Part shown: positions 1-64,000 of the stretch, one piece after another | Numbering within the stretch: position 1 is the first letter of the stretch | Layout: each line of letters begins with the position of its first letter | IMG/VR virus record: IMGVR_UViG_3300011115_000708 | Location: 17,029 to 81,028 of that record | Reading direction: 5' to 3' (one strand) | Source of the DNA: a virus | Length of the DNA: 64,000 bases | The notes under the pieces: generated by a model | What the model was told of the DNA's origin: nothing | Databases searched by the model: none | The model's input: only the letters and a program-made list of their open reading frames with translations | Position numbers and translations under genes: made by a program

Positions 1-1179
1 ACAGTTGGTGGTGCTCTTGATGCCACTATTACTACAATAATAGCGGCAGCTCCTGGAGTAAAGGAAGTTCAAGAGGTGTCATTTTCTGGAGCAGTTGCAA
101 TTGGGACAGTGAATACCCTATTCAAGGTGACCATTACAAATGGTACTAGCTCAAATTCTTATTCAACAAGCTCAAGAGAAACTTTCAGTACTCATTTTAT
201 CAAGACATTCAAGACGAAGATGTATGCATCGTCTGGGTCACTGATGTACTTCAGCCACACAGCATCACCAACTGATTGGGGAATAACATCAGTAAACAAA
301 TTCTCTGGATATGAAAATCTAGCCGCACAAATCGGATCATATACAAAATCAATTGGAGCAGCCAGCTATCAAAGCTACATGGCAATCTTTGCCAGAAGAA
401 GCACTCAGATTTGGCAGATGGTTGCTGGAGCTCCAGTTGATAACCAGGTAGCCCAATTGATGGATGGAGTTGGGGCTGTTGCTCCTGGATCAATTTCTAG
501 CTTTGGTGAGCTCGACGTATTCTTCTTGTCTGATACTGGAATTCGCTCATTGCGAGCCAGGGACTCATCCAATGCAGCAGTCGTATTCGACATTGGTACA
601 TCCATTGATCCAATCGTGCAGGCAAAAATGACCACCACTGGATACCGAAAAACCAAGTTGGCCAAGGCGATCATCGAACCAACCGATGGGCGCTACCTCA
701 TTGCAATCGGCAATACTGTTTTCGTCTACTCGTTCTTTCCAGCATCTGGAATATCGGCATGGACAACCTATGATCTTGGTTTTGAAGTGGAGGACTGGGC
801 AGTTCAAGACAACCGACTCTACTGCCGATCTGGGGAGAAGATCTACCTATACGGTGGTGACGACAACAATACCTACGATTCGTCAGAGGCATCCGTGGAG
901 CTTTCCTGGCTGTCTGCAGACAAACCAGCTCATAAGAAACGCTTCTACGGCCTGGATGTCTCTTGCGAAGGGACTTGGACGGCCCAAATCAGTACTGATC
1001 CAGTAACAAATCAGTTCGTCACTACAGGATCTGTGATCGGCCAAAACTTCAGCCAGCCAAATTTCAGGATGTCTGCGCTCGGAACCCATATTGGCTTGAA
1101 GTTCTCTACCACAGATGCATCATTCTCACGGCTCTCATCCACATGCATTCACTTTGATTTCACTGACCCCGCACGATAA
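1..1179 (+). CDS. Podovirus tail/packaged-DNA stabilisation protein (P22 gp10 / tail tubular B-like), 5'-truncated
   Basis: Frame open from base 1; beta-propeller-like segments (DVFFLSDTGIRSL, SAWTTY) and HKKRFYGLDV; precedes the ejection-protein cluster. Confidence 0.65.
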   Translation, partial: TVGGALDATITTIIAAAPGVKEVQEVSFSGAVAIGTVNTLFKVTITNGTSSNSYSTSSRETFSTHFIKTFKTKMYASSGSLMYFSHTASPTDWGITSVNKFSGYENLAAQIGSYTKSIGAASYQSYMAIFARRSTQIWQMVAGAPVDNQVAQLMDGVGAVAPGSISSFGELDVFFLSDTGIRSLRARDSSNAAVVFDIGTSIDPIVQAKMTTTGYRKTKLAKAIIEPTDGRYLIAIGNTVFVYSFFPASGISAWTTYDLGFEVEDWAVQDNRLYCRSGEKIYLYGGDDNNTYDSSEASVELSWLSADKPAHKKRFYGLDVSCEGTWTAQISTDPVTNQFVTTGSVIGQNFSQPNFRMSALGTHIGLKFSTTDASFSRLSSTCIHFDFTDPAR

Positions 1180-1197
1180 CCAATACCATTTGAAAAT

Positions 1198-1896
1198 ATG
1201 AGCAGTTTATTCGGAGGCGGAAGTAATAAGGCGGCAAATGAAGCAAACAAGCTGTCCAAACAGCAGTTTCAATACCAAAAAGATCAGGCTGCTAAGGCAG
1301 AGGCTGATGCTTTGGCAAAACGTGCAAGCATCGAGAAGGGCCTTGGTGACATCTCCAACATCTTCTCTCAGTACAATGATCCGTACTATGCTGGAATTTC
1401 GGAGAACTACAGACAATATGCCAACCCACAGCTTGAGAAGTCATTCCAGGAATCAAGTGGGAATATCACATCGAATCTTGCAAACAGAGGAAAACTTGGA
1501 TCATCCACTGCCGTAAAGCAGTACGGTGATCTTGGCAGCACTTATGGCGCGATGCGCCAGCAGTCTGAGATGAAGGCTCAGGATTATGCCAACCAGCAAC
1601 GACAAGCAATCAACCAGGCTCGTTCACAGACAATCGGCCAGCTTTACTCCTCTGAGTCGCCGCAGGCGGCGCTCCAGTCGGCCAATGCTTTCGTTCCACA
1701 GCTCAACGCTGGGCCATCGTTCAGCGCCATCGGTGACATCCTGAACCAAGCATCTAAATTTGCTGCCCAAGACTACACATCTGCTCAATTCAGACCACAG
1801 GGTGGAATGCTCTTTGCCAATGAATACACTGGAAATAGCCGAAGCAACCCGAATGTGAACAAGCAAAACAATGTTTCCACCTATACTGGGTACTGA
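1198..1896 (+). CDS. Putative internal virion (ejection) protein
   Basis: Gln/Ala/Ser-rich helical protein with MSSLFGGG start; position. Confidence 0.6.
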   Translation: MSSLFGGGSNKAANEANKLSKQQFQYQKDQAAKAEADALAKRASIEKGLGDISNIFSQYNDPYYAGISENYRQYANPQLEKSFQESSGNITSNLANRGKLGSSTAVKQYGDLGSTYGAMRQQSEMKAQDYANQQRQAINQARSQTIGQLYSSESPQAALQSANAFVPQLNAGPSFSAIGDILNQASKFAAQDYTSAQFRPQGGMLFANEYTGNSRSNPNVNKQNNVSTYTGY

Positions 1897-1903
1897 TGTC
1901 AAG

Positions 1904-2335
1904 ATGACCATCGACGAGTTTGAGGCTGCGATCATCGACGGCCCAAGAGTCGATTGCCCAGTCACCAACCGATTCACCCCTGGTATGTACATCAGGGAAA
2001 TCTTCATGCCAGCAGGTTCGTTTGTTACCAGCATGGAGCACAAGACCGAGCATCCTTTTGTAATCTCTAAGGGAAAAGTTATGGTCACCTCAGAAAATGA
2101 GGGCCAAGTCATCTATGAAGCGCCGCATTTAGGGATAACGGCTCCTGGAACCAGGAGAGCTCTCTACATTATTGAGGACACTGTCTGGACAACATTCCAC
2201 GTCACAGACGAGACAGACGTGGAGAAGATTGGTCTTGAAATTCTAGCTCCACACAATAACATCCTGATCGAACCCAACCACCCATCGCTGAACGCGTGGA
2301 ATGGAGGCAAGCAACCAACTAACCTCATCGAATAA
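1904..2335 (+). CDS. Cupin-like phage protein
   Basis: FTPGMYIREIFMPAG...HKTEH...SKG cupin-type motif; ATG at 1904 preferred. Confidence 0.65.
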   Translation: MTIDEFEAAIIDGPRVDCPVTNRFTPGMYIREIFMPAGSFVTSMEHKTEHPFVISKGKVMVTSENEGQVIYEAPHLGITAPGTRRALYIIEDTVWTTFHVTDETDVEKIGLEILAPHNNILIEPNHPSLNAWNGGKQPTNLIE

Positions 2336-3156
2336 TGACCTGGGCAGTAACAGCAATTTCCGCAGCAGCCATGGTGTCTGGAGCCATGGCCCAGCAGCAT
2401 GCATCAAACCAGCGCAACAATGCGCTTTCAGTGGCAAGCCTTGCAGAGCAAAAGCGCCAGCGCGACATCATGCTGAAAAACTCAAGTCTGCAAAGCCAGC
2501 AGCAGCAAGATGAACTAAAAGCTCGTCAGACATTCCAGGATCAGGGGATGAAAGCGTTCGACTCCAACGCGGTAAAGTCAGACACAACTGCCCAGCAACA
2601 ACAAATCGCGAATTCTCTTATTGCAGCGCAAAACGCTCAGCCAGTTGCCATCACTGGTGGCGCAACTCCCACAGATACCGTGCAGACAGTCGGAGCAAAT
2701 CCGATGGGATCAATTGGATCAAACACCTATGCTAATGACCTGGCCAAAGTGATGGCATACAACCAGGCTTATGGAAACCAACAGGCAAATGCCCAAGCAG
2801 CACTGGCCGCCATGGATCGAGCCAACATGCTTGGCGGGGAGCGCCTCCAGCGGTCTGGAGAGCAGATCGGTATGACCGCCAACCAGCTCAACGCACTCAA
2901 TCGACCGATGCAGGCAAATCAGCTTCTCAGTAACGCATCTCAAAACCTGTACGGCAGCGATGCCAACATGGCACAGCTCAAGGGTGGTGGATGGGATCTT
3001 TTCGGAAAGATTCTCTCAACTGCTGGCAGCGTTGGCCTTGGGGCTGCATCTGGCGGAGCGCTCGCCCCTGGCGGCGCTGGGTACAACACGGCGGCTGGAC
3101 TCTACAACCAGACAGCGGGAAGATTGGGCGCAGCGCCAAAAGCATTCATCGTCTAA
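2335..3156 (+). CDS. Putative internal virion (ejection) protein
   Basis: Hydrophobic MTWAVTAI N-terminus, Gln/Ala-rich body, Gly-rich C-terminus; TAATG coupling. Confidence 0.6.
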   Translation: MTWAVTAISAAAMVSGAMAQQHASNQRNNALSVASLAEQKRQRDIMLKNSSLQSQQQQDELKARQTFQDQGMKAFDSNAVKSDTTAQQQQIANSLIAAQNAQPVAITGGATPTDTVQTVGANPMGSIGSNTYANDLAKVMAYNQAYGNQQANAQAALAAMDRANMLGGERLQRSGEQIGMTANQLNALNRPMQANQLLSNASQNLYGSDANMAQLKGGGWDLFGKILSTAGSVGLGAASGGALAPGGAGYNTAAGLYNQTAGRLGAAPKAFIV

Positions 3157-3168
3157 CAGACAAACATT

Positions 3169-4827
3169 ATGAGCAGCCTATCACCATATCAATCAGCATC
3201 ACTTGGACAAGGAGTCCAGGGAGTTGGAAATGCCATCTCCACAATCTTTGACCCGCGCATTCAAATGCAGGCTCAACAAGCTCGCCTGGCTAACGAGGCC
3301 AATGCGCTTGAAGCCAAGTATAAGCCAGACGTGTACAGGTCACAGATCGCACAGAACAACGCGTCTGCGGCAGCAGCAGCAGCATCTGCAGAGAAGTATC
3401 GTGCCGAGACTGAAGCGGCTCGCCAACGTGCAGCATTTGGTCAAAGCGCTGCAAACCTTCAAGCACCACAAGGAGTTTTTCCTGGAGTTCCCTACGCTCC
3501 TGATGTTGTTGCTCCACCATCTCCTCAGGTGATGCAATCATTCCAAGACCAGAGAGCTCTTTACTCAAACCTTTATGGTGGTGGAGGAGCCAATGATCTT
3601 ACTCAAGGAATGGCAAGAAATGCAGCTTTGAATGCCCAGGATGATTTAGCGGCTCGCCGTGCTGCGGTAGCACTTAGCGGAAATCTTCCAAACATCAATC
3701 AGGCATTCATGCCAGAGTTCCAAGGTAAAGTCATTGCGGCTCAAGGAGCTAACGATATTGCTGTTCAAAATGCAAAGTCGCAAGGTGATCTTCAGAGTAC
3801 TATTGCAAAGTCACAAGGTGACATGCAAAACACCATGATTGGTGATATTATCAAGGGAGCATTTGGATCTGGTGGCAGTGGATCTTCACTATCTCCTGGT
3901 ATGAGCTCGATGAAACTTGAAGATCTTGACAAATACGTTCAAGGCAAGTTCTCAATTCCTGGTGAACCAATGAGTCCTGAAAACTTCCAAGCTGCGAATG
4001 CTTACAAGACAAGCATGGCTATGCTAATGGGTCAGGGAGTCGATCCAATGACCGCAGACAGCCTAGCATCTCAACATCATGGAGCTGCATCTTACTCAGA
4101 TCCATTCTTTGGATCTCCACGCATGGAGACTGGCAAGGATTTCAACATGAATCCAATTAGTCCGTCAGAAGCTGCGGATATTGCTAGTAGAATCCGTGAT
4201 GACAAGACGAAGGCTGGAATGGATAGAACTAGCCAAATCATGCAGATGATGTTTCAAAATGGGCAGATTCCAGGAGCTACTGGACTTGCTGCTCCAGGTG
4301 CATCAAATGTTCCTAATGTGGTTCCAGGAACTACCACACCAGCACCTACAGCTCCAAATCCAACCGTGTCTGCGGTTACTCCAGCGCCAGCCACCTTCAC
4401 GCCACCGCAGACGCTTGGTCAGCAAGTTGCATCTGAAAAGAAATCAACCCAGCGCAAAAAGGATGTTGATTACAACAAGGCCACAATGGAATCACTTAGG
4501 AAACAGGCTGATTCTGCAAAAGTTCCATTGGATCAGATTATCGCAACCGCGATGGCTGGTGGCCAGGAAAATAAAGATGCTCTAGAAAGGGCGTTGGCTG
4601 TGCGCCCCCCATCGGTCACTACCAGTTTTGGTCAATCAGGAGCCAGTGTTGGCTTGGTTCCATTTACTAAATATGCTGGCCCGTCAATAAATGACATCCA
4701 GAATGCGGCAAGAGATCCAGAAATTCAAAAGATGTTTGGAATAAATCCAGATCTTGTGAATAATTACCTGCAGACAGGAAATGCTGGACAGACACAGGTT
4801 GGACGATTTACTGTGACCCCGCAATAA
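3169..4827 (+). CDS. Putative internal virion (ejection) protein
   Basis: 552-aa Ala/Gln/Pro-rich ORF in the ejection cluster. Confidence 0.55.
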   Translation: MSSLSPYQSASLGQGVQGVGNAISTIFDPRIQMQAQQARLANEANALEAKYKPDVYRSQIAQNNASAAAAAASAEKYRAETEAARQRAAFGQSAANLQAPQGVFPGVPYAPDVVAPPSPQVMQSFQDQRALYSNLYGGGGANDLTQGMARNAALNAQDDLAARRAAVALSGNLPNINQAFMPEFQGKVIAAQGANDIAVQNAKSQGDLQSTIAKSQGDMQNTMIGDIIKGAFGSGGSGSSLSPGMSSMKLEDLDKYVQGKFSIPGEPMSPENFQAANAYKTSMAMLMGQGVDPMTADSLASQHHGAASYSDPFFGSPRMETGKDFNMNPISPSEAADIASRIRDDKTKAGMDRTSQIMQMMFQNGQIPGATGLAAPGASNVPNVVPGTTTPAPTAPNPTVSAVTPAPATFTPPQTLGQQVASEKKSTQRKKDVDYNKATMESLRKQADSAKVPLDQIIATAMAGGQENKDALERALAVRPPSVTTSFGQSGASVGLVPFTKYAGPSINDIQNAARDPEIQKMFGINPDLVNNYLQTGNAGQTQVGRFTVTPQ

Positions 4828-4828
4828 G

Positions 4829-7800
4829 ATGCCAATCTACAATGTCACTGACCCGACGACTGGCCAATCTCTAAAGCTCACAGGGGATTCACCTCCTACC
4901 GAGCAAGAGCTTTCCCAGATTTTTGCAGCCCAGCCACCAAAACAAGCTGAGAATCCAATTGACAGGATCTTCAGACAGGGAGAGGAGCGCAGACAGAAAG
5001 CAGCAGAAGATGCGGCCAATGCTCCATCTATGCTTGGATCGTTTGCGCGCGGCGCGCGGGAGAGCATTGGGCCTGGAATTGGATCATTGGCTGGAATGAC
5101 AATTGGAGCAGCCATGGCCCCTGCCACAGGTGGTTTATCAATGCTCATACCTCTTGGTGGAACGCTTATAGGAGGCGCTTTAGGAGGTATGGGACAAGGC
5201 GTAGTTGACCCAATGACCGCAGAGCGCGAGAAGGCTCTTCAACGTGATATGGCAACCAATCCAGTATCATCTTGGGTTGGTTCTGTATCTCCTATGGTGG
5301 CCGCAATGAAACCAAATATCTCTGGTATCGGAACGGCTCTGCGCTCGATGGAGGGCGCTGCCACTGCAGCCGAAAGAGCCGCTATCAGCGGAGCCAGGAT
5401 CAACATGGCAGCAGGAGCGGGTATCGGCGGAGGACTCAACCTTGGCATGAATGCTCTTCACGGACAGCTTCCAACGCCAGGTAGCTTTGCTGGTGACGTG
5501 CTGCTTGGTGCGGCATTCAATGAGCCAAACCGTCTGGGACGCGCTCTCGGAATGCACTCGTCTGTGCGGCCAGTCATGCCTGGTGAAGCAGCGCAAACTG
5601 CAGCGCCAGCGGTAGCGCAGTTAGTTGCTCCAGTGGCAACTCCAGCGGCGGAAGCAGTGGCAGCGCCACCAGTAGTGGCAGCAGCTCCAGTATCCACTCG
5701 GCCAGGCTATCTAGGCCCAGAAGCGCCAACTGGCCCAGTTGTAATGCCTCCAGTCGTTGAGGGCCCTTCTGTTGGATTCCAAGGGGTAGAAGGCCCGAAT
5801 CCTGGGACAATCTTCAATCCATCTGATTCAGCCGTGGTGGTAGCACCAGAAGTTCCAGCTTCACTTGGAGCCAATGGCAAACCCAAGAAGCAATATCAAC
5901 TGAAGCCAAGAGAAGAGGCTGGTATGCCACCTAAAGCAGCGGAAGCTCCACCAGTACAGACAGGAACTGGTGAGGCGCTTTCACCAAGAGATGCTGCCAT
6001 GGCTAAAATCAATTCTGAATACCAAGCTGCAGTTGACAAGGCTAACAATATCGAAAACCTATACGATAAAGGGAAAGCACTCAGAACAGCAGAGTTGTTT
6101 AGGAATGGAAAAATTGATAAGCTTAACAAGAATTTCCCACCTCCAGCAGAAGCGCCACCAGTTGCAGCAGAAGCTCCGACAGCTCCACAAGCTCCAGCGG
6201 TTTTAGCAGAACCTATAGTTTCAGCACCTGCTGAAACACCCAAGTTCACTCTTCCAGCAGAATTATCAAAATCTTCACCACGATATGGATACAAAACTTC
6301 AAACTTTACCTTGGAGTTTGCATCGGATCTAGATCGCGCGGCATATGTATTAGCCAATGATTCAATCAGCGGAAAGAAATCAAAATCTGCAGACAAGTTC
6401 AGAAAAGCTATTGCAGACGCTGGACTTGACGAAGCTGCTGTAATCGAACATGGAAAAAAAGTTCGTGAAGTTCTTAAGAAAGACGCAGAAATAGCTCATG
6501 GCTATCAAGAGGATTCGATCTACATGCCCGACCAGGGTTTTGAACAACCACCTTCCGCAGCGAAACCCGCTGCAGTTGAACCGATAGTAACCAATGAAAA
6601 CCAAACCGAAAACAATGTCCAAGGGCAAGCCAATGGGCAAGGGCAAGGGGAAACCCTGCTAACACCACCTGAGCCTCCCCCCGTTGCGGGGGAGGCCGCA
6701 ACTTCAGAACCACTAACCACTAAGCCAAATGCCACTCAAGAAAGGAACCAGCAAGAAAGTAATATCGGAGAACATCAAGCGGGAAATGAGCCACGGAAAA
6801 CCCCAAAAGCAGGCGGTCGCAATCGCGCTGTCGCAGGCGGGGAAAAGCCGCAAGAAGTAGTAATCGACAACTCGATTCCGAAATGGGAGGGAGAAGTTCC
6901 AGAAGCTCTTAATTCAAAAGGAACATCCATTCCGACATCAACCCTGGAAGGAAATCTGAAATATGCCAGGATTCAATATGATAAGGTAGTTGCTGATGGA
7001 CGGCAAGCTACGCCAGAGCTAAGGACAAAAATTTCTCGTCTTGAAGCTCAAATTGCTAGCAGACCAAAATCAATTAAGAGCCAGGCAATTGATATTATTG
7101 TAAAAAGCAATGGTGAATATCCAGTTATTGATGCAGCGATTGCGGCTGGAATGAAGCCACCACCACCTGGACTCAAGCTAATTGAAAGCCACGCAAGAAA
7201 AGGCCATAAGCTAAAAACAAAATCAATAGAAAAAAGAACAAATGCAGATTGGGATGGTCACGTTCCAATCATCGAAGCTCCAGCAGGAGTTGCAAGAGAG
7301 GTTCTGAAAAGAGTGTATGGTGGTAAAAGATCAACTGGAAAAGAGCCATCTACTGTAGCCAGTGAACTTGGAATGACTACCAGTGAGATGTGGGCAAAGC
7401 TAAGGGCTGAGCTCGATCTTGTCTCCAGAGGTGGAGAAACTCCGATTGAGGAGCGCATGAGCGAGTATCTCGGAAAAAATAATGCCGAAGAGCAGGCTCT
7501 AAACTTTGGTAATTCCGCATTAGAACCCTCACCTGGAAAAGAGCCAACACCTGTCAGCGCACTTGAAAAGGGCGATACCATGGTGATTGATGGTGAGGAG
7601 GTGAAGGTGGTAAGCACCACTGAAAACGCAGACGGATCGAGCACTGCGGTGTTGAGAGATGGTGAGAAATTTGGAGATCAGCGAGTGAATAGCGCAGACA
7701 ACAATGATCTCTACGTTGACAAGACACCAGACCAGTTTGCCCAGGAGCAGTCTGCAAAAGCATATGACGAAGCCACTGCTGCTGAAAAGGAGCAGATGAT

Positions 7801-10800
7801 GGCCGAGCAGGCAAAGCAGGAGGATAAGGCATCCGCATCAACAGAATCCAAGCCATATGATCCAAAAGCAATCTCATCGCTTCGCGAGCAAGAACGGTAT
7901 CTTGTAGATAAGCTATGGAATATGAGGAATGGCAATAAGGGAGTGCGAGTTACAGAAGAAGCCCTAGTTAATACGGAAAAAGCGATTGAAAGTGTTAGGG
8001 CTGATATTGAGAAATACAGCCAGCAAAATAAGCCAGTTTCACCAACTGAGGAAGCTCCAGCGTCAGCGGCAAAGCCAACCGAGTCTCCGCAGGAAATAAA
8101 GAACTTCAACAACAGATCTCTGCTTGAGCCACAGGAGGGCGGAGACGCATTTGTCCTACAACAAGAGCAGACAGTAGATGGAGCTGCTGTCACGCAGGCT
8201 GCGGAGCAGGCAAAGGCCAATGAGGCCCTAAACAACTCTCTCCAGCGGAACATCGACTTCGACAAACCAGTTGAGCCAGGACTTCTTCAGTCGGCAATTG
8301 ATGCAATTGATGGTCAAATTAAGGCTACGCAAAATTATCAAAAGTCTAATAGGGGACGAGTAAGTTCATTTCCTGTAGACATCATTGGAGCCCAGGCGTA
8401 TGAGGCCGTGCTCCAGGTTCTAAAGGCATCACTCAAAGCTGGCCAATCTATCAATAAAGCCGTTGCGTCTGCGATGGCAACTATCAAGAATACCAAGATC
8501 ACTAATGAAGAGCGAAGGGCGATTGAAGGAGAATTAAAGTCTCATGCCGTAAAGGTTACTGAGCTTGCCAAGGGCAATGATGCAAACATGAAGGTTCAGA
8601 TCGGCCTAATCGCAGAGTCGATGAAGGATGCTACTGGTAAGCCTGGAAATAGGCTCGGTATCAAAAATGAGCTCGTCAAAAAGTTCCCAGACCAGGCTGA
8701 GTACATCAAAAAGAATCTCAACCGCATCATGGATGAGATGGTGGCGCAGGAAGACCTCATCTCAAAATCCAAGAGTGCATCATCAAAGGAATGGGGAGCA
8801 TGGGGGCGCGAGCGTGTCGCTCAACTTAATGAGATCTACAGCGATGCTCGGAGCGGTCTGTCTGCAAATAAAGCTGCGAAAGCAGTTCGCGCAATCCATG
8901 ATCATCTTTTTACCAATATGGGCAAAAGGATGCATGATATTGCCGATGGTGTGCAGACAGGTAGGGCCAGCAAAGCTGGAAAGACATATGCTGAAAAGCA
9001 CTTTATGCTCAAGCCAGGTGAGGATGGAGTGAATATGGTTAGCACTGATATTCTCCAGGAAACCGACTCAAACAAACTTCTCAACCAACTCGGAAGACAC
9101 CTTGATGAACTCAAGGCATCACCAGATTTTGTCAGCATTGCAGACGCAAAGAAATCTGGATTCCTTGAGCGAGTGATCGAGCATGTGGTTGATCCATCGC
9201 GTGATGGAGAGCTTGCCAAAAACCCAACGCTCAAAAAGAGCGTGGAGTTCTTCTCAGCAATTCGCGGACAAGTTCTCAATTACCTCAAGCAAAACAACAT
9301 CGAAATTGGTGATCTTGGCCCACGTTCAATGAGCCGATCCATGGATGCGGTTAAGGTATTTTCAAACCGAGCTGCGTTTTTGAAAGATGCTGCATCGGCT
9401 TACGAAGCGAAGTGGGGAGCGGAGCTTCGCATCCTTGCAGCAAAAGCAGCAAAAGCTGGCCCTGGAAGCAAAGAGCAAAAAGCATTCCTCAAACGTACCG
9501 CTGAAATAAACAAGCTCGACTCAAAAGAATTTGCCAACCGATACCTGACGGCCATCGAGGCAGGTGAGCGTGGTCTTACCTCAGACGGAAATGACTTTTA
9601 TTCCAATGAAGGTGGCCTCACACCAAACATCTTTAAGGCTCGCGAGTTCGGCCAAGAAGCCGAAACATTCCTGAGGAAGTACATGATCAATGATCCATTT
9701 CAGATGATCAAAAATGAAGTCGTTGCCGCAACTAGGGCTGTGACAAAAGCCAGACTGCTGGGTGGCTTCAATGAAAAAGGTGAATTTGACAATCTTGGTG
9801 GATGGAAGAAACTTCGTGCAGACCTGGAGGCTGAAGGAAATGGTGACATGGTTCCGCTGTATCAGCAGACTCTCAAAAACTATCTCAACGTCAAAGGCAC
9901 AGACAACCAGACAAGCCAGAGCATACTACAAGGCATTCATGGCCTTACGCAGCTAACCTATCTATCAAGAGCCGCAGTATCATCGTTAGGAGAACCAACT
10001 ATGGTTGGCGTGAGAGCTGGAAGTCTGCGAGAAGCTGCAAGAGCTAATGTTGAAACAGCAAAAAATTTCGTTAAGCTGATCCGCAGAGCAAAGCCATCTG
10101 AAAGCATCATCATTGCGGAAGCTCTAGGTGAGATCAAGATTGGCCAACATGCAATGATGGGAAGTGAGTCAATCAACAATGCTTTCAGTGGTCGTGGGTT
10201 ATTTGGGAATCTTGTTAGCCAATTCCATGAGAAGACATTTCTAACAGATTTGACAAATGCCACTATGGCCGCATCAATGGATGTTGGTAAGGCGTTCATC
10301 AACATGAACCTCAAGCTAATAAAAGAAGGTGGAGCTCTAAGCCGTCTGTCTTTGCAAGGATTACGCGAAATCGGAATCAGCAGGGAAGATCTTCCAATGA
10401 TGCAGGAGTTTGCTGCCAGATTTGATAAGGAACCAAACTGGTCAAAGCTCGTCCTGGAAGACAGCCCAGCAGCCGCGAAGTTCCGCGATGCACTCACGTT
10501 GTTCAAGCGCACTGGAGGCGCTCTTGACCCTACCAGAGCCTCGAAAACAATGGCATCTACCAATCCGCTTGCCAGTTTGTTCTATTCGTTGAGTGGATAC
10601 CTTTACGAGTTCCACGACAAGATTACTAGGCGTTATTTAGCAAGAGGAAAAGCCATGATCACTGGAAAGATGATGATGGAAGGTAAAATGCAAAAACTCA
10701 AAGGGCCAGAGCGATGGGCAATCTTTGGGGAGATTGCAAAAGGAGCCGTGGCGCTCTATTCGACCCAATATGCAATTCAGTTGATCCGCGAAAACCTCTA

Positions 10801-11248
10801 CGCAGACCCAGAGCGCATCGCCAAGGATAAGCGCAGAACTCCTGGTCAAATAGCCAAGCTCAGGGCTGCCGCTGCTCTCTCGCGCTCGTCTGTGTTCGGC
10901 CCATACGACAGCATCTTCAACGCCATCACCCAAGCTCGCTACCAGCGCGATCCAGCTACCACCCTCCTTGGTGCTGAGATTGGTGGAATCTCAGACCTAT
11001 TTGGCCAAGTTGCCAACATGATCCAGGGAGAGCGCAATGCTAAAGGAACCAATACCGCAGAGCGGAAATTGACCAGAAGCCTCTACAATATGACCGTGGC
11101 TCCTGCAGTGGGAGCATTGGCGGCCACCATGCCTGGATATGCAGTTCCATCTACCCTAATTCAAGCTGCCTACCATCCAGCAATCAGAGAACAATTTGTC
11201 AAAGGAGTGGCTGGGCCCCCAGTATTGCCTAAAATGCCAGCGAAATAA
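4829..11248 (+). CDS. Giant internal virion / DNA-ejection (polyvalent-type) protein, 2139 aa
   Basis: [10 protein letters not shown]...PT..EL N-terminus, Gly-rich membrane-like segment, disordered middle, helical C-terminal half; last gene before lysis. Confidence 0.7.
6594..6662 (+). CDS. Nested +1-frame small basic peptide [22 protein letters not shown] (22 aa)
   Basis: ATG preceded by in-frame TAG TAA; K/G/M-rich with terminal Cys; not in ORF track. Confidence 0.5.
   Translation: MKTKPKTMSKGKPMGKGKGKPC
6729..6860 (+). CDS. Nested +1-frame small basic protein [43 protein letters not shown] (43 aa)
   Basis: A/C-rich leader (aaccactaaccactaagccaa-ATG), TAG TAA double stop; resembles the widespread phage MPLKKG...KQAVAIALS family (from recall). 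Confidence 0.75.
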
Positions 11249-11292
11249 TCTTGCAGACAGGCCATTATTCGCTAATCTCACCACGCAAACAT

Positions 11293-11457
11293 ATGAAAAC
11301 CATCCTATTATCGTATCTAAAGCAAGAATCCACTTGGCGTGGACTATTCCAATTTGCTACAGCAATCGGAATCGGTCTGCGTCCAGACCAATCTGCTGCA
11401 ATTCTTTCTGTAGGAATCGCCGCCGTGGGGGCCATCAACACGTTCAAGAATAAATGA
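11293..11457 (+). CDS. Holin-like membrane protein
   Basis: ESTWRG motif, hydrophobic, ATGA-coupled to endolysin; homologue at 28738-28899. Confidence 0.7.
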   Translation: MKTILLSYLKQESTWRGLFQFATAIGIGLRPDQSAAILSVGIAAVGAINTFKNK

Positions 11458-12005
11458 GCGTAAAAGAGATCCAATCAAAGATTGGAGCAACTCCAGATGG
11501 TGAGTGGGGGCCTAGAAGCAAGGCTCTGTGCAAGATCCATCTCCATGATCTGATGCCATCACCAAACCCATGGCCATCAGATGACACGCTCTCTATGACG
11601 CGATTCTACGGCGAGGCTGGCGAGCGCAATCTCGTCAACCTGGACGTGTCTGAGTTTGGCGTGAAGTACGATGGTCAGCACGTCAAAACGATTCGCTGCA
11701 ACAAGAAAGTGGCCGAATCGCTGGGTCGAATCATTGAGGCTATTGCAAACAGCGAATGGGCCTACATGCTTCAGCGGTTTGATGGATGCTACAACTACCG
11801 AAAGATGCGCGGAGGAAACTCACTTTCAATCCACTCATGGGGCGCTGCGGTTGACTTCGATGCTGGCAATAACATGAACAACCAGGCATGGCCAGAAAGC
11901 GCCACCATGCCGCTCGGTGTGATGGAGATTTTTGCTCGTGAAGGATGGATTTCGGCAGGGGCATTTTGGGGGCGTGATGCGATGCATTTTCAAGCGACAA
12001 AATAA
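11454..12005 (+). CDS. Endolysin, M15 family Zn peptidase with N-terminal PG-binding-like segment
   Basis: SIHSWGAAVD (SxHxxGxAxD) and DAMHFQ motifs; IQSKIGATPDGEWGP. Confidence 0.85.
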   Translation: MSVKEIQSKIGATPDGEWGPRSKALCKIHLHDLMPSPNPWPSDDTLSMTRFYGEAGERNLVNLDVSEFGVKYDGQHVKTIRCNKKVAESLGRIIEAIANSEWAYMLQRFDGCYNYRKMRGGNSLSIHSWGAAVDFDAGNNMNNQAWPESATMPLGVMEIFAREGWISAGAFWGRDAMHFQATK

Positions 12006-12009
12006 AATC

Positions 12010-12192
12010 ATGGACGAGAACTATTCATTTGTTTTTAGGTCGGCATCCATCTCAATAATGAACTCATTGGCCGTGACAATCTCTTTTCTTCCGCAGATAG
12101 AGCAATGGCTAAGGATCACATCTTTATTAACAGCAATCACTTACACACTGATTCTCTCGGTAAAAGCCTTGGCTAAAAAAAAATCCAAATAA
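12010..12192 (+). CDS. Small membrane protein (second holin-like lysis gene)
   Basis: Two hydrophobic segments and a basic tail; similar layout to 28899-29084. Confidence 0.55.
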   Translation: MDENYSFVFRSASISIMNSLAVTISFLPQIEQWLRITSLLTAITYTLILSVKALAKKKSK

Positions 12193-12244
12193 TTTCAGAA
12201 AGTGGTTGACCTACCGCAAAAAGCAGTAGAGTCTCCTGCTGCCG

Positions 12245-12466
12245 ATGAAACCAAAGCTGACCATAAAATCCATCGTGAATCATTTCGGTGGTGCTACCCA
12301 GCTATCAAGACTCCTGTCAAAAGGATGTGAAGTTAGCAAATCTAGCAGAACTGTTGAATCGTGGATTTACAGGGATTCCATCCCTGCAAAGAAACTGATG
12401 GACTTGGTTTTGCTTGGTGACAAGATCGGAAAGCCGCTGGTGCTTGACCAGCACATCCAAAAATAA
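12245..12466 (+). CDS. Cro-like HTH regulator
   Basis: IVNHFGGATQLSRLL...TVESW...IP pattern; first gene of the replication operon. Confidence 0.7.
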   Translation: MKPKLTIKSIVNHFGGATQLSRLLSKGCEVSKSSRTVESWIYRDSIPAKKLMDLVLLGDKIGKPLVLDQHIQK

Positions 12467-12469
12467 AAA

Positions 12470-12880
12470 ATGACACACACTGAAGAGTTGGTCGCTAGTC
12501 GAAAGGCTATCGAAGAGAAGATTGCGGGTTTGAAATCCGAGATCAAAGAAATTGACAGAGCACTTGAGTATATCGCTTGGCCAGTAATGGAACAGCGTCT
12601 GCTTACAGACAACAAAGACCACGGTGAGTTCAAGCTCAATGTGGACGGGATTGTCATCAAGGGCGCTGTCAGGAAGTCAGTAAGTTGGGATTCAGAAAAG
12701 CTGAAGAGCATCGCAAGCACATTGCACCCAGAAGATGCTGCTGAGATTTTCGATGTGAAAGTCTCTATCCCAGAGAAGAATTATCAAATCCTCGTTGAAT
12801 GCGAGCATCCATCTCTAGGAGACATCATGATGGCTCGCGAAGTTAAACTGTCACCATTTACCATTAAAATTGAAGCATGA
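12470..12880 (+). CDS. Hypothetical protein (recombination module)
   Basis: Coiled-coil N-terminus, KSVSWD motif; coupled to the ATPase. Confidence 0.6.
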   Translation: MTHTEELVASRKAIEEKIAGLKSEIKEIDRALEYIAWPVMEQRLLTDNKDHGEFKLNVDGIVIKGAVRKSVSWDSEKLKSIASTLHPEDAAEIFDVKVSIPEKNYQILVECEHPSLGDIMMAREVKLSPFTIKIEA

Positions 12881-13773
12881 ACGGAATCGTAAAGGCTGAC
12901 GACCGCCTAAAGGCTCGTCCAAAAATCAACATCGCATTGTTCGGACAAAGCGGTGTCGGCAAAACCACCCAAGCTCGTACTCTCGTTCCAGAGAGGACTC
13001 TGTTTGTGGATCTTGAAGCAGGAACCCTTGCTATCTCTGGATGGGCTGGGGACGTGTTTGACGTGCGGGAGTTCGCCAAGAACATTGGCGCTCACCCGTG
13101 GGAGATGACCCGTGCTCTCGCCGTGTACATCGGCGGCGCAGATCCAGCAGACCGTAGTGGATTCTATTCCAAGGCTGTCTACGATAAGGTGGTAGAGGTG
13201 TTCGGTGATCCTGCGAGCATGGACAAGTACGACACTGTGTTCATTGACTCCATCACCGTGGCTTCACGCTGGTGCTTCTCATGGGCACAGACACAGCCAG
13301 AGGCGATCAGTGAGAAGAATGGCAAGCCAGACACCAGAGGGGCCTACGGACTCCTTGGACGCGAAATGGTGCGCTGGTTGACCCACCTTCAGCACAGCCC
13401 TAAATCAATCATCGTGGTCGGCATCCTCGACCGAGTCGAAGACGACCTCAAGCGAGTGTCGTACTCTCCTCAGATCGAGGGCGGTAAGACTGGCCGAGAA
13501 ATCAATGGGATCTTCGATCAGGTAATGACAATCGACTACCTGTACGATGATCTTGGAAAGCCAGTGATTTCCGCAGACGGAAAGAAGCAAAGGTGCATCT
13601 ATTGCACCCAGGACAACAAGTTCAACTTCCCAGCTAAGGATCGGTCTGGACGACTCGACTCAATCGAGCCGCCAGACATCGCCTATCTGATGAACAAGAT
13701 CCACAATGGCCCTCGTCTCGACGAAAAAATCATCACCACAATCCAAACACCAACAGTCTCATCTGACCAATAA
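12877..13773 (+). CDS. AAA_24 / Sak4-like ATPase
   Basis: Walker A GQSGVGKT, DLEAG, VFIDSIT, AKDRSG. Confidence 0.85.
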   Translation: MNGIVKADDRLKARPKINIALFGQSGVGKTTQARTLVPERTLFVDLEAGTLAISGWAGDVFDVREFAKNIGAHPWEMTRALAVYIGGADPADRSGFYSKAVYDKVVEVFGDPASMDKYDTVFIDSITVASRWCFSWAQTQPEAISEKNGKPDTRGAYGLLGREMVRWLTHLQHSPKSIIVVGILDRVEDDLKRVSYSPQIEGGKTGREINGIFDQVMTIDYLYDDLGKPVISADGKKQRCIYCTQDNKFNFPAKDRSGRLDSIEPPDIAYLMNKIHNGPRLDEKIITTIQTPTVSSDQ

Positions 13774-13791
13774 CCAAACCAAACTACTACC

Positions 13792-14379
13792 ATGTTCAAC
13801 TCAAAATCTGGAATCCAAGAATCGGCTGCAATTATCCCAGCAGCTACCACATCCAAGGCCGTTCTCATCGTCCGCGAGCTTAAGACCTCGCAGAAGAGTG
13901 GAGCAACCTACCTCGACATCGAGCTTCGATTGGTGGGAGGAAATTACGAAGGCCGCCGTGTCTATGACATGATCATGAATCCATTCTGCCCACTCGCCAG
14001 CGAAGGTGGAAAGAAAATGGGAATCCTTGGACTCACCCGTATTTGTGAGGCAATCGGAATCTTCAAGATTGGAGATGAAGCATCCTACACACGCTATGAA
14101 GGTCGTGGAATCCATGACGTAATCAACGATATTGAAGGTCAAACCGTAGCGGTGAAGCTCAAGATCGAGAAGGGTGAGGATGGCCGCGCAGACCGCAACA
14201 AGGTCAGCGAATGGCTTACACCTAACCCGCTGTCTGGCGGAGCGCACAAGTCGTGGGTAGAGCTTCATACTGGAACTCCCAATCCAGCGACTCGCTCAAC
14301 GGCATTCACTCCGAATCCAACCAGCCAAAATGGAGACACCCCAGCATGGCTAAATGGCCCAGGGAAAGATCCGTTTTGA
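13792..14379 (+). CDS. Single-stranded DNA-binding protein (DUF669-like)
   Basis: SGATYLDIEL...GRRVYD, RNKV, PAW...DPF C-terminus; follows Sak4-like gene. Confidence 0.7.
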   Translation: MFNSKSGIQESAAIIPAATTSKAVLIVRELKTSQKSGATYLDIELRLVGGNYEGRRVYDMIMNPFCPLASEGGKKMGILGLTRICEAIGIFKIGDEASYTRYEGRGIHDVINDIEGQTVAVKLKIEKGEDGRADRNKVSEWLTPNPLSGGAHKSWVELHTGTPNPATRSTAFTPNPTSQNGDTPAWLNGPGKDPF

Positions 14380-14462
14380 TATGATAAATTGAAAAAATTG
14401 GCAGCAAATGCAGACAGAAGTGAAATTGCACTCGCATTTGTTGCCAAATACTTACAAACTAC

Positions 14463-14559
14463 AGCGTCCAGCAGTCAGAGATGGTGTCTGGGGAGAACCC
14501 AGAACGGGTATTTCTCGTGCGATTCCTTGTGAAATACTGACTGCTGGACGCTCTTCTTT
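14463..14559 (+). promoter_or_regulatory. Structured cis-RNA / attenuator (three-way junction) before the helicase operon
   Basis: Perfect 16-bp inverted repeat (14463-14478/14537-14552) enclosing two internal stems, followed by CTTCTTT. Confidence 0.55.
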
Positions 14560-14567
14560 ACAAAAAG

Positions 14568-14885
14568 ATGAGAAAAATCGAATTCGCCATTCAAATTACG
14601 AATTGGCTCGCAAGACAGGACGACTTCAGTCCAATCCACGCACTCTGTTTGATGTGCGTTTCAGACGGTAGAACCACAGTTGCTCGCATCCTCGGCAGAA
14701 TAAGCGGAGTTAATGAGGTTGACATGAGAGATGCCGTTATTGACCTCCACAAATCTGGCTACATCGAATGTGATCACGGCAAGAAGAATCACATTGGATC
14801 TCCCAAGTGTGAATGCTGGCTCTCGACTCGGGGAGCAATTGTGATTTCAAAAATCCTTAACCCAGCAAAAAAAGATGCAGCTTAG
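14568..14885 (+). CDS. Putative winged-helix protein
   Basis: AVIDLHKSGYIE...WLSTRG pattern. Confidence 0.45.
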   Translation: MRKIEFAIQITNWLARQDDFSPIHALCLMCVSDGRTTVARILGRISGVNEVDMRDAVIDLHKSGYIECDHGKKNHIGSPKCECWLSTRGAIVISKILNPAKKDAA

Positions 14886-16545
14886 ACCACGGCAAGTAAC
14901 ATTCGTTGACCGCTGCCATGCCGCACTGGAATCCAAGGGGAACACCATCGGTGTGGCCACGGTTGGATTCGGCAAGACGATTGCGTTGTCTGCGCTCGCA
15001 GCCAAGTACAAAACTGGGGTGATCCTCCAGCACCGAATCGAACTGCTTGAGCAGAATCGTGACAAGTTCAAGCGGGTGGCCCCAGGAATGAAGGTGGCCA
15101 CCTTTGCCGCAGACCACAAACGGTGGGCCGAGGACGGCCATACGTTTGCCATGATGCAGTCGCTTGTGGGAAACCTAGATATGATGAAGCCAGTGGACAT
15201 CGTCGTCATCGACGAGTCACACCATGCCGAATCCAGTTCGTACAAGAAGATCGTGTCTGAGTGCAAGAACCTCAACCCAGACGTGAAGATCCTGGGAGTG
15301 ACGGCTACGCCTGAGCGCGGTGACGGCAAGGGGCTGAAGTCCATCTTCTCCAATGTCGCAGACATCGTCACACTCCAAGAGATGATTGACTCACGCTTCC
15401 TAGTGAAGCCGCGCACCTACATCATCGACATGGGTGTGAAGGACAAGCTGGGGGATTTGAAGAAGGGCAGCGCTGAATTTAACATGGATGCTGCCGCCAC
15501 TCTCATGGATGTGGAACCAGTCACCACTGAGGTGATAAAGAACTGGATGACACTGGCACAGGATCGTCGGACGATTGGCTTCGCCACCACAGTGGCTCAC
15601 TCGATCAAGATGACCGAGGCATTCGTACAGGCTGGTGTGAGAGCAGAACACGTCGATGGGACTACGCCATCCAGAGAGCGCAAAGCAATCTGGAAGCGTC
15701 TGCGGACAGGTGAGACTCGCGTTGTCTGGAACTGCGCCGTGGCAACCGAGGGATTCGACGAACCAGGAATCGGCTGCGTCATCCTCAATCGGCCATCAAT
15801 GCACCGATCCACGATGATCCAGATGATCGGTCGCGGTCTGCGTACCATTTCTGAGCCACAAAACTACCCTGGACTCATCAAAGACGACTGCATCATACTG
15901 GACTTTGGTGCTTCGCTTCTCACTCATGGAAGCCTAGAAGCCAATACCAGCATTGAGGAGAATGTCTTCAAGGATGGCGAGGCTCCAACGAAGGAATGCC
16001 CAGAGTGCAATTCCGAGATTCCATCTGGATGCAAAACCTGCCCGATCTGTGAGTACGAGTTTCAGACAGGGCCGAAATCCGAGAAGGAACAGTACGGAAA
16101 TTTTGAGATGACCGAGGTGGATCTTCTCAAGCTGTCGCCGTATAGATGGGAGGAAATCTTCACAAACCAAGTCATTGTTGCAGAAGCAATGACAGCAAGC
16201 GCGATTCTCGTTAATTTTCGAGGCACATGGATGGCCTACGGCTTTCGTCTCGACGGTGATCGCAAGACAATGAAGCTCATCACTGTGAGCCATGAGCGCT
16301 TAAACGCGCTGTCGATGGCAGACGACTTCCTCCGCGAGTTCGGTGACGCTACAGCAGCCAAGAAATCAAAGCGGTGGCTAAATGAGCAGTTATCTGACAA
16401 GCAAGCTGCAGTTCTTGGGATAGTAGCCGATCCAACAAAATCAGTGTTTGCCCTAAAGATGAATCGTTATGAGGCATGCTGTAGAATCACTTGGAAGTTT
16501 AATGAGGAAAAAATAAAGAGAAGTATTATGGCGATAAATTCTTGA
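14875..16545 (+). CDS. SF2 (DEAD/H-like, ResIII-type) helicase with C-terminal Zn ribbon
   Basis: TVGFGKT, DESHH, TATPER, EGFD, QMIGRGLR, CPEC..CPIC. Confidence 0.9.
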   Translation: MQLRPRQVTFVDRCHAALESKGNTIGVATVGFGKTIALSALAAKYKTGVILQHRIELLEQNRDKFKRVAPGMKVATFAADHKRWAEDGHTFAMMQSLVGNLDMMKPVDIVVIDESHHAESSSYKKIVSECKNLNPDVKILGVTATPERGDGKGLKSIFSNVADIVTLQEMIDSRFLVKPRTYIIDMGVKDKLGDLKKGSAEFNMDAAATLMDVEPVTTEVIKNWMTLAQDRRTIGFATTVAHSIKMTEAFVQAGVRAEHVDGTTPSRERKAIWKRLRTGETRVVWNCAVATEGFDEPGIGCVILNRPSMHRSTMIQMIGRGLRTISEPQNYPGLIKDDCIILDFGASLLTHGSLEANTSIEENVFKDGEAPTKECPECNSEIPSGCKTCPICEYEFQTGPKSEKEQYGNFEMTEVDLLKLSPYRWEEIFTNQVIVAEAMTASAILVNFRGTWMAYGFRLDGDRKTMKLITVSHERLNALSMADDFLREFGDATAAKKSKRWLNEQLSDKQAAVLGIVADPTKSVFALKMNRYEACCRITWKFNEEKIKRSIMAINS

Positions 16546-16570
16546 CTTTAATTCTAGGAAAAAATAGAAC
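16542..16570 (+). promoter_or_regulatory. Sigma70-like promoter
   Basis: TTGACT-N17-TAGAAC, 10 nt before ATG 16580. Confidence 0.45.
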
Positions 16571-16579
16571 CTCCGAGAC

Positions 16580-16915
16580 ATGAAATTATTCAAGCCGAAA
16601 AGCCAAGACATGGGCGAAATTCATCTTGCTATTGCCAAGGAAATCTTGTCCCTAATCGACCCGCCAATCTCAATTGCATTGGTATTGAAGAACAGGCCGA
16701 GCCACTACATCTCCTCATGGAGAAATGTGCTCTTCCACGTCTTTAACAAGAACATGGGAGTCAACCAGTCATCAATCGCCATGTGGTTCAAGGTGACAGA
16801 ACGCACGGTGTGCAGGGGAATCAATCTCACAAAAGAAGTGCTCTCAAAAGAATCAGATGAGGCACAGCAACTGAAAGAAATCATCAAAAAATCAATCGAG
16901 AAAACAACAAAATGA
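16580..16915 (+). CDS. Small HTH protein (DnaA C-terminal-like)
   Basis: SSIAMWFKVTERTVCRGI helix-turn-helix pattern. Confidence 0.5.
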   Translation: MKLFKPKSQDMGEIHLAIAKEILSLIDPPISIALVLKNRPSHYISSWRNVLFHVFNKNMGVNQSSIAMWFKVTERTVCRGINLTKEVLSKESDEAQQLKEIIKKSIEKTTK

Positions 16916-17661
16916 TCCAGGAACAAATCGACAAAGCAATGATCGCCAAGCAGATGGCGCAAGAAAAAAGAACCTACCTTGGAGCCTCGCGTTGGGGTGA
17001 AGAGTGCATGAGAAGGTTGGCTTACGAGTATCACCACACTCCCGCAGACGGAGAGGAAGACTTCCCAGGCAAGATCCTGCGAATCTTCGACATGGGACAT
17101 GATGGTGAGACTCGCATGACCGAGTACATGCGTCTGGCTGGATTCGATCTTATCACCGAGAAGGCGAACGGCGGACAGATGGGATTCTACGCCATGGACG
17201 GCAAGCTAAAAGGACATTGCGATGGGGTTATTACAGGAGGCCCAGTGGATCTGCCGTATCCGCTAATCTGGGAGCACAAGGCGCTCAACGACAAAAGCTG
17301 GGCAGACACGAAAAAGAAGGGCGTGAAGGAAAGCAAGCCAGTTTACTGGAGCCAGATCCAAACCTACTGCGCCTACCTCGATATTCCCAATGGCGGTCTG
17401 TTCACGGCCATCAACCGCAACACAGGGGAAATCTACTCAGAGCACGTCGAATTTGACCCAGTTGCGGCACAGGCGCTTTCAGACAAGGCAATTAGGATCG
17501 TACAGACACGAATCCCAGAAGAGATGCCAAAGATGAGCAATGATCCGTGCTTCTTCAAATGCGGTTGGTGCTCATTTAGAAAGCGTTGCCACAACATCAA
17601 GGAGATGACCATCTCAACTCCAGCCGCAGCAGCTAAAGAATTTCCATCCTGGCTCAAATGA
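16912..17661 (+). CDS. Cas4-like PD-(D/E)xK exonuclease
   Basis: YLGAS...C, GHCDG, WEHK, QxxxY, CxxCxxxxxC Fe-S ligands. Confidence 0.85.
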   Translation: MIQEQIDKAMIAKQMAQEKRTYLGASRWGEECMRRLAYEYHHTPADGEEDFPGKILRIFDMGHDGETRMTEYMRLAGFDLITEKANGGQMGFYAMDGKLKGHCDGVITGGPVDLPYPLIWEHKALNDKSWADTKKKGVKESKPVYWSQIQTYCAYLDIPNGGLFTAINRNTGEIYSEHVEFDPVAAQALSDKAIRIVQTRIPEEMPKMSNDPCFFKCGWCSFRKRCHNIKEMTISTPAAAAKEFPSWLK

Positions 17662-19937
17662 TCAACCAAGAGGACATCACCACTTACTTGTCCTGCCTAT
17701 TTGCCAATCATGTCTGGGACAAGGACGAGTTCCTTATTACCAGAGGAGTTGGCGAGAAAGGTACGAGACAAGAGGGAATTTACGCTGAAGACCAGCATTT
17801 CCAGCCAGCCTTATTCTCGATCACAGACGCGTTGTTCTCCAGCGCCGAGCGGTATCGGGATCACTTAGTCGGCATGTTTGTCATCCCTGCAATCTTGAAC
17901 GATTCAAGGGCCAAGGAGGAAAATGTGAAGCTGCTTCCAGCACTCATCCTTGATCTGGATGATGTGCCAGCACAGCAGGCGATTGAGTGGCTTGAGGAAG
18001 AAATTGGATCGCCGTCGATGGTGGTGGCAAGCGGAGGCAATAATCAGTACGGCCCAAAGCTCCACGCCTACTACGTCTTTGACGAGCCGCTTCCACCAGC
18101 GAACGTACTGCCACTGGTGACCAACCTAGCATCCATGCTTGGAGCAGACCCGAGTTTTGCCAGAAGGACTCAACCGATCCGAATCCCAGGAACGATCCAC
18201 CAGAAGAATGGAGAAGCGAGCTCAGTCAAGTTGTTGTCATGGAGCTCAGACACGTTCTCAGAGGATGAACTGATCGAGAAGATCAAGAAGGCCGACCCAT
18301 CGCCATGGGCATCTTCCAAGACGATGATGCCGATTGTATCGGCTGGCGTATCGTTCTCATCCACGACATCAACAGACAGCTCGGCCTTGCTAACCACTAC
18401 CATCCGCGAGGGTGGAATGGATGGGATCACTCGATGGGATGCCTTCTCAAAGGTGGCTGGACACTACCTCAGGGTGTGCCGCGAAGGCGGCATAAGCGAA
18501 GCGGAAGCATTCGCTGCTGTCTGCGGATGGACACTGGCTCACATGAGCCCACCGTGGCCAGAGGATCGTATTAAGCAGGAGTTCCGCGCTCTTCTCACAA
18601 GGGAGGTTGGAATCCGTGGCCCAATGCCAGAGATGAAGGCGTACCAGCCAATCGTGTCGGCATCTCACAAATCAGATGGACTTAAAGCCTGGGCCGCTCA
18701 CCGATGGGTGACCGCACCAATTCCGCAACACACGTTCCTGGTGGATGCACTTGTCATCAAGGGCGAGCCACACTTGTTTGTTGCCGAGGGCGGTGCTGGA
18801 AAGACATTCCTCATCGCAGACTTGGCTATGAAGATCGCAGCTTGGCAGGATGGTGACGACACCGACTGGTGCGGCCAGAAGATCAAGAGCGGTGGTACAT
18901 CAGTGCTGATCCTATGCGAGGACTCGCAGACAGAGATGCATATTCGCCTGATGGAGTTGGACAAGACTGGCCTGATCCAGAAAGCTGGTGACAAGCTCAT
19001 CGTGATGCCGATGACGGCAATCGGCGGATCATTCCCGCTCACCGAGCGGAATCCAAAGACTGGACTCTCCACCACCAGCCAGCGCTGGAGCGAAATGCTT
19101 GGTCTGTTGAAACAGCTACCAGACATCGCGCTGGTTGCCATCGACACGCTCAATTCGATCACCCACGGCGATGAGAACTCGGCAGTGATTATCTCCGAGA
19201 TGATGCGTGAGGCACACCGTGTATGCGGCGAGCTTGGCGCTGCCCTTGTGATCAACCACCACCTTCGTAAGTCGAACGAGCCGATCAAGAGCCTAGAGGA
19301 TCTGCGGGATTCAATCCGTGGATCTACTGCTATTCCATCCTACTTCCGAATCAATTTCGGGATGTTCAGAGCGAATGACTGGGAGCGCAGATGCAAGGCG
19401 CTCAACGTGAAGCCAAATAAGAATGCGATCTGGCGCATGGGAATCGCCAAGTGTAACATCATGGGTCTAATTGAAGATGAGCGCACCTTGGTGCGAGTCA
19501 ATGGCGGCGTAGTGGACATGACCAAGCAAGATCCATTCTCCAAGGCAGACACTGGAGAGCGAGTTTCCTGGCTCGTCTTAGCATCACAGATTGCGGCCCA
19601 GGATGGATATCCATTCAGCATGGGCGGCAAGGGGGCATCCAACGGCTACTATGTCAGACGGAACCAGCTTCCAGAGATGCTAGTGAAGCTAGGGCCAATC
19701 GAGATTGGCAAGATATTCGATGCGGCCATGGCTGGAAAGCAGCTCGTATTCGCAACTGCAAAAGGTGGAGCGTCTGCGAAATGGATCGATGTCCCCAGCG
19801 GCCCATACGCCAAGAATGACTCTGGTGAGGAGCTTGCCAAGGGTTCTTGGAAGTTCCCAGACTGGAACGAGTGGGTTTACGATCCATCTCAAGGAATCTG
19901 CGTGAAGAAAAAGAAAAATAACGAGATGACTTTGTGA
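17658..19937 (+). CDS. RepB-type (AEP) primase fused to AAA_25 (RecA-type) helicase
   Basis: LDLDD, SGG..KLHAYY, IRIPG; GGAGKT, IDTL, INHHLRK, IRGS. Confidence 0.85.
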   Translation: MINQEDITTYLSCLFANHVWDKDEFLITRGVGEKGTRQEGIYAEDQHFQPALFSITDALFSSAERYRDHLVGMFVIPAILNDSRAKEENVKLLPALILDLDDVPAQQAIEWLEEEIGSPSMVVASGGNNQYGPKLHAYYVFDEPLPPANVLPLVTNLASMLGADPSFARRTQPIRIPGTIHQKNGEASSVKLLSWSSDTFSEDELIEKIKKADPSPWASSKTMMPIVSAGVSFSSTTSTDSSALLTTTIREGGMDGITRWDAFSKVAGHYLRVCREGGISEAEAFAAVCGWTLAHMSPPWPEDRIKQEFRALLTREVGIRGPMPEMKAYQPIVSASHKSDGLKAWAAHRWVTAPIPQHTFLVDALVIKGEPHLFVAEGGAGKTFLIADLAMKIAAWQDGDDTDWCGQKIKSGGTSVLILCEDSQTEMHIRLMELDKTGLIQKAGDKLIVMPMTAIGGSFPLTERNPKTGLSTTSQRWSEMLGLLKQLPDIALVAIDTLNSITHGDENSAVIISEMMREAHRVCGELGAALVINHHLRKSNEPIKSLEDLRDSIRGSTAIPSYFRINFGMFRANDWERRCKALNVKPNKNAIWRMGIAKCNIMGLIEDERTLVRVNGGVVDMTKQDPFSKADTGERVSWLVLASQIAAQDGYPFSMGGKGASNGYYVRRNQLPEMLVKLGPIEIGKIFDAAMAGKQLVFATAKGGASAKWIDVPSGPYAKNDSGEELAKGSWKFPDWNEWVYDPSQGICVKKKKNNEMTL

Positions 19938-19979
19938 AAAACGATTGACAGATAACTATGAAAAGCTCTCGATAGGCAT

Positions 19980-20174
19980 ATGGAACGTAGCGAATATAAA
20001 GGGCGCAAGTTTTTTGTTGCCTATCGAGAACAAGACCGATCTTTTCGGGTTGACACTCCAGATGGATATTTCATCTTCGACAAGAAAACCACACCAAGAA
20101 GCGCACAGCTTCAAGCCGATTACCTGAAACAAAAATATGAGCGATCCACACAGCGCAGGGAAGGGGACGAATAG
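19980..20174 (+). CDS. Hypothetical protein
   Basis: Short co-oriented ORF in a dense gene array. Confidence 0.4.
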   Translation: MERSEYKGRKFFVAYREQDRSFRVDTPDGYFIFDKKTTPRSAQLQADYLKQKYERSTQRREGDE

Positions 20175-20331
20175 ACGAGCCTATAGCTCTCAAGCATGGC
20201 ATGACAACTTTGACAAGATTGACTTCTCAAAGAAGCCATTCATGGATGAGGTGAAGAAGGTCTGCAATACGGTTGGAAACTGTCAGTGTGCAGATACAGG
20301 AAACGAGATGACCCTTGATGAGATTAAGTGA
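20137..20331 (+). CDS. Hypothetical protein
   Basis: AGKG..RR...W.DNFDKI motif typical of small phage ORFs. Confidence 0.5.
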   Translation: MSDPHSAGKGTNRRAYSSQAWHDNFDKIDFSKKPFMDEVKKVCNTVGNCQCADTGNEMTLDEIK

Positions 20332-20463
20332 TGAAAGTAAAACAACAGACAACATGAAAGAAATACTAACATACGCAGGAATATGGGTCGTTGCATCAAT
20401 CGTGACGATGGTCTTCTGGAATAAATTCGTGGATCATGATGACGAAGATAACTGGCCCAAAAT

Positions 20464-21108
20464 ATGAAAAACAATGATCCAAAGGGTGCAATTGGCGACA
20501 CCAAATCACCGCTAGGGCTAATTCCATCCTGCGCGATGGAACAGACAGCGTGGGTACATAAACTTGGAGCCAAGAAATACGGCCCATACAACTGGCGCAA
20601 GACTGGTGTCTGCGCTACTACCTATGTCAATGCCATCATGCGGCATCTCAATGCCTGGAAGGACGGCGAAACACTAGATCCAGAGAGTGGTTTCTCCCAC
20701 CTGGCTCACATTGCCGCATCCTGCAATATCTTGATGGACGCAGACCACTGTGGAACTCTTGACGATGACCGAGACATTACCCCAGACAATCAGGTAGCAT
20801 TCGATGATTTAACTCCTGTGAAGTCGTTGCCAGACGAGATGTACGACTTCATGAAAGAAGGTGATCGTGTCTGTGAAGGTGATGAAGGGTATTCTGATAC
20901 TGGAGACTATTGGTTTGTCACCGCCTTCAAGACTAAGGACAACTACCGAGTTCCGAAAGGAAGAAAGTACCGCCGTATAAAGAATGGTGGATTAGAGAAA
21001 GAAAGCGTGTCTGCAGATGAATGCAAATGCGGTAGAATCAAGATCAAGCATTTCCTTTTAGGAGTAATCTGCGAAGACTGCGAAGTAAAATGGCAAGACC
21101 CATACTAA
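20464..21108 (+). CDS. dATP/dGTP diphosphohydrolase (DUF5664-like)
   Basis: K..LGLIP, GAKKYG.YNWR, A.MRHL..W..GE.LDPESG..HLAH. Confidence 0.85.
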   Translation: MKNNDPKGAIGDTKSPLGLIPSCAMEQTAWVHKLGAKKYGPYNWRKTGVCATTYVNAIMRHLNAWKDGETLDPESGFSHLAHIAASCNILMDADHCGTLDDDRDITPDNQVAFDDLTPVKSLPDEMYDFMKEGDRVCEGDEGYSDTGDYWFVTAFKTKDNYRVPKGRKYRRIKNGGLEKESVSADECKCGRIKIKHFLLGVICEDCEVKWQDPY

Positions 21109-21266
21109 TGAAACACCCATGCTCACTTTGCGGATCAACGAATTGGCCCGATCCAGAATCACTTTGTCCGTTATGCGATGGGCCTGCCGAACCTGGCCCA
21201 GATCCAGATGAGGACTGCCCAGACCACGACTCGCATGACGAAACTATTTATCAAGAAAATATATGA
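21108..21266 (+). CDS. Small Zn-ribbon protein (52 aa)
   Basis: CSLC...CPLC; coupled to neighbours by TAATG and ATGA; not in ORF track. Confidence 0.55.
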   Translation: MKHPCSLCGSTNWPDPESLCPLCDGPAEPGPDPDEDCPDHDSHDETIYQENI

Positions 21267-21574
21267 GTGATACACCAGAAACAGATAATCAATCATTCGT
21301 TGCAGAACATAACCTCGGTAAAGAACTATGCGTCGAGGCGTGGTTTTGTGAAATCATGGAACGCGAACGAGATGCGTGGAAATTGAACTCTCAATCAAAT
21401 CGTGATGAATATCATAGATTGATGATTGAAGTAGATGATCAGAATTTTCTAATTAAGAACATCATCAAATTACTGGAAATACCGGAGAATCTATCTAAGG
21501 CAGAACATGGTGCTAAAATACATAGAACCATCAAAGAACTGCTTGAGATAAAAAAATACTGCAAAGTACCCTAA
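21263..21574 (+). CDS. Hypothetical protein, MSDTPETD family
   Basis: MSDTPETD...MERERD coiled coil. Confidence 0.65.
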   Translation: MSDTPETDNQSFVAEHNLGKELCVEAWFCEIMERERDAWKLNSQSNRDEYHRLMIEVDDQNFLIKNIIKLLEIPENLSKAEHGAKIHRTIKELLEIKKYCKVP

Positions 21575-21580
21575 CACAAC

Positions 21581-21655
21581 CAGCGATGGACTTGATCGAA
21601 GTCGCCTCGACCGATAAACGAGGAAACGCAGGTAGAGAATCCTGCTCGCTGACCA
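21581..21655 (+). ncRNA. tRNA-like cloverleaf ending in ACCA (non-canonical; loop contains GAT)
   Basis: Stems CAGCGA/TCGCTG, GACTT/AAGTC, CCTCG/CGAGG, GCAGG/CCTGC; 75 nt; intergenic. Confidence 0.55.
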
Positions 21656-21689
21656 CTTTTATGAGAGAACAAAACAACGACGACGAACC

Positions 21690-22052
21690 ATGAACAATCC
21701 ACCAATGACCGAACCCGAAGCGAGAACCGTGGCACTCCTTCGGATGCACTTTGGCTGCACTTTCGGAAAACTCGCTATGTGCTGCCAAGCATTATGGGAT
21801 GCTAACCGCTGTGAGGAAATTACTGGATACCGATATGGCTCCCCAATGGGGCAAGCTATGGTAATCGCAATGGAAGATCACTTCCAGCTAGAACGCTGCG
21901 AGTCTGACAACATGAGCATGGGCGAGCAACGATGCGCAACTTGCGGACTGTCTCAGGTGGCAATTAGCCGATCGCACGATACGCCCAAGCAATGCGGGTT
22001 CTGCGGAGAGTTTGCTTCGATGTGGAATTCTATCAATCCGAACGAACCATGA
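21690..22052 (+). CDS. Hypothetical Zn-ribbon protein
   Basis: CATC...CGFC. Confidence 0.6.
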   Translation: MNNPPMTEPEARTVALLRMHFGCTFGKLAMCCQALWDANRCEEITGYRYGSPMGQAMVIAMEDHFQLERCESDNMSMGEQRCATCGLSQVAISRSHDTPKQCGFCGEFASMWNSINPNEP

Positions 22053-22375
22053 ACATTATCCTAAATAAAGAACAGGAAGACAGCATTGTTATAAGCTATC
22101 AAGAAGCTATTACTGCTGCAATTAAAGCTGCAGTAGATAAAGAACTTAGCTCAATTAGGAATGATTGGAAAATTCATGATCAAGTTCAACAATTTGTGCG
22201 AAAACAGTTTGGAGAAATGTTGAACTCAATTATTGCTGAAAAGCTAATAGAACGAGAGTTAGTTGAAGAACTGGTTAAAGAAAAACTAGCATCCTCAATT
22301 AAAAGTCGTCTTACCAAACAACTAAATGCTTTGTCAAAAGCAGAAATAGCAATTGAACACGAAGGAGATTTATGA
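22049..22375 (+). CDS. Hypothetical protein
   Basis: ATGA-coupled; AT-rich. Confidence 0.6.
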   Translation: MNIILNKEQEDSIVISYQEAITAAIKAAVDKELSSIRNDWKIHDQVQQFVRKQFGEMLNSIIAEKLIERELVEELVKEKLASSIKSRLTKQLNALSKAEIAIEHEGDL

Positions 22376-22638
22376 ATAAAGAAAACGCACATTTATACCT
22401 ACCGCTTGTGCAAGCACTGGCAGAAGGGAAAACGATTCAATTCAATCAAGGCGACGCATGGATAGACGCTGCAACTAATGCTGATTTCAAGTGGTTGGAC
22501 AGTCCTGACAATTACCGCGTGAAGCCAGAACCGCGCACATGGAGTTTCTGGTTAGATAAAAAAGGAAATTTGTGGCATTACCACATAACTCCACTTGCTG
22601 ATTGGAAACGCATCACCGTGCAGGAGGTGCTGGAATGA
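22372..22638 (+). CDS. Hypothetical phage protein
   Basis: LPLVQALAEGKTIQ...YRVKPEPR motif common in phages. Confidence 0.7.
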   Translation: MNKENAHLYLPLVQALAEGKTIQFNQGDAWIDAATNADFKWLDSPDNYRVKPEPRTWSFWLDKKGNLWHYHITPLADWKRITVQEVLE

Positions 22639-22835
22639 GCGACACGCCAGAAACAGATGCGGCAGAAATCGTTCTTTCTCCATTAGAAGGCGATCAGTGG
22701 GTTCGAGCTGACGTTGCCCGTAGGCTAGAACGCGAGCGTAATATAGCTTTTGCTGACATCAATTTGCTTTGCGACAAAGTATTGGAATTGAATACACTGC
22801 TGCAAGCACATGGAATTATCGAACACGAAAACTAA
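22635..22835 (+). CDS. Hypothetical protein, MSDTPETD family
   Basis: MSDTPETD...ARRLERERN. Confidence 0.65.
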   Translation: MSDTPETDAAEIVLSPLEGDQWVRADVARRLERERNIAFADINLLCDKVLELNTLLQAHGIIEHEN

Positions 22836-22836
22836 A

Positions 22837-23187
22837 ATGACTGACAAACAAATAAACCAACGGATCGCGGAAGCGTGTGGGTGGAAATTGAAATCAAATG
22901 GATTAAATCCCATGTGGTCTTGGCAAAATGAATCTCTAACTCACAGAATAAAGTGGGTAGCTAACAAAGAAATGGCTTCTCAAGGAGTATTGCCAAACTA
23001 TGTAAACGACCTAAACGCCATGCACGAAGTTCAGAAGGTGCTAACAAATACTCAATGGGGAGTTTATGTTAATTACCTAACTGCTACCACAAAACATGAT
23101 TACAGACGAGCGTGTGCTGAGGCATCCGCTCGCCAACGAGCAGAAGCCTTCCTAAGGACACTTGGAAGATGGGAGGAGGAAGTATGA
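22837..23187 (+). CDS. Phage protein (ABA-sandwich-like)
   Basis: INQRIAEACGW...PNY.NDLNAMHE...ARQRAEAFL; the repeat ends inside this gene. Confidence 0.6.
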   Translation: MTDKQINQRIAEACGWKLKSNGLNPMWSWQNESLTHRIKWVANKEMASQGVLPNYVNDLNAMHEVQKVLTNTQWGVYVNYLTATTKHDYRRACAEASARQRAEAFLRTLGRWEEEV

Positions 23188-23266
23188 ATGCGAAACATCA
23201 CGCTTTCAGGAGAATCAATACTTTCAGCATTTGCTGAAATCGACAAAACTTACCAAACACAAAACG

Positions 23267-23518
23267 ATGGAAATTGAACTACAAATCTGGAAATCAAAAG
23301 CAGAAGGTTATTTGCAAGACTACCTCGATGCTCTGAAGCGCATGGATAAGATCTCAGCCGATCGCGACCTCTGGAAAGCTGAAGCGACTCGCTGGCGCGA
23401 TATGTATCTCCAGTACGACGAAATGCTGGAGGGACAAGTGCAAGAATCAGTGAACAAGATCAACAAGATCTGGGAAGATCTCAATGAGCTCAAAAAGAAA
23501 GTCGAGGACGAACTGTGA
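23267..23518 (+). CDS. Coiled-coil hypothetical protein
   Basis: WKSKAE...DRD; homologous to 58779-59093. Confidence 0.55.
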   Translation: MEIELQIWKSKAEGYLQDYLDALKRMDKISADRDLWKAEATRWRDMYLQYDEMLEGQVQESVNKINKIWEDLNELKKKVEDEL

Positions 23519-24096
23519 GAATAAACCCAATACACGCGCAGCGTGACCTAGATAAAGTCAAGATGCAGTGGTGTAGGACTTGCAAGACTGATAAGCCTAC
23601 ATCGGCATTCTATAAGTGCCATCGCACCAAGTGCATGGACTGCAAGCGTGAGGAGAAACGACTGAAGCTACGCAACACAGTCAAAGACTTCTGTCACTCA
23701 TGCAGCACATGGAAACCAGAGACATCGTTCGGAGTAAATACCCGAGGTGATGAGCGACTGAAGACCTGCAAGTCATGCACAAAGGCAAAGGATGATCGGA
23801 TGCCAGCAAGCATTAGAGAGATCCAGATTAAGCCACTGCCGGTCATCTCTAAGGAGAATCGATGGCATCTGCACCAAGGTACTGTGACGCTCTTCATCGT
23901 AGGCCCAGGAGAGTTCGCCATGCACAAGTGTTCCGAGCCAGTTTACCGAGGAAAAATTGGCACTCCCGAGGAGCGGGAGATTGCCAAGACCGCGATTGCC
24001 ATGCTCAATGCCGACATCCAGAATAATCTTGACGCTGGGCCGGAAGCAATTCAAGAAACACTCATCAAGGCGAAAGCCAAACATCAAACAAAATGA
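23515..24096 (+). CDS. Multi-CxxC zinc-binding protein
   Basis: Four CxxC pairs; clear homologue of 59277-59933. Confidence 0.7.
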   Translation: MRINPIHAQRDLDKVKMQWCRTCKTDKPTSAFYKCHRTKCMDCKREEKRLKLRNTVKDFCHSCSTWKPETSFGVNTRGDERLKTCKSCTKAKDDRMPASIREIQIKPLPVISKENRWHLHQGTVTLFIVGPGEFAMHKCSEPVYRGKIGTPEEREIAKTAIAMLNADIQNNLDAGPEAIQETLIKAKAKHQTK

Positions 24097-25094
24097 CATG
24101 GATACTACCAAAGCAGTTACACACGTTAGCCTCTGTGCAGGGTACGGAGGCATTGATCTCGGACTCAACAGAGCAATCCCAAATTTACTCACAGTTGCTT
24201 TTAGTGAGATCGAAGCATTCGCCTGTGCAAACTTGGTCTCGAAAATGGAAGCGGGACTCATGGACTGCGCTCCTGTGTGGACGGATCTTAAAAACTTCCC
24301 ATACGAGCAATTTCACGGACGAGTGGACATCCTTTCTGGGGGTTACCCATGTCAGCCATTCTCAGCAGCAGGGAAGCGAGCGGGAGCAGACGACCCAAGA
24401 CACCTCTGGCCTTTTATCGCAGAAGGAATTCGACTTATGCGACCCAAGATGTGCTTCTTCGAGAATGTCGAAGGACACATTACGTTGGGACTCTCCAGCG
24501 TCATCAGCGACTTGGAAGAACTGGGTTACAAGGTGTCGTGGGGAGTATTCAGCGCGGCTGAATGCGGTGCGCCACACCAACGGAAGCGTGTCTTCATCTT
24601 GGCCTACTGCCAGCAGCAGGGATTGGAAGGATTCAGCGGGCATGGCAACCTCGTCAATCAACAAGGATGGATCGGACAGGAACCGGATCGATCAACTGCC
24701 AAGGGCAGTATTTCACGATCATGGGAGGTCGTTAGTTGGGCAGCCGACTGCAATGAGGATGACGAATGCTCAATCTGCGGACTTGAATACGCAGAAGAAT
24801 GCCAATGCTTTGGCCCAACGCAAGACGGCATTGAGTATGAAGAATTCGATGGGGTCTTGTATGGGCGACCAGAACAATTCTGGCCGAGCAGACCAACTCA
24901 GCCACAATTTCCAGGAGAACCACCAAGAGTCAATCAAGCTCAATCCACGTTGGGTAGAGACATTGATGGGACTTCCAGTAGGATGGACACTCCCGAGTTG
25001 TACACAACCTGTGACAATCGAACCGACGAGTTACGATTGCTTGGCAACGGAGTCGTGCCAGCAGTTACCGAGCGAGCATTTAGAACTCTTTTAA
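24093..25094 (+). CDS. Alternative-frame methyltransferase partner (beta chain) carrying motif IX
   Basis: 333-codon stop-free overlap; WPTASSRDWKD, DQLPRAV, LNPRWVETLMGLPVGWT; ATG overlaps the upstream stop. Confidence 0.7.
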   Translation: MTWILPKQLHTLASVQGTEALISDSTEQSQIYSQLLLVRSKHSPVQTWSRKWKRDSWTALLCGRILKTSHTSNFTDEWTSFLGVTHVSHSQQQGSEREQTTQDTSGLLSQKEFDLCDPRCASSRMSKDTLRWDSPASSATWKNWVTRCRGEYSARLNAVRHTNGSVSSSWPTASSRDWKDSAGMATSSINKDGSDRNRIDQLPRAVFHDHGRSLVGQPTAMRMTNAQSADLNTQKNANALAQRKTALSMKNSMGSCMGDQNNSGRADQLSHNFQENHQESIKLNPRWVETLMGLPVGWTLPSCTQPVTIEPTSYDCLATESCQQLPSEHLELF

Positions 25095-25114
25095 CTGAAC
25101 TACTCAATGACTGA
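24098..25114 (+). CDS. C5 cytosine DNA methyltransferase, catalytic (alpha) chain lacking motif IX
   Basis: Motif I LCAGYGG, IV GYPCQPFS, VI ENV, VIII QRKRVF, X LLGNGVVP. Confidence 0.9.
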   Translation: MDTTKAVTHVSLCAGYGGIDLGLNRAIPNLLTVAFSEIEAFACANLVSKMEAGLMDCAPVWTDLKNFPYEQFHGRVDILSGGYPCQPFSAAGKRAGADDPRHLWPFIAEGIRLMRPKMCFFENVEGHITLGLSSVISDLEELGYKVSWGVFSAAECGAPHQRKRVFILAYCQQQGLEGFSGHGNLVNQQGWIGQEPDRSTAKGSISRSWEVVSWAADCNEDDECSICGLEYAEECQCFGPTQDGIEYEEFDGVLYGRPEQFWPSRPTQPQFPGEPPRVNQAQSTLGRDIDGTSSRMDTPELYTTCDNRTDELRLLGNGVVPAVTERAFRTLLTELLND

Positions 25115-25388
25115 ATCACAACTAGAAAAGAAGGTCTGTGCATGGGCCAAGGACTGTGGCATCTCGACGCTAAAGCTCTCTGGGCCAAATGACCGAGGAA
25201 AAGCAGACCGGATGTTCATGAAGCATGGTAAGATCATGTTCTTGGAGTTCAAAGCAGCAGGTAAGAAACCAACTGCACTTCAGCAACGATTCCTCAAGCA
25301 ACGCGTGGACGATGGGTTCGTCGCTGGATGGACTGACGACTATGTTGAGGCAATCGACATCCTCTGCAAATTCTTCCTGTATGAGTGA
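25107..25388 (+). CDS. VRR-NUC nuclease
   Basis: ESQLE...GKADR...FLEFK..GKKPTALQ. Confidence 0.85.
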   Translation: MTESQLEKKVCAWAKDCGISTLKLSGPNDRGKADRMFMKHGKIMFLEFKAAGKKPTALQQRFLKQRVDDGFVAGWTDDYVEAIDILCKFFLYE

Positions 25389-26730
25389 AGATTTCAAACC
25401 ATTCCCATACCAACCTGCGATGGTCGATTGGTGTGTCGATAATTCATCCTCGGCATTGTTCGTATCTCCAGGCAAGGGCAAGACAGTCTGCACACTCGCG
25501 GCGATCGACCGATTGATGCGGTCTGGCGAAAGCCGAGGTGCGCTCATCATCGCCCCGCTGCGCGTCTGCTCGATTACTTGGCCAAACCAAGTCGAGCGTT
25601 GGAACCACTCAAAACGGTTCCGCGTTGCCCACCTGCGGACGAAAGAAGGGATGCAAGCATGGCAAGATGGGTCTGCTGATATCTACCTCATCAACTCCGA
25701 GCAACTGATCGCCAAAGCACCGATCCTGTTCAAGGGCAAGGTGCTGCCAGTAGACACTTTGGTCATCGACGAGTTAAGCCTCGCCAAGAACCCAACTAGC
25801 AAGCGGTTCAAGACGCTGCGGAAGTACCTGCCGATGTTCAAGCAGAGAATCGGGTTGACCGGCACTCCTGTGCCGAACAATTATCTCGACCTGTACGGAC
25901 AGATCCGTCTGCTCGATGACGGCAAGCGACTCGGAAAGTCATTTTCTGAGTACAAGAGTAAGTTCTTTTACCCTGCGGACTATATGGGCTATACCTTCAA
26001 ACTTAGCCCAGGAGCGAAGGAGGAGATCGATGCGCTCCTCAGCGACCTCTGCTTGGTCATCATTGGCGACGAGAGCGACCTTCCAGCATCCTCGGTGGTC
26101 GATGTGCCAGTAACCCTCCCAACAGACGCTAGGAAGGCGTACAGGACGCTTGAGAAGGAGTTGTTGATCGAGATCAAGGACAAGGAGGTTGTCGCCCTCA
26201 CAGCAGCAACCTTGTGCAACAAACTGCTCCAGATCACCGGAGGCGCGGTCTACGACGACGAGAAATCGGTCGTGCCTATCCACACTGCCAAGATCGAGGT
26301 ACTGCGGAAGATCCGCAAGCAGCACAAGGACGAGCCGATCCTCGTCTTGACTGCGTTCAAGCATGAGTCTGCTCGGATCTTGGCTGAGATCGAAGGAGCC
26401 GAGATGTTCGATGAACGCCGGTTGCAGGACTGGCAGGATGGCAAGATCAAGACATGGGTGGCAGACCCTCGTAGTTTGTCACATGGGATCGATGGACTCC
26501 AGAAGTCCGGAAGGATAGCAGTCTGGTTTACGCTGACGTACTCCAACGAGACGTACATCCAGACCAATGCTCGATTGATCCGTACTGGTCAGTCTGCTGA
26601 GACGCTGATCTACCGGCTAACCGCGACCAACACGATCGACGATGCAGTAGCCGAGGCACTGCGGGAGAAGACCAACACGCAGAGCGGTCTGATGAGTGCG
26701 CTCAAGGCACTCCAGACGATGCAGGGATAA
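25381..26730 (+). CDS. SNF2-family helicase
   Basis: PGKGKT, IDELS, LTGTP, HGIDGLQ, QTNARLIRTGQ; ATG at 25381. Confidence 0.9.
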   Translation: MSEDFKPFPYQPAMVDWCVDNSSSALFVSPGKGKTVCTLAAIDRLMRSGESRGALIIAPLRVCSITWPNQVERWNHSKRFRVAHLRTKEGMQAWQDGSADIYLINSEQLIAKAPILFKGKVLPVDTLVIDELSLAKNPTSKRFKTLRKYLPMFKQRIGLTGTPVPNNYLDLYGQIRLLDDGKRLGKSFSEYKSKFFYPADYMGYTFKLSPGAKEEIDALLSDLCLVIIGDESDLPASSVVDVPVTLPTDARKAYRTLEKELLIEIKDKEVVALTAATLCNKLLQITGGAVYDDEKSVVPIHTAKIEVLRKIRKQHKDEPILVLTAFKHESARILAEIEGAEMFDERRLQDWQDGKIKTWVADPRSLSHGIDGLQKSGRIAVWFTLTYSNETYIQTNARLIRTGQSAETLIYRLTATNTIDDAVAEALREKTNTQSGLMSALKALQTMQG

Positions 26731-26790
26731 AAGGCTGAGATCGCCCTAAGACGATCTCGAAAGCTCATTTCACACATGGTGGATGAGCAG

Positions 26791-26838
26791 AAAAAATGCA
26801 GGGGCAGTCACCTATCACCCGATAGAACCACCCCTGCA
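26791..26838 (-). terminator. Intrinsic terminator at the convergent junction
   Basis: TGCAGGGG/CCCCTGCA stem followed by T6 on the minus strand. Confidence 0.6.
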
Positions 26839-26913
26839 CCCATGAACATGAAACAAGAAACAGAAACGCTAGTCTCCAAAACGGAAGATACTCGGATCTA
26901 GCCTCTTGTCAAC

Positions 26914-27387
26914 TTAAACAGTAAAGCGGATCACCGAGCGGATCTTGCTCGCATCCCTGCGCTTCCTGTAGACTCCATCTCCCTCTCTATCACCACCAGA
27001 GTTAGTGTTGCCTTCCACGGTCTGAACCATGCCGTTCTTGTCGATGTCGGCAACGCAAATTCCTATGTGCGAGAAGGTAAATACGACGATGTCTCCTCTG
27101 CGGATGTCGTTCTTGTGGGGCTTATGCAACTTGACCGAATCATCGACCGATAAGCACCATTTCTCGAAATCCCATGCTCCAGCAGTCTCTGGGCGCGGGA
27201 ACGTGTATTTCTCGCCACCGAGAGAATGCTCTACGCACCAGCATACGAATGCGGCACACCATGCCCAAGGCCCAGAAGGCAACCATGTCGAGCGTTGGTA
27301 TTCCTCGATCTTGGCCCCGCCATTGGTTTTCGTCTCACGCACACCCACCTGCGATTCCGCGGTCTTCGCTAGTTGTTCAGCAATCAT
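26914..27387 (-). CDS. CHAP-domain endolysin
   Basis: WCAAFV, GDIVVF, HIG, EGNT. Confidence 0.85.
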   Translation of the reverse strand: MIAEQLAKTAESQVGVRETKTNGGAKIEEYQRSTWLPSGPWAWCAAFVCWCVEHSLGGEKYTFPRPETAGAWDFEKWCLSVDDSVKLHKPHKNDIRRGDIVVFTFSHIGICVADIDKNGMVQTVEGNTNSGGDREGDGVYRKRRDASKIRSVIRFTV

Positions 27388-27614
27388 GCCTTTCGGTAAA
27401 GGTTGGCAAGACTACCGTCAATCGAAATTTTCCGTTTAGTGAGCATTCCCTGCGCGACAAGACGAGCAAGTTGCTGCTGTGCCGTATGTCTGTTAATCCG
27501 AGTTTTGACGATGTACTCAGCAAGTGTGAACTCATCATCCATCCTGTCATGGCTGATGTGCTGAGAGATTGCAAACTCAAGGCTGGATAATGCTTTTTGC
27601 GTTTTAGTTTTCAT
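27384..27614 (-). CDS. Small winged-HTH-like protein
   Basis: FTLAEY...TAQQQLARLVAQGML. Confidence 0.5.
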   Translation of the reverse strand: MKTKTQKALSSLEFAISQHISHDRMDDEFTLAEYIVKTRINRHTAQQQLARLVAQGMLTKRKISIDGSLANLYRKA

Positions 27615-27705
27615 ATGTCAATGTTTTGGCGATTTGTTTACACGTCTGTAATAACGTATAAAGAATTGGACGAAAAGTGGGTGTATTCGGGTATTGTATC
27701 ACACG

Positions 27706-28437
27706 TTACAGAACTCCCATCGGAGAGATCCATTGTCCACCCTCATTGATGACGTGCCAGGCGTTCCACTGTCCGGTCTTGCTGTTGATCATTCCGTACA
27801 ACCATCCTTGTCGCCACGCGAGTTTGGCAGGAGTTCGATCTGCATAGGTCATCAAGTCGATGTCAGCAAGGCATCCTACCGAGTATGATGCTTGACCGTC
27901 AATGTGTCTGGCAATATATGTATCTGGACGGTGACAATGACCGCAAATGTTCGGCCCCCAATTATCATGGTGTGATCGAGAAGGAGATACCGTAGCGCGG
28001 AACCCATGAATGAGTTTCGGGCCGCCCTCGGGCATCTGGAGATACTTGGAGACGTGGTACGGAACCCACTTGATCTTGAGCTTGCGGAACTCTTGCTCTG
28101 CTGCCTCCGCGAGGTTAGCGCAATGCTCACGCAAGATGCCGTCGGAACAATGAGTAGAGTGCAGCCATATCCTGTCATCATGATTTCCCAAAGTAAGGAA
28201 TCCTGGCCGATACTCGGACAAGAACTGCATACCTGCATTGAAGTCCTCGGAGATTCCAAGTGCCTTCTCCTCGACCGAGCATCCTCGCCTCAGACTAGGA
28301 GCGTCGATGAAGTCACCGAGGTGAATCCGGTGATGCGGTTTCCATTCGGCAACGAAGTCGAAGAACTTCTTCTTTGCGCTCTCGCACACTAGGTTTCCAT
28401 GCGAGTCACCGCAGACAACGAATTTTTTCCAACTCAT
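27706..28437 (-). CDS. Calcineurin-like metallophosphoesterase
   Basis: DSHG, GD, GNHD, HG, GHCH. Confidence 0.85.
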   Translation of the reverse strand: MSWKKFVVCGDSHGNLVCESAKKKFFDFVAEWKPHHRIHLGDFIDAPSLRRGCSVEEKALGISEDFNAGMQFLSEYRPGFLTLGNHDDRIWLHSTHCSDGILREHCANLAEAAEQEFRKLKIKWVPYHVSKYLQMPEGGPKLIHGFRATVSPSRSHHDNWGPNICGHCHRPDTYIARHIDGQASYSVGCLADIDLMTYADRTPAKLAWRQGWLYGMINSKTGQWNAWHVINEGGQWISPMGVL

Positions 28438-28736
28438 GATTTACTGATTTTGTTCATTAACGTATCTAACGCGGGAAAGAAAATGTTCTCGATTGAACGA
28501 ACGATTGGTTCCTCTTCGATCCGTTCAGACCATGAATGCCCTGCTACAGCTAGTGATGCGTGTAGCATCTCATGCCTAATCGTGTCAAGGAGCATCTTGT
28601 CGCTCTTTAGGCACTCGCGGGAGATTCTGATCTCCTTATCGTCGAACGACATCTCACCATAGTCGTCCATCTTCTTGATGACGATACGGAATCGAATCCC
28701 ACCTATACAGATGGATCTTGGTGGCTTGAATGCCAC
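28434..28736 (-). CDS. Small HExxH metalloprotease-like protein
   Basis: YGE...I.I...DTIRHEMLHA. Confidence 0.65.
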   Translation of the reverse strand: MAFKPPRSICIGGIRFRIVIKKMDDYGEMSFDDKEIRISRECLKSDKMLLDTIRHEMLHASLAVAGHSWSERIEEEPIVRSIENIFFPALDTLMNKISKS

Positions 28737-28737
28737 A

Positions 28738-28899
28738 TCAGTCCTTCTTAAAGGCGTTGATCAAGCCAACGAGTGCAGTACCACCGGCAATGATCGCAGC
28801 AGCCTGTGCAGGTTGAAGGATGATGCCGAACGCAGTGGTGATCTGGATAAGTCCGCGCCATGTGGACTCCATTTTCAAGTAATCGATCAAGGTCTTCAT
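28738..28899 (-). CDS. Holin-like membrane protein (53 aa)
   Basis: MKTLIDYLKMESTWRGLIQ...INAFKKD; homologue of 11293-11457; not in ORF track. Confidence 0.75.
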   Translation of the reverse strand: MKTLIDYLKMESTWRGLIQITTAFGIILQPAQAAAIIAGGTALVGLINAFKKD

Positions 28900-29084
28900 T
28901 ATTTTAGGTTCTTACGAATGATTGATGCGGCTGAGAGAACTGAGACAAGGATACCTGCAACAAGAGCAACGGTCTGCAACCAAGGGTTGAGATCGCCTGG
29001 GAGAGTTGCGACAATGCTGGCAAGCGGTGCTGATACACCAACGATTCCTTTGCCGGCGAGTGGCAGATGATCAAATGGATTCAT
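28899..29084 (-). CDS. Small membrane protein (holin-like)
   Basis: Two hydrophobic helices, basic tail; TAATG coupling. Confidence 0.6.
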   Translation of the reverse strand: MNPFDHLPLAGKGIVGVSAPLASIVATLPGDLNPWLQTVALVAGILVSVLSAASIIRKNLK

Positions 29085-29391
29085 CAGCAGGTTGAACGAG
29101 TTCGACAACTGGCGCGACGTACAGCACACTGCCATCCGGTTGCGGTTGGTAGATACTCAGATCAAACGCAGGAGCGGTGTGGTCGAGCTTGGCTACGGTG
29201 AGCGCAGCGTGGAACGCAGAATAAGCGGTGAGTGCAGCAACCGCGTTCTTACCGAACACCTCCAGCACCGCTGGATCAGCAGCGAGCGAATGCAGGTGTT
29301 TGAGTCGAGCTTCAACGAACGAGATCGTGTCGGCAGTTACCTGCTCGATCTCAGCGGCAGCGCGGAAGGCGGGAGTGATTGAGGTGTACAT
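29071..29391 (-). CDS. Hypothetical protein (possible fibre chaperone)
   Basis: Directly follows the tail fibre gene. Confidence 0.5.
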   Translation of the reverse strand: MYTSITPAFRAAAEIEQVTADTISFVEARLKHLHSLAADPAVLEVFGKNAVAALTAYSAFHAALTVAKLDHTAPAFDLSIYQPQPDGSVLYVAPVVELVQPADESI

Positions 29392-29400
29392 GAGTGTTAA

Positions 29401-31824
29401 TTATACTGGTTGGACAAAACGGATATTTGCCACCATATAGGCAAATGAAGCAAGTGGAGATGAGACATTGTTAATTGCTGCTCGCATACACGCACCAGAT
29501 CTAACATTAAGATTGTTATGAAGTCGATTGATTCCAGTAATGGATAATACTACCGTACCACCAATCGACAATTCACAACCGTAAGTAGATCCGCTAACCG
29601 TATTACGCAACTGGATATCATAAGCTTGTCCAGCAGTTATTTCAACAGCAGTAGAAGAAATTTTTGAAAATGCTCCATTTGAGGTAAATGCACCGTTGCC
29701 TGTTGACCCTACTAGATTAAAAGTCGTTGAAGTAACACCAGCAACTTCAAAAATTCCGTTTGCAGCAGTGTTACCACCTACGTTTACAACCTCAACAAAG
29801 TCACCATTTGCTAATCCGTGTGACGAGCAAGTGATTTGAATTGGAGATGCGTTTGTCGCTCCAGTAATAAAGTTTGACTCATAACCCGCTCTTACTTTAC
29901 CAATTACTCGCGCTTGATAAATTGTTGTGCTGCCAGATTTTTTGTTGAGCCGTATTCCAAAACCATTGCATCCAAATGCGGGAACAGTTAATCCACCAGC
30001 AAAAAGCTCTCCTACCGCAATGCGAAGAATATCATCTTCCGCAGTGCTACGAGCAAGTATTAGCTTGAAGTATACAGACCAAGGAATCGAGAAATCAATA
30101 ATAGTTCCATTTCCAGTTTCGGGAAAGTAGGTATAACTTTTGCCAGTCTCAACGATTGAAGGAGTCTGGATTATAATTCCGTACTGACTGCCAGCAGTAG
30201 TTCCTGCTGCGTATCCAACGACGTAAGTCGGCCCCGTATAACTTCCAATACCAATACCGTTTACCGCTGTGCTTATTGCAGAAGGTGTGGAGGTAACAGG
30301 AAACTCTGCGATTGTTTTGTATCGAGCATCCCCATCATTGCGGTTAATCAGATCAGTTGCTCCTGCTGTGCCAGTTACATTTACTGCTGTTGGGCGAGCG
30401 GTGTTCGTAAACGCTGCGGTTCCAGCAAATGTCTGGTTGCCAGAGAACGACTGGTTATTGGAGAGTGTTGCAGTCTGGCGAGTAGTGCCGTTGATCTGCA
30501 CAAACGATCCAGCAGTTGTAGTCCATACATCTCCATTTACAGGCGATGTTGGTGCTGCGCCGTGCGGCAGCTTTAAGTTGGCAGTAGTAGTAGTTGATGC
30601 AACAGTTGCCAGTATTCCACCAACATTCAAATTTTTTGTGATATAAGCTCCACCAGTCATCCGCAATGCGCCACTTGAAAATGACGTTGATTGCTCTGGA
30701 TTACTGAGCGAAACTATTTGGTTGAATGTCTGATCAGCAGTAAATGTCTGCGATTGATTGCTTAGAGCAATAGTTCCAGTTGCCCATGACGGAAATGAAT
30801 ATGAATAAGTACTTCCAATCGAATTAGAGAAATTGATTGATCTGTTTATGTTTAGCTCAATACTACCAGCAGTAGTTCCGATAGAGAAACTTCCACCAGC
30901 AACTCCACCTTCAGCAAATTCATCAAGTATTTGATCGTAAAGATTCAAATTTGATGCGCTAACATTTGTTGCTGATACATCTACTGCATTTACAGTATTA
31001 AAAGATGAATCGCCCAAATGATTTCTCAGTACTATAGTATCAATAGTTGCAGCAGAAGCAGCATCCGTAATATCTGTACTGACAAGATAACGATTTTCCC
31101 ACAGGGTAGCTCCACGCATCAATGCTTGTCCTTCAAGCGGAGTGGTGATGTCCACATCAGAAAGCTCGGTAAGCTCAAATCCATTCTGCACATGGACGTT
31201 AAGCTCAACGATCGTGTTGCCATTGATTCGGGTAATCACACCGAGATAGACTTGGTGGTAGGGAGCAGATGGTTTATTCGCCAATCCAAACAGCAGTCCA
31301 CCAGCAGTAGTTGGTGAGAGCCAGATCGGATCTCCCTCGACGATGCCTGTTGGCTTAGAGATGCTCACCGTCAATCGACCCTCGGTTACAACGTAGCCGA
31401 ACGCATTGTTGGCAAGTGTGGAGACGTTGATGCCGATCGTCTTGCTTGATGTCGCCTCAACGTCTGCCTTGGCGAGACCAATGATGATATTGGCTCCAGA
31501 CGCTCCAGTGACGTATACAGCTTGTCCAGCAGCGATTGATTGTCCTGCCTTGGCGTAAAGCTCGAGACCAGTTGCCTTGCCTTCCACATGAGGTGCTGTG
31601 ACCGTGCCAGTGAAGATTGGCGATGCGAGGTTGGCTTTTAGGTCAAGCGCAGTCTGGAGGTCGGTCTGGCTCGACAACGTGCCGGTAATCGATCCCCATG
31701 TATTGATGCCAGCAGCACCGGTTGGGCCTTGATTGATATAGACGATCGTTGGTTGATTGCCACCACCGATCAAGACCGAGGTAGGCCCAGAGAACGCTTC
31801 GATCTCAACAGTTTGAAGACTCAT
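29401..31824 (-). CDS. Tail fibre / receptor-binding protein
   Basis: WGSITGTLSSQTDLQTALD, LTELSDVDI, GALRMTGG repeats; FCCH-like ITGATNASP..HGL.NGD domain. Confidence 0.8.
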   Translation of the reverse strand: MSLQTVEIEAFSGPTSVLIGGGNQPTIVYINQGPTGAAGINTWGSITGTLSSQTDLQTALDLKANLASPIFTGTVTAPHVEGKATGLELYAKAGQSIAAGQAVYVTGASGANIIIGLAKADVEATSSKTIGINVSTLANNAFGYVVTEGRLTVSISKPTGIVEGDPIWLSPTTAGGLLFGLANKPSAPYHQVYLGVITRINGNTIVELNVHVQNGFELTELSDVDITTPLEGQALMRGATLWENRYLVSTDITDAASAATIDTIVLRNHLGDSSFNTVNAVDVSATNVSASNLNLYDQILDEFAEGGVAGGSFSIGTTAGSIELNINRSINFSNSIGSTYSYSFPSWATGTIALSNQSQTFTADQTFNQIVSLSNPEQSTSFSSGALRMTGGAYITKNLNVGGILATVASTTTTANLKLPHGAAPTSPVNGDVWTTTAGSFVQINGTTRQTATLSNNQSFSGNQTFAGTAAFTNTARPTAVNVTGTAGATDLINRNDGDARYKTIAEFPVTSTPSAISTAVNGIGIGSYTGPTYVVGYAAGTTAGSQYGIIIQTPSIVETGKSYTYFPETGNGTIIDFSIPWSVYFKLILARSTAEDDILRIAVGELFAGGLTVPAFGCNGFGIRLNKKSGSTTIYQARVIGKVRAGYESNFITGATNASPIQITCSSHGLANGDFVEVVNVGGNTAANGIFEVAGVTSTTFNLVGSTGNGAFTSNGAFSKISSTAVEITAGQAYDIQLRNTVSGSTYGCELSIGGTVVLSITGINRLHNNLNVRSGACMRAAINNVSSPLASFAYMVANIRFVQPV

Positions 31825-32159
31825 GCTGGTCGTGTTACGAGTTTGCGGAATTTAGCAGTGCCTCCTGCAATGAAGATCACGTTGCCGGTTGGAGTGTCGA
31901 GGACAACGTCCCAGTAGTAAGTGCCAGGATCGACCGCGAGAGTCTGCTCATCGGTCTTGCTTACCAAGATCACTCCGTTGTCCGGTGTTGGGATTGTCGG
32001 TGACAGGTCGAGGGTGACCGTGGACGAGGTAACGCTAGAACGGATCTGACCTCGGGCTGAGTAGCCGGTCAGCGGGAATGCCGCTCCTGTTTCGTCCTTG
32101 CATGAGAACGTCATTGTGAGCGTCTCTCCGCTGTAAAAGTCAAGATTCGTCCCCGCCAT
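31821..32159 (-). CDS. Small Ig-like baseplate/fibre adaptor (BppU-like)
   Basis: LTGYSARGQIR...YYWDV pattern. Confidence 0.65.
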   Translation of the reverse strand: MAGTNLDFYSGETLTMTFSCKDETGAAFPLTGYSARGQIRSSVTSSTVTLDLSPTIPTPDNGVILVSKTDEQTLAVDPGTYYWDVVLDTPTGNVIFIAGGTAKFRKLVTRPA

Positions 32160-32212
32160 GACGCATCGTTATCGTAAAGGAACCTAGATTGCAAGGGAGA
32201 CGAGGATCGTCT

Positions 32213-33487
32213 TCATTTCCAGAGCAGTGTTCCTTCGTGGATCTGCTGGATGATTCCATCGCTATCGCAATAGCTCAGAGGGATGTATTTGACGGTGCTT
32301 GTGTTGGCTGGCAGAGTTGGCTCAGAAAAAGGCCCACGAACCCCTGTGACGCTACCAGCCGCTAAGTCTAAGGCGATGAACGTGTAAAGCGAAAGTGGAG
32401 AAGCGGCATTGAGCTGTATTACAACTGAGAAGTCTTCACCGCTGTTGAATGTGTCTTTTCCGTAAGTGGTTGCAATATAGATTCCACTAGGGTCGATCAG
32501 CTTCGATTCAGCACGCTGGGCGATTACTGATCCATAGTCAGTTAGCGTTGCAATGCCAGAGTCATTGATGGCTACGTTGTATGTGCCATCAGTCCATTTT
32601 TGAGATGACACCTCGGTCATCTCTGTGGGAAATGACATTACGTCAGAGTAAGCTGAGAGTTCTGTGTAAACTGAACCACCTTCATAGACGACCTGAACAG
32701 TGAAGGGCAAGCCTCCGGTATTAAGTGAGTCTCCATAAGCTGTTGAAGTTCCTGTGAATGTATTTCTCCCAGATGGGGTAATGTAAGGAGGAGATGCCCC
32801 GCCAGGACATGACAATGTAAAATCCCAAGCAGTCCCCGCCAGCGGAGCTTCTACAATAACCTTCGCCCAAGTGGGTGATGCAGTCGTCTTCGTGAATGAC
32901 GCAGTACCAGAACCAGAAACTGATCCAGTATTGATGACTACAGAACCATTGTACTCAACCTTAAAGGTGTCTGGAATAGGGTTTGCCTCGTAATACAGGG
33001 TAACGACGCCAGTGTCTGCCCCTAGGTCTACGATGAACTCTCCACCGCCTACACCACCATTCTGCTGCGAGGCATTGCACGCTATTCTTCCGTAGATCGG
33101 AATTGATCCTGCTGGCGCGGTAAAGATTACGTCGTCTGAGTCTCTAAACTCAACAACTCCAGTAGATGCATTGATGGTCAAATTGAATGGCACATCGGTT
33201 CTTGAGCTTATGTCTTCAGAACTCCATGTTTGATTAGTGAACTGCTTCATCCATCCATATGGGATTGTTGAGTTGGGAGAGTTCTTGATGAATAGGTTCC
33301 TTCCCGACCCACCTGCAAATCGAGGTGCAAAAGTTGTGGCTGTAGTATCAGGGTCTGGCGATGCGGCTTGAACATCAGTTTTGCCAACGAAAAAGCTCCC
33401 AGTTGTCGCTGATGTGATGTCGATAACACTTCCAGTGTTTACCGTTAAGTCACCTATCGGGTCCCTGTTTATCGTGAATTGTGGCAT
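32213..33487 (-). CDS. Minor tail protein
   Basis: Thr/Ser/Gly beta-rich; IPDTFKVEYNG domain; position. Confidence 0.6.
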   Translation of the reverse strand: MPQFTINRDPIGDLTVNTGSVIDITSATTGSFFVGKTDVQAASPDPDTTATTFAPRFAGGSGRNLFIKNSPNSTIPYGWMKQFTNQTWSSEDISSRTDVPFNLTINASTGVVEFRDSDDVIFTAPAGSIPIYGRIACNASQQNGGVGGGEFIVDLGADTGVVTLYYEANPIPDTFKVEYNGSVVINTGSVSGSGTASFTKTTASPTWAKVIVEAPLAGTAWDFTLSCPGGASPPYITPSGRNTFTGTSTAYGDSLNTGGLPFTVQVVYEGGSVYTELSAYSDVMSFPTEMTEVSSQKWTDGTYNVAINDSGIATLTDYGSVIAQRAESKLIDPSGIYIATTYGKDTFNSGEDFSVVIQLNAASPLSLYTFIALDLAAGSVTGVRGPFSEPTLPANTSTVKYIPLSYCDSDGIIQQIHEGTLLWK

Positions 33488-33489
33488 GG

Positions 33490-35184
33490 TTAAACGTAGA
33501 CGATATTGTCCTGTGAGGTTTTTCTGATCTTGTCAACGATCGTTCGGTAGTCGTTTCGAGGAGGACATCCAAGGTTGATCGTAGTAGATCCTGTCTTAAT
33601 ATCAAGTATCTCGCTCTCAACAAGTGCGCCCATGGATGTGAATGCTGGCAGCGAGTTGCTGATGTTGATTCTATTGCCTCGGTATCTTGTGCCGCCAACG
33701 TCCTCTTGGACAAGATTGATTGATCCTTCGTACGGCAGCCAACTCTGTGCTGCTTGAAGGAATGCAGCGAGTCCTGCTGGCGGGAAGATGAAGGAGTAAT
33801 CTGATGGAGCGTACACGGTCCCGCCAGTTGCTGTAGTTGCCTTAACAGCCATGCTGAATGGCGTTGCTCTTATTAACAATGATCGATTTTCTGGGTAAGC
33901 ACCAGTCCCTTGAAATCCACTTGTATTTATTGACCAACCAATAGTTTTAGAAAAGTAATCATCAGGTATTGAGATTGATGGTGTTCCATACCCATTATCT
34001 CTGTATTGCGCCCAAATTAGCCAACCGCTTAGAGTGGCATCAATAACTGGGGTGGTTATCCATGAGGGAACTGAGGCAGTTGTTAGGATCTTGTATGTCG
34101 AATTGAGTTCTGTACCTTGTGCGTTTTTTAATGAGTTACCAGGTAATGAAAAGGCATTTAATGTTGCGTACCTTGCCTGACCAAACTCTTGTCTGATGTT
34201 CCATAGATTTGCTGCATAATACCCAAATCCAATTGGCATATGCGCAACACCGGCATTGGCTTTTGCAATATCAAGCATTTGGCTTGATGACCTGTCAACA
34301 ACGGTGATGTTGGCTGTGTCGTACTTGAAGTTTGGTAGGTAGGTATCAAGCTCAGGCCCAGAGATAGTCAGAACCTGCCTTGTTTCTCTAGGCCCAGATC
34401 CAGATTCCTGCTTGACGAATTGTGTGAGTCCAGTGCTAGATCTTGTGACGTATGGTAATGACACGTTCGACACTTGAAGCTCGATGATGGGATTGATGTC
34501 GATCGATGTAATCGGATCGGTTGCAGCATTGAATGTGACGGAGCCAGCACTTGCCGTCCTACGCTCAACGTACATTCTGGCTGGGGTTACCGAGTAGTCG
34601 AACCAGACCATAGTATCTGGCACAAGTCTCACAAGCTCAGATAGAACCTGCCCGCAGGTTGACTGGTTGAGCGTGATCCTCGGGAAGGTGGTCATCGTTG
34701 CGCAGTTTGATCCAGCACCGGTCGTAGCAACTGGAACTCCGAGTGCTGCACATCGGTCGATCACAGAGTGAATGCTTGTCCTTAGATCTTGACCAGTGGA
34801 CGCAGAGCCAAAGACTGCGCTCAATCGTTCAGCGGTGTTACCCGCGCCGTCCTGTAAGTTCGTTGTGAACCCAATGCGCTCCATCCACCACCAAGGCCCA
34901 GAGACGGTTACCTGGACTTGCTGTGAATCGCTGCTGATCGCGTTACGCACGTTGGTCACAGTGCCGTGGAAGAACTGTACACCATCACGATACAACGTCA
35001 TCGACTGCTTCAGTTCTGGGATCGTAGCCGAGGTGATCGCCTCTGGTGAAATCGAGAACGTGAAGGTGTCCTCGGCAAGAGACTTGAATGCAAGTTGCGC
35101 TGAGTCGATCTGAGCAGCCTCAAGAGAACGGACTGTTGCGTCGAACGTCTTCCCTGACTCTCCTTTGATTGTCCATGCGATCAT
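33490..35184 (-). CDS. Tail tip / hub protein
   Basis: Follows the tape measure gene; LYRDG..FF.G.V hub-type N-terminus. Confidence 0.65.
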   Translation of the reverse strand: MIAWTIKGESGKTFDATVRSLEAAQIDSAQLAFKSLAEDTFTFSISPEAITSATIPELKQSMTLYRDGVQFFHGTVTNVRNAISSDSQQVQVTVSGPWWWMERIGFTTNLQDGAGNTAERLSAVFGSASTGQDLRTSIHSVIDRCAALGVPVATTGAGSNCATMTTFPRITLNQSTCGQVLSELVRLVPDTMVWFDYSVTPARMYVERRTASAGSVTFNAATDPITSIDINPIIELQVSNVSLPYVTRSSTGLTQFVKQESGSGPRETRQVLTISGPELDTYLPNFKYDTANITVVDRSSSQMLDIAKANAGVAHMPIGFGYYAANLWNIRQEFGQARYATLNAFSLPGNSLKNAQGTELNSTYKILTTASVPSWITTPVIDATLSGWLIWAQYRDNGYGTPSISIPDDYFSKTIGWSINTSGFQGTGAYPENRSLLIRATPFSMAVKATTATGGTVYAPSDYSFIFPPAGLAAFLQAAQSWLPYEGSINLVQEDVGGTRYRGNRINISNSLPAFTSMGALVESEILDIKTGSTTINLGCPPRNDYRTIVDKIRKTSQDNIVYV

Positions 35185-36932
35185 CGTGCTGGTAAAGTAT
35201 TTGATTTCGTTGCTTGCAAGTTATCGAGCTTGCGATTGAGTGCATCGTAATCAAGTTTCATCTTGGAGAAATCAGTAATCATTCTGGTGATTACTTGAGT
35301 TTGACCACTATTTGCTTCATTGATTTTAGCAGATAGTGTTGCCAATGATGCAGCAGTTTGAGTTGCTTCGCCAACTTTGATCTCATGGTCAGCAACTGCT
35401 GTTTTGAGTTGCTCCATCGCTTGCTTCTCACCAGTTGTCTCTGGCTTTACACCATCAATCAATTTTGTGATTGTCTCAGCTTTTGCCTTTCCTTCTTCTT
35501 CAATCTTGGTAATGCTTGCAATTACATTATCTTGATTGAAGGTATTAGCGAGAGTTGTGAGTTGCATCGACACCTGTTGTGCCGTTGATTCAAAATTGGT
35601 CTTTGCGTTTTGGGATTCAACAAGTGCTATGTTTAAATCTTTAGTAAGAGATCCATTGTCACTTACTTGACTCTGAAGTTCTTTGATTGCTGCTTCAAGA
35701 ACAGGAATTCTTTGGACGAATTCTGGATTTTTCATTTCCCTTTGAGCATTCTTTGCAGCTTCGCTAGGGAATTGTGATCTAATAAGTCCTCCAATGGCAC
35801 CACCATATGATGCTGCTTTTGCTATTTCAGCTTGAGTAGCTTTTTGCTCAGATATATTTTGAAGAACTGTCAACTGGTTCTTTAAATTCTCAAGCTCCTT
35901 CTCGCTTTCAGATAGAATCTTTTGTTGTTCTGCGAATGCTTGAGTTTTCTGAGCAAGTGTATCATCTGCTGCTTTCTTTGTTTTTTCAGCAGCAGATTGC
36001 TTTGCTTTTTCTTCAGCAACCTTATTGTTGTACTCTTGCGTTCTTATCGCTTCATTCTCTGCTGCATAGAAATCGATGATCTGTTTTGGATCATAGGTCT
36101 TACCCATCATCTCCTGCAACTTGATCTGAGCAGCATTTAGCGATTTGGAGTTCTGCAATGCAGCAAGTGAAAATTCGCCTTCAGCTTTTGCGATTTCAAC
36201 GAATTTCTGTCTAAGTGCTTCTGCTATCGATTGAGAGTTAGACAATGCGGAATAACCCATATCGTAATCCTCACTCAATGTTTTTGCCGCAAGTGCTGCA
36301 CCTTCATCAATGGCTTTAGCTAGGAAGTCTGCGCGTTCCTTAGCCTTCTCCATCGAGTCACCAATGCCACTGAATACCTTGTATGCCACAAGACCAACAG
36401 CAACAAGCGCACCAGCGATTGCTCCTTGTGGCCCAAATGCTCCGAGGAACTGCGGAAGTTGTTGACCTAATGCAGTAAGTGCAGATGTTCCAGCAGATAC
36501 CTGTGTAGCAAAGTCAGCAACCTGGTAGCCTGCTTGTTGAACCTTGATTGCAGCACCTCTTGCTGATTTAGTTGAGGATACTGAATCTTCTCTTGCAGCA
36601 TTCTCTGCTGCTTTACTAGCCTTCTTTTCTTCTGCGGCTTGCAGTCGTTCTACTGCTGCTTGCTCACGCTTGAGTGCTGCCTCCTTGCGTTGAGATGCCA
36701 TCTCAGCCTGTTTGGCCTCACGTTCTGTCCTGCGTTGAGCAACTCCTGCTGCACGTTCGGCAGCAGCCTCTGCGCGTGCTTGACGAGCAGCATCACGTTC
36801 GGCCTTTGCTTGTGCCGTTGCCTCAGCCTTAGCTATTGCAGCCTCAGTCTGCTGAATGCTTTTCGTAGCCTTATCAGCACCAGACGTGTTTGCCGTGGTG
36901 TTGATGTTGATGTCAATTTTCTTGTTCGCCAT
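35181..36932 (-). CDS. Tape measure protein (583 aa)
   Basis: Helical, Ala-rich; GYQVADFATQV..GTS...ALGQQLPQ lambda-type motif. Confidence 0.85.
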   Translation of the reverse strand: MANKKIDININTTANTSGADKATKSIQQTEAAIAKAEATAQAKAERDAARQARAEAAAERAAGVAQRRTEREAKQAEMASQRKEAALKREQAAVERLQAAEEKKASKAAENAAREDSVSSTKSARGAAIKVQQAGYQVADFATQVSAGTSALTALGQQLPQFLGAFGPQGAIAGALVAVGLVAYKVFSGIGDSMEKAKERADFLAKAIDEGAALAAKTLSEDYDMGYSALSNSQSIAEALRQKFVEIAKAEGEFSLAALQNSKSLNAAQIKLQEMMGKTYDPKQIIDFYAAENEAIRTQEYNNKVAEEKAKQSAAEKTKKAADDTLAQKTQAFAEQQKILSESEKELENLKNQLTVLQNISEQKATQAEIAKAASYGGAIGGLIRSQFPSEAAKNAQREMKNPEFVQRIPVLEAAIKELQSQVSDNGSLTKDLNIALVESQNAKTNFESTAQQVSMQLTTLANTFNQDNVIASITKIEEEGKAKAETITKLIDGVKPETTGEKQAMEQLKTAVADHEIKVGEATQTAASLATLSAKINEANSGQTQVITRMITDFSKMKLDYDALNRKLDNLQATKSNTLPAR

Positions 36933-36933
36933 C

Positions 36934-37725
36934 TTATGGTGAGGTGAGTCGTCCTTTGACTGAGGTATTCAAGATCACTGATGTGCCGATCTGGGTAACT
37001 GCCACATCGACGCTGGCATCGTAGAAAAGCATATCGTTCATCAATGTCCATTCTGATGCTGCTGTTGTAGATGCTGATGTTGGAGCAGCAGTAATTCCAG
37101 TGCAAGTCCCATTTGCAATCGCTATATTCAATGTTGAATCATTTGCAGCATATGGACTCTTGCGAGTAAGCACAAGATCTGCTCCAGTTCCACTCACATT
37201 AAAATATTGCTGGACTGGAGGATATGTTAAAAAAAACAATCTTACAGTTTCCATCCATTGGGATGGTGTTTGATTAACAGTAACGGGAATTGAAAAAATA
37301 AATGACGCAAAATCAAGACCTGCTCCTGTTAAAGTAACATAAGCATTACCTGCTCCTGTAATAGTACCTAATCCAGTTGCAGTCTCGACTTGGCGCGTCC
37401 CCATTGTTGTTGGGTATGGTTGGCTGAGTCTCACAGTCAATCCAGACTGATTCGATAATCGAACCGGCATGGTCTGCACGAAGTAAGAAACCCAGCGTTG
37501 ATACTGATATGACGATCCATCGATAAGTTGGAACCTCGATGTGAACGAGGCAGATACCATCGTGCCAGGACGAAAGAACTGACGACCATATGTCCCGCCA
37601 ATGTACGAGACATCTTGGAAGCTGTAGTTGCTGCTGATGTTGAGACCAGATGTCTCTGCGCCTTGACCTTGATCCCATCCGGCAAGGTCAATTATCTTAT
37701 CTCCTATGAATGCGGCTGCATACAT
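36934..37725 (-). CDS. Tail-associated protein
   Basis: Lies between tail tube and tape measure genes; beta-rich. Confidence 0.5.
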   Translation of the reverse strand: MYAAAFIGDKIIDLAGWDQGQGAETSGLNISSNYSFQDVSYIGGTYGRQFFRPGTMVSASFTSRFQLIDGSSYQYQRWVSYFVQTMPVRLSNQSGLTVRLSQPYPTTMGTRQVETATGLGTITGAGNAYVTLTGAGLDFASFIFSIPVTVNQTPSQWMETVRLFFLTYPPVQQYFNVSGTGADLVLTRKSPYAANDSTLNIAIANGTCTGITAAPTSASTTAASEWTLMNDMLFYDASVDVAVTQIGTSVILNTSVKGRLTSP

Positions 37726-37727
37726 TA

Positions 37728-38639
37728 TTAGACTGCTGCAATCGTGAACAATGCGTTCGGAACTCCAGAAGTGAACGTGCGCTTCGCTGCCATCGTCAAC
37801 TTGCCAAGGCGATTCTCAGTTGGTGAGAATCTGCGATCGATGCTGATGATTTGCACCGTAGCATCGTAGTTGAGACCACCAGTTACGCTTGTCGAAACGT
37901 CTAGTGTGACCGCTGATAACTCCTCACCGGCATCGAGTGAGTCGAAGTAGGTATCAAAGAACGAAGAACTCACACCAATCGGTGTACAACTGATCGTTGA
38001 TCCGATATTGCCAAGTGCCATCGTGACGGTTCCAATTCCATCGACAACCACTGGAGTCAATGCAAGATCAAATGAGATCTCGAATCCATCAGACGAATAG
38101 AATGGCGTTCCAGCGGCAAGAGTTGCAGCGTAGGGAGCAGCAATAATCAATGCTGGATCAAATGCTGTTCCAATTGAGTTCCCACCAGTACCAACGTAGG
38201 TATAGTACGATGTGAGAGCATTTGGGTTAGCCGAATTCTTGACTAGGCCGGTGAACTGAACCGATCCAAGTTGCGTATTGTTTGCCGTGCAGCGCAGTGT
38301 CGGCAGCTTGGTGATCGCGGCGTTGTGGATCGTATAAATTGCATCAACCGAGGTGATTACAAGTGCCTTATCGCTTGCTCCGTAGATCGATGTGCCAATC
38401 GTAGTATTTCCGTATGGGAAGAGAGTTGTGAGTGCTTCGATCTCGCCAACTGGCTCAAACTCGATAACGACCTGCATATCGGTCTTGGACTTGCCAACCA
38501 TACCATAAGCATCGACTTCCTTATCGAAGGTCGATTGGTTCATGGTGAGAGTCACTCCACCTTTAGAGTAGAAGGTTGCAGAATCGTAAACGATCTTGCA
38601 TGGGCCGCGAACAATGGTAGTGCGATCAAAAGTTGCCAT
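37728..38639 (-). CDS. Major tail (tube) protein
   Basis: IVRGP...SKGGV N-terminus; position after tail terminator. Confidence 0.7.
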   Translation of the reverse strand: MATFDRTTIVRGPCKIVYDSATFYSKGGVTLTMNQSTFDKEVDAYGMVGKSKTDMQVVIEFEPVGEIEALTTLFPYGNTTIGTSIYGASDKALVITSVDAIYTIHNAAITKLPTLRCTANNTQLGSVQFTGLVKNSANPNALTSYYTYVGTGGNSIGTAFDPALIIAAPYAATLAAGTPFYSSDGFEISFDLALTPVVVDGIGTVTMALGNIGSTISCTPIGVSSSFFDTYFDSLDAGEELSAVTLDVSTSVTGGLNYDATVQIISIDRRFSPTENRLGKLTMAAKRTFTSGVPNALFTIAAV

Positions 38640-38644
38640 AATAC

Positions 38645-39124
38645 TTATCTAGTTGGGGATGTGTTGCTTAGTCCGATTGGAATTGTGAATGAGACTGCTT
38701 GCTGAAGCATTGAATCATTCGATTGCTGTGAAACTGAGTTGAAGAGCATAACACCACCGGAGAGAGGTTGATCATCAGCATCCATCGGTTGAGTGTGATG
38801 GATGATGCGGCATACTGCCTCAGCGATCTCGGTTGCGCTAGGAACTTTCGCTGCCTTAGACCTCCAAACTGATGGTATTTCAGAGACTGTCACTCTGAAC
38901 TTCGCATCTGACAAGTATGGGCCAGGCGTGTTCTGACTGTCGGTCTCTGCTGACTCGAAATTGACAAGAACGAATGCACCGGCAGTCTGCATCGCGTTGA
39001 GGATGGATTTCTCGACATCCTTGTGATCCTCGACGAGTACTGGGATCTTTGGTGCTGTTCTAAAGTAGTCGTGAGTTGCGAGGGTCTCAGCAATGCTCTC
39101 GACGATTTGACGTATGATGGTCAT
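38645..39124 (-). CDS. Tail terminator / completion protein
   Basis: Size and position between adaptor and tube. Confidence 0.55.
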   Translation of the reverse strand: MTIIRQIVESIAETLATHDYFRTAPKIPVLVEDHKDVEKSILNAMQTAGAFVLVNFESAETDSQNTPGPYLSDAKFRVTVSEIPSVWRSKAAKVPSATEIAEAVCRIIHHTQPMDADDQPLSGGVMLFNSVSQQSNDSMLQQAVSFTIPIGLSNTSPTR

Positions 39125-39573
39125 GGTGCGCTTGTGAAGTCCATGAGTGCCGCTCCACCGTATCTGAACGGTGACGAGCTTGAGTAGGCAAATGCGGACG
39201 ATCCAGCGTCATCTGAATCGGCATCGTTCTTCGATAGGTCGTCCAGATAGTTCTCAGCAGACTCAACCGAGATCTTGCGATCTTCACCATTGAACTCAGC
39301 GAGTGATGGGAATGCTTCCGAGAGGAGACGACGAGCAAGTGCGTAGCCGTGTCTGTGCGCCCCAGGAGGGACGTAGAGACCCGTGTTGGTAACTTGTACC
39401 AGTCCACGCTTTCTACGTCCCGCATTGACCCGTGAGACAATCTCTTGGGCGATCTGCCCGAGGATGTCGTTTAGTTTGGTTTCTGGCGTTGGTGACTCTG
39501 CAAGTAATGCTTCAAACTCGTCAGATGCGAGTCTGTCCTTGATGCCATCAATAGTCAGTAGAGTCCAAGCCAT
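39121..39573 (-). CDS. Head-tail adaptor (Mu gp36-like)
   Basis: Helical; R....A..YL.DL pattern; follows capsid genes. Confidence 0.6.
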   Translation of the reverse strand: MAWTLLTIDGIKDRLASDEFEALLAESPTPETKLNDILGQIAQEIVSRVNAGRRKRGLVQVTNTGLYVPPGAHRHGYALARRLLSEAFPSLAEFNGEDRKISVESAENYLDDLSKNDADSDDAGSSAFAYSSSSPFRYGGAALMDFTSAP

Positions 39574-39583
39574 ATAAAAGAGT

Positions 39584-39625
39584 GCCTCGGACTAGGGGAA
39601 AAACGACAAAACCCTAATCCGAGGC
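39584..39625 (-). terminator. Hairpin after the capsid genes
   Basis: GCCTCGGATTAGGG/CCCTAGTCCGAGGC stem then ACTCTTTT. Confidence 0.6.
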
Positions 39626-39637
39626 TATATTTGTTCC

Positions 39638-40039
39638 TTAGAACAAGAGTTTAGCTACCATGTTGCCAGCAATCGTTCCAGCACTTAGAGTCATCGTTTG
39701 CGCGATGCGAACATAGCGTCGAGTGTTTGCAGGAACGCGGAAGCGAATAGTCTTAGCTGCAACTCCGACACCACCAGCGGCAGTTTGAGTTGTAGAGATT
39801 GCAGGATCTACAGCAGCAAAGGTCACATTATCAGCACTGTCTTCCAGTGCGTAAGTGATAATTTTTGCGTTAGTAATTCCAGAAGAAGCAGGAGCAGAAA
39901 GCTCGAAAACGACTTTCTCTACATCGCCACCAATGACCTGTTCAAGGTCAAAGCCAGCGGTGTTTGCTCCAGCTTGAGCGATTGCGACCGTACTTGTAAA
40001 AGCAGCGTCTTGATTATTGCGATTGAATTCGTATGCCAT
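39638..40039 (-). CDS. Capsid decoration/cement protein
   Basis: LEDSADN.TF...RRYVR; directly after the major capsid gene. Confidence 0.65.
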   Translation of the reverse strand: MAYEFNRNNQDAAFTSTVAIAQAGANTAGFDLEQVIGGDVEKVVFELSAPASSGITNAKIITYALEDSADNVTFAAVDPAISTTQTAAGGVGVAAKTIRFRVPANTRRYVRIAQTMTLSAGTIAGNMVAKLLF

Positions 40040-40058
40040 ATAGGTGTTCTATTTAGAG

Positions 40059-40994
40059 TTAGGCGAATGTCTCGGTATCGGAGATCGAGTCCGTGACGAT
40101 GATTGGAATTCCGAACGACTCAGTTGCAAGACCATTGAGAAGACCACCGAAGGACTCTTGCTTGGTGTTGGGAGTAGTGGAACGACTGATTGACAACTGG
40201 AATGCCGAGCGACGACTCATCAAGAAGTGAGTAGGCTTGACACCAACTGGGAACTGACGAAGCAGATCGAGCAACTTGGCATCGGTGCAGGTTGTTCCAG
40301 TAGCAGTACCAAGGTTCTTGATACGACCGACAGCATACTTGTTGGCGCACTGAAGACCAACCCATGCGGTAAGGTCAGCAATGTAAGCAGCGAAGCGTTT
40401 GCCATTTCCATCAGATGCGTCACCTTCGCGGAATGCGCTCAGATCGATGGTCGTGTTCTGACCATAGACGTATTGCACACCTTGCGAACCAGCAGCGATT
40501 GCGTATACAGACGAGCAAGCACTACCGGAACCTTGTGTTCCATCAACAACAACACTACCAAGAGTGCTGACGAGTGCTTGAAGACCAGGGAATCCTTTTC
40601 CGTCTTGTGACGTTCCGTAGATGGTTTGTTGACCGACTTTGTACAGGGCTTCAGCCATGACACCGCGTGCTTCAAGTGCTTGATAAGCAACTGCACCGTC
40701 GATATAGGCGTTTGCAGCAGCCTTATCACACTCAACGCGAGCGGACAGGAGGAATGCTTCGATCGTGCGTTCGGTGAACTGCGATTTCACTGCGTCCGTT
40801 CCTTCGTTCAAGGCGCGGAAAGCAACCGTAGGACGACCGGTACGAGCGGAGATCTTGTAGGATGTACCAGGAATGGTACGAGCAGGGATGATCGTAGTTT
40901 CTGGTGCAACGGTGGCGACTTCTTCGATCAAGCCCACTGCCATATCAGCAGAGTTGAGCTTGGCGAGGTCTAATAGGGTAAGGTTATTAGCCAT
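40059..40994 (-). CDS. Major capsid protein
   Basis: LTLLDLAK, FRALNEG, GFPGL, FGIPIIVTDSI..TE. Confidence 0.85.
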   Translation of the reverse strand: MANNLTLLDLAKLNSADMAVGLIEEVATVAPETTIIPARTIPGTSYKISARTGRPTVAFRALNEGTDAVKSQFTERTIEAFLLSARVECDKAAANAYIDGAVAYQALEARGVMAEALYKVGQQTIYGTSQDGKGFPGLQALVSTLGSVVVDGTQGSGSACSSVYAIAAGSQGVQYVYGQNTTIDLSAFREGDASDGNGKRFAAYIADLTAWVGLQCANKYAVGRIKNLGTATGTTCTDAKLLDLLRQFPVGVKPTHFLMSRRSAFQLSISRSTTPNTKQESFGGLLNGLATESFGIPIIVTDSISDTETFA

Positions 40995-41006
40995 TGGTGT
41001 TGTGTA

Positions 41007-41972
41007 TTAGGATTGAGATTGTGCGCGGATCGCTGCTTCAACGCGAGCGAGACCGGTGAGTTGTGGTGCATCCTCGGTACGACCAGCGAGGATCGTGTTG
41101 CCCGAGAGAGCATCTTTGCCTGGAAGTGAAGCAAGCACTTTGATTGCCTTCTCGTCAGCAAGGATCGAGTTAAGCCAGAATGACTTGGCATCTTCGTCTT
41201 GTGGAGCGATGCGACCAGCAAGAATAGCTTCTTCGATCGCGTGTTCAGCAGATGCTGATGCTTTCGACGAGAGTTGCTTCTTGAGAGCAGCGTTCTCTTC
41301 TTCGAGTGCCATGAACTTGTCCTTCAAGGTGGTGTAGTCATTGCTTGCAGCAACTGATGCTGCCTCGACGGTTTCGGCATTGAGAGCAACTTCGCGGAGA
41401 TTGGCGAGTGCTGCTTTCGCGGTTTCCAAGGCAGTTTCTGGCGATTCACTCGCTTCGACAAGCCCCAGTTCGACTAGGTGGTTGATATCCATAATTAGTT
41501 CTGTGTGTGATGCGGCGATGCGCGGGATTTCTTCAAACGCTGGATCATTGACCAACGAGCCAATCTCACCGCGAGGTGGGAGACCAGATGGAACACCAGT
41601 ATCTGAAAGCAGAAAAGTCGGGGAGAAGTACGAGTAGTCTTTGCCTTCGATCGCCTTGCGACCGGCTTCCGTCCATTCGACATCGAGGACAAGACCTACC
41701 CCAGACTCGTAGCGAAATTCTTTAGGAATGAATGAAGCTGGGCCTTGCTTGTGATCGAATCCGGCGAATGGACGGACATTGGATTCAAACCTCTTGCCAA
41801 GATCTTCAGCGAAGGATGCAGCGATGCGCTCATCGATCTGAACGTCAACACGCTTAGGCTTGCCTCCAACAGTAGCGGAGATTGAGTGATGACCTTCTGG
41901 AAGATATACGATAGTTCCTTCTGACGTGGAAATGTCAGATTGGAATGCTGCTTGCGTAATTGATCCACTCAT
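41007..41972 (-). CDS. Mu gpI-like protease/scaffold
   Basis: FDH, VEWT..G..AI....Y.YFSP.F, LVNDPA; coiled-coil scaffold; AI.AGRI.P. Confidence 0.85.
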   Translation of the reverse strand: MSGSITQAAFQSDISTSEGTIVYLPEGHHSISATVGGKPKRVDVQIDERIAASFAEDLGKRFESNVRPFAGFDHKQGPASFIPKEFRYESGVGLVLDVEWTEAGRKAIEGKDYSYFSPTFLLSDTGVPSGLPPRGEIGSLVNDPAFEEIPRIAASHTELIMDINHLVELGLVEASESPETALETAKAALANLREVALNAETVEAASVAASNDYTTLKDKFMALEEENAALKKQLSSKASASAEHAIEEAILAGRIAPQDEDAKSFWLNSILADEKAIKVLASLPGKDALSGNTILAGRTEDAPQLTGLARVEAAIRAQSQS

Positions 41973-42015
41973 CGGGTCTTCATTACCACATAACTTGGAA
42001 AAACCCAAATGGAAC

Positions 42016-42636
42016 TTACTGAAGATTGGAGAGGATGTGATCAACTGCTGAATCGATGAAGATATTGACATAGGTTTCTTCTGGTGGGAGTGCTGTGGGC
42101 CAAGGCTTTTGATTGACTGACTTCCTTAGCGAGTAGATCGGTGTGATTCCACCTTGCTCATCCTTGCGAGCAAGAACTCCCTTGGCAGCGAATAGTGGTG
42201 CGATCGATCGTGAGTAGTCTTTTGCGAGTACTCCATGAGCAGTTGGATGGATTGGGATCGTGAGGAACTTCTTGCGCTTTGCAGTGATCACTCCACCAGT
42301 CACTTTGTGAGCAAATCCAGTAGTGCTATTCGATATTGTTGCTGTTTGGCTAGTGACTCTTCCTACGTTCCATCCAGACTCAACTAGCTTCCACCAGTCT
42401 GTCAGCTTGCGTCCTGGTCCATGAGTCGGCAACGATGTGTTGAGCCATGTGGCTCTACCTGCCGTCGTGTAGTATCCCTTGATCGCGATCAATGCGGACT
42501 GCGCTCCAACCTTTAGTGCCTCTTGGCGAACAGTAGGAGACATCGCTTGAATGAGATCTGTCTTGATCTCGTCAAGTCCAGAGACGTTGATGTTGATACC
42601 AACGAACCCTTTACCGATTGTCGAGCTTGTCTGCAT
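42016..42636 (-). CDS. Virion morphogenesis / neck protein (Mu gpG-like)
   Basis: AH..GGVITAK..KFLTIP...LRKSV..PWP. Confidence 0.65.
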   Translation of the reverse strand: MQTSSTIGKGFVGININVSGLDEIKTDLIQAMSPTVRQEALKVGAQSALIAIKGYYTTAGRATWLNTSLPTHGPGRKLTDWWKLVESGWNVGRVTSQTATISNSTTGFAHKVTGGVITAKRKKFLTIPIHPTAHGVLAKDYSRSIAPLFAAKGVLARKDEQGGITPIYSLRKSVNQKPWPTALPPEETYVNIFIDSAVDHILSNLQ

Positions 42637-42869
42637 TATTGATCGAGACCGGCGATGATCGAGTTTGCGATTTCGTTCTCAAGCGCATCAGTCAGTGCCT
42701 TGGTATCCAACTGACCGAATAGTTGTGGGATCTTCTCAACCACTGACTCAACCTCCTTGTAGAACGCACCAACCGTCATCCGCTCGCTCTTGTCGAGCAA
42801 GTCGGCAATGATTGAATCGATTGGATTCAACCATGCACTTGCCACATCGAGTATCTCTTGGTCATTCAT
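42636..42869 (-). CDS. Small protein resembling the C-terminal tail of Mu gp29 portals
   Basis: AWLNPI..LL...LFGQLD..AL.DALE pattern; overlaps the portal stop. Confidence 0.5.
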   Translation of the reverse strand: MNDQEILDVASAWLNPIDSIIADLLDKSERMTVGAFYKEVESVVEKIPQLFGQLDTKALTDALENEIANSIIAGLDQ

Positions 42870-44547
42870 TGCGTTGAGCATTTAGGATCTTCTTCGCCCA
42901 TGCGAATCCTTCATCACCACCCCATCCGTTCCATGCTTGCCATCCTTTGCCCTTCTCGTCCCATGTCGATCCCTGCTTATCCACTTCGTGACGAGCGAAG
43001 AACGATAGCATCCGCTTGACCGTGTCGGTAGATAGCTCGACGCGGTTGGAGATGTCCCTTGCGCGAGCGAGACCAACGCCGGTCATACCACGCTCACTCA
43101 TCGGCTTGATCCTGCGGATCTCAAGTGCCTTGCGGGCGTTCTCAGCCATTGCCTCAGTTGGTTGAAAGCCTGTGGCAGCACTCTCAACTTGCATTGTCAA
43201 TGGGTCGATGCCTGGATCTGATGGTGGCAGATCAAGTGGAACTCCAAGATCCGTTGGAGATGGCATCGGTGATGCAACTGGTGGAATATCTCCTGTGAAC
43301 AATGGTTCGCCTGGGATCGGCTCGGGAATACCTAGTTCCTCGTAGACATACTTCAATGTCATCGGCACACCGATCTCCTTGTAGATCTTCATCCGTTCTG
43401 CGATCGCCTTTTGATCCTTCGCGTGTGGGATCTCCAAGCAGCAGTACGGCATATCCTCGGCAGATACTTCGCCAAAGTTCATGCGGACAATCGCTGGGAT
43501 CAACTGGCTGTTGATGATCGATGCAACCCACTCGGATACCATCTTCAAGACATCTGCGCGAATGCCAGCGTGGACATCACCCAATGCTCTAGATCCTGTA
43601 TTCGTATTGTCAGTCGTGAGCGTTTGGCCGAGGAGCAAGATGTCGCAAGCCTTGTCAGCAACATCCATCAAGTGCGACTGCGGCAAGTTCGATGCGTCTC
43701 CATTGGCTGCTGAGTGGATCTCGTACTCCACTCCTGGCCCAAACGCTGCCCAACCGCTTGAGCCGATCGACTCCAGCATCTCCTGTGCCTTGTTGAGTGC
43801 GTCCTCAGTGCCGTCGGTCTTCGCGGTACGCGTTGGAATACCGAACAACTGAGCATACTGCATCAACCATCCGAGACCATAGACTGCTCCGAGCCAATGC
43901 TTCGTGAGCGTCCGTAAGTTTGCAGCATGGATCGGGTGTGTGCCACCTTGACTCCAGACACCGATCAAGAAGCGATCAAGTGGAAAGTCCTCAAGCGTTG
44001 AGTAGTTGACACCGAGTGGAGCGATCATCAGACGATCGATCTCCATGTTCATCGATGGGTAGGCCAAGTATTTCGCTGGAACCGGCGCATAGCATCGAGG
44101 TGACACAATCCCATTCTCGATCTTCCAGATGATCTCAAGCACCGAGATGCCCTTGGCATATGCGTCGATCAGTGCCTTGACCATGCCCGAGTTGTCGAGT
44201 TCCCAGTATCCTGGGCGCGGCGCGAATGACTCCATCGCACGTTCGACTGTCTCGTAGATCAAGAGTGCTTGTGGAGTTGCCTCCTCCATGCCTTCGCGGA
44301 TGCCTGGCTTGATCTCGATCTCAAGTCGTGCAACAGCACCGGAAATCTCATTGAGTGCCTTGCGAAGTCTAGGCCAAGTATCTAGCATCAAGCGGAATAG
44401 ACGGTCTTGGTCTTCCAGTTTGCCTGTGCGAACATTACGCAGAATTGCGCGGATCTGATCTGGCGTTACGTTCGCCAAATCATAGTCGTTTGTCCTATAG
44501 TTTACTGGAATAGGCCAAACTACACCCTTACGCTCATCCTTGGTCAT
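42862..44547 (-). CDS. Portal protein (Mu gp29/DUF935-like) with extra C-terminal domain
   Basis: W..YAQLFGIP, LLGQTLTT...GSRALGDVH...R, LIP..V.MNFG. Confidence 0.9.
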   Translation of the reverse strand: MTKDERKGVVWPIPVNYRTNDYDLANVTPDQIRAILRNVRTGKLEDQDRLFRLMLDTWPRLRKALNEISGAVARLEIEIKPGIREGMEEATPQALLIYETVERAMESFAPRPGYWELDNSGMVKALIDAYAKGISVLEIIWKIENGIVSPRCYAPVPAKYLAYPSMNMEIDRLMIAPLGVNYSTLEDFPLDRFLIGVWSQGGTHPIHAANLRTLTKHWLGAVYGLGWLMQYAQLFGIPTRTAKTDGTEDALNKAQEMLESIGSSGWAAFGPGVEYEIHSAANGDASNLPQSHLMDVADKACDILLLGQTLTTDNTNTGSRALGDVHAGIRADVLKMVSEWVASIINSQLIPAIVRMNFGEVSAEDMPYCCLEIPHAKDQKAIAERMKIYKEIGVPMTLKYVYEELGIPEPIPGEPLFTGDIPPVASPMPSPTDLGVPLDLPPSDPGIDPLTMQVESAATGFQPTEAMAENARKALEIRRIKPMSERGMTGVGLARARDISNRVELSTDTVKRMLSFFARHEVDKQGSTWDEKGKGWQAWNGWGGDEGFAWAKKILNAQRNE

Positions 44548-44592
44548 TGGAACGCTTTACACTAATTGATTGAAGTTGTCACGCATAACGCT

Positions 44593-45957
44593 TCAGAACT
44601 TGTTGAACCCACCGACGATCGGTGCTGTGAACGGAGTGCGACCAACCCTAGTGATAGCTTGGCCGGTGATAGCTCCGTTCATCTCTGGGCCACAGACGAT
44701 GCACCCGAGAAGTGCGTCAGCACGGTCGGGTGACTTGAGTCCCATGATGCGCATCGTCTCCTTCGCTTGTACACGCAACTTGCCATTCTCACTCCACTCG
44801 GTCTTCCGCGTGGTCAACTGGTTGAATGTGATCGGATCAAGGTTGCCGAGGTTCACTCGTCCTCGCTCGATCTCACGACATCCAACGTGCCAGACCTCAC
44901 CAATCAAGTTCGCGTACTCGTTCGGTTCACGACTTCTCGATCCTCCATGAAACCGATTGATCCTCCACCCTTGCTCTGCCATCGCATCTATCATCACTGA
45001 GCCGAGACCATCGGCATCACCCCAGATCATCGATGGTTTCAGTTGTTCCTTCTCGAATAGCTTGATGAACTGACGAACGCCCTGCATCGTGTCTTTCTCG
45101 ACCCATGTGCGCGAGATCCGAGCCGAGTTACCTCTTCGGACTGCAAGCACGTTCTCGTCTCGACCGGCAGCGAAGTCACAGAACGCAACGATGTGACCAT
45201 CGAGCGGTTCGGGTTGCTCGTCGATCGCCTTGAGAAGCCTATCACTTGATATCAGAAGTCGGTCGATGTCCTCCGCAAACTCAGCTAAGTGCATCGACCT
45301 GTAGATCGGATGGTTCTCACCATAGATCGACAAGTCTCGATCACGTTTCTCCTGCGGAATGTGAGCGCACTGGTCAGACCGAACCTTCACCCGCTTCCAG
45401 TGCGATGCTTCTTCAAACTGCGACCTATAGAACCAACCAACTGGTGCGCCTGGACTCGATGTCGCTAGGATGCGCGAGCAAGTACAGCGATCGACCGCGG
45501 TCTTGATGCTGTCTGGGATTGTCTTCGCCTCGTCAAGAACGTACAGCACCGGCGAGTCGGCAGTTGCGTGGTAGCCTTCCGCTCGTCCCGCGTTATCAGT
45601 CGAGAACCCGCTTGCCCATCCACCTTGCGGAGTCTTGATCTCGGCTTGGTTCCAGATCCACCCGTCGAACATCGGGTTGCCTCGGTACAATTCCATCGCG
45701 GGCCAAAGTTGCAGCAATACCTGCCTCCACGACCCAGACGTGATGACAACCCTCCCTTTCGGGTAGTTCGCAAGGAACCACAAGATCGTCGGTGCAATGA
45801 TCGCCGCAGTCTTCCCCGATCCGTTCGCAGCAACCACAGATGTCCGAACGTCGTCGTTGATATAACGGAACGCTTGCATCTGCCAATCGTATGGCTTTAG
45901 ACCGAGTACGCCAAACGCGAATGGGCCTAGCTCAATAGTCGGTTTCGGTAGTTGCAT
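44593..45957 (-). CDS. terL: Terminase large subunit
   Basis: AANGSGKT, VLDEAK, SSPG, CDFAAG.DEN, SPDRADAL. Confidence 0.9.
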   Translation of the reverse strand: MQLPKPTIELGPFAFGVLGLKPYDWQMQAFRYINDDVRTSVVAANGSGKTAAIIAPTILWFLANYPKGRVVITSGSWRQVLLQLWPAMELYRGNPMFDGWIWNQAEIKTPQGGWASGFSTDNAGRAEGYHATADSPVLYVLDEAKTIPDSIKTAVDRCTCSRILATSSPGAPVGWFYRSQFEEASHWKRVKVRSDQCAHIPQEKRDRDLSIYGENHPIYRSMHLAEFAEDIDRLLISSDRLLKAIDEQPEPLDGHIVAFCDFAAGRDENVLAVRRGNSARISRTWVEKDTMQGVRQFIKLFEKEQLKPSMIWGDADGLGSVMIDAMAEQGWRINRFHGGSRSREPNEYANLIGEVWHVGCREIERGRVNLGNLDPITFNQLTTRKTEWSENGKLRVQAKETMRIMGLKSPDRADALLGCIVCGPEMNGAITGQAITRVGRTPFTAPIVGGFNKF

Positions 45958-46423
45958 CCCAACGCTTTCTGAAGTCTTCCAACTGCTTGTTCTCGATCTG
46001 GACGTTCTCCATCGACGACGTGTTCACGTTCACCATGATGTCTGGGTTCTTGCCAACCTCAGACCAACGCGCACGACACTTCATCCAGAAGATACACGCT
46101 GGCAATGCCGTGCGCTTGTCGTCTCCCATCGCAATGTCGTAAAGTCGTTGTGCAACCGAGGTCGTCGCCTTCGTCTGTCCCAGAAGGAACTCTTCCTTGT
46201 AGTGACGCTCGATCGTGTTGTCGTCGATGCCGATCTGCGCTGCCATCATCCGCAGTGGGATGCCGAGACCTGCCATCTTCTCGACCAACGCACTGTTGAT
46301 CTCGGTCTTGACGTGCGGCTTGAACTTACCGTCTGGAAGTCGTTCAATCTTCTTCCCATCAACCTCGGTAGCTTCTACCTCGATGATGTGTGGCTCTGGA
46401 TCTAGCTTTTTTCTCTTACTCAT
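45932..46423 (-). CDS. terS: Terminase small subunit
   Basis: HTH (MAAQIGID..TI.RHY..E), A.IFWMKCRARW; precedes TerL. Confidence 0.8.
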   Translation of the reverse strand: MSKRKKLDPEPHIIEVEATEVDGKKIERLPDGKFKPHVKTEINSALVEKMAGLGIPLRMMAAQIGIDDNTIERHYKEEFLLGQTKATTSVAQRLYDIAMGDDKRTALPACIFWMKCRARWSEVGKNPDIMVNVNTSSMENVQIENKQLEDFRKRWDATTETDY

Positions 46424-46426
46424 AGA

Positions 46427-47314
46427 TTACCTTCCCATCTTGCTACGCAGAAAGTCAAGCGACACCGATCCGTCGGCGTTCAAGACCTGCTGACCAAACC
46501 GATCAACGAGACGCTGACGTGCCTTGATCGCAATGTCGTCTGGTACGTCCTTCATCTCTGCCTTGACTCCGCTCATCATCGCTTGCGCTGGCTTTACCCC
46601 GAACATCGATACGTTCGGTGGGTTGATCCGCTGACCATCTACAATCACACCAAGACGGATTGCCTCGCGTCTTGAGATAAATTCTTGCACCATGTACGAG
46701 TTGAACCCATACGGCCCCCAAGGGACAACGAACCCACCAATATCAGCACCATTCTGGAATAACCAGAAGTTGAAGTCGTCCAACCGACGAACCTCACCCT
46801 CAGCCGCAACGTGCCTCGGACGCTTGATGATCGCACCTGGCCGCCGAACGAACCGAGCCGCAGGGAAAGCATTGAGCAGCGTAGGGTCTCCCACGATCCT
46901 CTGCCAGTTAGCGAACGTCTGCGCTTGCTCGATGTTCGTGTTGAAGATTAGCTTGAGCCGTGATGCACCGGCAATGTTCTGCAACGAGTCGTCTGGGAAG
47001 TCTTCACTCGTTGCCAGTCCCTCGCTGACCAGCAATGTCCGCGCCTTCATCCGAAAGTCCGCAAGGTTACCCACCTTGTACGCAGTGGATTGCGATCCGG
47101 TCGGACTCGTCATCTGCTCAACTGCTCCAGCTTGCCAATCCAACAACATCGATCGAAATCGAGAAAGAACGCCAGCACTCGCAACAGTAGCCGAAAAGAA
47201 CGCCTTCTGACGGATCGCTGGGGCAACAGCCTGCCAATCACGCGACGACATCTCTGACGGAAGTACCTTCTTGCTAACAAGTGCTTTGATTGCATCAATG
47301 AATTGCTGGATCAT
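46427..47314 (-). CDS. Head morphogenesis protein (Mu gpF-like)
   Basis: AFFSA.V, RLKLIFNTN..QA, RPRH, PYGFN; ATG at 47314 by ATGA coupling. Confidence 0.75.
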   Translation of the reverse strand: MIQQFIDAIKALVSKKVLPSEMSSRDWQAVAPAIRQKAFFSATVASAGVLSRFRSMLLDWQAGAVEQMTSPTGSQSTAYKVGNLADFRMKARTLLVSEGLATSEDFPDDSLQNIAGASRLKLIFNTNIEQAQTFANWQRIVGDPTLLNAFPAARFVRRPGAIIKRPRHVAAEGEVRRLDDFNFWLFQNGADIGGFVVPWGPYGFNSYMVQEFISRREAIRLGVIVDGQRINPPNVSMFGVKPAQAMMSGVKAEMKDVPDDIAIKARQRLVDRFGQQVLNADGSVSLDFLRSKMGR

Positions 47315-47592
47315 GGGTTGGACTTGATTTGCAGGTAGAGGTCGAGTGCCTCGTCGGTCTTGATCCGCATTGTTGCCAACCATGAGTAAATCGACCTCGG
47401 GGTTTTATTGAACGCCAAGGCGATGTCGTCTGGATGAATCCCGTCGTCGAACAGCACCTGCGCGATCACCGCTCTGATGACCTGCAATGTCGGGTTCACC
47501 TTGACCTGCCCCCTGTGGATCGTAGACGCAGGGATGCCTGTCGCCTCGGATGCTCGATTCAAGATTGATGCGATGTGGAGATGCAGCACCAC
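47311..47592 (-). CDS. Small HTH protein (DnaA C-terminal-like), possible late regulator
   Basis: DIALAFNKTPRSIYSW. Confidence 0.5.
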   Translation of the reverse strand: MVLHLHIASILNRASEATGIPASTIHRGQVKVNPTLQVIRAVIAQVLFDDGIHPDDIALAFNKTPRSIYSWLATMRIKTDEALDLYLQIKSNP

Positions 47593-47735
47593 AGCAGATA
47601 AGCAGATCCGGTAAGGAACATCAAGTGGTTCGGGTTGCGTGGTTGCGTGAGGAATCGGAATTTAACGCAGAATCTAACAGAAGTCCGTCAGAATTGTGCC
47701 AATTTACAGGAGGGGGGGGGTAGGGGTGCAATTTG

Positions 47736-47843
47736 CCCCCCATAAAACAAGCGGGCCCCCCCCATAAAACAAGCGGTGACCGATCGGCATGACCGCGGGA
47801 CGACCGCGGGACGACCGCGGGACGACCGCGGGACGACCGCGGA
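47736..47843. repeat. Direct repeats: 2x CCCCCATAAAACAAGCGG and ~4.7x GACCGCGGGAC
   Basis: Read directly; 11-bp units at 47791, 47802, 47813, 47824 and 47835 (partial). Confidence 0.9.
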
Positions 47844-48440
47844 GCATGGCCTAGGACGGCAGGGAAGTATGCCGGTGCATGGCAGGGTGCGCGACTCGAG
47901 ACCGACGTGGTACGGTAGACGGCAGGTGACCGCATGACGGTGATGCGATCGTTTCAAACGATCGTTTGAATTCGGGTGTGGCGAGGATGGATCGGCAGGG
48001 TAGATCGCGGGTGATCCGGCATGATTGCACCTTGCCAAGGTGAGGGGGGTGTGGGGGGTATGTTTGTCAGTCCTTGGATTTCACGGGGGCGAAACGGCAG
48101 GGAATTGCACGGGATTTCCCTTATTTATATTACTTTGAAATTCTGTCATAGAAAACAAGCCTCCGGAGCCTCCGGTGAATATTTAAAGTGGGAAACAAGC
48201 CCCCCGCCCCCTCCGGACGCAAAGCGTACGCTTTCCCGTCCGTTTATAGCCTCCCCTAGGTTGTCCACATGGGGCGTGAAGACGGATCGGATTGCGCCAA
48301 GTAAACCCTACCCTTTCCCACTACGGCTCCCATTGCCACCCACCTCACCCACCCCACCCTCGCCACATTGACGCACAAAGGGTGCGCAGGAATTACCCCA
48401 CGCACCCTTATCTACCCTACCCTCGCCCTTACCCCTACTC

Positions 48441-48689
48441 CTACTCAATCGGACGCAATGCCCCGAGATGATCCATGCACATGATACGTGCAGGTGCGTC
48501 TGCGTGCCATGCATTGACTTGCACCCTCACCTCGGCCCCGAGGCGCGCTAACGCAACTAGCTCGCCATAGGTTGCGGATGTGTTGCCGGTTATCATTCGC
48601 CATGCCTCGGCCGCGTGATCGTGCTGGTCTGAGATCCGATAGCGGTCAGCACGGGCGGGGCGCACCCATAGCGGGGGAGTTGCACTCAT
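48441..48689 (-). CDS. Early hypothetical protein
   Basis: GGAGGTG RBS and ATGA coupling. Confidence 0.55.
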   Translation of the reverse strand: MSATPPLWVRPARADRYRISDQHDHAAEAWRMITGNTSATYGELVALARLGAEVRVQVNAWHADAPARIMCMDHLGALRPIE

Positions 48690-48937
48690 GAGGCCACCTC
48701 CAATCCTGCAATTAGCTTTGCCCCTGCAATTACCCCTACCCTAGGAGCGCCCGCGTCAATCAAAGCAAGTGCAACGATCTTGCCAAGCGTGCCATCACCC
48801 TTGGCAAGGTACGTGATCACCTCCCCCCACTTTGCGTAGTTGTCTCGGGTTGCCTCAGGACGTGTCTTGATGGATTGCACCAAGGGTGCTAGCTCGTGAG
48901 CAAGGCTTTCAACCGTGCGCTGAAAAACCGCGTTCAT
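48686..48937 (-). CDS. Early hypothetical protein
   Basis: GGAGGTG RBS and ATGA coupling. Confidence 0.6.
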   Translation of the reverse strand: MNAVFQRTVESLAHELAPLVQSIKTRPEATRDNYAKWGEVITYLAKGDGTLGKIVALALIDAGAPRVGVIAGAKLIAGLEVAS

Positions 48938-49149
48938 GCGACCACCTCCCCAACCCTTGTGAATGAGATTGAAAGCAGATCGTCACCGCTTGGCATTAAA
49001 GGCTTTTCCGGAACTGATTTAAAGCCTAGCACCGCGTAATATTGAATGAAGAAGTTGGCAAGTGCTTCTTTCCTGTCATCACCGATGCCGGACGTTTCTA
49101 CAATCGTTTGATCGTGCCAATATCCAATTGTAAGCTTCCATTTTTTCAT
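48934..49149 (-). CDS. Early hypothetical protein
   Basis: GGAGGTG RBS and ATGA coupling. Confidence 0.6.
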   Translation of the reverse strand: MKKWKLTIGYWHDQTIVETSGIGDDRKEALANFFIQYYAVLGFKSVPEKPLMPSGDDLLSISFTRVGEVVA

Positions 49150-49367
49150 GCGACCACCTCCACTTGTTCGATCGTTTCGCGGAAAACCGTTCTTTTGTAC
49201 ACTCGCCAAGCGGGAATGTTATCAGCATTTCCACTTTGCTTTGCTATTTTTAACGCGCACGCCCGCGCACGTTTCCATGCCGTTTCGAGGGTGCGTGCTT
49301 TTCCGTAACCTTTGCCCCACGCGTTACCTGCGGTTGCCCACTCATAAGTGATTTCAATCGTTTTCAT
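49146..49367 (-). CDS. Early hypothetical protein
   Basis: (AAC)n leader then ATG at 49367. Confidence 0.55.
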   Translation of the reverse strand: MKTIEITYEWATAGNAWGKGYGKARTLETAWKRARACALKIAKQSGNADNIPAWRVYKRTVFRETIEQVEVVA

Positions 49368-49423
49368 GTCTATTTTTCGTTGTTCGTTGTTCGTTGTTGT
49401 TGTTGTTGTTTTACCAAATGATT

Positions 49424-50143
49424 TTACGCCAACGCCGCACGCGTTGCCCGAGCTTTTTTTGTTCCGTGTGGATTGATCCAAATTGAGGGTTGCCGTTGCT
49501 TGGACAACCCCGAGCAAAGTTTGCACTGAGAGCATTCGAGATTGCGCGTTTCACTGAGGCACTCGAGCGACTCGGCAGGCTTTACGGGTGAGACGTGGAA
49601 CGTGCGGAACCCGAGTGCGGTTGCTAGTTTCAAGCTATTTTCCGTTTCCGTAGAAGCCATGAAGAACGCGCTATAGCCGTGTGCAAGTGGGTTAGTCCGC
49701 CAGTCATGAAAATAACCAGTCCAACCCGCGCTAACGCTTGCAATCGCTTTGACCATTGCCAAGGGCAAAAGCGTAGGGTTGCCGTATGCCCCAAAGCGGA
49801 TTTTCCGCCCCGAGAATGCAAGCGGGTAGTGGGCGGGGATGAGGTCAGTATACCCGCCCCGCTTGTACTTGACCCATATTTGACGCGGAGCTTGTCCAAC
49901 ATTGACATAGCACCCATTTCCCGCCGCAAACGGGCATTCTCGGCAGATTGTTGACGCGTCCAACCCACGCTTAACCGCGTCGACGGGATTGTGGTGCTCA
50001 AGCAAAAACCAAATTTGAACCATGTTCCCCGTTTTTTCATTTTTGGTCTTCATCGTTGCGATTGCGACATACGGCTCACCCGCGACTATGCCCCTATGCA
50101 AGACATACCCGCCCCGCTTTTTAAATTTGGGCGCGGCAATCAT
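49424..50143 (-). CDS. Cys-rich Gp88-like / radical-SAM-like phage protein
   Basis: CRECPF...CYV, IRFGAYGNP, TGY.H.W, MAS.E, CxxCxLC, HG. Confidence 0.6.
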   Translation of the reverse strand: MIAAPKFKKRGGYVLHRGIVAGEPYVAIATMKTKNEKTGNMVQIWFLLEHHNPVDAVKRGLDASTICRECPFAAGNGCYVNVGQAPRQIWVKYKRGGYTDLIPAHYPLAFSGRKIRFGAYGNPTLLPLAMVKAIASVSAGWTGYFHDWRTNPLAHGYSAFFMASTETENSLKLATALGFRTFHVSPVKPAESLECLSETRNLECSQCKLCSGLSKQRQPSIWINPHGTKKARATRAALA

Positions 50144-50289
50144 AGCGCGCCTCCGATCACAAGCAAGGTTGCTAAGCCGGTTGCCAAGGCTATCGTTTGC
50201 AAGGTGTATTGCACGCCTCGAGCAATTCCAAATATCGCGACCATGCCCAAAAGCAGGGTTGCTGTGATAATTATTAAGTCAATTTTCAT
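50140..50289 (-). CDS. Small membrane protein (49 aa)
   Basis: Two hydrophobic helices; ATGA coupling; not in ORF track. Confidence 0.5.
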   Translation of the reverse strand: MKIDLIIITATLLLGMVAIFGIARGVQYTLQTIALATGLATLLVIGGAL

Positions 50290-50294
50290 GAATT

Positions 50295-50552
50295 TTAATA
50301 GGTTGGAACTAAGCGAGACTCGACGGAGTGGAGTTTATCTAAATGACGGGAGAGAATGCGTGCCAACGCATTCACGGCGCGGTTATGCTCCAGTGTACCA
50401 GTCACATCTAAATCGACGATGACATGACAAGGAGTAATCTCAACGATGTGGATCGGGAATGCGCGACGCTTTATCCAGTTGCGGACTAACGGCAGCGCGG
50501 TGGGGACGTGCAACGGTTCCGTTTTTTCAGTAGTGAATTTGAATCGGTTCAT
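50295..50552 (-). CDS. Early hypothetical protein
   Basis: ATG after an A-rich leader. Confidence 0.45.
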   Translation of the reverse strand: MNRFKFTTEKTEPLHVPTALPLVRNWIKRRAFPIHIVEITPCHVIVDLDVTGTLEHNRAVNALARILSRHLDKLHSVESRLVPTY

Positions 50553-50737
50553 TTTTTTATAGGCGCGCCTTGTTTGCGGCGACGGGTGCAAGATGACATG
50601 CGGATTTTATCAGCGCAATCAAATTTTAGCTTTTCCGCATTTATTTTTGTTTGCGCTCAATTCCTAGGTTTTCCGCCATTTCCACAAATCTCCGGCCTAT
50701 GCAATCGGCCACCGGCAACGGTACGGTGCGCGGTGCT

Positions 50738-50789
50738 GGCAACCCTAGGCAACCGGCAACCGGCAACCGGCAACCGGCAACCGGCAACC
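50738..50789. repeat. Tandem GGCAACC repeat (6 tandem copies plus 1)
   Basis: Read directly. Confidence 0.9.
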
Positions 50790-51100
50790 GTATGCCAATT
50801 GCCAGGTCGCGAAATGCTATTCACTAGCTTGTGAAATTTCACAATTGACGCATTGCATGATCATTCATGAAATGACGCATCATCGTTCATGATCGTTCAT
50901 TACATTAGCCGAAAAAAATAAAAAAAATCCCCGAAAGCCTGGTGACCCCCCTGTAGTGGCATCTAAATTTTTGAAAAAAAAATCGCCATCCCCACTCACC
51001 TACTTGCACATGAGCAGCACATAAGCCGACCATGCTAGAGTAGGTGAGGTCGATCGGGAAAAATTACCGAATACGGGCGAAAAAAAATTTTTTTTTAGAA

Positions 51101-53338
51101 TCACTCTCCTATCTGAACATTGATCCAGTAGCGATTCGTTTTCTTCGTTCGATCCATGCCAGAGACGGTCACGCCGCTATTCGGTTGCTTCGATAGCTTG
51201 GCAAGTGCCGAGCCACAAGCACCAGACCATGTGAACAACTGACGCGCCTGGTCACGCACTGGTGAGTCGATCGCAAGCAACCTGGACTCGATCTCAAGTG
51301 CTGAGAACTCGCGGGGCAAGTCCATCCAGTTCGAGTTGATCATGAGATCCATGAGCCTGTTCGCTGGCGAGTGGACATCAAGTGATTCACTCAACTCTGG
51401 GTCACGCCACGCCTTGATTCCCGATCGCGAGTCCTTCAGATCATCTGGGATCTGCCAGTTGATCAACTCATTTGCGAAGTATGGCATCTCTGCTCGCAGG
51501 TCATCCTGCAACTGCTTACGACCATCTGAGGTTGACGTATCGATCGGCATTATGACCGGAGCACAATGCAAGATGATAATCTTGTCGCTAAGGTCGTTGT
51601 CGATCGGTGGGATGATCTGCATTGCCTCGGGTGTATCATTGCAGCAGACCATCACGCTCCACACTGGACGGCATGAGATCGCAGAGACGTTCCGCTTACG
51701 CATCTCGATGATGTGTGGGTACATCGCCTCCTTGAACGCAGCGCCAAAGTTGCGACGAGCGCGGATGTCGGTAGATCCAACGCAGTCATCGACCAAGAGT
51801 AACTCGGCCCCAACAAGGTTGTCGTTCCACATGATCCCACCACCCCATGCGGCGTGTGGGTTGGCAGTGCGCCCACCGAGCATCTGTGCGACGATCCAAG
51901 CGAGGAGTGACTTTCCAGAGTTTACTTCACCGGCAACTACTAGCATCGGTGCTGGGATATGCTGGTGCGATCGGACTGCTTGGTAGCGTGTTGATAGCCA
52001 TGAGATGAAGACGATGAGTGCCTGTGGATCTGGGAACGCCTGTATGATGATATCATCGATCAGTGACGTTTGACCAGCGACCGGCTGAGGGATGAGTGCC
52101 TCGGAGGTGATGAGGATCTGGCGACCATCGTGGTCACGCATGAGTCCGCGTTGATGCCCTGCCATCGCACCATACCACTCAACCGATCCATCGAGTTCAC
52201 GGTTGAGGATCGCCTCGGTCACCGCGTCCCGAAGATCCGCTGGCTTTCCAAACTGCGGAGCAAGGTGGCGAGTGAGTCCAGTGACGACCGGCGACCTCTT
52301 GCCATAGACCGTGTAATGGTTGTTATTCTTGACCAAGTACTTGCCGCTAGGGGTATCATAGAAAATGTCCTCAGCAGGAAATGTACGGCGATCTGCCGGA
52401 TCAGAAACTGGATCGATTGGCATCGCGATCGCGGTCGTGATACGATTTTCACGCTGTTCGCTGGCAGCCTTCTTCAGCGTCCTCGATGGTTTCCATCCGT
52501 TGTTCGACGCATGATGCCAGAGTGTGCCGATCGTAAACTTCTCAAGACGATCCTTGAACTTCTCGGCATACTCGCCTGGTCGATCCTCTGGCCAATGATT
52601 GACGAGGATTGCAGTTGCATCCTCACCGAAATGATTCCAAGCAGCGGAGCAGATCTCAAGCCAGATTGAGTAATCTTGCCGCGGGATTACCGAGATCATG
52701 TCCTTGAGATCATCAAGGGTAATGTCGATCGATGAGTCGTGTAGGATCATCGACTGCTCGTCCTTGACGATCGGTTGCATCTCCTTTGCCTCACCATCAC
52801 GCAACCATGCGGTCGGATCGTAGGACACGAAGCAAAGTCTGATCGGATCTTTACAGCTCTGGTCGATCGTGAGCGATAGCTTTGCGAAATACTCCTCAGC
52901 TGCGAGAAAGCACTCCTTGTGAGTCATTGGATCATCCTTAATGCGGATGATACCTTTAACGCCCTTGCCGGATGGTGAGGTAAATACCCCAACCGAGTGA
53001 GGATCGTTGATGATAATGTTCCGCATCTCCTCAATGCTCCATCCAATGTTGTCCTTTGCGTCCAGATCGATCTGTAGCAAGCCCGAGTGGGTGAAGCGAC
53101 CTTCGCTCGCAGCGTTCTTACGCTTGCCGGTCACAAAACCACTGAGCGAGACGCATGGTAATGCACGTTTGAGGTTCTCAGCCTCTAGTTTAAGGCCATC
53201 AGCAATGTGCTGTCGGATCGATAGGATGCGAGGTGCAAACTCATCCGAGCGAATTGCATCGAACAGGTCTGTTAGACTGACAGTAGCGGCAGCAGACCAT
53301 GCCTGGGCGTTGGTGTAATAGTCGATTTCTGGATTCAT
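51101..53338 (-). CDS. Primase-helicase (BT4734/VirE-N-like AEP, PriCT-2, SF3-like ATPase)
   Basis: K..LP, HSGLLQIDLD, SPSG.GVK, D.SCKD..RLCF.SYD; Y..WL.I; GEVNSGKS. Confidence 0.85.
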   Translation of the reverse strand: MNPEIDYYTNAQAWSAAATVSLTDLFDAIRSDEFAPRILSIRQHIADGLKLEAENLKRALPCVSLSGFVTGKRKNAASEGRFTHSGLLQIDLDAKDNIGWSIEEMRNIIINDPHSVGVFTSPSGKGVKGIIRIKDDPMTHKECFLAAEEYFAKLSLTIDQSCKDPIRLCFVSYDPTAWLRDGEAKEMQPIVKDEQSMILHDSSIDITLDDLKDMISVIPRQDYSIWLEICSAAWNHFGEDATAILVNHWPEDRPGEYAEKFKDRLEKFTIGTLWHHASNNGWKPSRTLKKAASEQRENRITTAIAMPIDPVSDPADRRTFPAEDIFYDTPSGKYLVKNNNHYTVYGKRSPVVTGLTRHLAPQFGKPADLRDAVTEAILNRELDGSVEWYGAMAGHQRGLMRDHDGRQILITSEALIPQPVAGQTSLIDDIIIQAFPDPQALIVFISWLSTRYQAVRSHQHIPAPMLVVAGEVNSGKSLLAWIVAQMLGGRTANPHAAWGGGIMWNDNLVGAELLLVDDCVGSTDIRARRNFGAAFKEAMYPHIIEMRKRNVSAISCRPVWSVMVCCNDTPEAMQIIPPIDNDLSDKIIILHCAPVIMPIDTSTSDGRKQLQDDLRAEMPYFANELINWQIPDDLKDSRSGIKAWRDPELSESLDVHSPANRLMDLMINSNWMDLPREFSALEIESRLLAIDSPVRDQARQLFTWSGACGSALAKLSKQPNSGVTVSGMDRTKKTNRYWINVQIGE

Positions 53339-53350
53339 GTTTTTACGTCA

Positions 53351-53441
53351 AAAAGAAGCCCCGCCACTTGTGATCCCCACTGGATTTTCTTCAGTGGCAA
53401 GTGACGAGGCAAAATGTATAAATTTGCTATGCAGGGATCAT
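53351..53441 (-). promoter_or_regulatory. Putative attenuator upstream of the primase
   Basis: Terminator-like stem with U-tract, competing TGATCCC/GGGATCA pairing and a 4-codon uORF. Confidence 0.45.
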
Positions 53442-53644
53442 TCTGCAACTTTGCGTTGGGCAAGGTTTCACCGAGAAACCAGAAAAACGTCTCCAGAGCA
53501 AGAAAAATCGTCAATTAGTCATGGAATCCATTGATTTTGCAACAGGATGCGAAAAAATCGCACCATAACGTATTTTTTTCTTGCGATCGTTGGAAATCGG
53601 ATCATTGTGCCTTCCGTGACCGAGAAACGGCACATAGAAACGAC

Positions 53645-53905
53645 ATGAAAAAGAGAAAATACTTCAAAATTCGCACCCGCGAGGATGACCCGAAAGTCAT
53701 CAAGCGGATTGATAACCACCATACCAGTTACACGTTCGAGCATCGGACTGTGACAGGTCAATACTACCGTGTGCATCCCAGCATCGCTGACCATGAGGCA
53801 CTCTGCATGATGCAACACCGAGTAGAGAAGTTCGCACCTGCTATTGGCAATGGTGTGATCATCCGAGCAGATGTTCTTAAAGCCCTTGACGCAGAACCGG
53901 TATGA
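53645..53905 (+). CDS. Hypothetical protein
   Basis: First gene of the divergent operon; ATGA coupled to the next gene. Confidence 0.55.
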   Translation: MKKRKYFKIRTREDDPKVIKRIDNHHTSYTFEHRTVTGQYYRVHPSIADHEALCMMQHRVEKFAPAIGNGVIIRADVLKALDAEPV

Positions 53906-54114
53906 TTGACGAAAAACGCAAGCTGGAACAACTCTACGACGAGTATGCTGATCGCCAGAAGCGAGCAGACCGCGAAGAGACGTTTTACGACATAGCGTAC
54001 ACGCTCTTCGTCGTAGCAGTTTTCATTGCATTGGCATTCATCTTCCGAGATGAGATCAAGGCAATAAAGAATCTCCCCACAACAACAACAACAACAACAA
54101 CAACACAACAATAA
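53902..54114 (+). CDS. Small membrane protein
   Basis: One hydrophobic helix. Confidence 0.5.
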   Translation: MIDEKRKLEQLYDEYADRQKRADREETFYDIAYTLFVVAVFIALAFIFRDEIKAIKNLPTTTTTTTTTQQ

Positions 54115-54122
54115 GTAAGCAT

Positions 54123-54848
54123 ATGATCCTTAAAGACAAACAAAGCAGCGAGTTCATCTCACACCCAGAAACCGACGGCATGGTGAAAGCCGTGATCGTC
54201 GATATTACACCTCTCAAAGAAGTGGATACACAATACGGAGTGAAGGAGGTATTCCAGATCGTATTTGAATCGGAGGTCGAGAATGACGAGGGCAAACGAT
54301 TTTGCGTCTGGTCACGCCGATTTACTCCTTCGCTTAGTGACCGTGCGAATCTTCGCAAAGAACTCAAGAAGATCATGGGCCGAGACTTCACCGCTCTCGA
54401 ACTAAAGGGATTCGACATCGAGGCACTCATCGGATTTGGAGTCAACCTCATTATCCAGCATGAGATCGGATCGAACGGCAACACCTACGCGGTGATCTCG
54501 TTCATCGCCCCAGACAAGTCTGGATCGACGCTGAAGGCATCCGGTGCGTATACCCGAGTTAAAGACCGCGAGGTTAAGGACTACGATAATCAGTCTAAGT
54601 CTGCTGCACCGGCAGCTAAGAAAGCAGCACCTGCTGCCAAGGCAGTTGGATGGCAGTCGGTGATCGTCCACGTTGGACGGTTTAAGGGTAAGGCACTCGG
54701 AGATATTCCAGAGGACGGTGTGATGGCATTGCTCGACCACTGGTTGCCAACTGCTGATGTTGCAAACGGCGACGACGCAGCACTTGCCAAGGCACTCAAG
54801 GAGTTGGCAGTCATCCTAGATCCAGGTACACAAGATCTCGGATTCTGA
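54123..54848 (+). CDS. Putative SSB (OB-fold) replication protein
   Basis: AVIVDI, RFTPSL...ANLRK.L....GRDF, FDIE.LIG, YA.I; acidic-aromatic C-terminus. Confidence 0.65.
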   Translation: MILKDKQSSEFISHPETDGMVKAVIVDITPLKEVDTQYGVKEVFQIVFESEVENDEGKRFCVWSRRFTPSLSDRANLRKELKKIMGRDFTALELKGFDIEALIGFGVNLIIQHEIGSNGNTYAVISFIAPDKSGSTLKASGAYTRVKDREVKDYDNQSKSAAPAAKKAAPAAKAVGWQSVIVHVGRFKGKALGDIPEDGVMALLDHWLPTADVANGDDAALAKALKELAVILDPGTQDLGF

Positions 54849-54915
54849 GCCATGAGTCGTCGGACTCTGTAAGCGATGACAGGCGGGAAAGACCGCCACT
54901 TTACTTCCCAAGAAC

Positions 54916-55296
54916 ATGACCATAGCAGAAAAGATCGCAATGATGAAGGGTGGCACACCACCATCGAAACTACTCTCAAAGCCTATGCTGGTATCCTCGT
55001 CGCCAGCACCGGAGAAAAAAAAGGTCGAGGAGATAGTGGACGAGCGCAGCTTGTCGCAGACGATGGGCGAAGGGATCGACCACACGCCAGTAAACCCACA
55101 GATCGGTCAGAACGAGTGGAACGAGGCACTGAACGCGTTCAAGAGCGAGATGTGCATCGTGAGCGACCCGAAAGACCCAGAGATGGCGTGGATCGGCTTG
55201 CGGCTCAATGGCAAGGAGGAGAGACCGCTCCTGCTGTACCAACTGCCATACTGGGAGCATCCGCTGACGGTTCGCCCAAGCAACCAACCGTTCTAA
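54916..55296 (+). CDS. Hypothetical protein
   Basis: ATG with A-rich leader; ends in QPF. Confidence 0.5.
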   Translation: MTIAEKIAMMKGGTPPSKLLSKPMLVSSSPAPEKKKVEEIVDERSLSQTMGEGIDHTPVNPQIGQNEWNEALNAFKSEMCIVSDPKDPEMAWIGLRLNGKEERPLLLYQLPYWEHPLTVRPSNQPF

Positions 55297-55449
55297 CCAT
55301 CACTGATCGACTCAAAGCATTGGCGCAGCGAGCAAGGAGTAAATGTCCAGACGAATGCTGCCAGACATGCTACAACAAACACTGCCGAGTACTACTAAAA
55401 ACCTGTTGCGTCTGCACAGGTGACATCAACCTAAAACAACGATAAATCT

Positions 55450-56151
55450 ATGAACACAGAAACCATGATACTGACAGGTGAGGGCTACGCTCTCACGATC
55501 ACCCCAGAAGCTGAGATCCAAAAGACTGCGCTGCTCGACGTTGCTCGCGCAGTCCAGAACGTTCGCTCCAACGACGAGTCCGCTGACGCAGCATTCCATA
55601 TGCGCTCGTTGGCACAGATGCGGATCGCGGTCGATAAGAGCCGCAAGGAGATCAAGGAGCCGGTGCTGCGGATTGGCAAACTCATCGACCAGACTGCCAA
55701 GAACTTCTTGGCTGAGATCGAGGACGAGGAGGAACGCATCCGAGGACTGATCGGGGATCATGCTGCCGAGATGCTTCGACTCAAGAAAGAAGCCGAGGAG
55801 AAAGAACGCCTTGCATTTGAGGCTGAGATGACCGCTAGGGCGATTGCAGAGTCCGGTGGGATTGCTGCTGTCATCGAGGCTAGAGACGCGCTACAGGACA
55901 AATTGAAGGCATCTGAGGAGGTTGCCAGCACCAATGTCGCCCAAGGAGTTCGGTTCGTCTGGGATTTCGAGGTCACCTCGGTCGAAGACTTGATGCGGTT
56001 TGCTCCAGACCTAGTGAAGGTCGAGCCAAAGCGCAGAGAGATCATTGCATGGCTCAAGGGACTTGAGGAGAACGAAGACCGCGATGCTGCCGCAATCGCA
56101 TCCCAAGTTGGAATTGTGGCGTACAAAATCCCAAGTATCTCAACACGATGA
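55450..56151 (+). CDS. Coiled-coil phage protein
   Basis: RKEIKEP....K.ID and VR.VWDFEV motifs. Confidence 0.65.
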   Translation: MNTETMILTGEGYALTITPEAEIQKTALLDVARAVQNVRSNDESADAAFHMRSLAQMRIAVDKSRKEIKEPVLRIGKLIDQTAKNFLAEIEDEEERIRGLIGDHAAEMLRLKKEAEEKERLAFEAEMTARAIAESGGIAAVIEARDALQDKLKASEEVASTNVAQGVRFVWDFEVTSVEDLMRFAPDLVKVEPKRREIIAWLKGLEENEDRDAAAIASQVGIVAYKIPSISTR

Positions 56152-56477
56152 ATACAGAAACAATCAAGATGGATAAGCCAATGAAATTCCCACAACGCTG
56201 GTATTTGATCTTCGTTCGCCCACCAGGATCGAAAGTCTGGACTCAGCACCAGAAAAAGGTTGACGGTGGTCATTGGATTCCATGGACTCACAGCAATCCG
56301 CTGAAAGTAGCGGATGAGGCAAACATGATCTTTATGAGTACCGGTTGGTCAGTGAACGTCATCGACATCGACCACGAGGTTGAAGTCCATGACGAGCAGA
56401 CACTGCACTTCTCAGAGGAGACGTATGAGCAAATCGTAATGATGGATAACGCAAAACTAAACGCATGGATACACTGA
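56148..56477 (+). CDS. Hypothetical protein
   Basis: ATGA coupling. Confidence 0.55.
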   Translation: MNTETIKMDKPMKFPQRWYLIFVRPPGSKVWTQHQKKVDGGHWIPWTHSNPLKVADEANMIFMSTGWSVNVIDIDHEVEVHDEQTLHFSEETYEQIVMMDNAKLNAWIH

Positions 56478-56620
56478 GCATAATTGGAAGAGATCCGATC
56501 CTTACTTACAAGATCACCCAGTTGATCGGCAAACGAGCAGAACGCGCTAGAGTACGCCAACAGCGTATCGATGCTATTCTATCACCACTAGCAACCATCA
56601 AACGCATCCTTGGACTATGA
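56465..56620 (+). CDS. Hypothetical protein (51 aa)
   Basis: Its stop overlaps the ATG that begins repeat copy 2; not in ORF track. Confidence 0.45.
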   Translation: MDTLSIIGRDPILTYKITQLIGKRAERARVRQQRIDAILSPLATIKRILGL

Positions 56621-56771
56621 AACACCCATGCTCACTTTGCGGATCAACGAATTGGCCCGATCCAGAATCACTTTGTCCGTTATGCGATGGGCCTGCCGAA
56701 CCTGGCCCAGATCCAGATGAGGACTGCCCAGACCACGACTCGCATGACGAAACTATTTATCAAGAAAATAT

Positions 56772-57083
56772 ATGAGTGATACACCAGAAACAGATAATCA
56801 ATCATTCGTTGCAGAACATAACCTCGGTAAAGAACTATGCGTCGAGGCGTGGTTTTGTGAAATCATGGAACGCGAACGAGATGCGTGGAAATTGAACTCT
56901 CAATCAAATCGTGATGAATATCATAGATTGATGATTGAAGTAGATGATCAGAATTTTCTAATTAAGAACATCATCAAATTACTGGAAATACCGGAGAATC
57001 TATCTAAGGCAGAACATGGTGCTAAAATACATAGAACCATCAAAGAACTGCTTGAGATAAAAAAATACTGCAAAGTACCCTAA
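56772..57083 (+). CDS. Hypothetical protein, MSDTPETD family (duplicate)
   Basis: Identical to 21263-21574. Confidence 0.65.
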   Translation: MSDTPETDNQSFVAEHNLGKELCVEAWFCEIMERERDAWKLNSQSNRDEYHRLMIEVDDQNFLIKNIIKLLEIPENLSKAEHGAKIHRTIKELLEIKKYCKVP

Positions 57084-57089
57084 CACAAC

Positions 57090-57164
57090 CAGCGATGGAC
57101 TTGATCGAAGTCGCCTCGACCGATAAACGAGGAAACGCAGGTAGAGAATCCTGCTCGCTGACCA
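57090..57164 (+). ncRNA. tRNA-like cloverleaf (duplicate)
   Basis: Identical to 21581-21655. Confidence 0.55.
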
Positions 57165-57198
57165 CTTTTATGAGAGAACAAAACAACGACGACGAACC

Positions 57199-57561
57199 AT
57201 GAACAATCCACCAATGACCGAACCCGAAGCGAGAACCGTGGCACTCCTTCGGATGCACTTTGGCTGCACTTTCGGAAAACTCGCTATGTGCTGCCAAGCA
57301 TTATGGGATGCTAACCGCTGTGAGGAAATTACTGGATACCGATATGGCTCCCCAATGGGGCAAGCTATGGTAATCGCAATGGAAGATCACTTCCAGCTAG
57401 AACGCTGCGAGTCTGACAACATGAGCATGGGCGAGCAACGATGCGCAACTTGCGGACTGTCTCAGGTGGCAATTAGCCGATCGCACGATACGCCCAAGCA
57501 ATGCGGGTTCTGCGGAGAGTTTGCTTCGATGTGGAATTCTATCAATCCGAACGAACCATGA
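57199..57561 (+). CDS. Hypothetical Zn-ribbon protein (duplicate)
   Basis: Identical to 21690-22052. Confidence 0.6.
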   Translation: MNNPPMTEPEARTVALLRMHFGCTFGKLAMCCQALWDANRCEEITGYRYGSPMGQAMVIAMEDHFQLERCESDNMSMGEQRCATCGLSQVAISRSHDTPKQCGFCGEFASMWNSINPNEP

Positions 57562-57884
57562 ACATTATCCTAAATAAAGAACAGGAAGACAGCATTGTTA
57601 TAAGCTATCAAGAAGCTATTACTGCTGCAATTAAAGCTGCAGTAGATAAAGAACTTAGCTCAATTAGGAATGATTGGAAAATTCATGATCAAGTTCAACA
57701 ATTTGTGCGAAAACAGTTTGGAGAAATGTTGAACTCAATTATTGCTGAAAAGCTAATAGAACGAGAGTTAGTTGAAGAACTGGTTAAAGAAAAACTAGCA
57801 TCCTCAATTAAAAGTCGTCTTACCAAACAACTAAATGCTTTGTCAAAAGCAGAAATAGCAATTGAACACGAAGGAGATTTATGA
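57558..57884 (+). CDS. Hypothetical protein (duplicate)
   Basis: Identical to 22049-22375. Confidence 0.6.
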   Translation: MNIILNKEQEDSIVISYQEAITAAIKAAVDKELSSIRNDWKIHDQVQQFVRKQFGEMLNSIIAEKLIERELVEELVKEKLASSIKSRLTKQLNALSKAEIAIEHEGDL

Positions 57885-58147
57885 ATAAAGAAAACGCACA
57901 TTTATACCTACCGCTTGTGCAAGCACTGGCAGAAGGGAAAACGATTCAATTCAATCAAGGCGACGCATGGATAGACGCTGCAACTAATGCTGATTTCAAG
58001 TGGTTGGACAGTCCTGACAATTACCGCGTGAAGCCAGAACCGCGCACATGGAGTTTCTGGTTAGATAAAAAAGGAAATTTGTGGCATTACCACATAACTC
58101 CACTTGCTGATTGGAAACGCATCACCGTGCAGGAGGTGCTGGAATGA
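57881..58147 (+). CDS. Hypothetical protein (duplicate)
   Basis: Identical to 22372-22638. Confidence 0.7.
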   Translation: MNKENAHLYLPLVQALAEGKTIQFNQGDAWIDAATNADFKWLDSPDNYRVKPEPRTWSFWLDKKGNLWHYHITPLADWKRITVQEVLE

Positions 58148-58344
58148 GCGACACGCCAGAAACAGATGCGGCAGAAATCGTTCTTTCTCCATTAGAAGGC
58201 GATCAGTGGGTTCGAGCTGACGTTGCCCGTAGGCTAGAACGCGAGCGTAATATAGCTTTTGCTGACATCAATTTGCTTTGCGACAAAGTATTGGAATTGA
58301 ATACACTGCTGCAAGCACATGGAATTATCGAACACGAAAACTAA
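58144..58344 (+). CDS. Hypothetical protein, MSDTPETD family (duplicate)
   Basis: Identical to 22635-22835. Confidence 0.65.
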   Translation: MSDTPETDAAEIVLSPLEGDQWVRADVARRLERERNIAFADINLLCDKVLELNTLLQAHGIIEHEN

Positions 58345-58345
58345 A

Positions 58346-58738
58346 ATGACTGACAAACAAATAAACCAACGGATCGCGGAAGCGTGTGGGTGGAAATTGA
58401 AATCAAATGGATTAAATCCCATGTGGTCTTGGCAAAATGAATCTCTAACTCACAGAATAAAGTGGGTAGCTAACAAAGAAATGGCTTCTCAAGGAGTATT
58501 GCCAAACTATGTAAACGACCTAAACGCCATGCACGAAGTTCAGAAGGTGCTAACAAATACTCAATGGGGAGTTTATGTTAATTACCTAACTGCTACCACA
58601 AAACATGATTACAGACGAGCGTGTGCTGAGGCATCCGCTCGCCAGAAAGCAGAAGCATTTCTAAAGACATTTGGAGAATGGGAGGAGGAAGCAGAAGAAT
58701 GTTTACAAGACTTCCTCGATTCTTTCAGCATTTGCTGA
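58346..58738 (+). CDS. Phage protein (ABA-sandwich-like), variant C-terminus
   Basis: Identical to the 22837 gene up to 58644, then diverged. Confidence 0.6.
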   Translation: MTDKQINQRIAEACGWKLKSNGLNPMWSWQNESLTHRIKWVANKEMASQGVLPNYVNDLNAMHEVQKVLTNTQWGVYVNYLTATTKHDYRRACAEASARQKAEAFLKTFGEWEEEAEECLQDFLDSFSIC

Positions 58739-58778
58739 AATCGACAAAATCTACAGAACACAAAACGATGGAAACTAA

Positions 58779-59093
58779 ATGAGAACCGTAAAAGAAGAAC
58801 AATTACAAAAGGACGTGAAAGTTTGGAAATCAAGAGCAGAAGCGCATGAGGAAAACTATTTGCAAATGCTCAAGCGTATTGACGACGTTATCGCAGAACG
58901 TGATGAAGCAGTTCGCAGTTGCCATATCTGGCAAAAAGGTCATGGGGTAATTGTAGCTGAACGCAATGCCGCTATTGCGGAGCGCGATAGATTGATAACG
59001 GCCATTGAAATACACAGGGCAAAAGCGTTTCCGCTTACTGGAGAAGATTTTGATCAAGAGCTATGGGGTGAAATTGAAACCACAACCAACTAA
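58779..59093 (+). CDS. Coiled-coil hypothetical protein
   Basis: WKSRAE...ERD. Confidence 0.6.
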   Translation: MRTVKEEQLQKDVKVWKSRAEAHEENYLQMLKRIDDVIAERDEAVRSCHIWQKGHGVIVAERNAAIAERDRLITAIEIHRAKAFPLTGEDFDQELWGEIETTTN

Positions 59094-59094
59094 A

Positions 59095-59280
59095 ATGACT
59101 AAAACTCAATGGTGCAGACGATGCCAGAAGGACAAGCCAGTACGCGAGTTCTACATCTCCCACCGTACTCGGTGCATGCGGTGCATGTCTGAGTGTGCGA
59201 AGGAGCGGCTGTCTGACCCAAAGAAGCGGCAGCAGCAACGTGATCGCTGCAAGAAGAACTACTACGAGAATAAAGAATGA
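59095..59280 (+). CDS. Small Zn-finger protein
   Basis: WCRRC..DKP..EF...CMRC. Confidence 0.6.
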   Translation: MTKTQWCRRCQKDKPVREFYISHRTRCMRCMSECAKERLSDPKKRQQQRDRCKKNYYENKE

Positions 59281-59933
59281 GCAGTCTACAGACAAAACGA
59301 GAATTAGGTAAAATCGGTGAACAATGGTGCAGGACATGCGAGAAGCACAAGCCGATAGTTGCCTTCTACCCATGCCATCGAACGATGTGCATGGACTGCA
59401 AGAAGGCTAAGAAGCGAAAGTCATTGCGTGAATGCGTGAAGGACTTGTGCCATTCATGCGGCAAGTGGAAGCCACAGACACAATTTGACATCAACTCAAG
59501 AGGTGATAGGATAATGAGTACCTGCTCTTTGTGCACCAAGAAGAAAGCTGAAAAGCGCGATATAAAGAAGCAAGCCATCACTACCATATCACTCTATGAA
59601 TTACAGACAGGGCCCCAGGAAGAGATCAAGATTAAGAAGGATTTATGGTATCTCCATAAGGGCACTGTACATCTTTTCATTGTTGGCCCTGGCGAGTTTG
59701 CAATGCATCGTTGTACTGAGCCAGTGTATAGGGGACGTATTGGAACAAAGGAAGAAAGAGAGATTGCAAAGATCGCTATCGAAAAATTAAATGATGATTT
59801 GGCAAATAATTTTGACAAAGGCCCAGAAGTAATTAAGAAAGCTCTTGACGAGGCGAAAGCCGAGTATGCGAAACAACAAACAAACACAAAAAATGAACAG
59901 CACACAAACAGAAGAAGTATTGAAGGCCATTGA
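59277..59933 (+). CDS. Multi-CxxC zinc-binding protein
   Basis: Homologue of 23515-24096 (LFIVGPGEFAMH shared). Confidence 0.7.
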   Translation: MSSLQTKRELGKIGEQWCRTCEKHKPIVAFYPCHRTMCMDCKKAKKRKSLRECVKDLCHSCGKWKPQTQFDINSRGDRIMSTCSLCTKKKAEKRDIKKQAITTISLYELQTGPQEEIKIKKDLWYLHKGTVHLFIVGPGEFAMHRCTEPVYRGRIGTKEEREIAKIAIEKLNDDLANNFDKGPEVIKKALDEAKAEYAKQQTNTKNEQHTNRRSIEGH

Positions 59934-60354
59934 AGACGGACAGATCTTAGTGGATGAAAGCACCAGCCAAGTATTAAATGCGCTCAAAGAGGAGCAGTTG
60001 ATAAATCTGAAACTAAGTGAGACGCTGAAGTCGGTTTCAGATTGCATCAATGGAGCCACAGAAGTGATAAAGCTGGAGTACGCGGCTATCACGACTCTGC
60101 GGACAGCTCTCTTGGCAATTCACCAGCACTACGGATTCTCAAGCAAGTCTCTAATTAAGCTCATTCCAACGGATACAGACGAGGATGAAATTGTAATGGA
60201 GTTTGGAGAGCTCATGGAGAATGCCGAGAATCTTGCAGACAGGGTAGCAAGGGTACTGGGTAAAACCGAGGATGAACGTCCACCGACAATGAAAGAGCTC
60301 GATGAAAGTTGCGGAACTGAGTTCGTGTACGTTGATCAAAGCGAGGATTCCTGA
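59893..60354 (+). CDS. Hypothetical acidic protein
   Basis: ATG after an A/C-rich leader. Confidence 0.55.
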   Translation: MNSTQTEEVLKAIEDGQILVDESTSQVLNALKEEQLINLKLSETLKSVSDCINGATEVIKLEYAAITTLRTALLAIHQHYGFSSKSLIKLIPTDTDEDEIVMEFGELMENAENLADRVARVLGKTEDERPPTMKELDESCGTEFVYVDQSEDS

Positions 60355-60362
60355 TCAAAGAC

Positions 60363-60746
60363 ATGAGCGCCGCCCAGAACAGACCGAATCCGAATCCACT
60401 GGAAGATCCGAACAAGCATCTCATGGCTGCTCTGAAGATCTACTCAGACAATGGAATCTACTTCGGTGATGTTCTGGAGTGGCATCTCATGAATGGCGTG
60501 GTGCATTCCACGACAGACGTGTTTGCGCTTGGATTCCCTTGTGCGCTTAGCGACCCGATGACCGCCCTATCCATGGAGGACAAGAAGGCCGACTGTCTGC
60601 ATTTCACGATGGTGGTCGGCAATATGTTCGATGCAGTGATCGGGTTTGCAGATAGGTTTGACTTCCTGGCGTTCAGACGTGATACTAAGTCCGACTCCAG
60701 AATCAGATTCTACGACTACGGAAAGTTCATGATGAAGATCTCTTGA
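60363..60746 (+). CDS. Hypothetical protein (possible degenerate GNAT fold)
   Basis: WHL.NG.V.ST...F...AFRR...RFY pattern; weak. Confidence 0.5.
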   Translation: MSAAQNRPNPNPLEDPNKHLMAALKIYSDNGIYFGDVLEWHLMNGVVHSTTDVFALGFPCALSDPMTALSMEDKKADCLHFTMVVGNMFDAVIGFADRFDFLAFRRDTKSDSRIRFYDYGKFMMKIS

Positions 60747-60770
60747 GATAACACAGACAGACCAAACAAT

Positions 60771-60899
60771 ATGAAAAAAGGAAATAGCTGCAAAATGATG
60801 GGTGGAAAAATGACCAAGGACTCAAGCTCAAAATCACATGAGAAGGGCGAGTCGAAGGCGATGAAGAAGAAGGAAGCCAAATCTGGACGCAAATCGTAA
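60771..60899 (+). CDS. Small basic peptide (42 aa)
   Basis: K/M/S-rich, HEKGES motif; TAATG coupling; not in ORF track. Confidence 0.55.
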   Translation: MKKGNSCKMMGGKMTKDSSSKSHEKGESKAMKKKEAKSGRKS

Positions 60900-61141
60900 T
60901 GGAGAAGCGATTCAAGAAAGTGGTGACCAACCCAGACACTGGCAGGAGCAAGACTGTCAGATACGGCCAGGCTGGTAAAGCCGCAGACGGCGGTGACAGG
61001 ATTCGTCCTGGAACTGCCAAGGGCGATGCTTACTGCGCCAGGTCTGCCAAGATCAAGGGTGATTGGAAATCAGACCCAAACTCGCCCAACAATCTTTCCA
61101 GACAAAAGTGGAAATGCAACGGAAGCAAATCCATGAAGTGA
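60899..61141 (+). CDS. Small basic conserved phage protein (YCARS family)
   Basis: VRYGQ.G...PGT.KGDAYCARS...NSPN.LSR.KWKC. Confidence 0.75.
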   Translation: MEKRFKKVVTNPDTGRSKTVRYGQAGKAADGGDRIRPGTAKGDAYCARSAKIKGDWKSDPNSPNNLSRQKWKCNGSKSMK

Positions 61142-61243
61142 CATAAAAAATTTCCTGCAACGATGGGTGTTGTTGCAGGGGTGTTGGTGATGCAAGAAGG
61201 CCGATGAGTGTGTTGCTCATCGGCCTTCAACTTTGTCTGCGTA

Positions 61244-61468
61244 TCAGAGGTTGCGCCAACCGTGTTGCCTCACGGCCACTCTACCACCAGAGAGTCGGCG
61301 GGTGGATACGATAGCTGTGCAAAGGTGGCCACAGCAGTCGTGCTCACACCCACAGCGCCACCGAAATCGGTCTTCGATGTCCTCGTCCGATGGATGGCCG
61401 TACACGATGTGGAATTGTCTGAAGGACTCTCCGTCTGAATCCCATCTAGCTTGCTTTGATGTTGTCAT
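61244..61468 (-). CDS. Small Cys-rich protein
   Basis: CGCEHDCCGH motif. Confidence 0.55.
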   Translation of the reverse strand: MTTSKQARWDSDGESFRQFHIVYGHPSDEDIEDRFRWRCGCEHDCCGHLCTAIVSTRRLSGGRVAVRQHGWRNL

Positions 61469-61480
61469 ATTGGGTTGATT

Positions 61481-61636
61481 TTATGCCATCACCTCATGCG
61501 AGGATGGATTGATGATGCGGATGAGATAGGCGATCACCATCTCTGGCGTGTCGTCTCCAAGTGGATGCATTCCTGTCTGGCCTTCCATGTGGTAGGTGAT
61601 CCAGCCGTTTTCGATTCGTAGTACTAGGTGCTTCAT
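61481..61636 (-). CDS. Hypothetical protein (51 aa)
   Basis: ATG after a (CCAAA)n leader. Confidence 0.5.
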   Translation of the reverse strand: MKHLVLRIENGWITYHMEGQTGMHPLGDDTPEMVIAYLIRIINPSSHEVMA

Positions 61637-61661
61637 TTTGTTTGGTTTGGTTTTTGGGAGA

Positions 61662-62462
61662 TCAAATTCCAACTTCCGAGAGCGCCGCCTTCTTGGCAAG
61701 CCTCGCAGCCTTCTTGGTGATGTAGCGAGCCGCATTGAGTTCGCGCTTCCGCTCCTTCGTGAGGCGCTGGGTGGTGGTCTTTGGCAATGACATGCCCCTG
61801 CCGTCTGGTGGGCATCCTGCGGCCTCCCAGCGCTTCTTGCGGTTCGCCTTGCGAGCCTTGGCAATCCGCATCTTGTTGGCAAGGTAGTAGGCACGGGAGT
61901 ACTTGCCATCTGAGTTGTTGGCTGCCTGCCACCGCTTGGATGCCTCACGCTTCTTCTGGAGGCGCTCTTCCTCGGTGGCCGCAGACCGCTCGACCACCCG
62001 CTTCAGCCGCGCATGCACCTTAGCGCGATATTCGGGATTCGATTCCATTTTTTTCTTGTGATGGCGCTTGGCTGCCTCCGCGCTCTGCTTGCGGTAATCA
62101 GACAGCCGCTGCTTCGTCCCCCAGTACTCACCACCGACGAAGCGGCGGTTGTACTGGATGAAGAAGATGCCATCGCGGTCTGGGTGTGGGAAGCCCGACC
62201 TGAGCTTCAACTCTGGCCGCGCCTTGAACATGGCCATGATCTCAGACCATTCTTCTGGGCTGAACTTCTTGTGCGCCGCCAGGCGGAAACATCCCTGGCC
62301 GCTCTCGGCCATCACCCTTGCAGTCTGCAGACGGCGCTCGGATGGTGGAAGGGCCGACTGGGGCAACGGGGCCGCTGGCATCGGTTGCTGAAGCCACTTG
62401 GGCAGTGGTACTGGTGGTTTCTCGTTCATATCTTGGTTCGTTTCGTTCATATTTTTGTTCAT
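61662..62462 (-). CDS. Basic putative DNA-binding protein
   Basis: Arg/Lys-rich helical repeats like HNH N-terminal arms; no HNH motif. Confidence 0.55.
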   Translation of the reverse strand: MNKNMNETNQDMNEKPPVPLPKWLQQPMPAAPLPQSALPPSERRLQTARVMAESGQGCFRLAAHKKFSPEEWSEIMAMFKARPELKLRSGFPHPDRDGIFFIQYNRRFVGGEYWGTKQRLSDYRKQSAEAAKRHHKKKMESNPEYRAKVHARLKRVVERSAATEEERLQKKREASKRWQAANNSDGKYSRAYYLANKMRIAKARKANRKKRWEAAGCPPDGRGMSLPKTTTQRLTKERKRELNAARYITKKAARLAKKAALSEVGI

Positions 62463-63031
62463 TTCTAATACATTCTGGTTTGCGGAAGGTGCTTATTTGT
62501 CTCAAAGCGTGTTGAGGAAACGGCGGAATGGTCGAAATAGCACCTGTCGCTAAATTGCATGGTATTTGGGTTATTTAGACAAAACAAGCGAAATTTTGAG
62601 AAAAGATTTTTCCCATATAAACAAAGGGATTGCGGGGAAAAATGGTGGATCTAATGGAAATTCGTGACATAGCACGCGAGTGACCATGTTATGTTCCAAG
62701 AATCTAATACAAAAAAAAGAGGGTGAGGAAGTCGTGGTTTTTAAGCGAGTTATGACTTGGTTTTAGGAAAAAAAGCGGGAGGATTCTATAAGGTAGTAAA
62801 TAGGTAGAACCTTTATTTCCTACTCACTTCCTCCTTCCTCCGTCAGAAGGAAAGCTCCAATCCCCCTGACGGGGGGAGCATCCTCTGAACGGGAAGGTAG
62901 GCAGACACCGAGGCCCGACCCCAGCACCACCACGCGCAGCGAATGAGAAAAAAAAGGGCGCAGGGTTTTTGATGTTCACGAAACAGATTTCGTCAACATA
63001 CCTGCATCACGATACGGTAAGGAAAAAGATT

Positions 63032-63644
63032 GATAGCGCGGAGAGCATCGGTCATGGTCGGCTCAGACATGAAAGCAATAGCGCGGAGAGCGAAGGGGGC
63101 GGCCAAGGGGGAGACAGCGGGAGCGGCGCAGCCGCGAGCAAGAGCAGGCGCTGCGAAGCAGGCAAAGGCAGACGGGGATGGCGCTGCGAAGCAGGGAGAC
63201 AGGCAGGGAGCTAAGCAGGGAGCTAAGCGGTCGCATCTTGAGCTGAAGTGGATCGGTCTGTGGGATGAGCTCGGTGGGCCAGAACTGCAGGAGGAGGTGA
63301 AGTTTCACGCAACGCGGAAGTGGAGGGCGGACTTTGCCCATGAGGGGGCGAAGGTGTTGATCGAGATCGAGGGCGGGGCGTGGGGTGGCAGACACACCAG
63401 GGGCGGGGGTTTCACGGCAGACCTGGAGAAGTACCTGGCTGCGTTCCTAGACGGTTGGTCTGTGGTGAGGATCGGTGCTGGACAGATCAACTCGGTGGTG
63501 GTGCAGGCGGTGATCAAGCAGGTGAGGATGAGGATGGGCGTGAGGGTGGGGGCTGGGATGGCGGTGGGTGATAGCGCGGAGAGCGTGAGCCGTGGCGGCA
63601 GCGGTGAGGATAGCGCGGAGAGCGTAGCGGATAGCGCCGAGAGC
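63032..63644 (+). repeat. Five dispersed copies of (G)ATAGCGCGGAGAGC
   Basis: At 63032, 63078, 63570, 63609 and 63630 (last with one mismatch). Confidence 0.85.
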
Positions 63645-63662
63645 GTGGAGTGGCTGCGGTGA
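63069..63662 (+). CDS. PD-(D/E)xK endonuclease (DUF559/Vsr-like)
   Basis: E..FH..RKWRADFA....LIEIEGG.W..RH.RG.G...D.EKY..A...GW.V.R. Confidence 0.8.
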   Translation: MKAIARRAKGAAKGETAGAAQPRARAGAAKQAKADGDGAAKQGDRQGAKQGAKRSHLELKWIGLWDELGGPELQEEVKFHATRKWRADFAHEGAKVLIEIEGGAWGGRHTRGGGFTADLEKYLAAFLDGWSVVRIGAGQINSVVVQAVIKQVRMRMGVRVGAGMAVGDSAESVSRGGSGEDSAESVADSAESVEWLR

Positions 63663-64000
63663 AATTTTTTTGATTTTTTTTCGTTTTTTTTCGACCGTCG
63701 ATTTTTTCTGGTTTTACCTCCAGCCTGTCTGCGCTCGTCGGCCTCGGCGGTCGGATCGGGTGGATCGGGCGGGTTGTGGGGCGATGATCGGGGCGGATGG
63801 GGCCGTGCTGGCGCTGGGCGGTGTCTGTGAGCTCGTCTGGCGGCCTGTCTGGGGCTGGACAGCGGAAATGGTTTGCGGCCTGCCTGAGGGCCGTTTGCGG
63901 CGCAAAAAAAGGGAGGCCGTTTCGGGCCTCCCTTTGATGGGATGGGGGGATCGGGCCGTCAGTATCGGCCTCGGGCCGTGGCGGTGAGCCAAGCGGTGGC

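Follow-up and report, generated by a model that had tools for sequence, protein, structure and literature searches.

The giant virion gene and its nested reading frames

The DNA analysed here (the window, 64,000 nt from the 81-kb IMG/VR record IMGVR_UViG_3300011115_000708, which belongs to an uncultured podophage from freshwater) contains a gene of 2139 codons, within which two short open reading frames are situated one base out of frame, accompanied by a hairpin and paired stop codons:

4829..11248, plus strand: giant gene for a virion protein presumed to be of the internal/ejection type; 2139 codons, frame 0, open through both nested ORFs
6585..6590, plus strand: paired +1-frame stops, TAG-TAA, directly before ORF1 (TAG-TGA in relatives L090 and L091)
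6594..6662, plus strand: ORF1, +1 frame, 22 codons (26 in relatives), product rich in Lys, Gly, Pro and Met, pI 10.5
6673-6681 paired with 6688-6696 (loop 6682-6687), plus strand: GC hairpin GCCUCCCCC-N6-GGGGGAGGC with a 9-bp stem, 10 nt past the ORF1 stop
6697..6728, plus strand: ORF2 leader, A/C-rich, unstructured by prediction, with no Shine-Dalgarno sequence
6703..6862, plus strand: insertion comprising ORF2 and its leader, with approximate limits drawn from comparison with relatives
6729..6860, plus strand: ORF2, +1 frame, 43 codons, basic helix-loop-helix protein of the PHROG 2423 family
6858-6863, plus strand: TAG-TAA in the +1 frame at the end of ORF2

The two ORFs had been described beforehand as beginning at ATG6594 and ATG6729, and translation returned them exactly; the TAG-TAA pairs said to bracket them (6585-6590 and 6858-6863) and the GC hairpin said to separate them (6673-6696; -21 kcal/mol, z = -3) were likewise recovered.

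The giant gene is preceded by SU10-type adaptor and tail-fibre genes and followed by an endolysin gene, which starts 200 nt past its end. Its product matched no sequence in Pfam, PHROG, NCBIfam or the PDB, and displayed no sequence similarity to any characterised ejection or internal virion protein of podoviruses; it is on the basis of gene order and the SU10-type adaptor that the protein is believed to be of the ejection type. An AlphaFold2 model of its C-terminal 1039 residues was all-helical at low confidence, the pLDDT of 51 being too low for a fold search.

Seventeen homologues of the giant gene were identified, the majority of which lack the ORF2 insert, and the proteins P0124 to P0132 represent full-length homologues of its product. 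The nest was compared at the DNA level in the window and in relatives L004, L093, L090 and L091, while P0130, P0131 and P0132 were available as proteins only. The window and L004 versions of the giant gene differ at 1304 of 6417 nt (approximately 20% of bases), and 67% of these differences, upstream and downstream of the nest alike, occupy the third position of frame-0 codons. The giant frame is preserved throughout the relatives compared, in that all indels (3, 12 and 138 nt) maintain it and frame 0 is free of stops in the window, L004, L093, L090, L091, P0124 to P0128 and P0130, representing at least eight homologues. This preservation of the open frame suggests that frame 0 may be translated across the nest. 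Residues encoded by frame 0 over the nest constitute the least hydrophobic stretch of the giant protein (hydrophobic fraction 0.05 to 0.12 versus a mean of 0.26), and this region is a disordered linker that joins modules. In P0131 the split falls precisely at the nest junction, the protein starting with MEQAAP just past the position of the hairpin, and in L004 a TAA followed by an ATG interrupts the giant gene at another site.

ORF2 belongs to a widespread family of small basic phage proteins

The preliminary description held ORF2 to be a common stand-alone small phage protein, a view which was substantiated by homologue searches. Residues 1 to 43 align with positions 1 to 43 of the 52-position PHROG 2423 profile (E = 1.5e-21, 77 bits), and stand-alone homologues are abundant: 5186 small-protein clusters match ORF2 with identities of up to 88 to 94%, the free-standing proteins being 43 to 76 aa in length. 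Members from cultured phages share 63 to 76% identity with ORF2, matches to the family occur in 477 phage records, and the module is present in more than 2,000 fusion proteins besides the more than 5,000 small clusters. ORF2 carries the family signature (M-P-L-K-x-G-x-S-x-K ... N-I-x-x-E ... G-x-P-Q-K-Q-x-x-A-I-A ... A-x-K) and, in an alignment of 30 members, retains the residues of each of the 20 invariant columns, together with those of six near-invariant ones. Its predicted product has a pI of 10.9 and a net charge of about +10, and was modelled by AlphaFold2 as two helices (pLDDT 87). A fold search with this 43-aa model retrieved nothing significant from the PDB and sequence homologues only from BFVD; a resemblance to TAL-effector repeats in a PDB sequence search (E = 2) was non-significant and was rejected as chance.

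A likeness to DUF6496 (PF20106) had also been suggested, and holds in part. The C-terminal KQAxAIALSxA(R/G)K motif is common to ORF2 and DUF6496, and P0254, a longer ORF2 homologue, scores 27.1 bits against a cut-off of 24 through this shared motif only; however, the N-terminal halves differ, and ORF2 itself does not reach the gathering threshold of PF20106, nor does it have any Pfam match at E <= 1 or any match in NCBIfam.

The 81-kb record harbors one copy of an ORF2-type gene. A collection of 5.8 billion proteins does not contain the ORF2 protein for this record or its relatives. Four DNA runs yielded, at this locus, short contigs from relatives as well as unrelated PHROG 2423 genes, and a 151-nt contig from a riverine run crosses the junction of ORF2 and the giant gene with zero differences; no RNA run was found to contain the locus. 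A search for other nested cases, in which the frame-0 peptide over ORF2 was compared with 1.84 billion representative proteins, gave no matches.

ORF2 is an insertion polymorphism on which +1-frame selection predominates

ORF2 is nested in the giant ORF in three independent assemblies (the window, L004 and L093), which encode 100% identical ORF2 proteins and in all of which both frames are open across the overlap. In L090, L091 and P0125 to P0128, a 22-nt stretch stands in place of the ORF2 insertion, amounting to a net in-frame difference of 138 nt (46 codons). The carriers of ORF2 are non-monophyletic on a tree of the C-terminal region, on which P0124 groups with the ORF2-lacking P0126 and P0127 with support of 100/100. 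The fragments L090, L091 and L092, which are 15 to 40% complete, yielded no PHROG 2423 copy. A search for a donor of the cassette was negative: the closest free-standing homologue at the nucleotide level is 70 to 77% identical, the similarity beginning no more than a few bases from the ATG.

In a test covering the three ORF2-bearing sequences and their five variable sites, five differences were observed within ORF2 versus 26.8 expected (P = 3e-7). All five fall at +1 third positions (P = 0.004 versus one-third; P = 2.9e-4 versus the gene-wide share), and each is synonymous in the +1 frame and non-synonymous in frame 0, which thus shows no amino-acid constraint over ORF2. As a control, 19 alternative-frame ATG-initiated ORFs of at least 20 codons were examined across the giant gene, among which only ORF1 and ORF2 depart from the frame-0 substitution pattern; the other 17 follow it, and most of these are broken in relatives. 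A comparison of the two frames among homologous giant genes, put forward at the outset as a means of evaluating the nest, came out in favor of a conserved +1 frame and an unconstrained frame 0 over ORF2. Such strict selection on ORF2 in the +1 frame suggests that the DNA encodes two proteins, one of which is missed by standard annotation. The earlier proposal of a dual-coding gene overlooked by annotation is upheld for ORF2, which was uncalled and is under purifying selection in the +1 frame, but with weaker support for ORF1, which has no family.

De novo birth of ORF2 by overprinting was considered and rejected on the grounds that the embedded frame is the older and more widely distributed of the two, its homologues from unrelated phages filling more than 5,000 clusters versus a total of 17 homologues for the host gene.

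The ORF2 leader and its translation start

The leader of ORF2 had been noted as A/C-rich and typical of this phage, an assessment with which a weight matrix trained on the leaders of 52 long genes from the record concurs: the ORF2 leader scores 3.67 versus a training median of 4.0, placing it at the 97th percentile of all 3038 ATGs. Shine-Dalgarno sequences are not used by this phage, and the ORF2 leader is typical for its genes in this respect; positions 6707-6728 are invariant among the three ORF2-bearing phages. Neither a sigma-70-type promoter nor an intrinsic terminator was found near the nest. Programmed frameshifting into the +1 frame was rejected, since stops are located just upstream of both ATGs and no slippery site is present. 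The selection pattern described above points to translation of ORF2.

ORF1 and the hairpin

ORF1 is intact in all five DNAs compared, with a 12-nt in-frame difference in repeat number. Its start and stop are kept in each and can be deduced in P0130, a 57 to 64% identical protein in which the frame-0 image of ORF1 can still be recognized. Among L004, L093, L090 and L091, all three variable sites are synonymous in the +1 frame and non-synonymous in frame 0; relative to the window, the differences number four, one and four at the successive codon positions, comprising five non-synonymous and four synonymous changes in the +1 frame. No family match to ORF1 was obtained in Pfam or PHROG, nor any homologue outside the giant-gene family, and its start context lies at the 76th percentile. 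In other phages, tiny K-rich ORFs adjoin PHROG 2423 genes. On this sequence evidence, ORF1 probably represents a genuine small gene and is judged, by a narrow preference, to be translated as well.

The hairpin has a free energy of -21 to -22 kcal/mol (z of -3 to -4), and its stem is invariant while its loop varies (CGUUGC, AAUCAC and CGUAAC) across relatives, including those without ORF2. It is not followed by a U tract on its 3' side and does not resemble a terminator, and a pattern search of IMG/VR retrieved only three known relatives. Candidate roles for this structure are RNA processing or stability, or isolation of the ORF2 start region.

Because every close relative of the giant gene carries ORF1 and the hairpin, including those lacking ORF2, the histories of ORF1 and ORF2 are separate. 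The proposal that a cassette was absorbed into a disordered linker must, therefore, be amended: ORF2 does lie in the least hydrophobic linker, but it entered as a separate 138-nt insertion and not as part of one two-gene cassette.

Proposed origin of the nest and alternative explanations

We propose that ORF2 is probably a functional gene situated within a continuous giant virion gene and offset from its frame by one base. It belongs to an ancient family, known from other phages as a free-standing member of the head module or as the N-terminal module of prohead proteases, and together with its own leader it occupies a disordered inter-module linker as an insertion of 138 nt that preserves the giant frame. 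This linker had previously harbored an older nested element, consisting of the K/G/P/M-rich ORF1 followed by the stable hairpin. Independent initiation by ribosomes is presumed at ATG6729, behind an A/C-rich leader predicted to be unstructured, in the manner of every other gene of this phage, while different ribosomes would translate this RNA stretch in frame 0 into a spacer that is under no amino-acid constraint. A more speculative extension, and doubtful at present, is that linkers of giant virion genes more generally serve as landing pads which capture pre-existing small genes in an alternative frame, by a route opposite to overprinting; on that view, the small basic head protein and another, K/G/P-rich peptide would share a late transcript with the ejection-type protein, and all would be made, packaged and perhaps ejected with the DNA.

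ORF2 might instead be a recent passenger, silent or dispensable, whose conserved appearance reflects very recent entry or spread by recombination. The many relatives without ORF2 are compatible with such a history, as is the divergence at its +1 synonymous sites, which is about fourfold lower than at flanking ones (5/44 versus 875/2139); and because the carriers are non-monophyletic on the C-terminal tree, the low divergence of ORF2 could partly be due to recent spread of the cassette. Against it stand the exclusively synonymous changes observed in the +1 frame and an intact start, stop, leader and full complement of family-invariant residues in what is the sole copy of a widespread gene in the record, and we consider this explanation unlikely. 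A comparably low probability is assigned to the nest being an intergenic region between two virion genes, holding small genes and bearing a frame 0 that is open but unproductive. The splitting of P0131 at the junction and of the L004 giant gene elsewhere is in keeping with this, as are the unconstrained frame 0 over the nest and the finding that, among approximately 60 free-standing homologues scanned, 9 have the corresponding frame open through chance; RNA processing at the hairpin has been offered as one possible route. It is difficult to reconcile, however, with a frame 0 that remains stop-free in the window and in the relatives named above despite indels, with the want of any in-frame start in the window, near or after the nest, that would permit separate synthesis of the 1460 downstream codons, and with the failure to find a terminator- or promoter-like site nearby.

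For ORF1, the alternatives are more closely matched. The conserved feature there could be a nucleic-acid element, composed of 15-nt CCAATGNCCAAGGGCAA repeats and the hairpin, which would act as an RNA or DNA signal (for instance, a processing site or protein-binding site) and encode no peptide. Its repetitive sequence with varying repeat number, the invariant stem and variable loop, the unremarkable start context, the missing protein family and the mixed substitutions relative to the window are all accommodated by such an element; set against these are the uniformly synonymous variation among the four other DNAs, the retention of start and stop, and the K-rich neighbors of PHROG 2423 genes elsewhere. 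We regard the nucleic-acid element as a serious contender, if somewhat the less probable of the two readings of ORF1. The position of the giant gene next to the endolysin gene additionally raises the question of whether both peptides, being strongly cationic, are lysis accessories akin to the outer-membrane disruptor phiKT gp28, a cationic lysis peptide of this kind being described in a preprint (10.1101/515445). This is highly improbable, as the family is encountered elsewhere in head modules, protease fusions and virions and not in lysis cassettes, and ORF1 is Gly/Pro-rich and does not form an amphipathic helix.

Relation to known embedded genes

The accepted origin of embedded phage genes such as Rz1 and phiX174 E is overprinting, whereby a new frame arises within an old gene. 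At the present locus the polarity is reversed, an old and widespread small gene being situated inside a younger and much rarer one; sister genomes display the empty site, and the frame that is unconstrained over the overlap is that of the host. The nest provides a natural example of a route by which dual coding can emerge, namely insertion into a tolerant linker, and illustrates that nesting causes even highly conserved genes to escape gene callers.

Like Rz1 of lambda and the inner genes of other embedded two-component spanins (Kongari et al. 2018, PMC6139136), ORF2 is a small same-strand gene located wholly inside a larger one in the +1 frame, an arrangement often missed by annotation pipelines. 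Rz1 is translated from its own internal start, whereas the corresponding start of ORF2 is deduced from sequence; furthermore, Rz1 is the partner of the protein made from the surrounding gene and is presumed to have originated in place, while ORF2 belongs to an old free-standing family and was inserted in an unrelated gene, possesses no lipobox or signal peptide, and is overlapped by a host frame that acts as an unconstrained spacer. The overprinted genes of small viruses, including phiX174 E within D and B/K within A (reviewed in PMC8227390), similarly involve one stretch of DNA that is read in two frames under asymmetric selection. In phiX174-type overprinting, however, it is the embedded frame that is new, whereas here the embedded frame is ancestral and the linker reading of the host is new, the overlap having arisen by insertion of an existing gene and not by de novo birth.

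Virion association of the PHROG 2423 family

The closest counterparts of ORF2 among characterized phages are PB1 gp20, SCUT-S1 ORF22, KPP22 ORF084 and phiEap-2 ALA45591, members of the same family which match ORF2 in size, charge and MPLKKG signature and are encoded by free-standing genes beside portal, Mu-F-type and protease genes. Unlike these PHROG 2423 relatives, ORF2 is nested in an ejection-type gene that follows the tail genes and lies at the opposite end of the virion module, a distinction of context rather than of sequence. SCUT-S1 ORF22, a Pbunavirus homologue that is 63% identical to ORF2 over 35 aa, has been detected by mass spectrometry in purified virions, with seven peptides and 77% coverage (PMC6521218), and KPP22 ORF084 is annotated as a virion protein. 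The module also forms the N terminus of prohead proteases, including BcepB1A gp26 and those of Acinetobacter AB2-like myophages, whose N-terminal 35 to 38 residues are homologous to ORF2; in these the module is fused in frame to the protease/scaffold, whereas ORF2 would yield a separate 43-aa product.

The mass spectrometry of the Pbunavirus homologue and the prohead-protease fusions together suggest a packaged head protein, and lend indirect support, by analogy, to the co-packaging that had been surmised for the nested peptides. Whether the ORF2 product is itself a small head-packaged protein, made together with the ejection-type protein, is on this analogy an evenly balanced question; for the large PHROG 2423 family, to which the present locus draws attention, association with the virion is probable. 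Across 80 viral loci nearly every homologue is a free-standing gene, as are those of phiEap-2, MED4-117 and PB1, and the gene is located directly 3' of a Mu-F-type head-morphogenesis gene in at least 10 of these 80 loci and in MED4-117.

Nested open reading frames within the giant gene

The podovirus encoding the 2139-codon giant gene displays the gene order TerL, portal, a 342-aa protein, major capsid protein, SU10-type adaptor (PF24175, E 1.4e-13), tail and tail-fibre genes, a 552-aa protein, the giant gene itself, and an M15 endolysin. The giant protein matched no family and no solved structure, and the AlphaFold2 model of its C-terminal half was all-helical at low confidence; it is considered a putative ejection protein because of its place in this gene order. 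The N-terminal part (window 4829-5600, residues ~80-215) contains long hydrophobic Gly/Ala-rich stretches, which could represent the membrane-inserting segments expected of an ejection protein.

The preliminary description placed two small ORFs in the +1 frame of this gene (whose own frame is designated frame 0), bracketed by double stops and separated by a hairpin. All of these elements, and the open giant ORF around them, were located where that description had placed them:

Features of the nest
4829..11248, + strand: giant ORF, 2139 codons, no interruption
6585-6590, + strand: TAG-TAA double stop in the +1 frame, immediately 5' of ORF1
6594..6662, + strand: ORF1, from ATG6594, 22 aa, +1 frame of the giant gene
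6673-6681 with 6688-6696, + strand: 9-bp stem of a GC hairpin between ORF1 and ORF2, -21 kcal/mol, z ~ -3
6729..6860, + strand: ORF2, from ATG6729, 43 aa, +1 frame of the giant gene
6858-6863, + strand: TAG-TAA double stop in the +1 frame, at the ORF2 end

ORF2 is very probably a real, selected, and unannotated gene nested in the continuous giant virion gene, and ORF1 is probably also a gene. This embedded-gene architecture is the same as that of Rz1 within Rz of phage lambda (PMC6139136). The origin of ORF2 differs from overprinting (PMC8227390), as here the embedded gene is old and widespread, while it is the host gene's reading of the overlap that is new and unconstrained.

Selection on the two reading frames

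Homologues of the giant protein include P0124 to P0132, at 44-87% identity, plus more distant proteins. DNA of the window was compared with the related loci L004 (IMG/VR), L090, L091, and L093. The L093 locus is a 43,106-bp contig from a JGI metagenome and encodes P0124. An alignment of the window and L004 giant genes over 6417 bases shows 1304 differences, distributed over the frame-0 codon positions as 255/174/875, and this pattern, normal for a coding gene, is seen on both sides of the nest. Within ORF2, five differences were observed versus 26.8 expected (Poisson P = 3e-7), all five at frame-0 position 1, which is position 3 of the +1 frame. The resulting codon changes are synonymous in ORF2 (Ile ATA/ATC, Asn AAC/AAT, Ala GCG/GCC, Ser TCG/TCT, and Gln CAG/CAA), and the same changes alter the frame-0 residues (I/L, H/Y, G/R, A/S, and G/S). 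L093 adds no variable ORF2 site to these five, and the window, L004, and L093 share one 43-aa protein sequence.

As a control, all alternative-frame ATG ORFs of at least 20 codons in the giant gene (n = 19) were scored. In 17 of these, differences cluster at the ORF's own second position, corresponding to frame-0 wobble, and most are broken in relatives; the only departures from this pattern were ORF2 (0, 0, 5 and 0, 0, 4 differences by codon position) and ORF1 (4, 1, 4 and 4, 1, 3). In the overlapping stretch, selection acts on the small frame, and the giant frame is without amino-acid constraint. The longest alternative-frame ORF in the giant gene (window 8628-9032, 134 codons, +1 frame) is not conserved, its differences (7, 61, 16) following the frame-0 wobble pattern and its frame being broken in L004 and L093.

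Family membership and start site of ORF2

The profile of PHROG 2423, a family of small basic phage proteins, covers the whole of ORF2 (E 1.5e-21). All 20 invariant residues of a 30-member alignment are present in ORF2, as are six near-invariant ones, and its AlphaFold2 model is a two-helix hairpin (pLDDT 87). By tblastn, ORF2 occurs in 477 phage records, either cultured or curated, among them those of Pbunavirus, Acinetobacter, Caulobacter, Burkholderia, Serratia, and Prochlorococcus phages, and its relatives of 43-76 aa form 5186 clusters in a collection of 5.8 billion proteins, with a best identity of about 88-94%. Judged from its sequence, ORF2 is a genuine member of this family, and its earlier recognition as a common stand-alone small phage protein was borne out by the profile match and the number of clusters. 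The accompanying term "DUF6496-like" is fair as regards resemblance, because P0254, a 100-aa ORF2 homologue, passes Pfam DUF6496 over the KQAxAIALS motif common to both; it does not extend to membership, as ORF2 itself has no match in Pfam (nor in NCBIfam or PDB). The ORF2 module also forms the N-terminus of 2305 longer proteins in the same collection; it is a mobile N-terminal module besides a stand-alone protein. Tandem duplications of the module and its fusions to other domains were observed in P0140, P0142, P0155, P0212, and P0254, the partners being the unknown-function domains DUF5872 and DUF5661 and a DUF6496-scoring tail.

ORF2 is the sole family copy within the 81,028-bp IMG/VR record, of which the window covers bases 17029-81028. 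Standard annotation indeed misses it, the exact 43-aa sequence being absent from the 5.8-billion-protein collection, whose closest entry is 88% identical to it, and the ORF being uncalled by gene callers in its own record and in the record's relatives.

No Shine-Dalgarno sequence was found at the gene starts of this phage (e.g., window 1198, 2335, 13792, and 16912), and its gene leaders are A/C-rich and G-poor (~16% G), which suggests a host without reliance on Shine-Dalgarno-led initiation, such as a member of the Bacteroidota. When a leader weight matrix trained on 52 long genes was scored against all 3038 ATGs, the ORF2 leader reached 3.67 (training median 4.0), the 97th percentile, and is thus typical of the A/C-rich type, as first proposed; the ORF1 leader lies at the 76th percentile. 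Folding predictions leave the start region of ORF2 unpaired.

Insertion polymorphism of ORF2

The ORF2 segment is missing from the giant ORF of L090 and L091, and likewise from the proteins P0125 and P0126; deletions remove the ORF2 site from P0127 and P0128, and ORF2 is also absent from P0130 and P0132. In the window, L004, and L093, ~160 nt comprising leader and ORF2 stand where the others have 22 nt. The net increase of 138 nt (46 codons) preserves the giant frame and brings in no frame-0 stops. The relative frame matching frame 0 is open in only 9 of ~60 scanned free-standing homologues, mostly on high-GC contigs, and the window's giant gene has no in-frame start codon after the nest; both features argue for selection to keep the giant protein continuous. 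The frame-0 residues across the nest constitute the least hydrophobic stretch of this protein (0.05-0.12 versus a mean of 0.26), consistent with a disordered inter-module linker.

On a tree built on the C-terminal 1000 residues of the giant protein, ORF2 carriers are not monophyletic, P0124 grouping with the ORF2-lacking P0126 and P0127 (100/100 support), and the locus is thus mosaic. The distribution of ORF2 may reflect either one gain followed by recombination or repeated loss. No donor was identified among free-standing homologues, whose best nucleotide identity is 70-77%, starting no more than a few bases from the ATG.

The junction just 3' of the hairpin is a rearrangement hot spot (seen in P0127, P0128, and P0131, aligned to window ~6700-8200), at which the large deletions of P0127 and P0128 start and P0131 begins, and the giant protein behaves as a chain of exchangeable modules. 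The L004 giant gene is split at 3434-3442 (~window 7435-7445) by a GAA-to-TAA change with an in-frame ATG two codons on (PIE*RMAQHF), yielding products of 869 aa and 1320 aa; this could be either a genuine break between modules, with restart, or an error of sequencing.

ORF1 and the hairpin

The proposal that ORF1 and ORF2 were absorbed together as one two-gene cassette has to be corrected, since ORF1 and the hairpin occur in all five DNAs whether ORF2 is present or not; their history is separate from that of ORF2. The 26-aa ORF1 peptide, MKAKPMQKGKPMTKGKPMSKGKGKPC, is the same in L004, L093, L090, and L091, and the three variable sites among these DNAs are all synonymous in the +1 frame and non-synonymous in frame 0. 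Relative to these, the window's ORF1 has a 12-nt repeat-unit deletion together with four synonymous and five non-synonymous nucleotide changes. In P0130, where the flanks are otherwise unalignable, the frame-0 image of ORF1 (NESQANA..QGQANAEGQGETLL) is retained; in P0132 it is not. The hairpin has an invariant stem and a loop in three versions, lacks a U tract, is not terminator-like, and was not found elsewhere in IMG/VR. The first residue of P0131 is a Met that falls at the position of the hairpin; the giant gene is therefore split at the junction in that phage.

ORF1 matched no family. In several unrelated phages, a tiny Lys-rich ORF of 22-47 aa comes immediately after the PHROG 2423 gene, its start codon often overlapping the stop codon of that gene (e.g., MPKYTGPAKPQKPMPKKGGKKK in L028 and MPGHYGDMKAKGGGKAKPMMAKGTKKKGGKKK in L036), which hints at small basic peptides as a recurrent pair. 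On balance, a coding role for ORF1 is slightly favored.

Tiny Lys-rich ORFs located directly 3' of a PHROG 2423 gene in unrelated phages
L028, 669-737
L048, 6647-6715
L036, 7174-7272
L013, 3235-3327
L085, 7129-7251

Predicted role of the ORF2 product

Elsewhere, the ORF2-family gene sits between portal/Mu-F-type head-morphogenesis genes and protease, scaffold, and capsid genes, as in phiEap-2, MED4-117 (also by simple tblastn), PB1, and at least 10 of 80 viral loci, and the module forms the N-terminus of the prohead protease in BcepB1A, Acinetobacter AB2-like myophages, and uncultured phages. ORF22 of Pbunavirus SCUT-S1 (68 aa, 7.46 kDa), 63% identical to ORF2 over 35 residues, was detected in purified particles by nanoLC-MS/MS (7 peptides, 77% coverage; PMC6521218, Table 1), and the KPP22 homologue is annotated as "virion protein." Based on these homologues, the best-supported reading is that the ORF2 product is a small basic protein which ends up in the head. 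Such a role would fit the placement of ORF2, since ejection-type proteins of short-tailed phages are stored in the head and then ejected (PMC9509320). DNA binding and co-ejection of the small protein are putative ideas.

Composition of the 81-kb record

Two kinds of repeat occur in the record, a 2.2-kb direct repeat whose copies are 98.4% identical and lie 35.5 kb apart, and a terminal repeat:

Repeats of the record
Window 21104-23273 and 56614-58774 (genome 38132-40301 and 73642-75802): copies of the 2.2-kb direct repeat
Genome 2-678 and 80343-81028: ~690-bp terminal repeat, 92%

Because of these repeats, and because relatives of the giant-gene phage are contigs of ~43-44 kb, the record probably represents two phages joined via the shared repeat.

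Follow-up and report, generated by a model that had tools for sequence, protein, structure and literature searches.

The 81,028-bp contig of the IMG/VR record IMGVR_UViG_3300011115_000708 very probably arose when two separate phage genomes in the virome of one water sample were wrongly connected during assembly, through a nearly identical cassette of ~2 kb. Phage A, probably a short-tailed type, is ~44.8 kb, and phage B, putatively a long-tailed type, is 35,509 bp (33,481 bp plus one copy of the cassette, R); each closes on itself. We hold this interpretation with high confidence on the basis of unequal depths of the two parts with R at their sum, A–A and B–B joins in relatives, the size ceilings of those relatives, and a CCGG signature. 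The window analysed here is the 64,000-nucleotide stretch at positions 17,029 to 81,028 of the record, and coordinates refer to it unless the contig is named. The A genes were drawn from the flanks of the window and from 17 kb of contig upstream of it.

Two gene sets joined at a direct repeat

The initial annotation had described exact direct repeats 35,509 bp apart that enclose a full phage gene set, and this description was borne out. A 2,028-bp exact direct repeat (R) occupies 21108–23135 and again 56617–58644, an offset of 35,509 bp. To the left of R, identity is at once ~25%, which is background. To the right, the sequences following copies 1 and 2 are ~88% identical with indels as far as 23273/58774, and farther on 23566–24078 and 59322–59861 are ~67–68% identical. 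The window is divided as follows.

1–21107, + strand: A-left, with PHROG/Pfam matches, a Logan contig at 25.8x and no CCGG
21108–23135, + strand: R copy 1, exactly identical to 56617–58644
23136–56616, mixed strands: unique part of B (33,481 bp), with Logan contigs at 66.6x and 64.3x and 73 CCGG
56617–58644, + strand: R copy 2, every letter as in copy 1
58645–64000, mixed strands: A-right, the rest of phage A, with no CCGG and a gene order found in the relatives L037 and L038
63315–64000, + strand: contig-end repeat of the contig start (end overlap)

The last 686 bp of the contig are 92% identical to its first 678 bp, without a single difference over the final 110 bp. This imperfect overlap indicates that phage A closes on itself and that the assembler entered a second allele; it is also a second sign of a path running round a closed graph. 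In L037, the A-right genes continue into homologues of the first genes of the contig.

Protein matches in A upheld the claim that the flanks carry a second, unrelated gene set. The following genes lie in A-left.

4829–11248, + strand: 2,139-aa protein
11454–12005, + strand: endolysin (PHROG/Pfam)
12877–13773, + strand: Sak4 (PHROG/Pfam)
14875–16545, + strand: helicase (PHROG/Pfam)
16912–17661, + strand: Cas4-type exonuclease (PHROG/Pfam)
17658–19937, + strand: primase/helicase (PHROG/Pfam)
20464–21108, + strand: dGTP-diphosphohydrolase/MazG-like gene (PHROG/Pfam)

PHROG/Pfam matches also identified virion genes of A, namely a tail fibre, TerL, a portal, a major head protein and an SU10-type adaptor (PF24175, scoring 52 bits where the cut-off is 27). 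Synteny extends over the structural module between A and Rhizobium phage RHph_N65 (48.7 kb), which drew matches from 12 A proteins and from no B protein, and A-left is 85% identical at the nucleotide level to an independent contig, L033. The scan of A proteins turned up no tape measure, though many A proteins match nothing at all. The adaptor and the TerL relatives favor the earlier assignment of A as a podovirus, which is better backed than the siphovirus label given to B but was not confirmed.

The gene set of B comprises TerS, TerL, portal, protease, major head protein, TMP-like, tail, endolysin, helicase, primase and C5 methyltransferase genes, which are arranged as follows.

23515–24096, + strand: Cys-rich protein
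24093–25114, + strand: C5 methyltransferase
25225–26730, + strand: helicase
26914–27387, − strand: endolysin
29401–36932, − strand: tail and TMP-like genes
40059–40994, − strand: major head protein
listed between the major head protein and the portal, − strand: protease
42862–44547, − strand: portal
44593–45957, − strand: TerL
listed after TerL, − strand: TerS
51101–53338, − strand: primase
53337–56620, + strand: small replication-module genes

The tape-measure match in B was weak and partial (phrog_1538, E 3e-8, residues 72–178), other tail-protein matches were weak, and the tail genes gave no Pfam matches. As these tape-measure and tail-protein matches were its only basis, the siphovirus label was not confirmed. 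Megablast against 50,697 phage records returned no match for A and none for B. As had been noted, the contig lacks an integrase: no Phage_integrase (PF00589) or Resolvase (PF00239) domain was found anywhere in its 81 kb. The SSBs attributed to the two gene sets were not recovered, with no canonical SSB (PF00436) in A or in B. A prophage-like or satellite nature of B was rejected, as no recombinase is present and B carries a full, autonomous set of genes.

Depth, gene order and genome size

Depth was taken as the per-contig k-mer depth of independent Logan contigs from the probable source run, X1, a viral-particle metagenome, with contigs compared over 12108–32107. A-left was represented by a contig of 29,023 bp at 25.8x (7 mismatches over 9 kb), and B by contigs of 10,866 bp at 66.6x (0 mismatches) and 5,883 bp at 64.3x. 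The shorter B contig enters R, and its loose end is identical to 56588–56616. The interior of R (21365–23135) was at 93.9x, matching the sum of 25.8 and 66, and a bubble within R (21286–21365) had branches at 73.6x and 22.8x that mirror the depths of B and A. The Logan contigs break at the borders of R, and both the A-left and the B-right contigs run into it. The first kb of B beyond R was at 82.5x versus ~66x elsewhere in B, which could stem from uneven coverage of AT-rich sequence or from k-mers common to other strains. The initial annotation had proposed a depth profile over A, B and the repeat as a check, and the values obtained (25.8x, 64–67x and 93.9x) are as a chimera predicts, the parts being unequal and the common segment equal to their sum. 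Because A and B differ in depth, the contig is not one uniform replicon. The proposed counter-case of a true fused replicon, evenly covered throughout, is refuted as the only form present, the A:B depth being 1:2.6.

In runs X2–X4, which belong to two further studies of seawater and river water, R and B were at 2–13x and A-left was almost bare. A fused replicon would be expected to show A-left at the cover of B, but gaps in contigs of such low depth prove nothing, and these runs were not counted as evidence.

The 2.6-fold difference in depth between A and B in the source run also contradicts the idea that the contig is a single genuine 81-kb phage with two virion modules, or that B is an integrated element or satellite with R as its attachment repeat. 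Carrier and supposed element differ in copy number (A:B 1:2.6), integrase and resolvase domains are absent, the genes of B form a complete autonomous set, the CCGG signature changes sharply at R, and the relatives of each part are separate, at 41–50 kb and 32.6–36.5 kb. To our knowledge, a 2-kb coding 'att site' is without precedent. Although the CheckV completeness of 100% and the direct repeats flanking B are in its favor, we consider this explanation hardly credible.

A real cointegrate is arithmetically compatible with the depths. Circular or concatemeric B could have recombined with A at R during co-infection in a Campbell-type event that needs no integrase, giving A-left–R–B–R–A-right molecules alongside free B. 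Values of 25.8x, 66x and 94x would fit if all A were in cointegrates and ~40x of B were free, R being the sum of A and B in both models. Moreover, the topology is exactly that produced by one homologous crossover between replicons sharing R, and recombination functions (Sak4 and the Cas4-type exonuclease) are present on the A side. We nevertheless regard such a molecule as unlikely. At 81 kb it exceeds every relative (at most 50 kb for A and at most 36.5 kb for B), so neither capsid should package it, and the source is a viral-particle metagenome. The bubble in R at 22.8x and 73.6x suggests that the A and B copies are not truly identical, in which case their perfect identity would be an artefact of a node written twice. 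In addition, A-left is joined directly to A-right in relatives of A, and positive evidence for cross-linkage of A and B is lacking; on this balance, coexisting cointegrates and free B are improbable. It is very unlikely that part of the A population consists of A::B cointegrates, formed as replicative recombination intermediates of co-infecting short- and long-tailed phages during the exchange by which the cassette spreads.

An assembly mis-join would have the following origin. In the short-read graph, R would be collapsed into one node with A-left and B-right as entries and B-left and A-right as exits, B forming a loop that hangs on the path of A. The assembler presumably went from A-left into R, once round B, through R again and out into A-right. 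Both copies of R would then be identical by construction because one node was written twice, and the apparent insertion flanked by perfect direct repeats would be a by-product of the graph walk.

Gene order in relatives bears directly on these joins. L037, from a 43,106-bp metagenome contig, carries helicase, Cas4, primase, MazG and R1-like genes followed by homologues of 58779 to 63987, with no B gene in the stretch; the other 26.4 kb of its contig approximates the remaining 25.6 kb of A, so that the absence of B there is a matter of length arithmetic only. L038 carries primase, MazG, R1′, R5′, R3′ (83% aa) and R7′, and then homologues of 59005–60354. A-left is thus joined to A-right through a short cassette in both. 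For B, homologues of 53531–56151 lie 0.3–2.5 kb upstream of homologues of 25107–26730 on the same strand in at least 15 IMG/VR contigs, some of which have R1-, R6- or R7-like ORFs between the two blocks. The position of B-right genes directly upstream of B-left genes indicates that B closes across the cassette. Each part is therefore complete alone, with its cut ends adjacent in relatives.

Sizes point the same way. Among 80 contigs with A-type TerL, 17 measured 41.3–49.9 kb and none was longer, while the longest contigs among 80 B-type portal loci were 32.6–36.5 kb. The 81-kb contig equals the sum of an A-type and a B-type genome.

Composition also divides the contig. CCGG was absent from contig positions 4364–38135 and from A-right, with about 100 occurrences expected in A; for A-right alone, 17.7 were expected. 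B had 73 against 84 expected, a normal rate, and the signature switches sharply at R. Tetranucleotide profiles of A-right correlated with A at 0.74–0.82 and with B at 0.48–0.56, although segments of A and of B are themselves well correlated with one another, so that the support is weak. The avoidance of CCGG in A and the C5 methyltransferase in B hint that the two phages respond differently to a single restriction system of their host. The reading favored in the initial annotation, a chimera assembled from two co-occurring phages that have a recently exchanged cassette in common, is therefore supported by depth, by synteny and size ceilings in relatives, and by CCGG avoidance confined to A.

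The shared cassette

R contains about seven small ORFs.

starting exactly at 21108, + strand: R1, 52-aa CxxC...CxxC peptide
21263–21574, + strand: R2
21690–22052, + strand: R3
21992–22375, + strand: R4
22372–22638, + strand: R5
22602–22835, + strand: R6
22810–23187, + strand: R7

The ORFs gave no Pfam or PHROG matches, and the cassette gave no tRNA (ARAGORN) and no Rfam match. R4 had no relative among viral contigs or metagenome contigs. The Atlas leads for R3 were all below threshold (best 0.87, RNHCP), and we drew no functional conclusion from them. A distant search of the cassette region matched nothing but a methyltransferase.

The left border of R is the R1 start codon, whereas at the right border identity grades from 100% to 88% to 67%. 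Proteins of A and B are homologous only in the cassette and in the two genes after it, where 58779–59093 (A) corresponds to 23162–23518 (B) at 37% aa identity and 59277–59933 (A) to 23515–24096 (B) at 54%; the A gene at 59277–59933 had no relative among viral contigs. R is thus a near-identical block in otherwise non-homologous genomes, bordered by a gene start on one side and a diverged homologous flank on the other. The gene content of the slot differs between close relatives of A and also between those of B and, as judged from these sequences, the R slot is a hypervariable slot of the replication/early region in both phages. That two unrelated, co-occurring phages carry one and the same block of small genes points to a shared host and a recent exchange. 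The cassette was probably passed by recombination between A and B within that host, with the left crossover at the R1 start codon and the right one inside the 3′ end of R7, which is homologous.

Relation to known systems and meaning

Repeats are known to yield 'fragmented assemblies and chimeric contigs', and mosaic phage genomes have unitigs in common (Phables, PMC10104058). The present contig resembles such cases in that a common sequence collapses and two genomes come to lie on one contig far over family size. Some IMG/VR contigs have been described as 'considerably longer than expected' and judged probable assembly artefacts, with the same genome repeated 2–6.8 times and detectable through k-mer frequency (CheckV, PMC8116208). 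Unlike those cases, in which one genome is repeated, two unrelated genomes are joined here. The duplication amounts to no more than 2.5% of the contig, and a k-mer test therefore misses this chimera. An element between direct repeats of shared sequence also recalls Campbell-type integration or a cointegrate, but here there is no integrase, the 'att' is 2 kb of coding sequence and the parts are unequally abundant.

The main value of these findings is a warning on data quality, as an IMG/VR record scored 100% complete consists of two genomes. Taxonomy, host prediction and genome-size statistics drawn from the 81-kb record would be misleading, and the record needs to be divided into one genome of ~44.8 kb and another of 35.5 kb.

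What is left for biology is ordinary phage mosaicism, in which a block of small genes, probably exchanged very recently, occupies a hypervariable slot. It shares with known mosaics a near-identical block in unrelated genomes, a left border at a gene start, a diverged right flank and a variable slot; the R copies may not be truly identical here, since one graph node was probably written twice. Nothing essential differs, and the case is a fresh example between a probably short-tailed and a putatively long-tailed aquatic phage. The remainder is modest but real, and concerns two unrelated phages of one freshwater or marine community.

The two phages and their shared cassette

The record is classed as linear and scored by CheckV as 100 for completeness, and the whole 81,028-bp contig was read besides the window. 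The initial annotation had described exact direct repeats 35,509 bp apart that enclose a full phage gene set, with a second, unrelated set in the flanks. Both points were borne out: sequence comparison found 21108-23135 to equal 56617-58644 letter for letter over 2,028 bp (offset 35,509 bp), and gene annotation separated two sets of genes on either side of this cassette, termed R.

Gene sets of the two phages
Phage B (enclosed segment, 23136-56616): TerS, TerL, Mu-type portal, protease, major head protein, TMP-like and tail proteins; endolysin, helicase, primase, C5 methyltransferase
Phage A (flanks and the 17 kb upstream of the window): tail fibre, TerL, portal, major head protein, SU10-type adaptor, 2,139-aa protein; endolysin, Sak4, helicase, Cas4-type exonuclease, primase/helicase, dGTP-diphosphohydrolase-like protein

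As had been claimed, no integrase or resolvase domain was present in the 81-kb contig; the claimed SSBs were not confirmed, as no canonical SSB domain was found in it. No cultured phage was close to A or B at the DNA level. The TerL of A had 48-51% identity to its counterparts in Microcystis phage Mae-Yong1326-1 and Rhizobium phage RHph_N65, two phages of ~48.7 kb, and the 48.7-kb RHph_N65 matched 12 A proteins in the same order and 0 B proteins. The MazG-like gene of A just before the cassette (20464-21108) matched PF18909 (dATP/dGTP diphosphohydrolase N-terminal domain, 99.7 bits) and phrog_801. Members of this diphosphohydrolase family occur in phages whose purines are modified; among the proteins scanned, none was of PurZ type.

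R starts exactly at the ATG of R1, a small CxxC...CxxC ORF, and to its left identity drops immediately to background. In copy 1 the gene before R ends in a stop codon that overlaps this ATG; in copy 2 the overlapping stop belongs to a different gene. To the right, diverged homology continues at ~88% with indels over ~130 bp and then at 67-68% (23566-24078 versus 59322-59861). The last cassette ORF is 96% identical (aa) between the two contexts, differing only at the C-terminus; for the two genes beyond it the figures are 37% and 54%. The only other A-B protein match was weak (26% over 131 aa, E 1.4e-5), between proteins without assigned function. No recognisable function was found for the R genes, and neither ARAGORN nor Rfam (E up to 1) returned anything for a tRNA-like RNA at 21581-21655 within R.

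Read depth and the probable path of the assembly

The depth profile proposed in the initial annotation was drawn from Logan contigs of run X1, a 2018 viral metagenome, in an assembly independent of that of IMG/VR. These contigs were aligned to 12108-32107. X1 contained every word sampled from the junction region and was the probable source of the contig.

Depth of X1 Logan contigs across the first junction
A-left (aligned 12108-21169): 29,023 bp, 25.8x
B-right, entering R at 21108: 5,883 bp, 64.3x
R interior (21365-23135): 1,771 bp, 93.9x
First kb of B after R: 1,017 bp, 82.5x
B (from 24097): 10,866 bp, 66.6x

The unaligned portion of the B-right contig matches 56588-56616, the end of B that precedes the second copy of R. 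Depths of A and B were 2.6-fold apart, and R was at their sum (25.8 + 66 ~ 92). A single fused replicon as the only form would need equal depths of A and B and is therefore refuted. A real A::B cointegrate sub-population accompanied by surplus B would also place R at the summed depth, and the profile fits this equally as well as two free genomes, so that depth alone has no power between them; we nevertheless consider such a sub-population very unlikely. A bubble within R at 21286-21365 had a reference branch at 73.6x and another at 22.8x. As these values mirror the depths of B and A, they suggest that A's own copy of R differs from that of B there, and that the perfect identity of the two copies in the contig comes from one graph node written twice.

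R is a collapsed segment common to two genomes of different abundance. In the graph, R would be entered from A-left and B-right and exited to B-left and A-right, making B a loop on the path of A. SPAdes-type assemblers resolve simple loops by traversing the loop once, and a path-extending assembler would in this way write A-left-R-B-R-A-right. The first 678 bp of the contig align with its last 686 bp (63315-64000) at 92%; the final 110 bp are identical, and the indels lie in a GATAGCGC[CG]GAGAGCGT-type repeat region and T-runs. To our knowledge, real terminal repeats are identical. The imperfect overlap looks like a path round the closed graph of A into a second allele. It indicates that the sample contains phage A as two strains, and it is a second hint that a graph with strain variation was walked greedily. 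Chimeric contigs caused by repeats have been described in mosaic phage populations, as have shared unitigs (PMC10104058), and over-long IMG/VR contigs have been described as probable assembly artefacts (PMC8116208). The latter are self-concatenations, whereas here two different genomes are joined; such a chimera would escape the k-mer test for over-long contigs.

Gene order, genome size and CCGG sites

Relatives of A were found by searching metagenome contigs with its MazG-like protein, and two loci were informative. L037, part of a 43,106-bp contig, contains a helicase, Cas4, a primase, three small ORFs, MazG and an R1-like ORF, followed by homologues of the A-right genes 58779, 59005, 59277 (74% aa), 59845, 60363 (89%), 61662 (80%), 63030 (92%) and 63670, and then of the eight genes with which the 81-kb contig begins. 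A-left therefore joins A-right via a tiny cassette, and A-right joins the start of A, with no B gene between. The rest of that contig is 26.4 kb versus 25.6 kb of A unaccounted for, which by size arithmetic leaves no room for B. L038 (6.4 kb) contains a primase, MazG and the cassette counterparts R1', R5' (53% aa), R3' (83% aa) and R7' (40% aa), and beyond these homologues of 59005, 59277 (76%) and 59845; L033/L036 have the same start. R-type genes are thus native to the A lineage, where they form a variable set in the stretch from MazG to A-right. R3 itself (120 aa, Cys-rich; 21690-22052) is 83% identical to L038 3940-4302, where its cassette neighbours are only 40-53% identical and changed in order; single small genes seem to move within the slot without the genes beside them.

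At least 15 IMG/VR contigs, retrieved with the helicase of B, have homologues of 53531-56151 directly upstream of those of 25107-26730; the two groups share a strand and are separated by 0.3-2.5 kb, and in three contigs the gap holds R1-, R6- or R7-like ORFs. The two ends of B are thus joined across the cassette slot. A 5.1-kb contig (IMGVR_UViG_3300020044_012479) has the B-type helicase twice, inverted (118-1473 and 4380-3001), probably a fold-back assembly or amplification artefact.

Among the best 80 IMG/VR loci for the A-type TerL, 17 contigs were 41.3-49.9 kb and none was longer; for the B-type portal, the longest contigs of the best 80 loci were 32.6-36.5 kb. Resolved alone, A is ~44.8 kb (81,028 - 35,509 - ~686) and B 35,509 bp. 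Each fits the size of its own family, and the 81-kb contig is the sum of both.

Contig positions 4364-38135 have no CCGG site, with ~97 expected across the whole of A-left (contig 1-38135). The only 26 sites of A-left lie at contig 1671-4363, in AAA-ATPase/VWA-type genes that look like a recent acquisition. A-right has none versus 17.7 expected, bringing the CCGG-free DNA of A to ~39 kb; B has 73 versus 84 expected, and R has one. A-left and A-right have a selective history in common that is absent from B, and the switch is at the repeat. Depth, synteny, size ceilings and CCGG content support the reading that the initial annotation had preferred, an assembly chimera of two phages sharing a cassette, and the nested arrangement is in all probability not a real feature.

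The C5 methyltransferase gene of B (24093-25114) is a presence/absence polymorphism. Contigs of runs X2 and X4 jump from 24091/2 to 25106/7 (1,014 bp), omitting it, and of two IMG/VR relatives it is absent from L004 and present in L005. In each of the four runs this region has spikes in depth and numerous loose ends, which indicates that it is common to other phages. The gene looks frameshifted in the contig, possibly from collapsed variants: frame 24098-25114 encodes the Pfam DNA_methylase N-terminal half, and frame 24093-25094 the PHROG methyltransferase match (residues 70-299).

Probable exchange between the two phages

In the source run both A-left and B-right contigs enter R, which is at summed depth; at least ~1.8 kb of it is therefore present in near-identical form in both phages. 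The cassette slot is hypervariable in both lineages. The sharp left border at a start codon and the graded right border in homologous genes are the classic footprint of recent recombination in mosaic phages, in support of the claim that co-occurring phages with a presumably shared host recently exchanged the cassette. Recombinational exchange between mosaic phages is an already known kind of event, and its recent occurrence here implies a common host. The absence of CCGG from ~39 kb of A and the methyltransferase gene of B may represent two strategies against one CCGG restriction system of that host.

Follow-up and report, generated by a model that had tools for sequence, protein, structure and literature searches.

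A phage cytosine methylase gene read in two overlapping frames that most likely give two chains of one enzyme

Some DNA cytosine-5 (C5) methyltransferases are made of two polypeptides, and in M.EcoHK31I the second chain is encoded in another reading frame inside the gene of the first. Here, we analysed a phage gene of about 1 kb that is kept readable from end to end in two overlapping frames of the same strand, which most likely give the two chains of a single C5 methyltransferase. Along this gene, selection switches between the frames four times. The gene lies in a stretch of 64,000 nucleotides, hereafter referred to as the window, which corresponds to positions 17,029 to 81,028 of the IMG/VR record IMGVR_UViG_3300011115_000708. 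A preliminary description, made from the sequence alone, had reported two start codons 5 nt apart that open two long frames, with motifs I, IV, VI, VIII and X in one frame, and a motif IX-like segment and a WPT segment resembling a recognition domain in the other; it had also pointed to an acidic Cys cluster in the variable region of the first frame. All of these observations proved to be correct.

The two frames will be referred to as frame A, which encodes a 338-residue alpha chain, and frame B, which is +1 relative to A and encodes a 333-residue beta chain. The third frame of this strand has many stops. Frame A matches the Pfam family PF00145 with an E-value of 2.1e-37, but only over residues 9-177 (profile positions 3-168 of 324), which covers motifs I to VIII. 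Motifs VI and VIII align to M.HhaI, and motif X is found near the C-terminus. The catalytic Pro-Cys of motif IV is invariant in 109 alpha homologues, as is motif X. Motif IX and the recognition lobe, which in canonical enzymes are on the same chain as the catalytic motifs, are absent from alpha. Frame B, in which the WPT module and the motif IX-like segment are located, has no Pfam hit, either as a whole or as fragments and even at an E-value of 10, and a search of PDB sequences with a beta profile also returned nothing at an E-value of 10. However, 2053 database proteins match beta at E ≤ 1e-3, many of them over 99% of its length, and none of the 120 that were listed has a Pfam domain. Beta matches the PHROG family phrog_1008, annotated as DNA methyltransferase, with an E-value of 6.8e-16. 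The upstream ORF is Cys-rich, has no Pfam hit, and ends at a stop codon that overlaps the start of frame B, which suggests translational coupling.

Table 1. Features of the two-frame gene, in window coordinates; positions of the parts were worked out by hand from the sequence and the alignments.
Positions	Strand	Feature	Residues
23515..24096	+	Upstream ORF, 193 aa	
24093..24100	+	Twin start ATGACATG; ATG of B at 24093, ATG of A at 24098, TGA of upstream ORF at 24094-24096	
24098..25114	+	Frame A ORF, alpha chain (catalytic large domain, Cys module, motif X)	338 aa
24093..25094	+	Frame B ORF, beta chain	333 aa
24093..24341	+	First doubly constrained stretch; alpha motifs I-III overlaid by beta	beta 1-83
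24131..24163	+	Alpha motif I (AdoMet binding); C13, G15, Y16 and G18 invariant	alpha 12-22
24338..24364	+	Alpha motif IV with the catalytic Cys	P84-C85-Q86
24455..24475	+	Alpha motif VI	E122-N123-V124
24495..24637	+	Second doubly constrained stretch; alpha motif VIII region overlaid by a beta helix and the start of the WPT module	beta helix 135-162
24575..24604	+	Alpha motif VIII and the following strand	Q161-R162-K163-R164
24600..24710	+	Beta WPT module, selected in frame B	beta 170-206
24728..24880	+	Alpha Cys module, selected in frame A, probably binds zinc	Cys 218, 224, 227, 235, 237
24881..24931	+	Alpha motif from WPSRP to EPPRV, conserved in frame A	alpha 262-278
24936..24989	+	Beta motif IX-like segment, selected in frame B; L283, N284, R286, W287, E289, G293, G297 and W298 invariant	beta 282-299
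25028..25060	+	Alpha motif X (GNGVVP) and flanks	G316-N317-G318-V319-V320-P321

The double openness is far beyond chance. When synonymous codons of the window gene were shuffled, 4.3 stops were expected in B over the catalytic half (P open = 0.001), and 5.7 stops in A over the variable half (P open < 0.0005). We then examined 110 complete unique relatives, gathered in part by a metagenome scan. Frame B is open from the A start in all 110, and to within 140 nt of the A stop in 108. Stops inside the gene average 1.75 in the +1 frame and 16.8 in the +2 frame. Since the same frame plan recurs in 110 independent genes and in eight GenBank phages, a sequencing or assembly frameshift is rejected. Across 55 loci in which both motifs could be mapped (the window and 54 relatives), B is open over the catalytic half in 54 and A is open over the variable half in 55. 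An interruption of the alternative frame at motif IX in homologues had been named in advance as an outcome that would speak against a two-chain enzyme; in all 55 loci, frame B is open through motif IX. In all 70 related loci that were scored, an ATG in frame B lies 2, 5 or 8 nt upstream of the A start, often behind a single Shine-Dalgarno-like stretch, although the window gene has no such sequence before its twin starts.

The phase of substitutions among close relatives shows that purifying selection alternates between the frames in the order A, B, A, B, A, and the first junction is sharp. At the WPT module, which is 52% identical to the frame B protein of Tunturiibacter phage Tunturi_1, the third positions of B vary. 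In the Cys module, changes fall on A third positions (11, 4 and 14) rather than on A first positions (0, 1 and 3). This module is conserved in alpha homologues P0128-P0143, P0146 and P0147, while homologue P0144 has a different Cys-rich module and P0145 has none. The segment from WPSRP to EPPRV is nearly invariant in 109 alpha homologues. In the motif IX-like segment, 10 of 13 differences from locus L003 fall on B third positions. Two stretches appear to be constrained in both frames. In the first, fourfold-degenerate sites of A have a diversity of 0.19 over codons 1-80, against 0.48 over codons 81-135 (Mann-Whitney p = 6.5e-5), whereas diversity at codon positions 1 and 2 is equal in both stretches, so the N-terminus of beta is also under selection. 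A comparison of fourfold-site divergence between the gene and its flanks was set aside, because the flanking ORFs included spurious frames (amino-acid difference exceeded fourfold-site difference) and most pairs had no homologous flanks; the within-gene comparison replaced it. In the second stretch, there is almost no change in any codon phase among 5-6 close relatives.

It could be argued that frame B is not translated, and that its openness is a by-product of composition or codon usage, or a relic of an ancestral frameshift. Part of the conservation of frame B is indeed a mechanical shadow of conserved alpha motifs, and beta has no Pfam hit. However, the number of stops in the +2 frame, the shuffles, the conserved ATG of B, and the current purifying selection on B at the WPT module and at motif IX all go against this explanation, which we consider very unlikely.

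The structural models of the two chains have largely complementary confidence. The AlphaFold model of alpha has a mean pLDDT of 73.4. It is confident at residues 1-178, 211-260 (66-80 in the Cys module) and 316-338 (93-95 at motif X), and falls below 50 at residues 180-206, which match the WPT module of beta, and at 278-315. The best Foldseek match of alpha is M.HhaI (E-value 4.9e-12 over 172 columns), and only the large domain is matched. Beta alone is modelled poorly, with a mean pLDDT of 54.6 and values below 50 in the motif IX stretch, and no fold search was made with it for this reason; its more confident parts are residues 1-83, predicted as helices (59-72), the helix 135-162 (74-89) and residues 181-200. 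The complex of the two chains was not modelled. The motif IX assignment rests on a sequence pattern and on one weak profile alignment, in which the segment aligns with the in-frame motif of the single-chain methylase of mycobacteriophage A1SD1 (hhalign E-value 8.9e-4, probability 23%). The same comparison with gp72 of mycobacteriophage Tweety gave only a meaningless alignment of the tail.

A1SD1 gp80 and Tweety gp72 are single-frame relatives. They carry the same kind of motif IX-like segment, followed by GNGVVP, and LLPTP-type modules. However, all their essential parts lie in one frame, and their +1 frames have 7 and 11 stops, respectively. A1SD1 still has an open +1 stretch of about 108 codons, 104 from its ATG, which holds one LLPTP module. 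An alternative explanation, in favour of which the existence of such single-frame relatives can be cited, is that programmed ribosomal frameshifting or transcriptional slippage joins the A and B segments into one canonical single-chain methyltransferase. The spacing between motif VIII (A) and the WPT module (B) is constant at 10 nt where the pattern caught the first module (23 of 55 loci), and that between motif IX (B) and motif X (A) is 56 nt in 54 of 55 loci, which resembles the spacing in single-chain enzymes. Against this, four shifts would be needed. No X_XXY_YYZ heptamer occurs at the B-to-A junction in any of 54 loci, and no homopolymer run was seen at any junction, the +1 junction having been inspected only by eye. 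In programmed frameshift genes of the prfB, dnaX and phage tail chaperone type, the second frame is used only downstream of one shift site and has no start of its own, while here B has a conserved ATG at its 5' end and is open throughout. Frameshifting would require neither that start codon, nor an open B over the catalytic half, nor an open A over the variable half. We therefore regard this explanation as very unlikely.

The closest known system is M.EcoHK31I of E. coli HK31, which recognizes YGGCCR (Lee, Kam and Shaw 1995, PMC306636, as described in PMC2836561 and PMC3404938). In both cases, beta is encoded on the same strand in another frame of the alpha gene, and alpha also holds part of the variable or recognition region. 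In M.EcoHK31I, beta is described as lying entirely within alpha, whereas here it is co-extensive with alpha, starting 5 nt upstream of it and ending 20 nt before its stop. Beta here also carries a conserved WPT module and a constrained N-terminal region of 80 residues, and selection alternates between the frames; sequence homology to M.EcoHK31I was not examined. Canonical single-chain enzymes, such as M.HhaI and M.HaeIII, share with alpha motifs I, IV, VI, VIII and X and the large-domain fold, but no single chain here holds the recognition lobe and motif IX. M.AquI (PMC3404938) is another natural split of a C5 enzyme into two chains that must associate. There, motifs IX and X stay together on the smaller subunit, while here motif X remains on alpha and both chains come from overlapping frames of one gene. 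In Paenibacillus larvae phage Shelly, gp55 and gp56 have the same layout and frame offset and are both annotated as DNA methyltransferase, with a GenBank note reading 'g55 internal gene', but beta starts 184 nt inside alpha. The papers on these phages that we read do not discuss the arrangement. Eight GenBank phages from hosts of different phyla share the layout, and phages with this layout include Klebsiella phage 2 LV-2017, Rhodobacter phage RcMcDreamy, Paenibacillus phages Shelly and Xenia, and Tunturi_1. Our literature searches found no description of the co-extensive layout.

Based on these results, we propose that the locus encodes a two-chain C5 methyltransferase, a reading that we hold with fairly good confidence. 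In this model, ribosomes that arrive by coupling from the upstream ORF would start at either of the two ATGs. Alpha would comprise the AdoMet-binding and catalytic large domain, the small Cys module, the WPSRP-to-EPPRV segment and the motif X helix, linked by two loops that are only the out-of-frame shadow of the conserved parts of beta. Beta would comprise a constrained helical N-terminal part, the WPT module and motif IX, separated by shadows of the conserved parts of alpha. The two chains would assemble into one enzyme, with beta supplying motif IX and part of the DNA-recognition lobe, as shown experimentally for M.EcoHK31I. Our analysis demonstrates that both frames are open, that both start codons are conserved, that purifying selection alternates between the frames, that alpha has the large-domain fold and that the family is large. 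That both frames are translated, that the chains associate, that the enzyme is active and which sequence it methylates are inferences; no RNA, ribosome-profiling or proteomic data were examined, and neither association of the chains nor methylation, including the need for both polypeptides, was assayed. With regard to a possible target, the site CCGG is purged from the other phage-like part of this record but not from the part carrying the gene. The preliminary description had interpreted the locus as a phage relative of M.EcoHK31I in which the second frame spans the whole gene and gives either a heterodimer or a frameshifted product, and our data support this interpretation, with every test that could be made favouring the heterodimer. 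Two refinements are needed: the frameshifted product is very unlikely, and the split is not simply between a catalytic chain and a recognition chain, since alpha carries its own conserved Cys module in the variable region and the N-terminus of beta is itself constrained.

These two features also leave room for another, unlikely explanation, in which alpha alone is the active enzyme and uses its Cys module for recognition, while beta is translated as an accessory or separate protein, such as a specificity modifier, a regulator or an anti-defence factor. Alpha does keep a conserved, folded module in the variable region, and the constrained N-terminal 80 residues of beta have no counterpart in known methyltransferases. 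However, alpha lacks motif IX, which is part of every canonical C5 enzyme, and beta carries a segment that sits in the catalytic frame in the single-chain relatives. Moreover, the alpha chain of M.EcoHK31I alone gave no methylation in vivo once the start codons of beta were removed (PMC2836561; see also PMC3404938).

A more far-reaching reading, which is possible but in our view slightly less likely than not, is that of true double coding on a kilobase scale. Both frames would be translated, and at least about 240 nt at the 5' end and about 140 nt around motif VIII would be under purifying selection for two different proteins at once. The variable region would be a mosaic of recognition modules that can be written in either frame, an A-frame Cys module here and B-frame WxTP modules in relatives, and specificity would then evolve by swapping modules between two chains of one enzyme. 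The constrained N-terminal 80 residues of beta would be a new domain born inside the AdoMet-binding region of alpha, perhaps the handle that holds the two chains together.

Same-strand overlaps of a whole kilobase that are conserved and selected in both frames are very rare in bacteria and phages. Here, one is found in thousands of phage genes, with at least 7760 alpha-frame hits and 4517 beta-frame cluster representatives. Gene callers keep only one frame, so half of the enzyme is missing or mislabelled in nearly every genome record: the record of C75C1 lists only A, that of Tunturi_1 lists only B, and that of R9.1 calls A 'hypothetical'. This affects predictions of phage methylation and of evasion of host restriction. 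The gene also offers a natural system for studying how two proteins co-evolve on one DNA sequence, and a natural split methyltransferase for engineering.

The two overlapping reading frames of the methyltransferase gene are present as claimed in the preliminary description, and that observation holds. The ATG at 24093 overlaps the TGA of the upstream ORF and opens a frame of 333 codons, named B, while the ATG at 24098 opens a frame of 338 codons, named A. Frame B is the +1 frame of A, and the third frame on the same strand is full of stops. Frame A matches Pfam PF00145 with an E-value of 2.1e-37, but only over residues 9-177, which correspond to profile positions 3-168 of 324, and it aligns to M.HhaI and M.HaeIII over the same part. 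Motif X (GNGVVP) is found at residues 316-321. Frame B has no Pfam hit; it holds a WPT module (residues 170-206) and a motif IX-like segment (residues 282-299). The 193-aa upstream ORF is rich in CxxC pairs and also has no Pfam hit.

Conservation of both frames in homologues had been put forward in advance as a check on the idea, and relatives were collected from IMG/VR and from metagenomes. Among 110 complete, non-identical genes, B is open from the A start in all 110 and stays open to within 140 nt of the A stop in 108. Stops inside the gene average 1.75 in the +1 frame, all near its end, against 16.8 in the +2 frame. Furthermore, we shuffled synonymous codons, which keeps each protein and its codon usage. 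For the gene in the window, 4.3 stops are expected in B over the catalytic half (P open = 0.001) and 5.7 stops in A over the variable half (P open < 0.0005). Of the 55 loci in which both motifs could be mapped, 54 and 55 are open, respectively. The one exception is Paenibacillus phage Shelly, whose B frame starts inside A.

The family is large. Frame A has at least 7760 database hits, and all 120 of those listed carry PF00145. Frame B has 2053 hits, many over 99% of its length, and none of the 120 listed has a Pfam domain. An exhaustive search gave 4517 cluster representatives for B at E <= 1e-3 and 1674 at E <= 1e-10, and most of the listed alignments start at residues 1-3 of both proteins. 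In PHROGs, B corresponds to the family phrog_1008, annotated as 'DNA methyltransferase' (E 6.8e-16). Eight GenBank phages from very different hosts share this plan, always with B as the +1 frame of A: phage C75C1, Tunturiibacter phage Tunturi_1, Klebsiella phage 2 LV-2017, Erythrobacter phage vB_EliS_R6L, Rhodobacter phage RcMcDreamy, Lacticaseibacillus phage R9.1, Synechococcus phage Yong-M2-251 and Paenibacillus phage Shelly. Their annotations disagree about which frame is the gene. C75C1 lists only frame A and Tunturi_1 lists only frame B, both as 'DNA methyltransferase', whereas R6L lists a 128-aa fragment and R9.1 calls frame A a 'hypothetical protein'. Only Shelly lists both frames, with the note 'g55 internal gene'.

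The frame under selection was mapped from the codon phase of substitutions. Among 52 sequences, the first junction is sharp. Up to the strand that follows motif VIII, the variable positions are the third positions of A, while from the WPT codons on they are the third positions of B, and the two conserved readings overlap by about 8 nt. At the other end, the third positions of B vary through motif IX, and about 30 nt later those of A vary again. A finer map was obtained from the close relatives of the window gene, which are loci L003 and L090 and the partial loci L091, L102 and L120. In the bins from 24728 to 24862, changes at A third positions number 11, 4 and 14, against 0, 1 and 3 at A first positions. 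In the bins from 24908 to 24997, changes at B third positions number 9 and 10, against 5 and 1 at A third positions. Selection thus switches frame four times along the gene. The coordinates of the individual parts were derived by hand.

Coordinates of the methyltransferase gene, its selected segments and neighbouring features (window positions)
Coordinates	Feature	Selected frame
1-21107 and 58645-64000	Outer part of the window, 26.5 kb
21108-58644	Inner part of the window, 37.5 kb, carrying the methyltransferase
21108-21407 and 56617-56916	Exact direct repeat
23515-24096	Upstream ORF, 193 aa
24093-25094	Frame B (beta)
24098-25114	Frame A (alpha)
24098-24502	Catalytic half, motifs I-VI	A
24503-24637	Motif VIII region and beta helix	Hardly any change in any phase
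about 24640-24727	WPT module	B
24728-24907	Cys module and WPSRP-to-EPPRV segment	A
24908-24997	Motif IX	B
24998-25042	Between motif IX and motif X	Mixed
25043-25114	Motif X	A
25107-25388	93-aa ORF
25225-26730	501-aa SNF2-type helicase ORF

The cluster of Cys residues that the preliminary description had pointed out in alpha, the product of frame A, is a real module of that frame. It is conserved, with five Cys in most members, in the alpha homologues P0128-P0143, P0146 and P0147. Other relatives, such as P0144 and P0182, have different CxxC modules at that place, and most other relatives have WxTP modules in frame B there instead.

If only A mattered, its fourfold-degenerate third positions should be free to vary. 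This is the case in codons 81-135, where their mean diversity is 0.48. However, in codons 1-80, within the AdoMet-binding region, the mean diversity is 0.19 and several columns are invariant in 52 sequences, while positions 1 and 2 are equally diverse in both stretches (0.116 against 0.124). The difference has a Mann-Whitney p of 6.5e-5. The frozen sites are second positions of conserved B residues, and the alignment of 121 B proteins shows that the N-terminal 80 residues are strongly conserved. Recent spread by recombination cannot explain a deficit that is confined to synonymous sites. The simplest reading is purifying selection on the N-terminus of beta, the product of frame B.

The AlphaFold model of alpha, made with 109 homologues, has a mean pLDDT of 73.4. 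It is confident at residues 1-178 and 316-338, moderate (66-80) at residues 211-260, which form the Cys module, and below 50 at residues 180-206 and 278-315, which are the two stretches where B is the selected frame. The best PDB matches of this model are M.HhaI structures (E 4.9e-12), but over only 172 columns, which is the large domain. The model of beta, made with 121 sequences, has a mean pLDDT of 54.6. In this model, residues 1-83 form helices (pLDDT 59-72), residues 135-162 form a helix (74-89) and residues 187-197 form a hairpin (70-81). Confidence is low where A is the selected frame. It is also low in the motif IX stretch, which would be expected if this stretch packs against alpha, but is not evidence for that. 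The two confidence maps are largely complementary.

In all 70 related loci that were scored, a B-frame ATG lies 2, 5 or 8 nt upstream of the A start, in the forms ATGTGG, ATGACATGG and ATGGACACATGG, often behind one Shine-Dalgarno-like stretch. In the window and in L003 there is no such stretch. Instead, the stop of the upstream ORF overlaps the B ATG, which suggests re-initiation into either frame, although this is inferred and not shown. Frameshifting into a single chain would need four shifts, and it would require neither that each frame stay open where it is not selected nor that the B start be conserved. Moreover, no X_XXY_YYZ heptamer was found at the B-to-A junction in 54 loci, and no homopolymer was found at any junction. 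The possibility that frame B is an untranslated relic is contradicted by the ongoing selection seen in the third-position pattern of B and by the avoidance of stops.

M.EcoHK31I is the published precedent for this arrangement. Its beta lies in another frame inside alpha; alpha holds motifs I-VIII, X and the predicted recognition domain, and beta holds motif IX. Alpha alone gave no methylation in vivo once the start codons of beta were removed (PMC2836561; PMC3404938). The present gene differs in that beta is co-extensive with alpha, has a twin start with alpha at the 5' end and carries more than motif IX, and in that selection alternates repeatedly between the frames. Sequence homology to M.EcoHK31I was not examined. 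The interpretation in the preliminary description, a phage version of the M.EcoHK31I arrangement in which the second frame spans the whole gene, is supported. The analysis shows that both frames are kept open and that selection alternates between them, while the translation of B, the association of the chains, their activity and the target sequence are all inferred. An alpha that acts alone, with beta as an accessory protein, is not excluded, but it is disfavoured because alpha lacks motif IX. Two single-frame relatives, gp80 of mycobacteriophage A1SD1 and gp72 of mycobacteriophage Tweety, carry the same motif IX-like segment in the catalytic frame, and their +1 frames have 7 and 11 stops, respectively. 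The match of the beta profile to A1SD1 by hhalign has an E-value of 8.9e-4 over 17 columns. No description of the co-extensive layout was found in the literature, and the papers on the Paenibacillus phages list the genes without comment.

The gene lies on an 81-kb IMG/VR virus contig, of which the window is bases 17029-81028, in a replication and recombination block upstream of the SNF2-type helicase. The helicase ORF and the 93-aa ORF overlap by 164 nt in different frames. The SNF2 domain begins near residue 58 of the long ORF, so the true start of the helicase may lie further downstream. The sequence was found in a viral metagenome, with partial word matches in river and lake metagenomes, and no RNA run contains it. 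The segment that carries the methyltransferase is bracketed by an exact direct repeat, reported over 300 nt at 100% identity with a start-to-start spacing of 35,509 bases, so the record may be a chimeric assembly or one phage nested in another. CCGG occurs 0 times in the outer part of the window, where about 56 are expected from a Markov model, and 75 times in the inner part, where 88 are expected. No other 4-base palindrome is purged like this. If both parts share a host with a CCGG-cutting enzyme, CCGG is a candidate target of this methyltransferase.

The single-frame relatives also bear on how the variable region has changed. In A1SD1 (gp80, locus 271-1137), the +1 frame still holds an open stretch of about 108 codons, 104 from its ATG, with one LLPTP-type module right after motif VIII. 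In Tweety (gp72, locus 289-1401), the +1 frame just after motif VIII reads two LLPTP or MPTP-type modules and then hits a stop exactly where the catalytic frame begins its own LLPTP module, which looks like a record of past frame changes inside the variable region. From the A1SD1 arrangement, the modules may be divided between frames differently in different lineages. Furthermore, among loci L003-L082, the catalytic half of the gene is 92-97% identical at the DNA level between loci whose flanking genes show no homology, while their variable halves differ at 30-60% of residues. The gene seems to move as a cassette, with its recognition half reshuffled.
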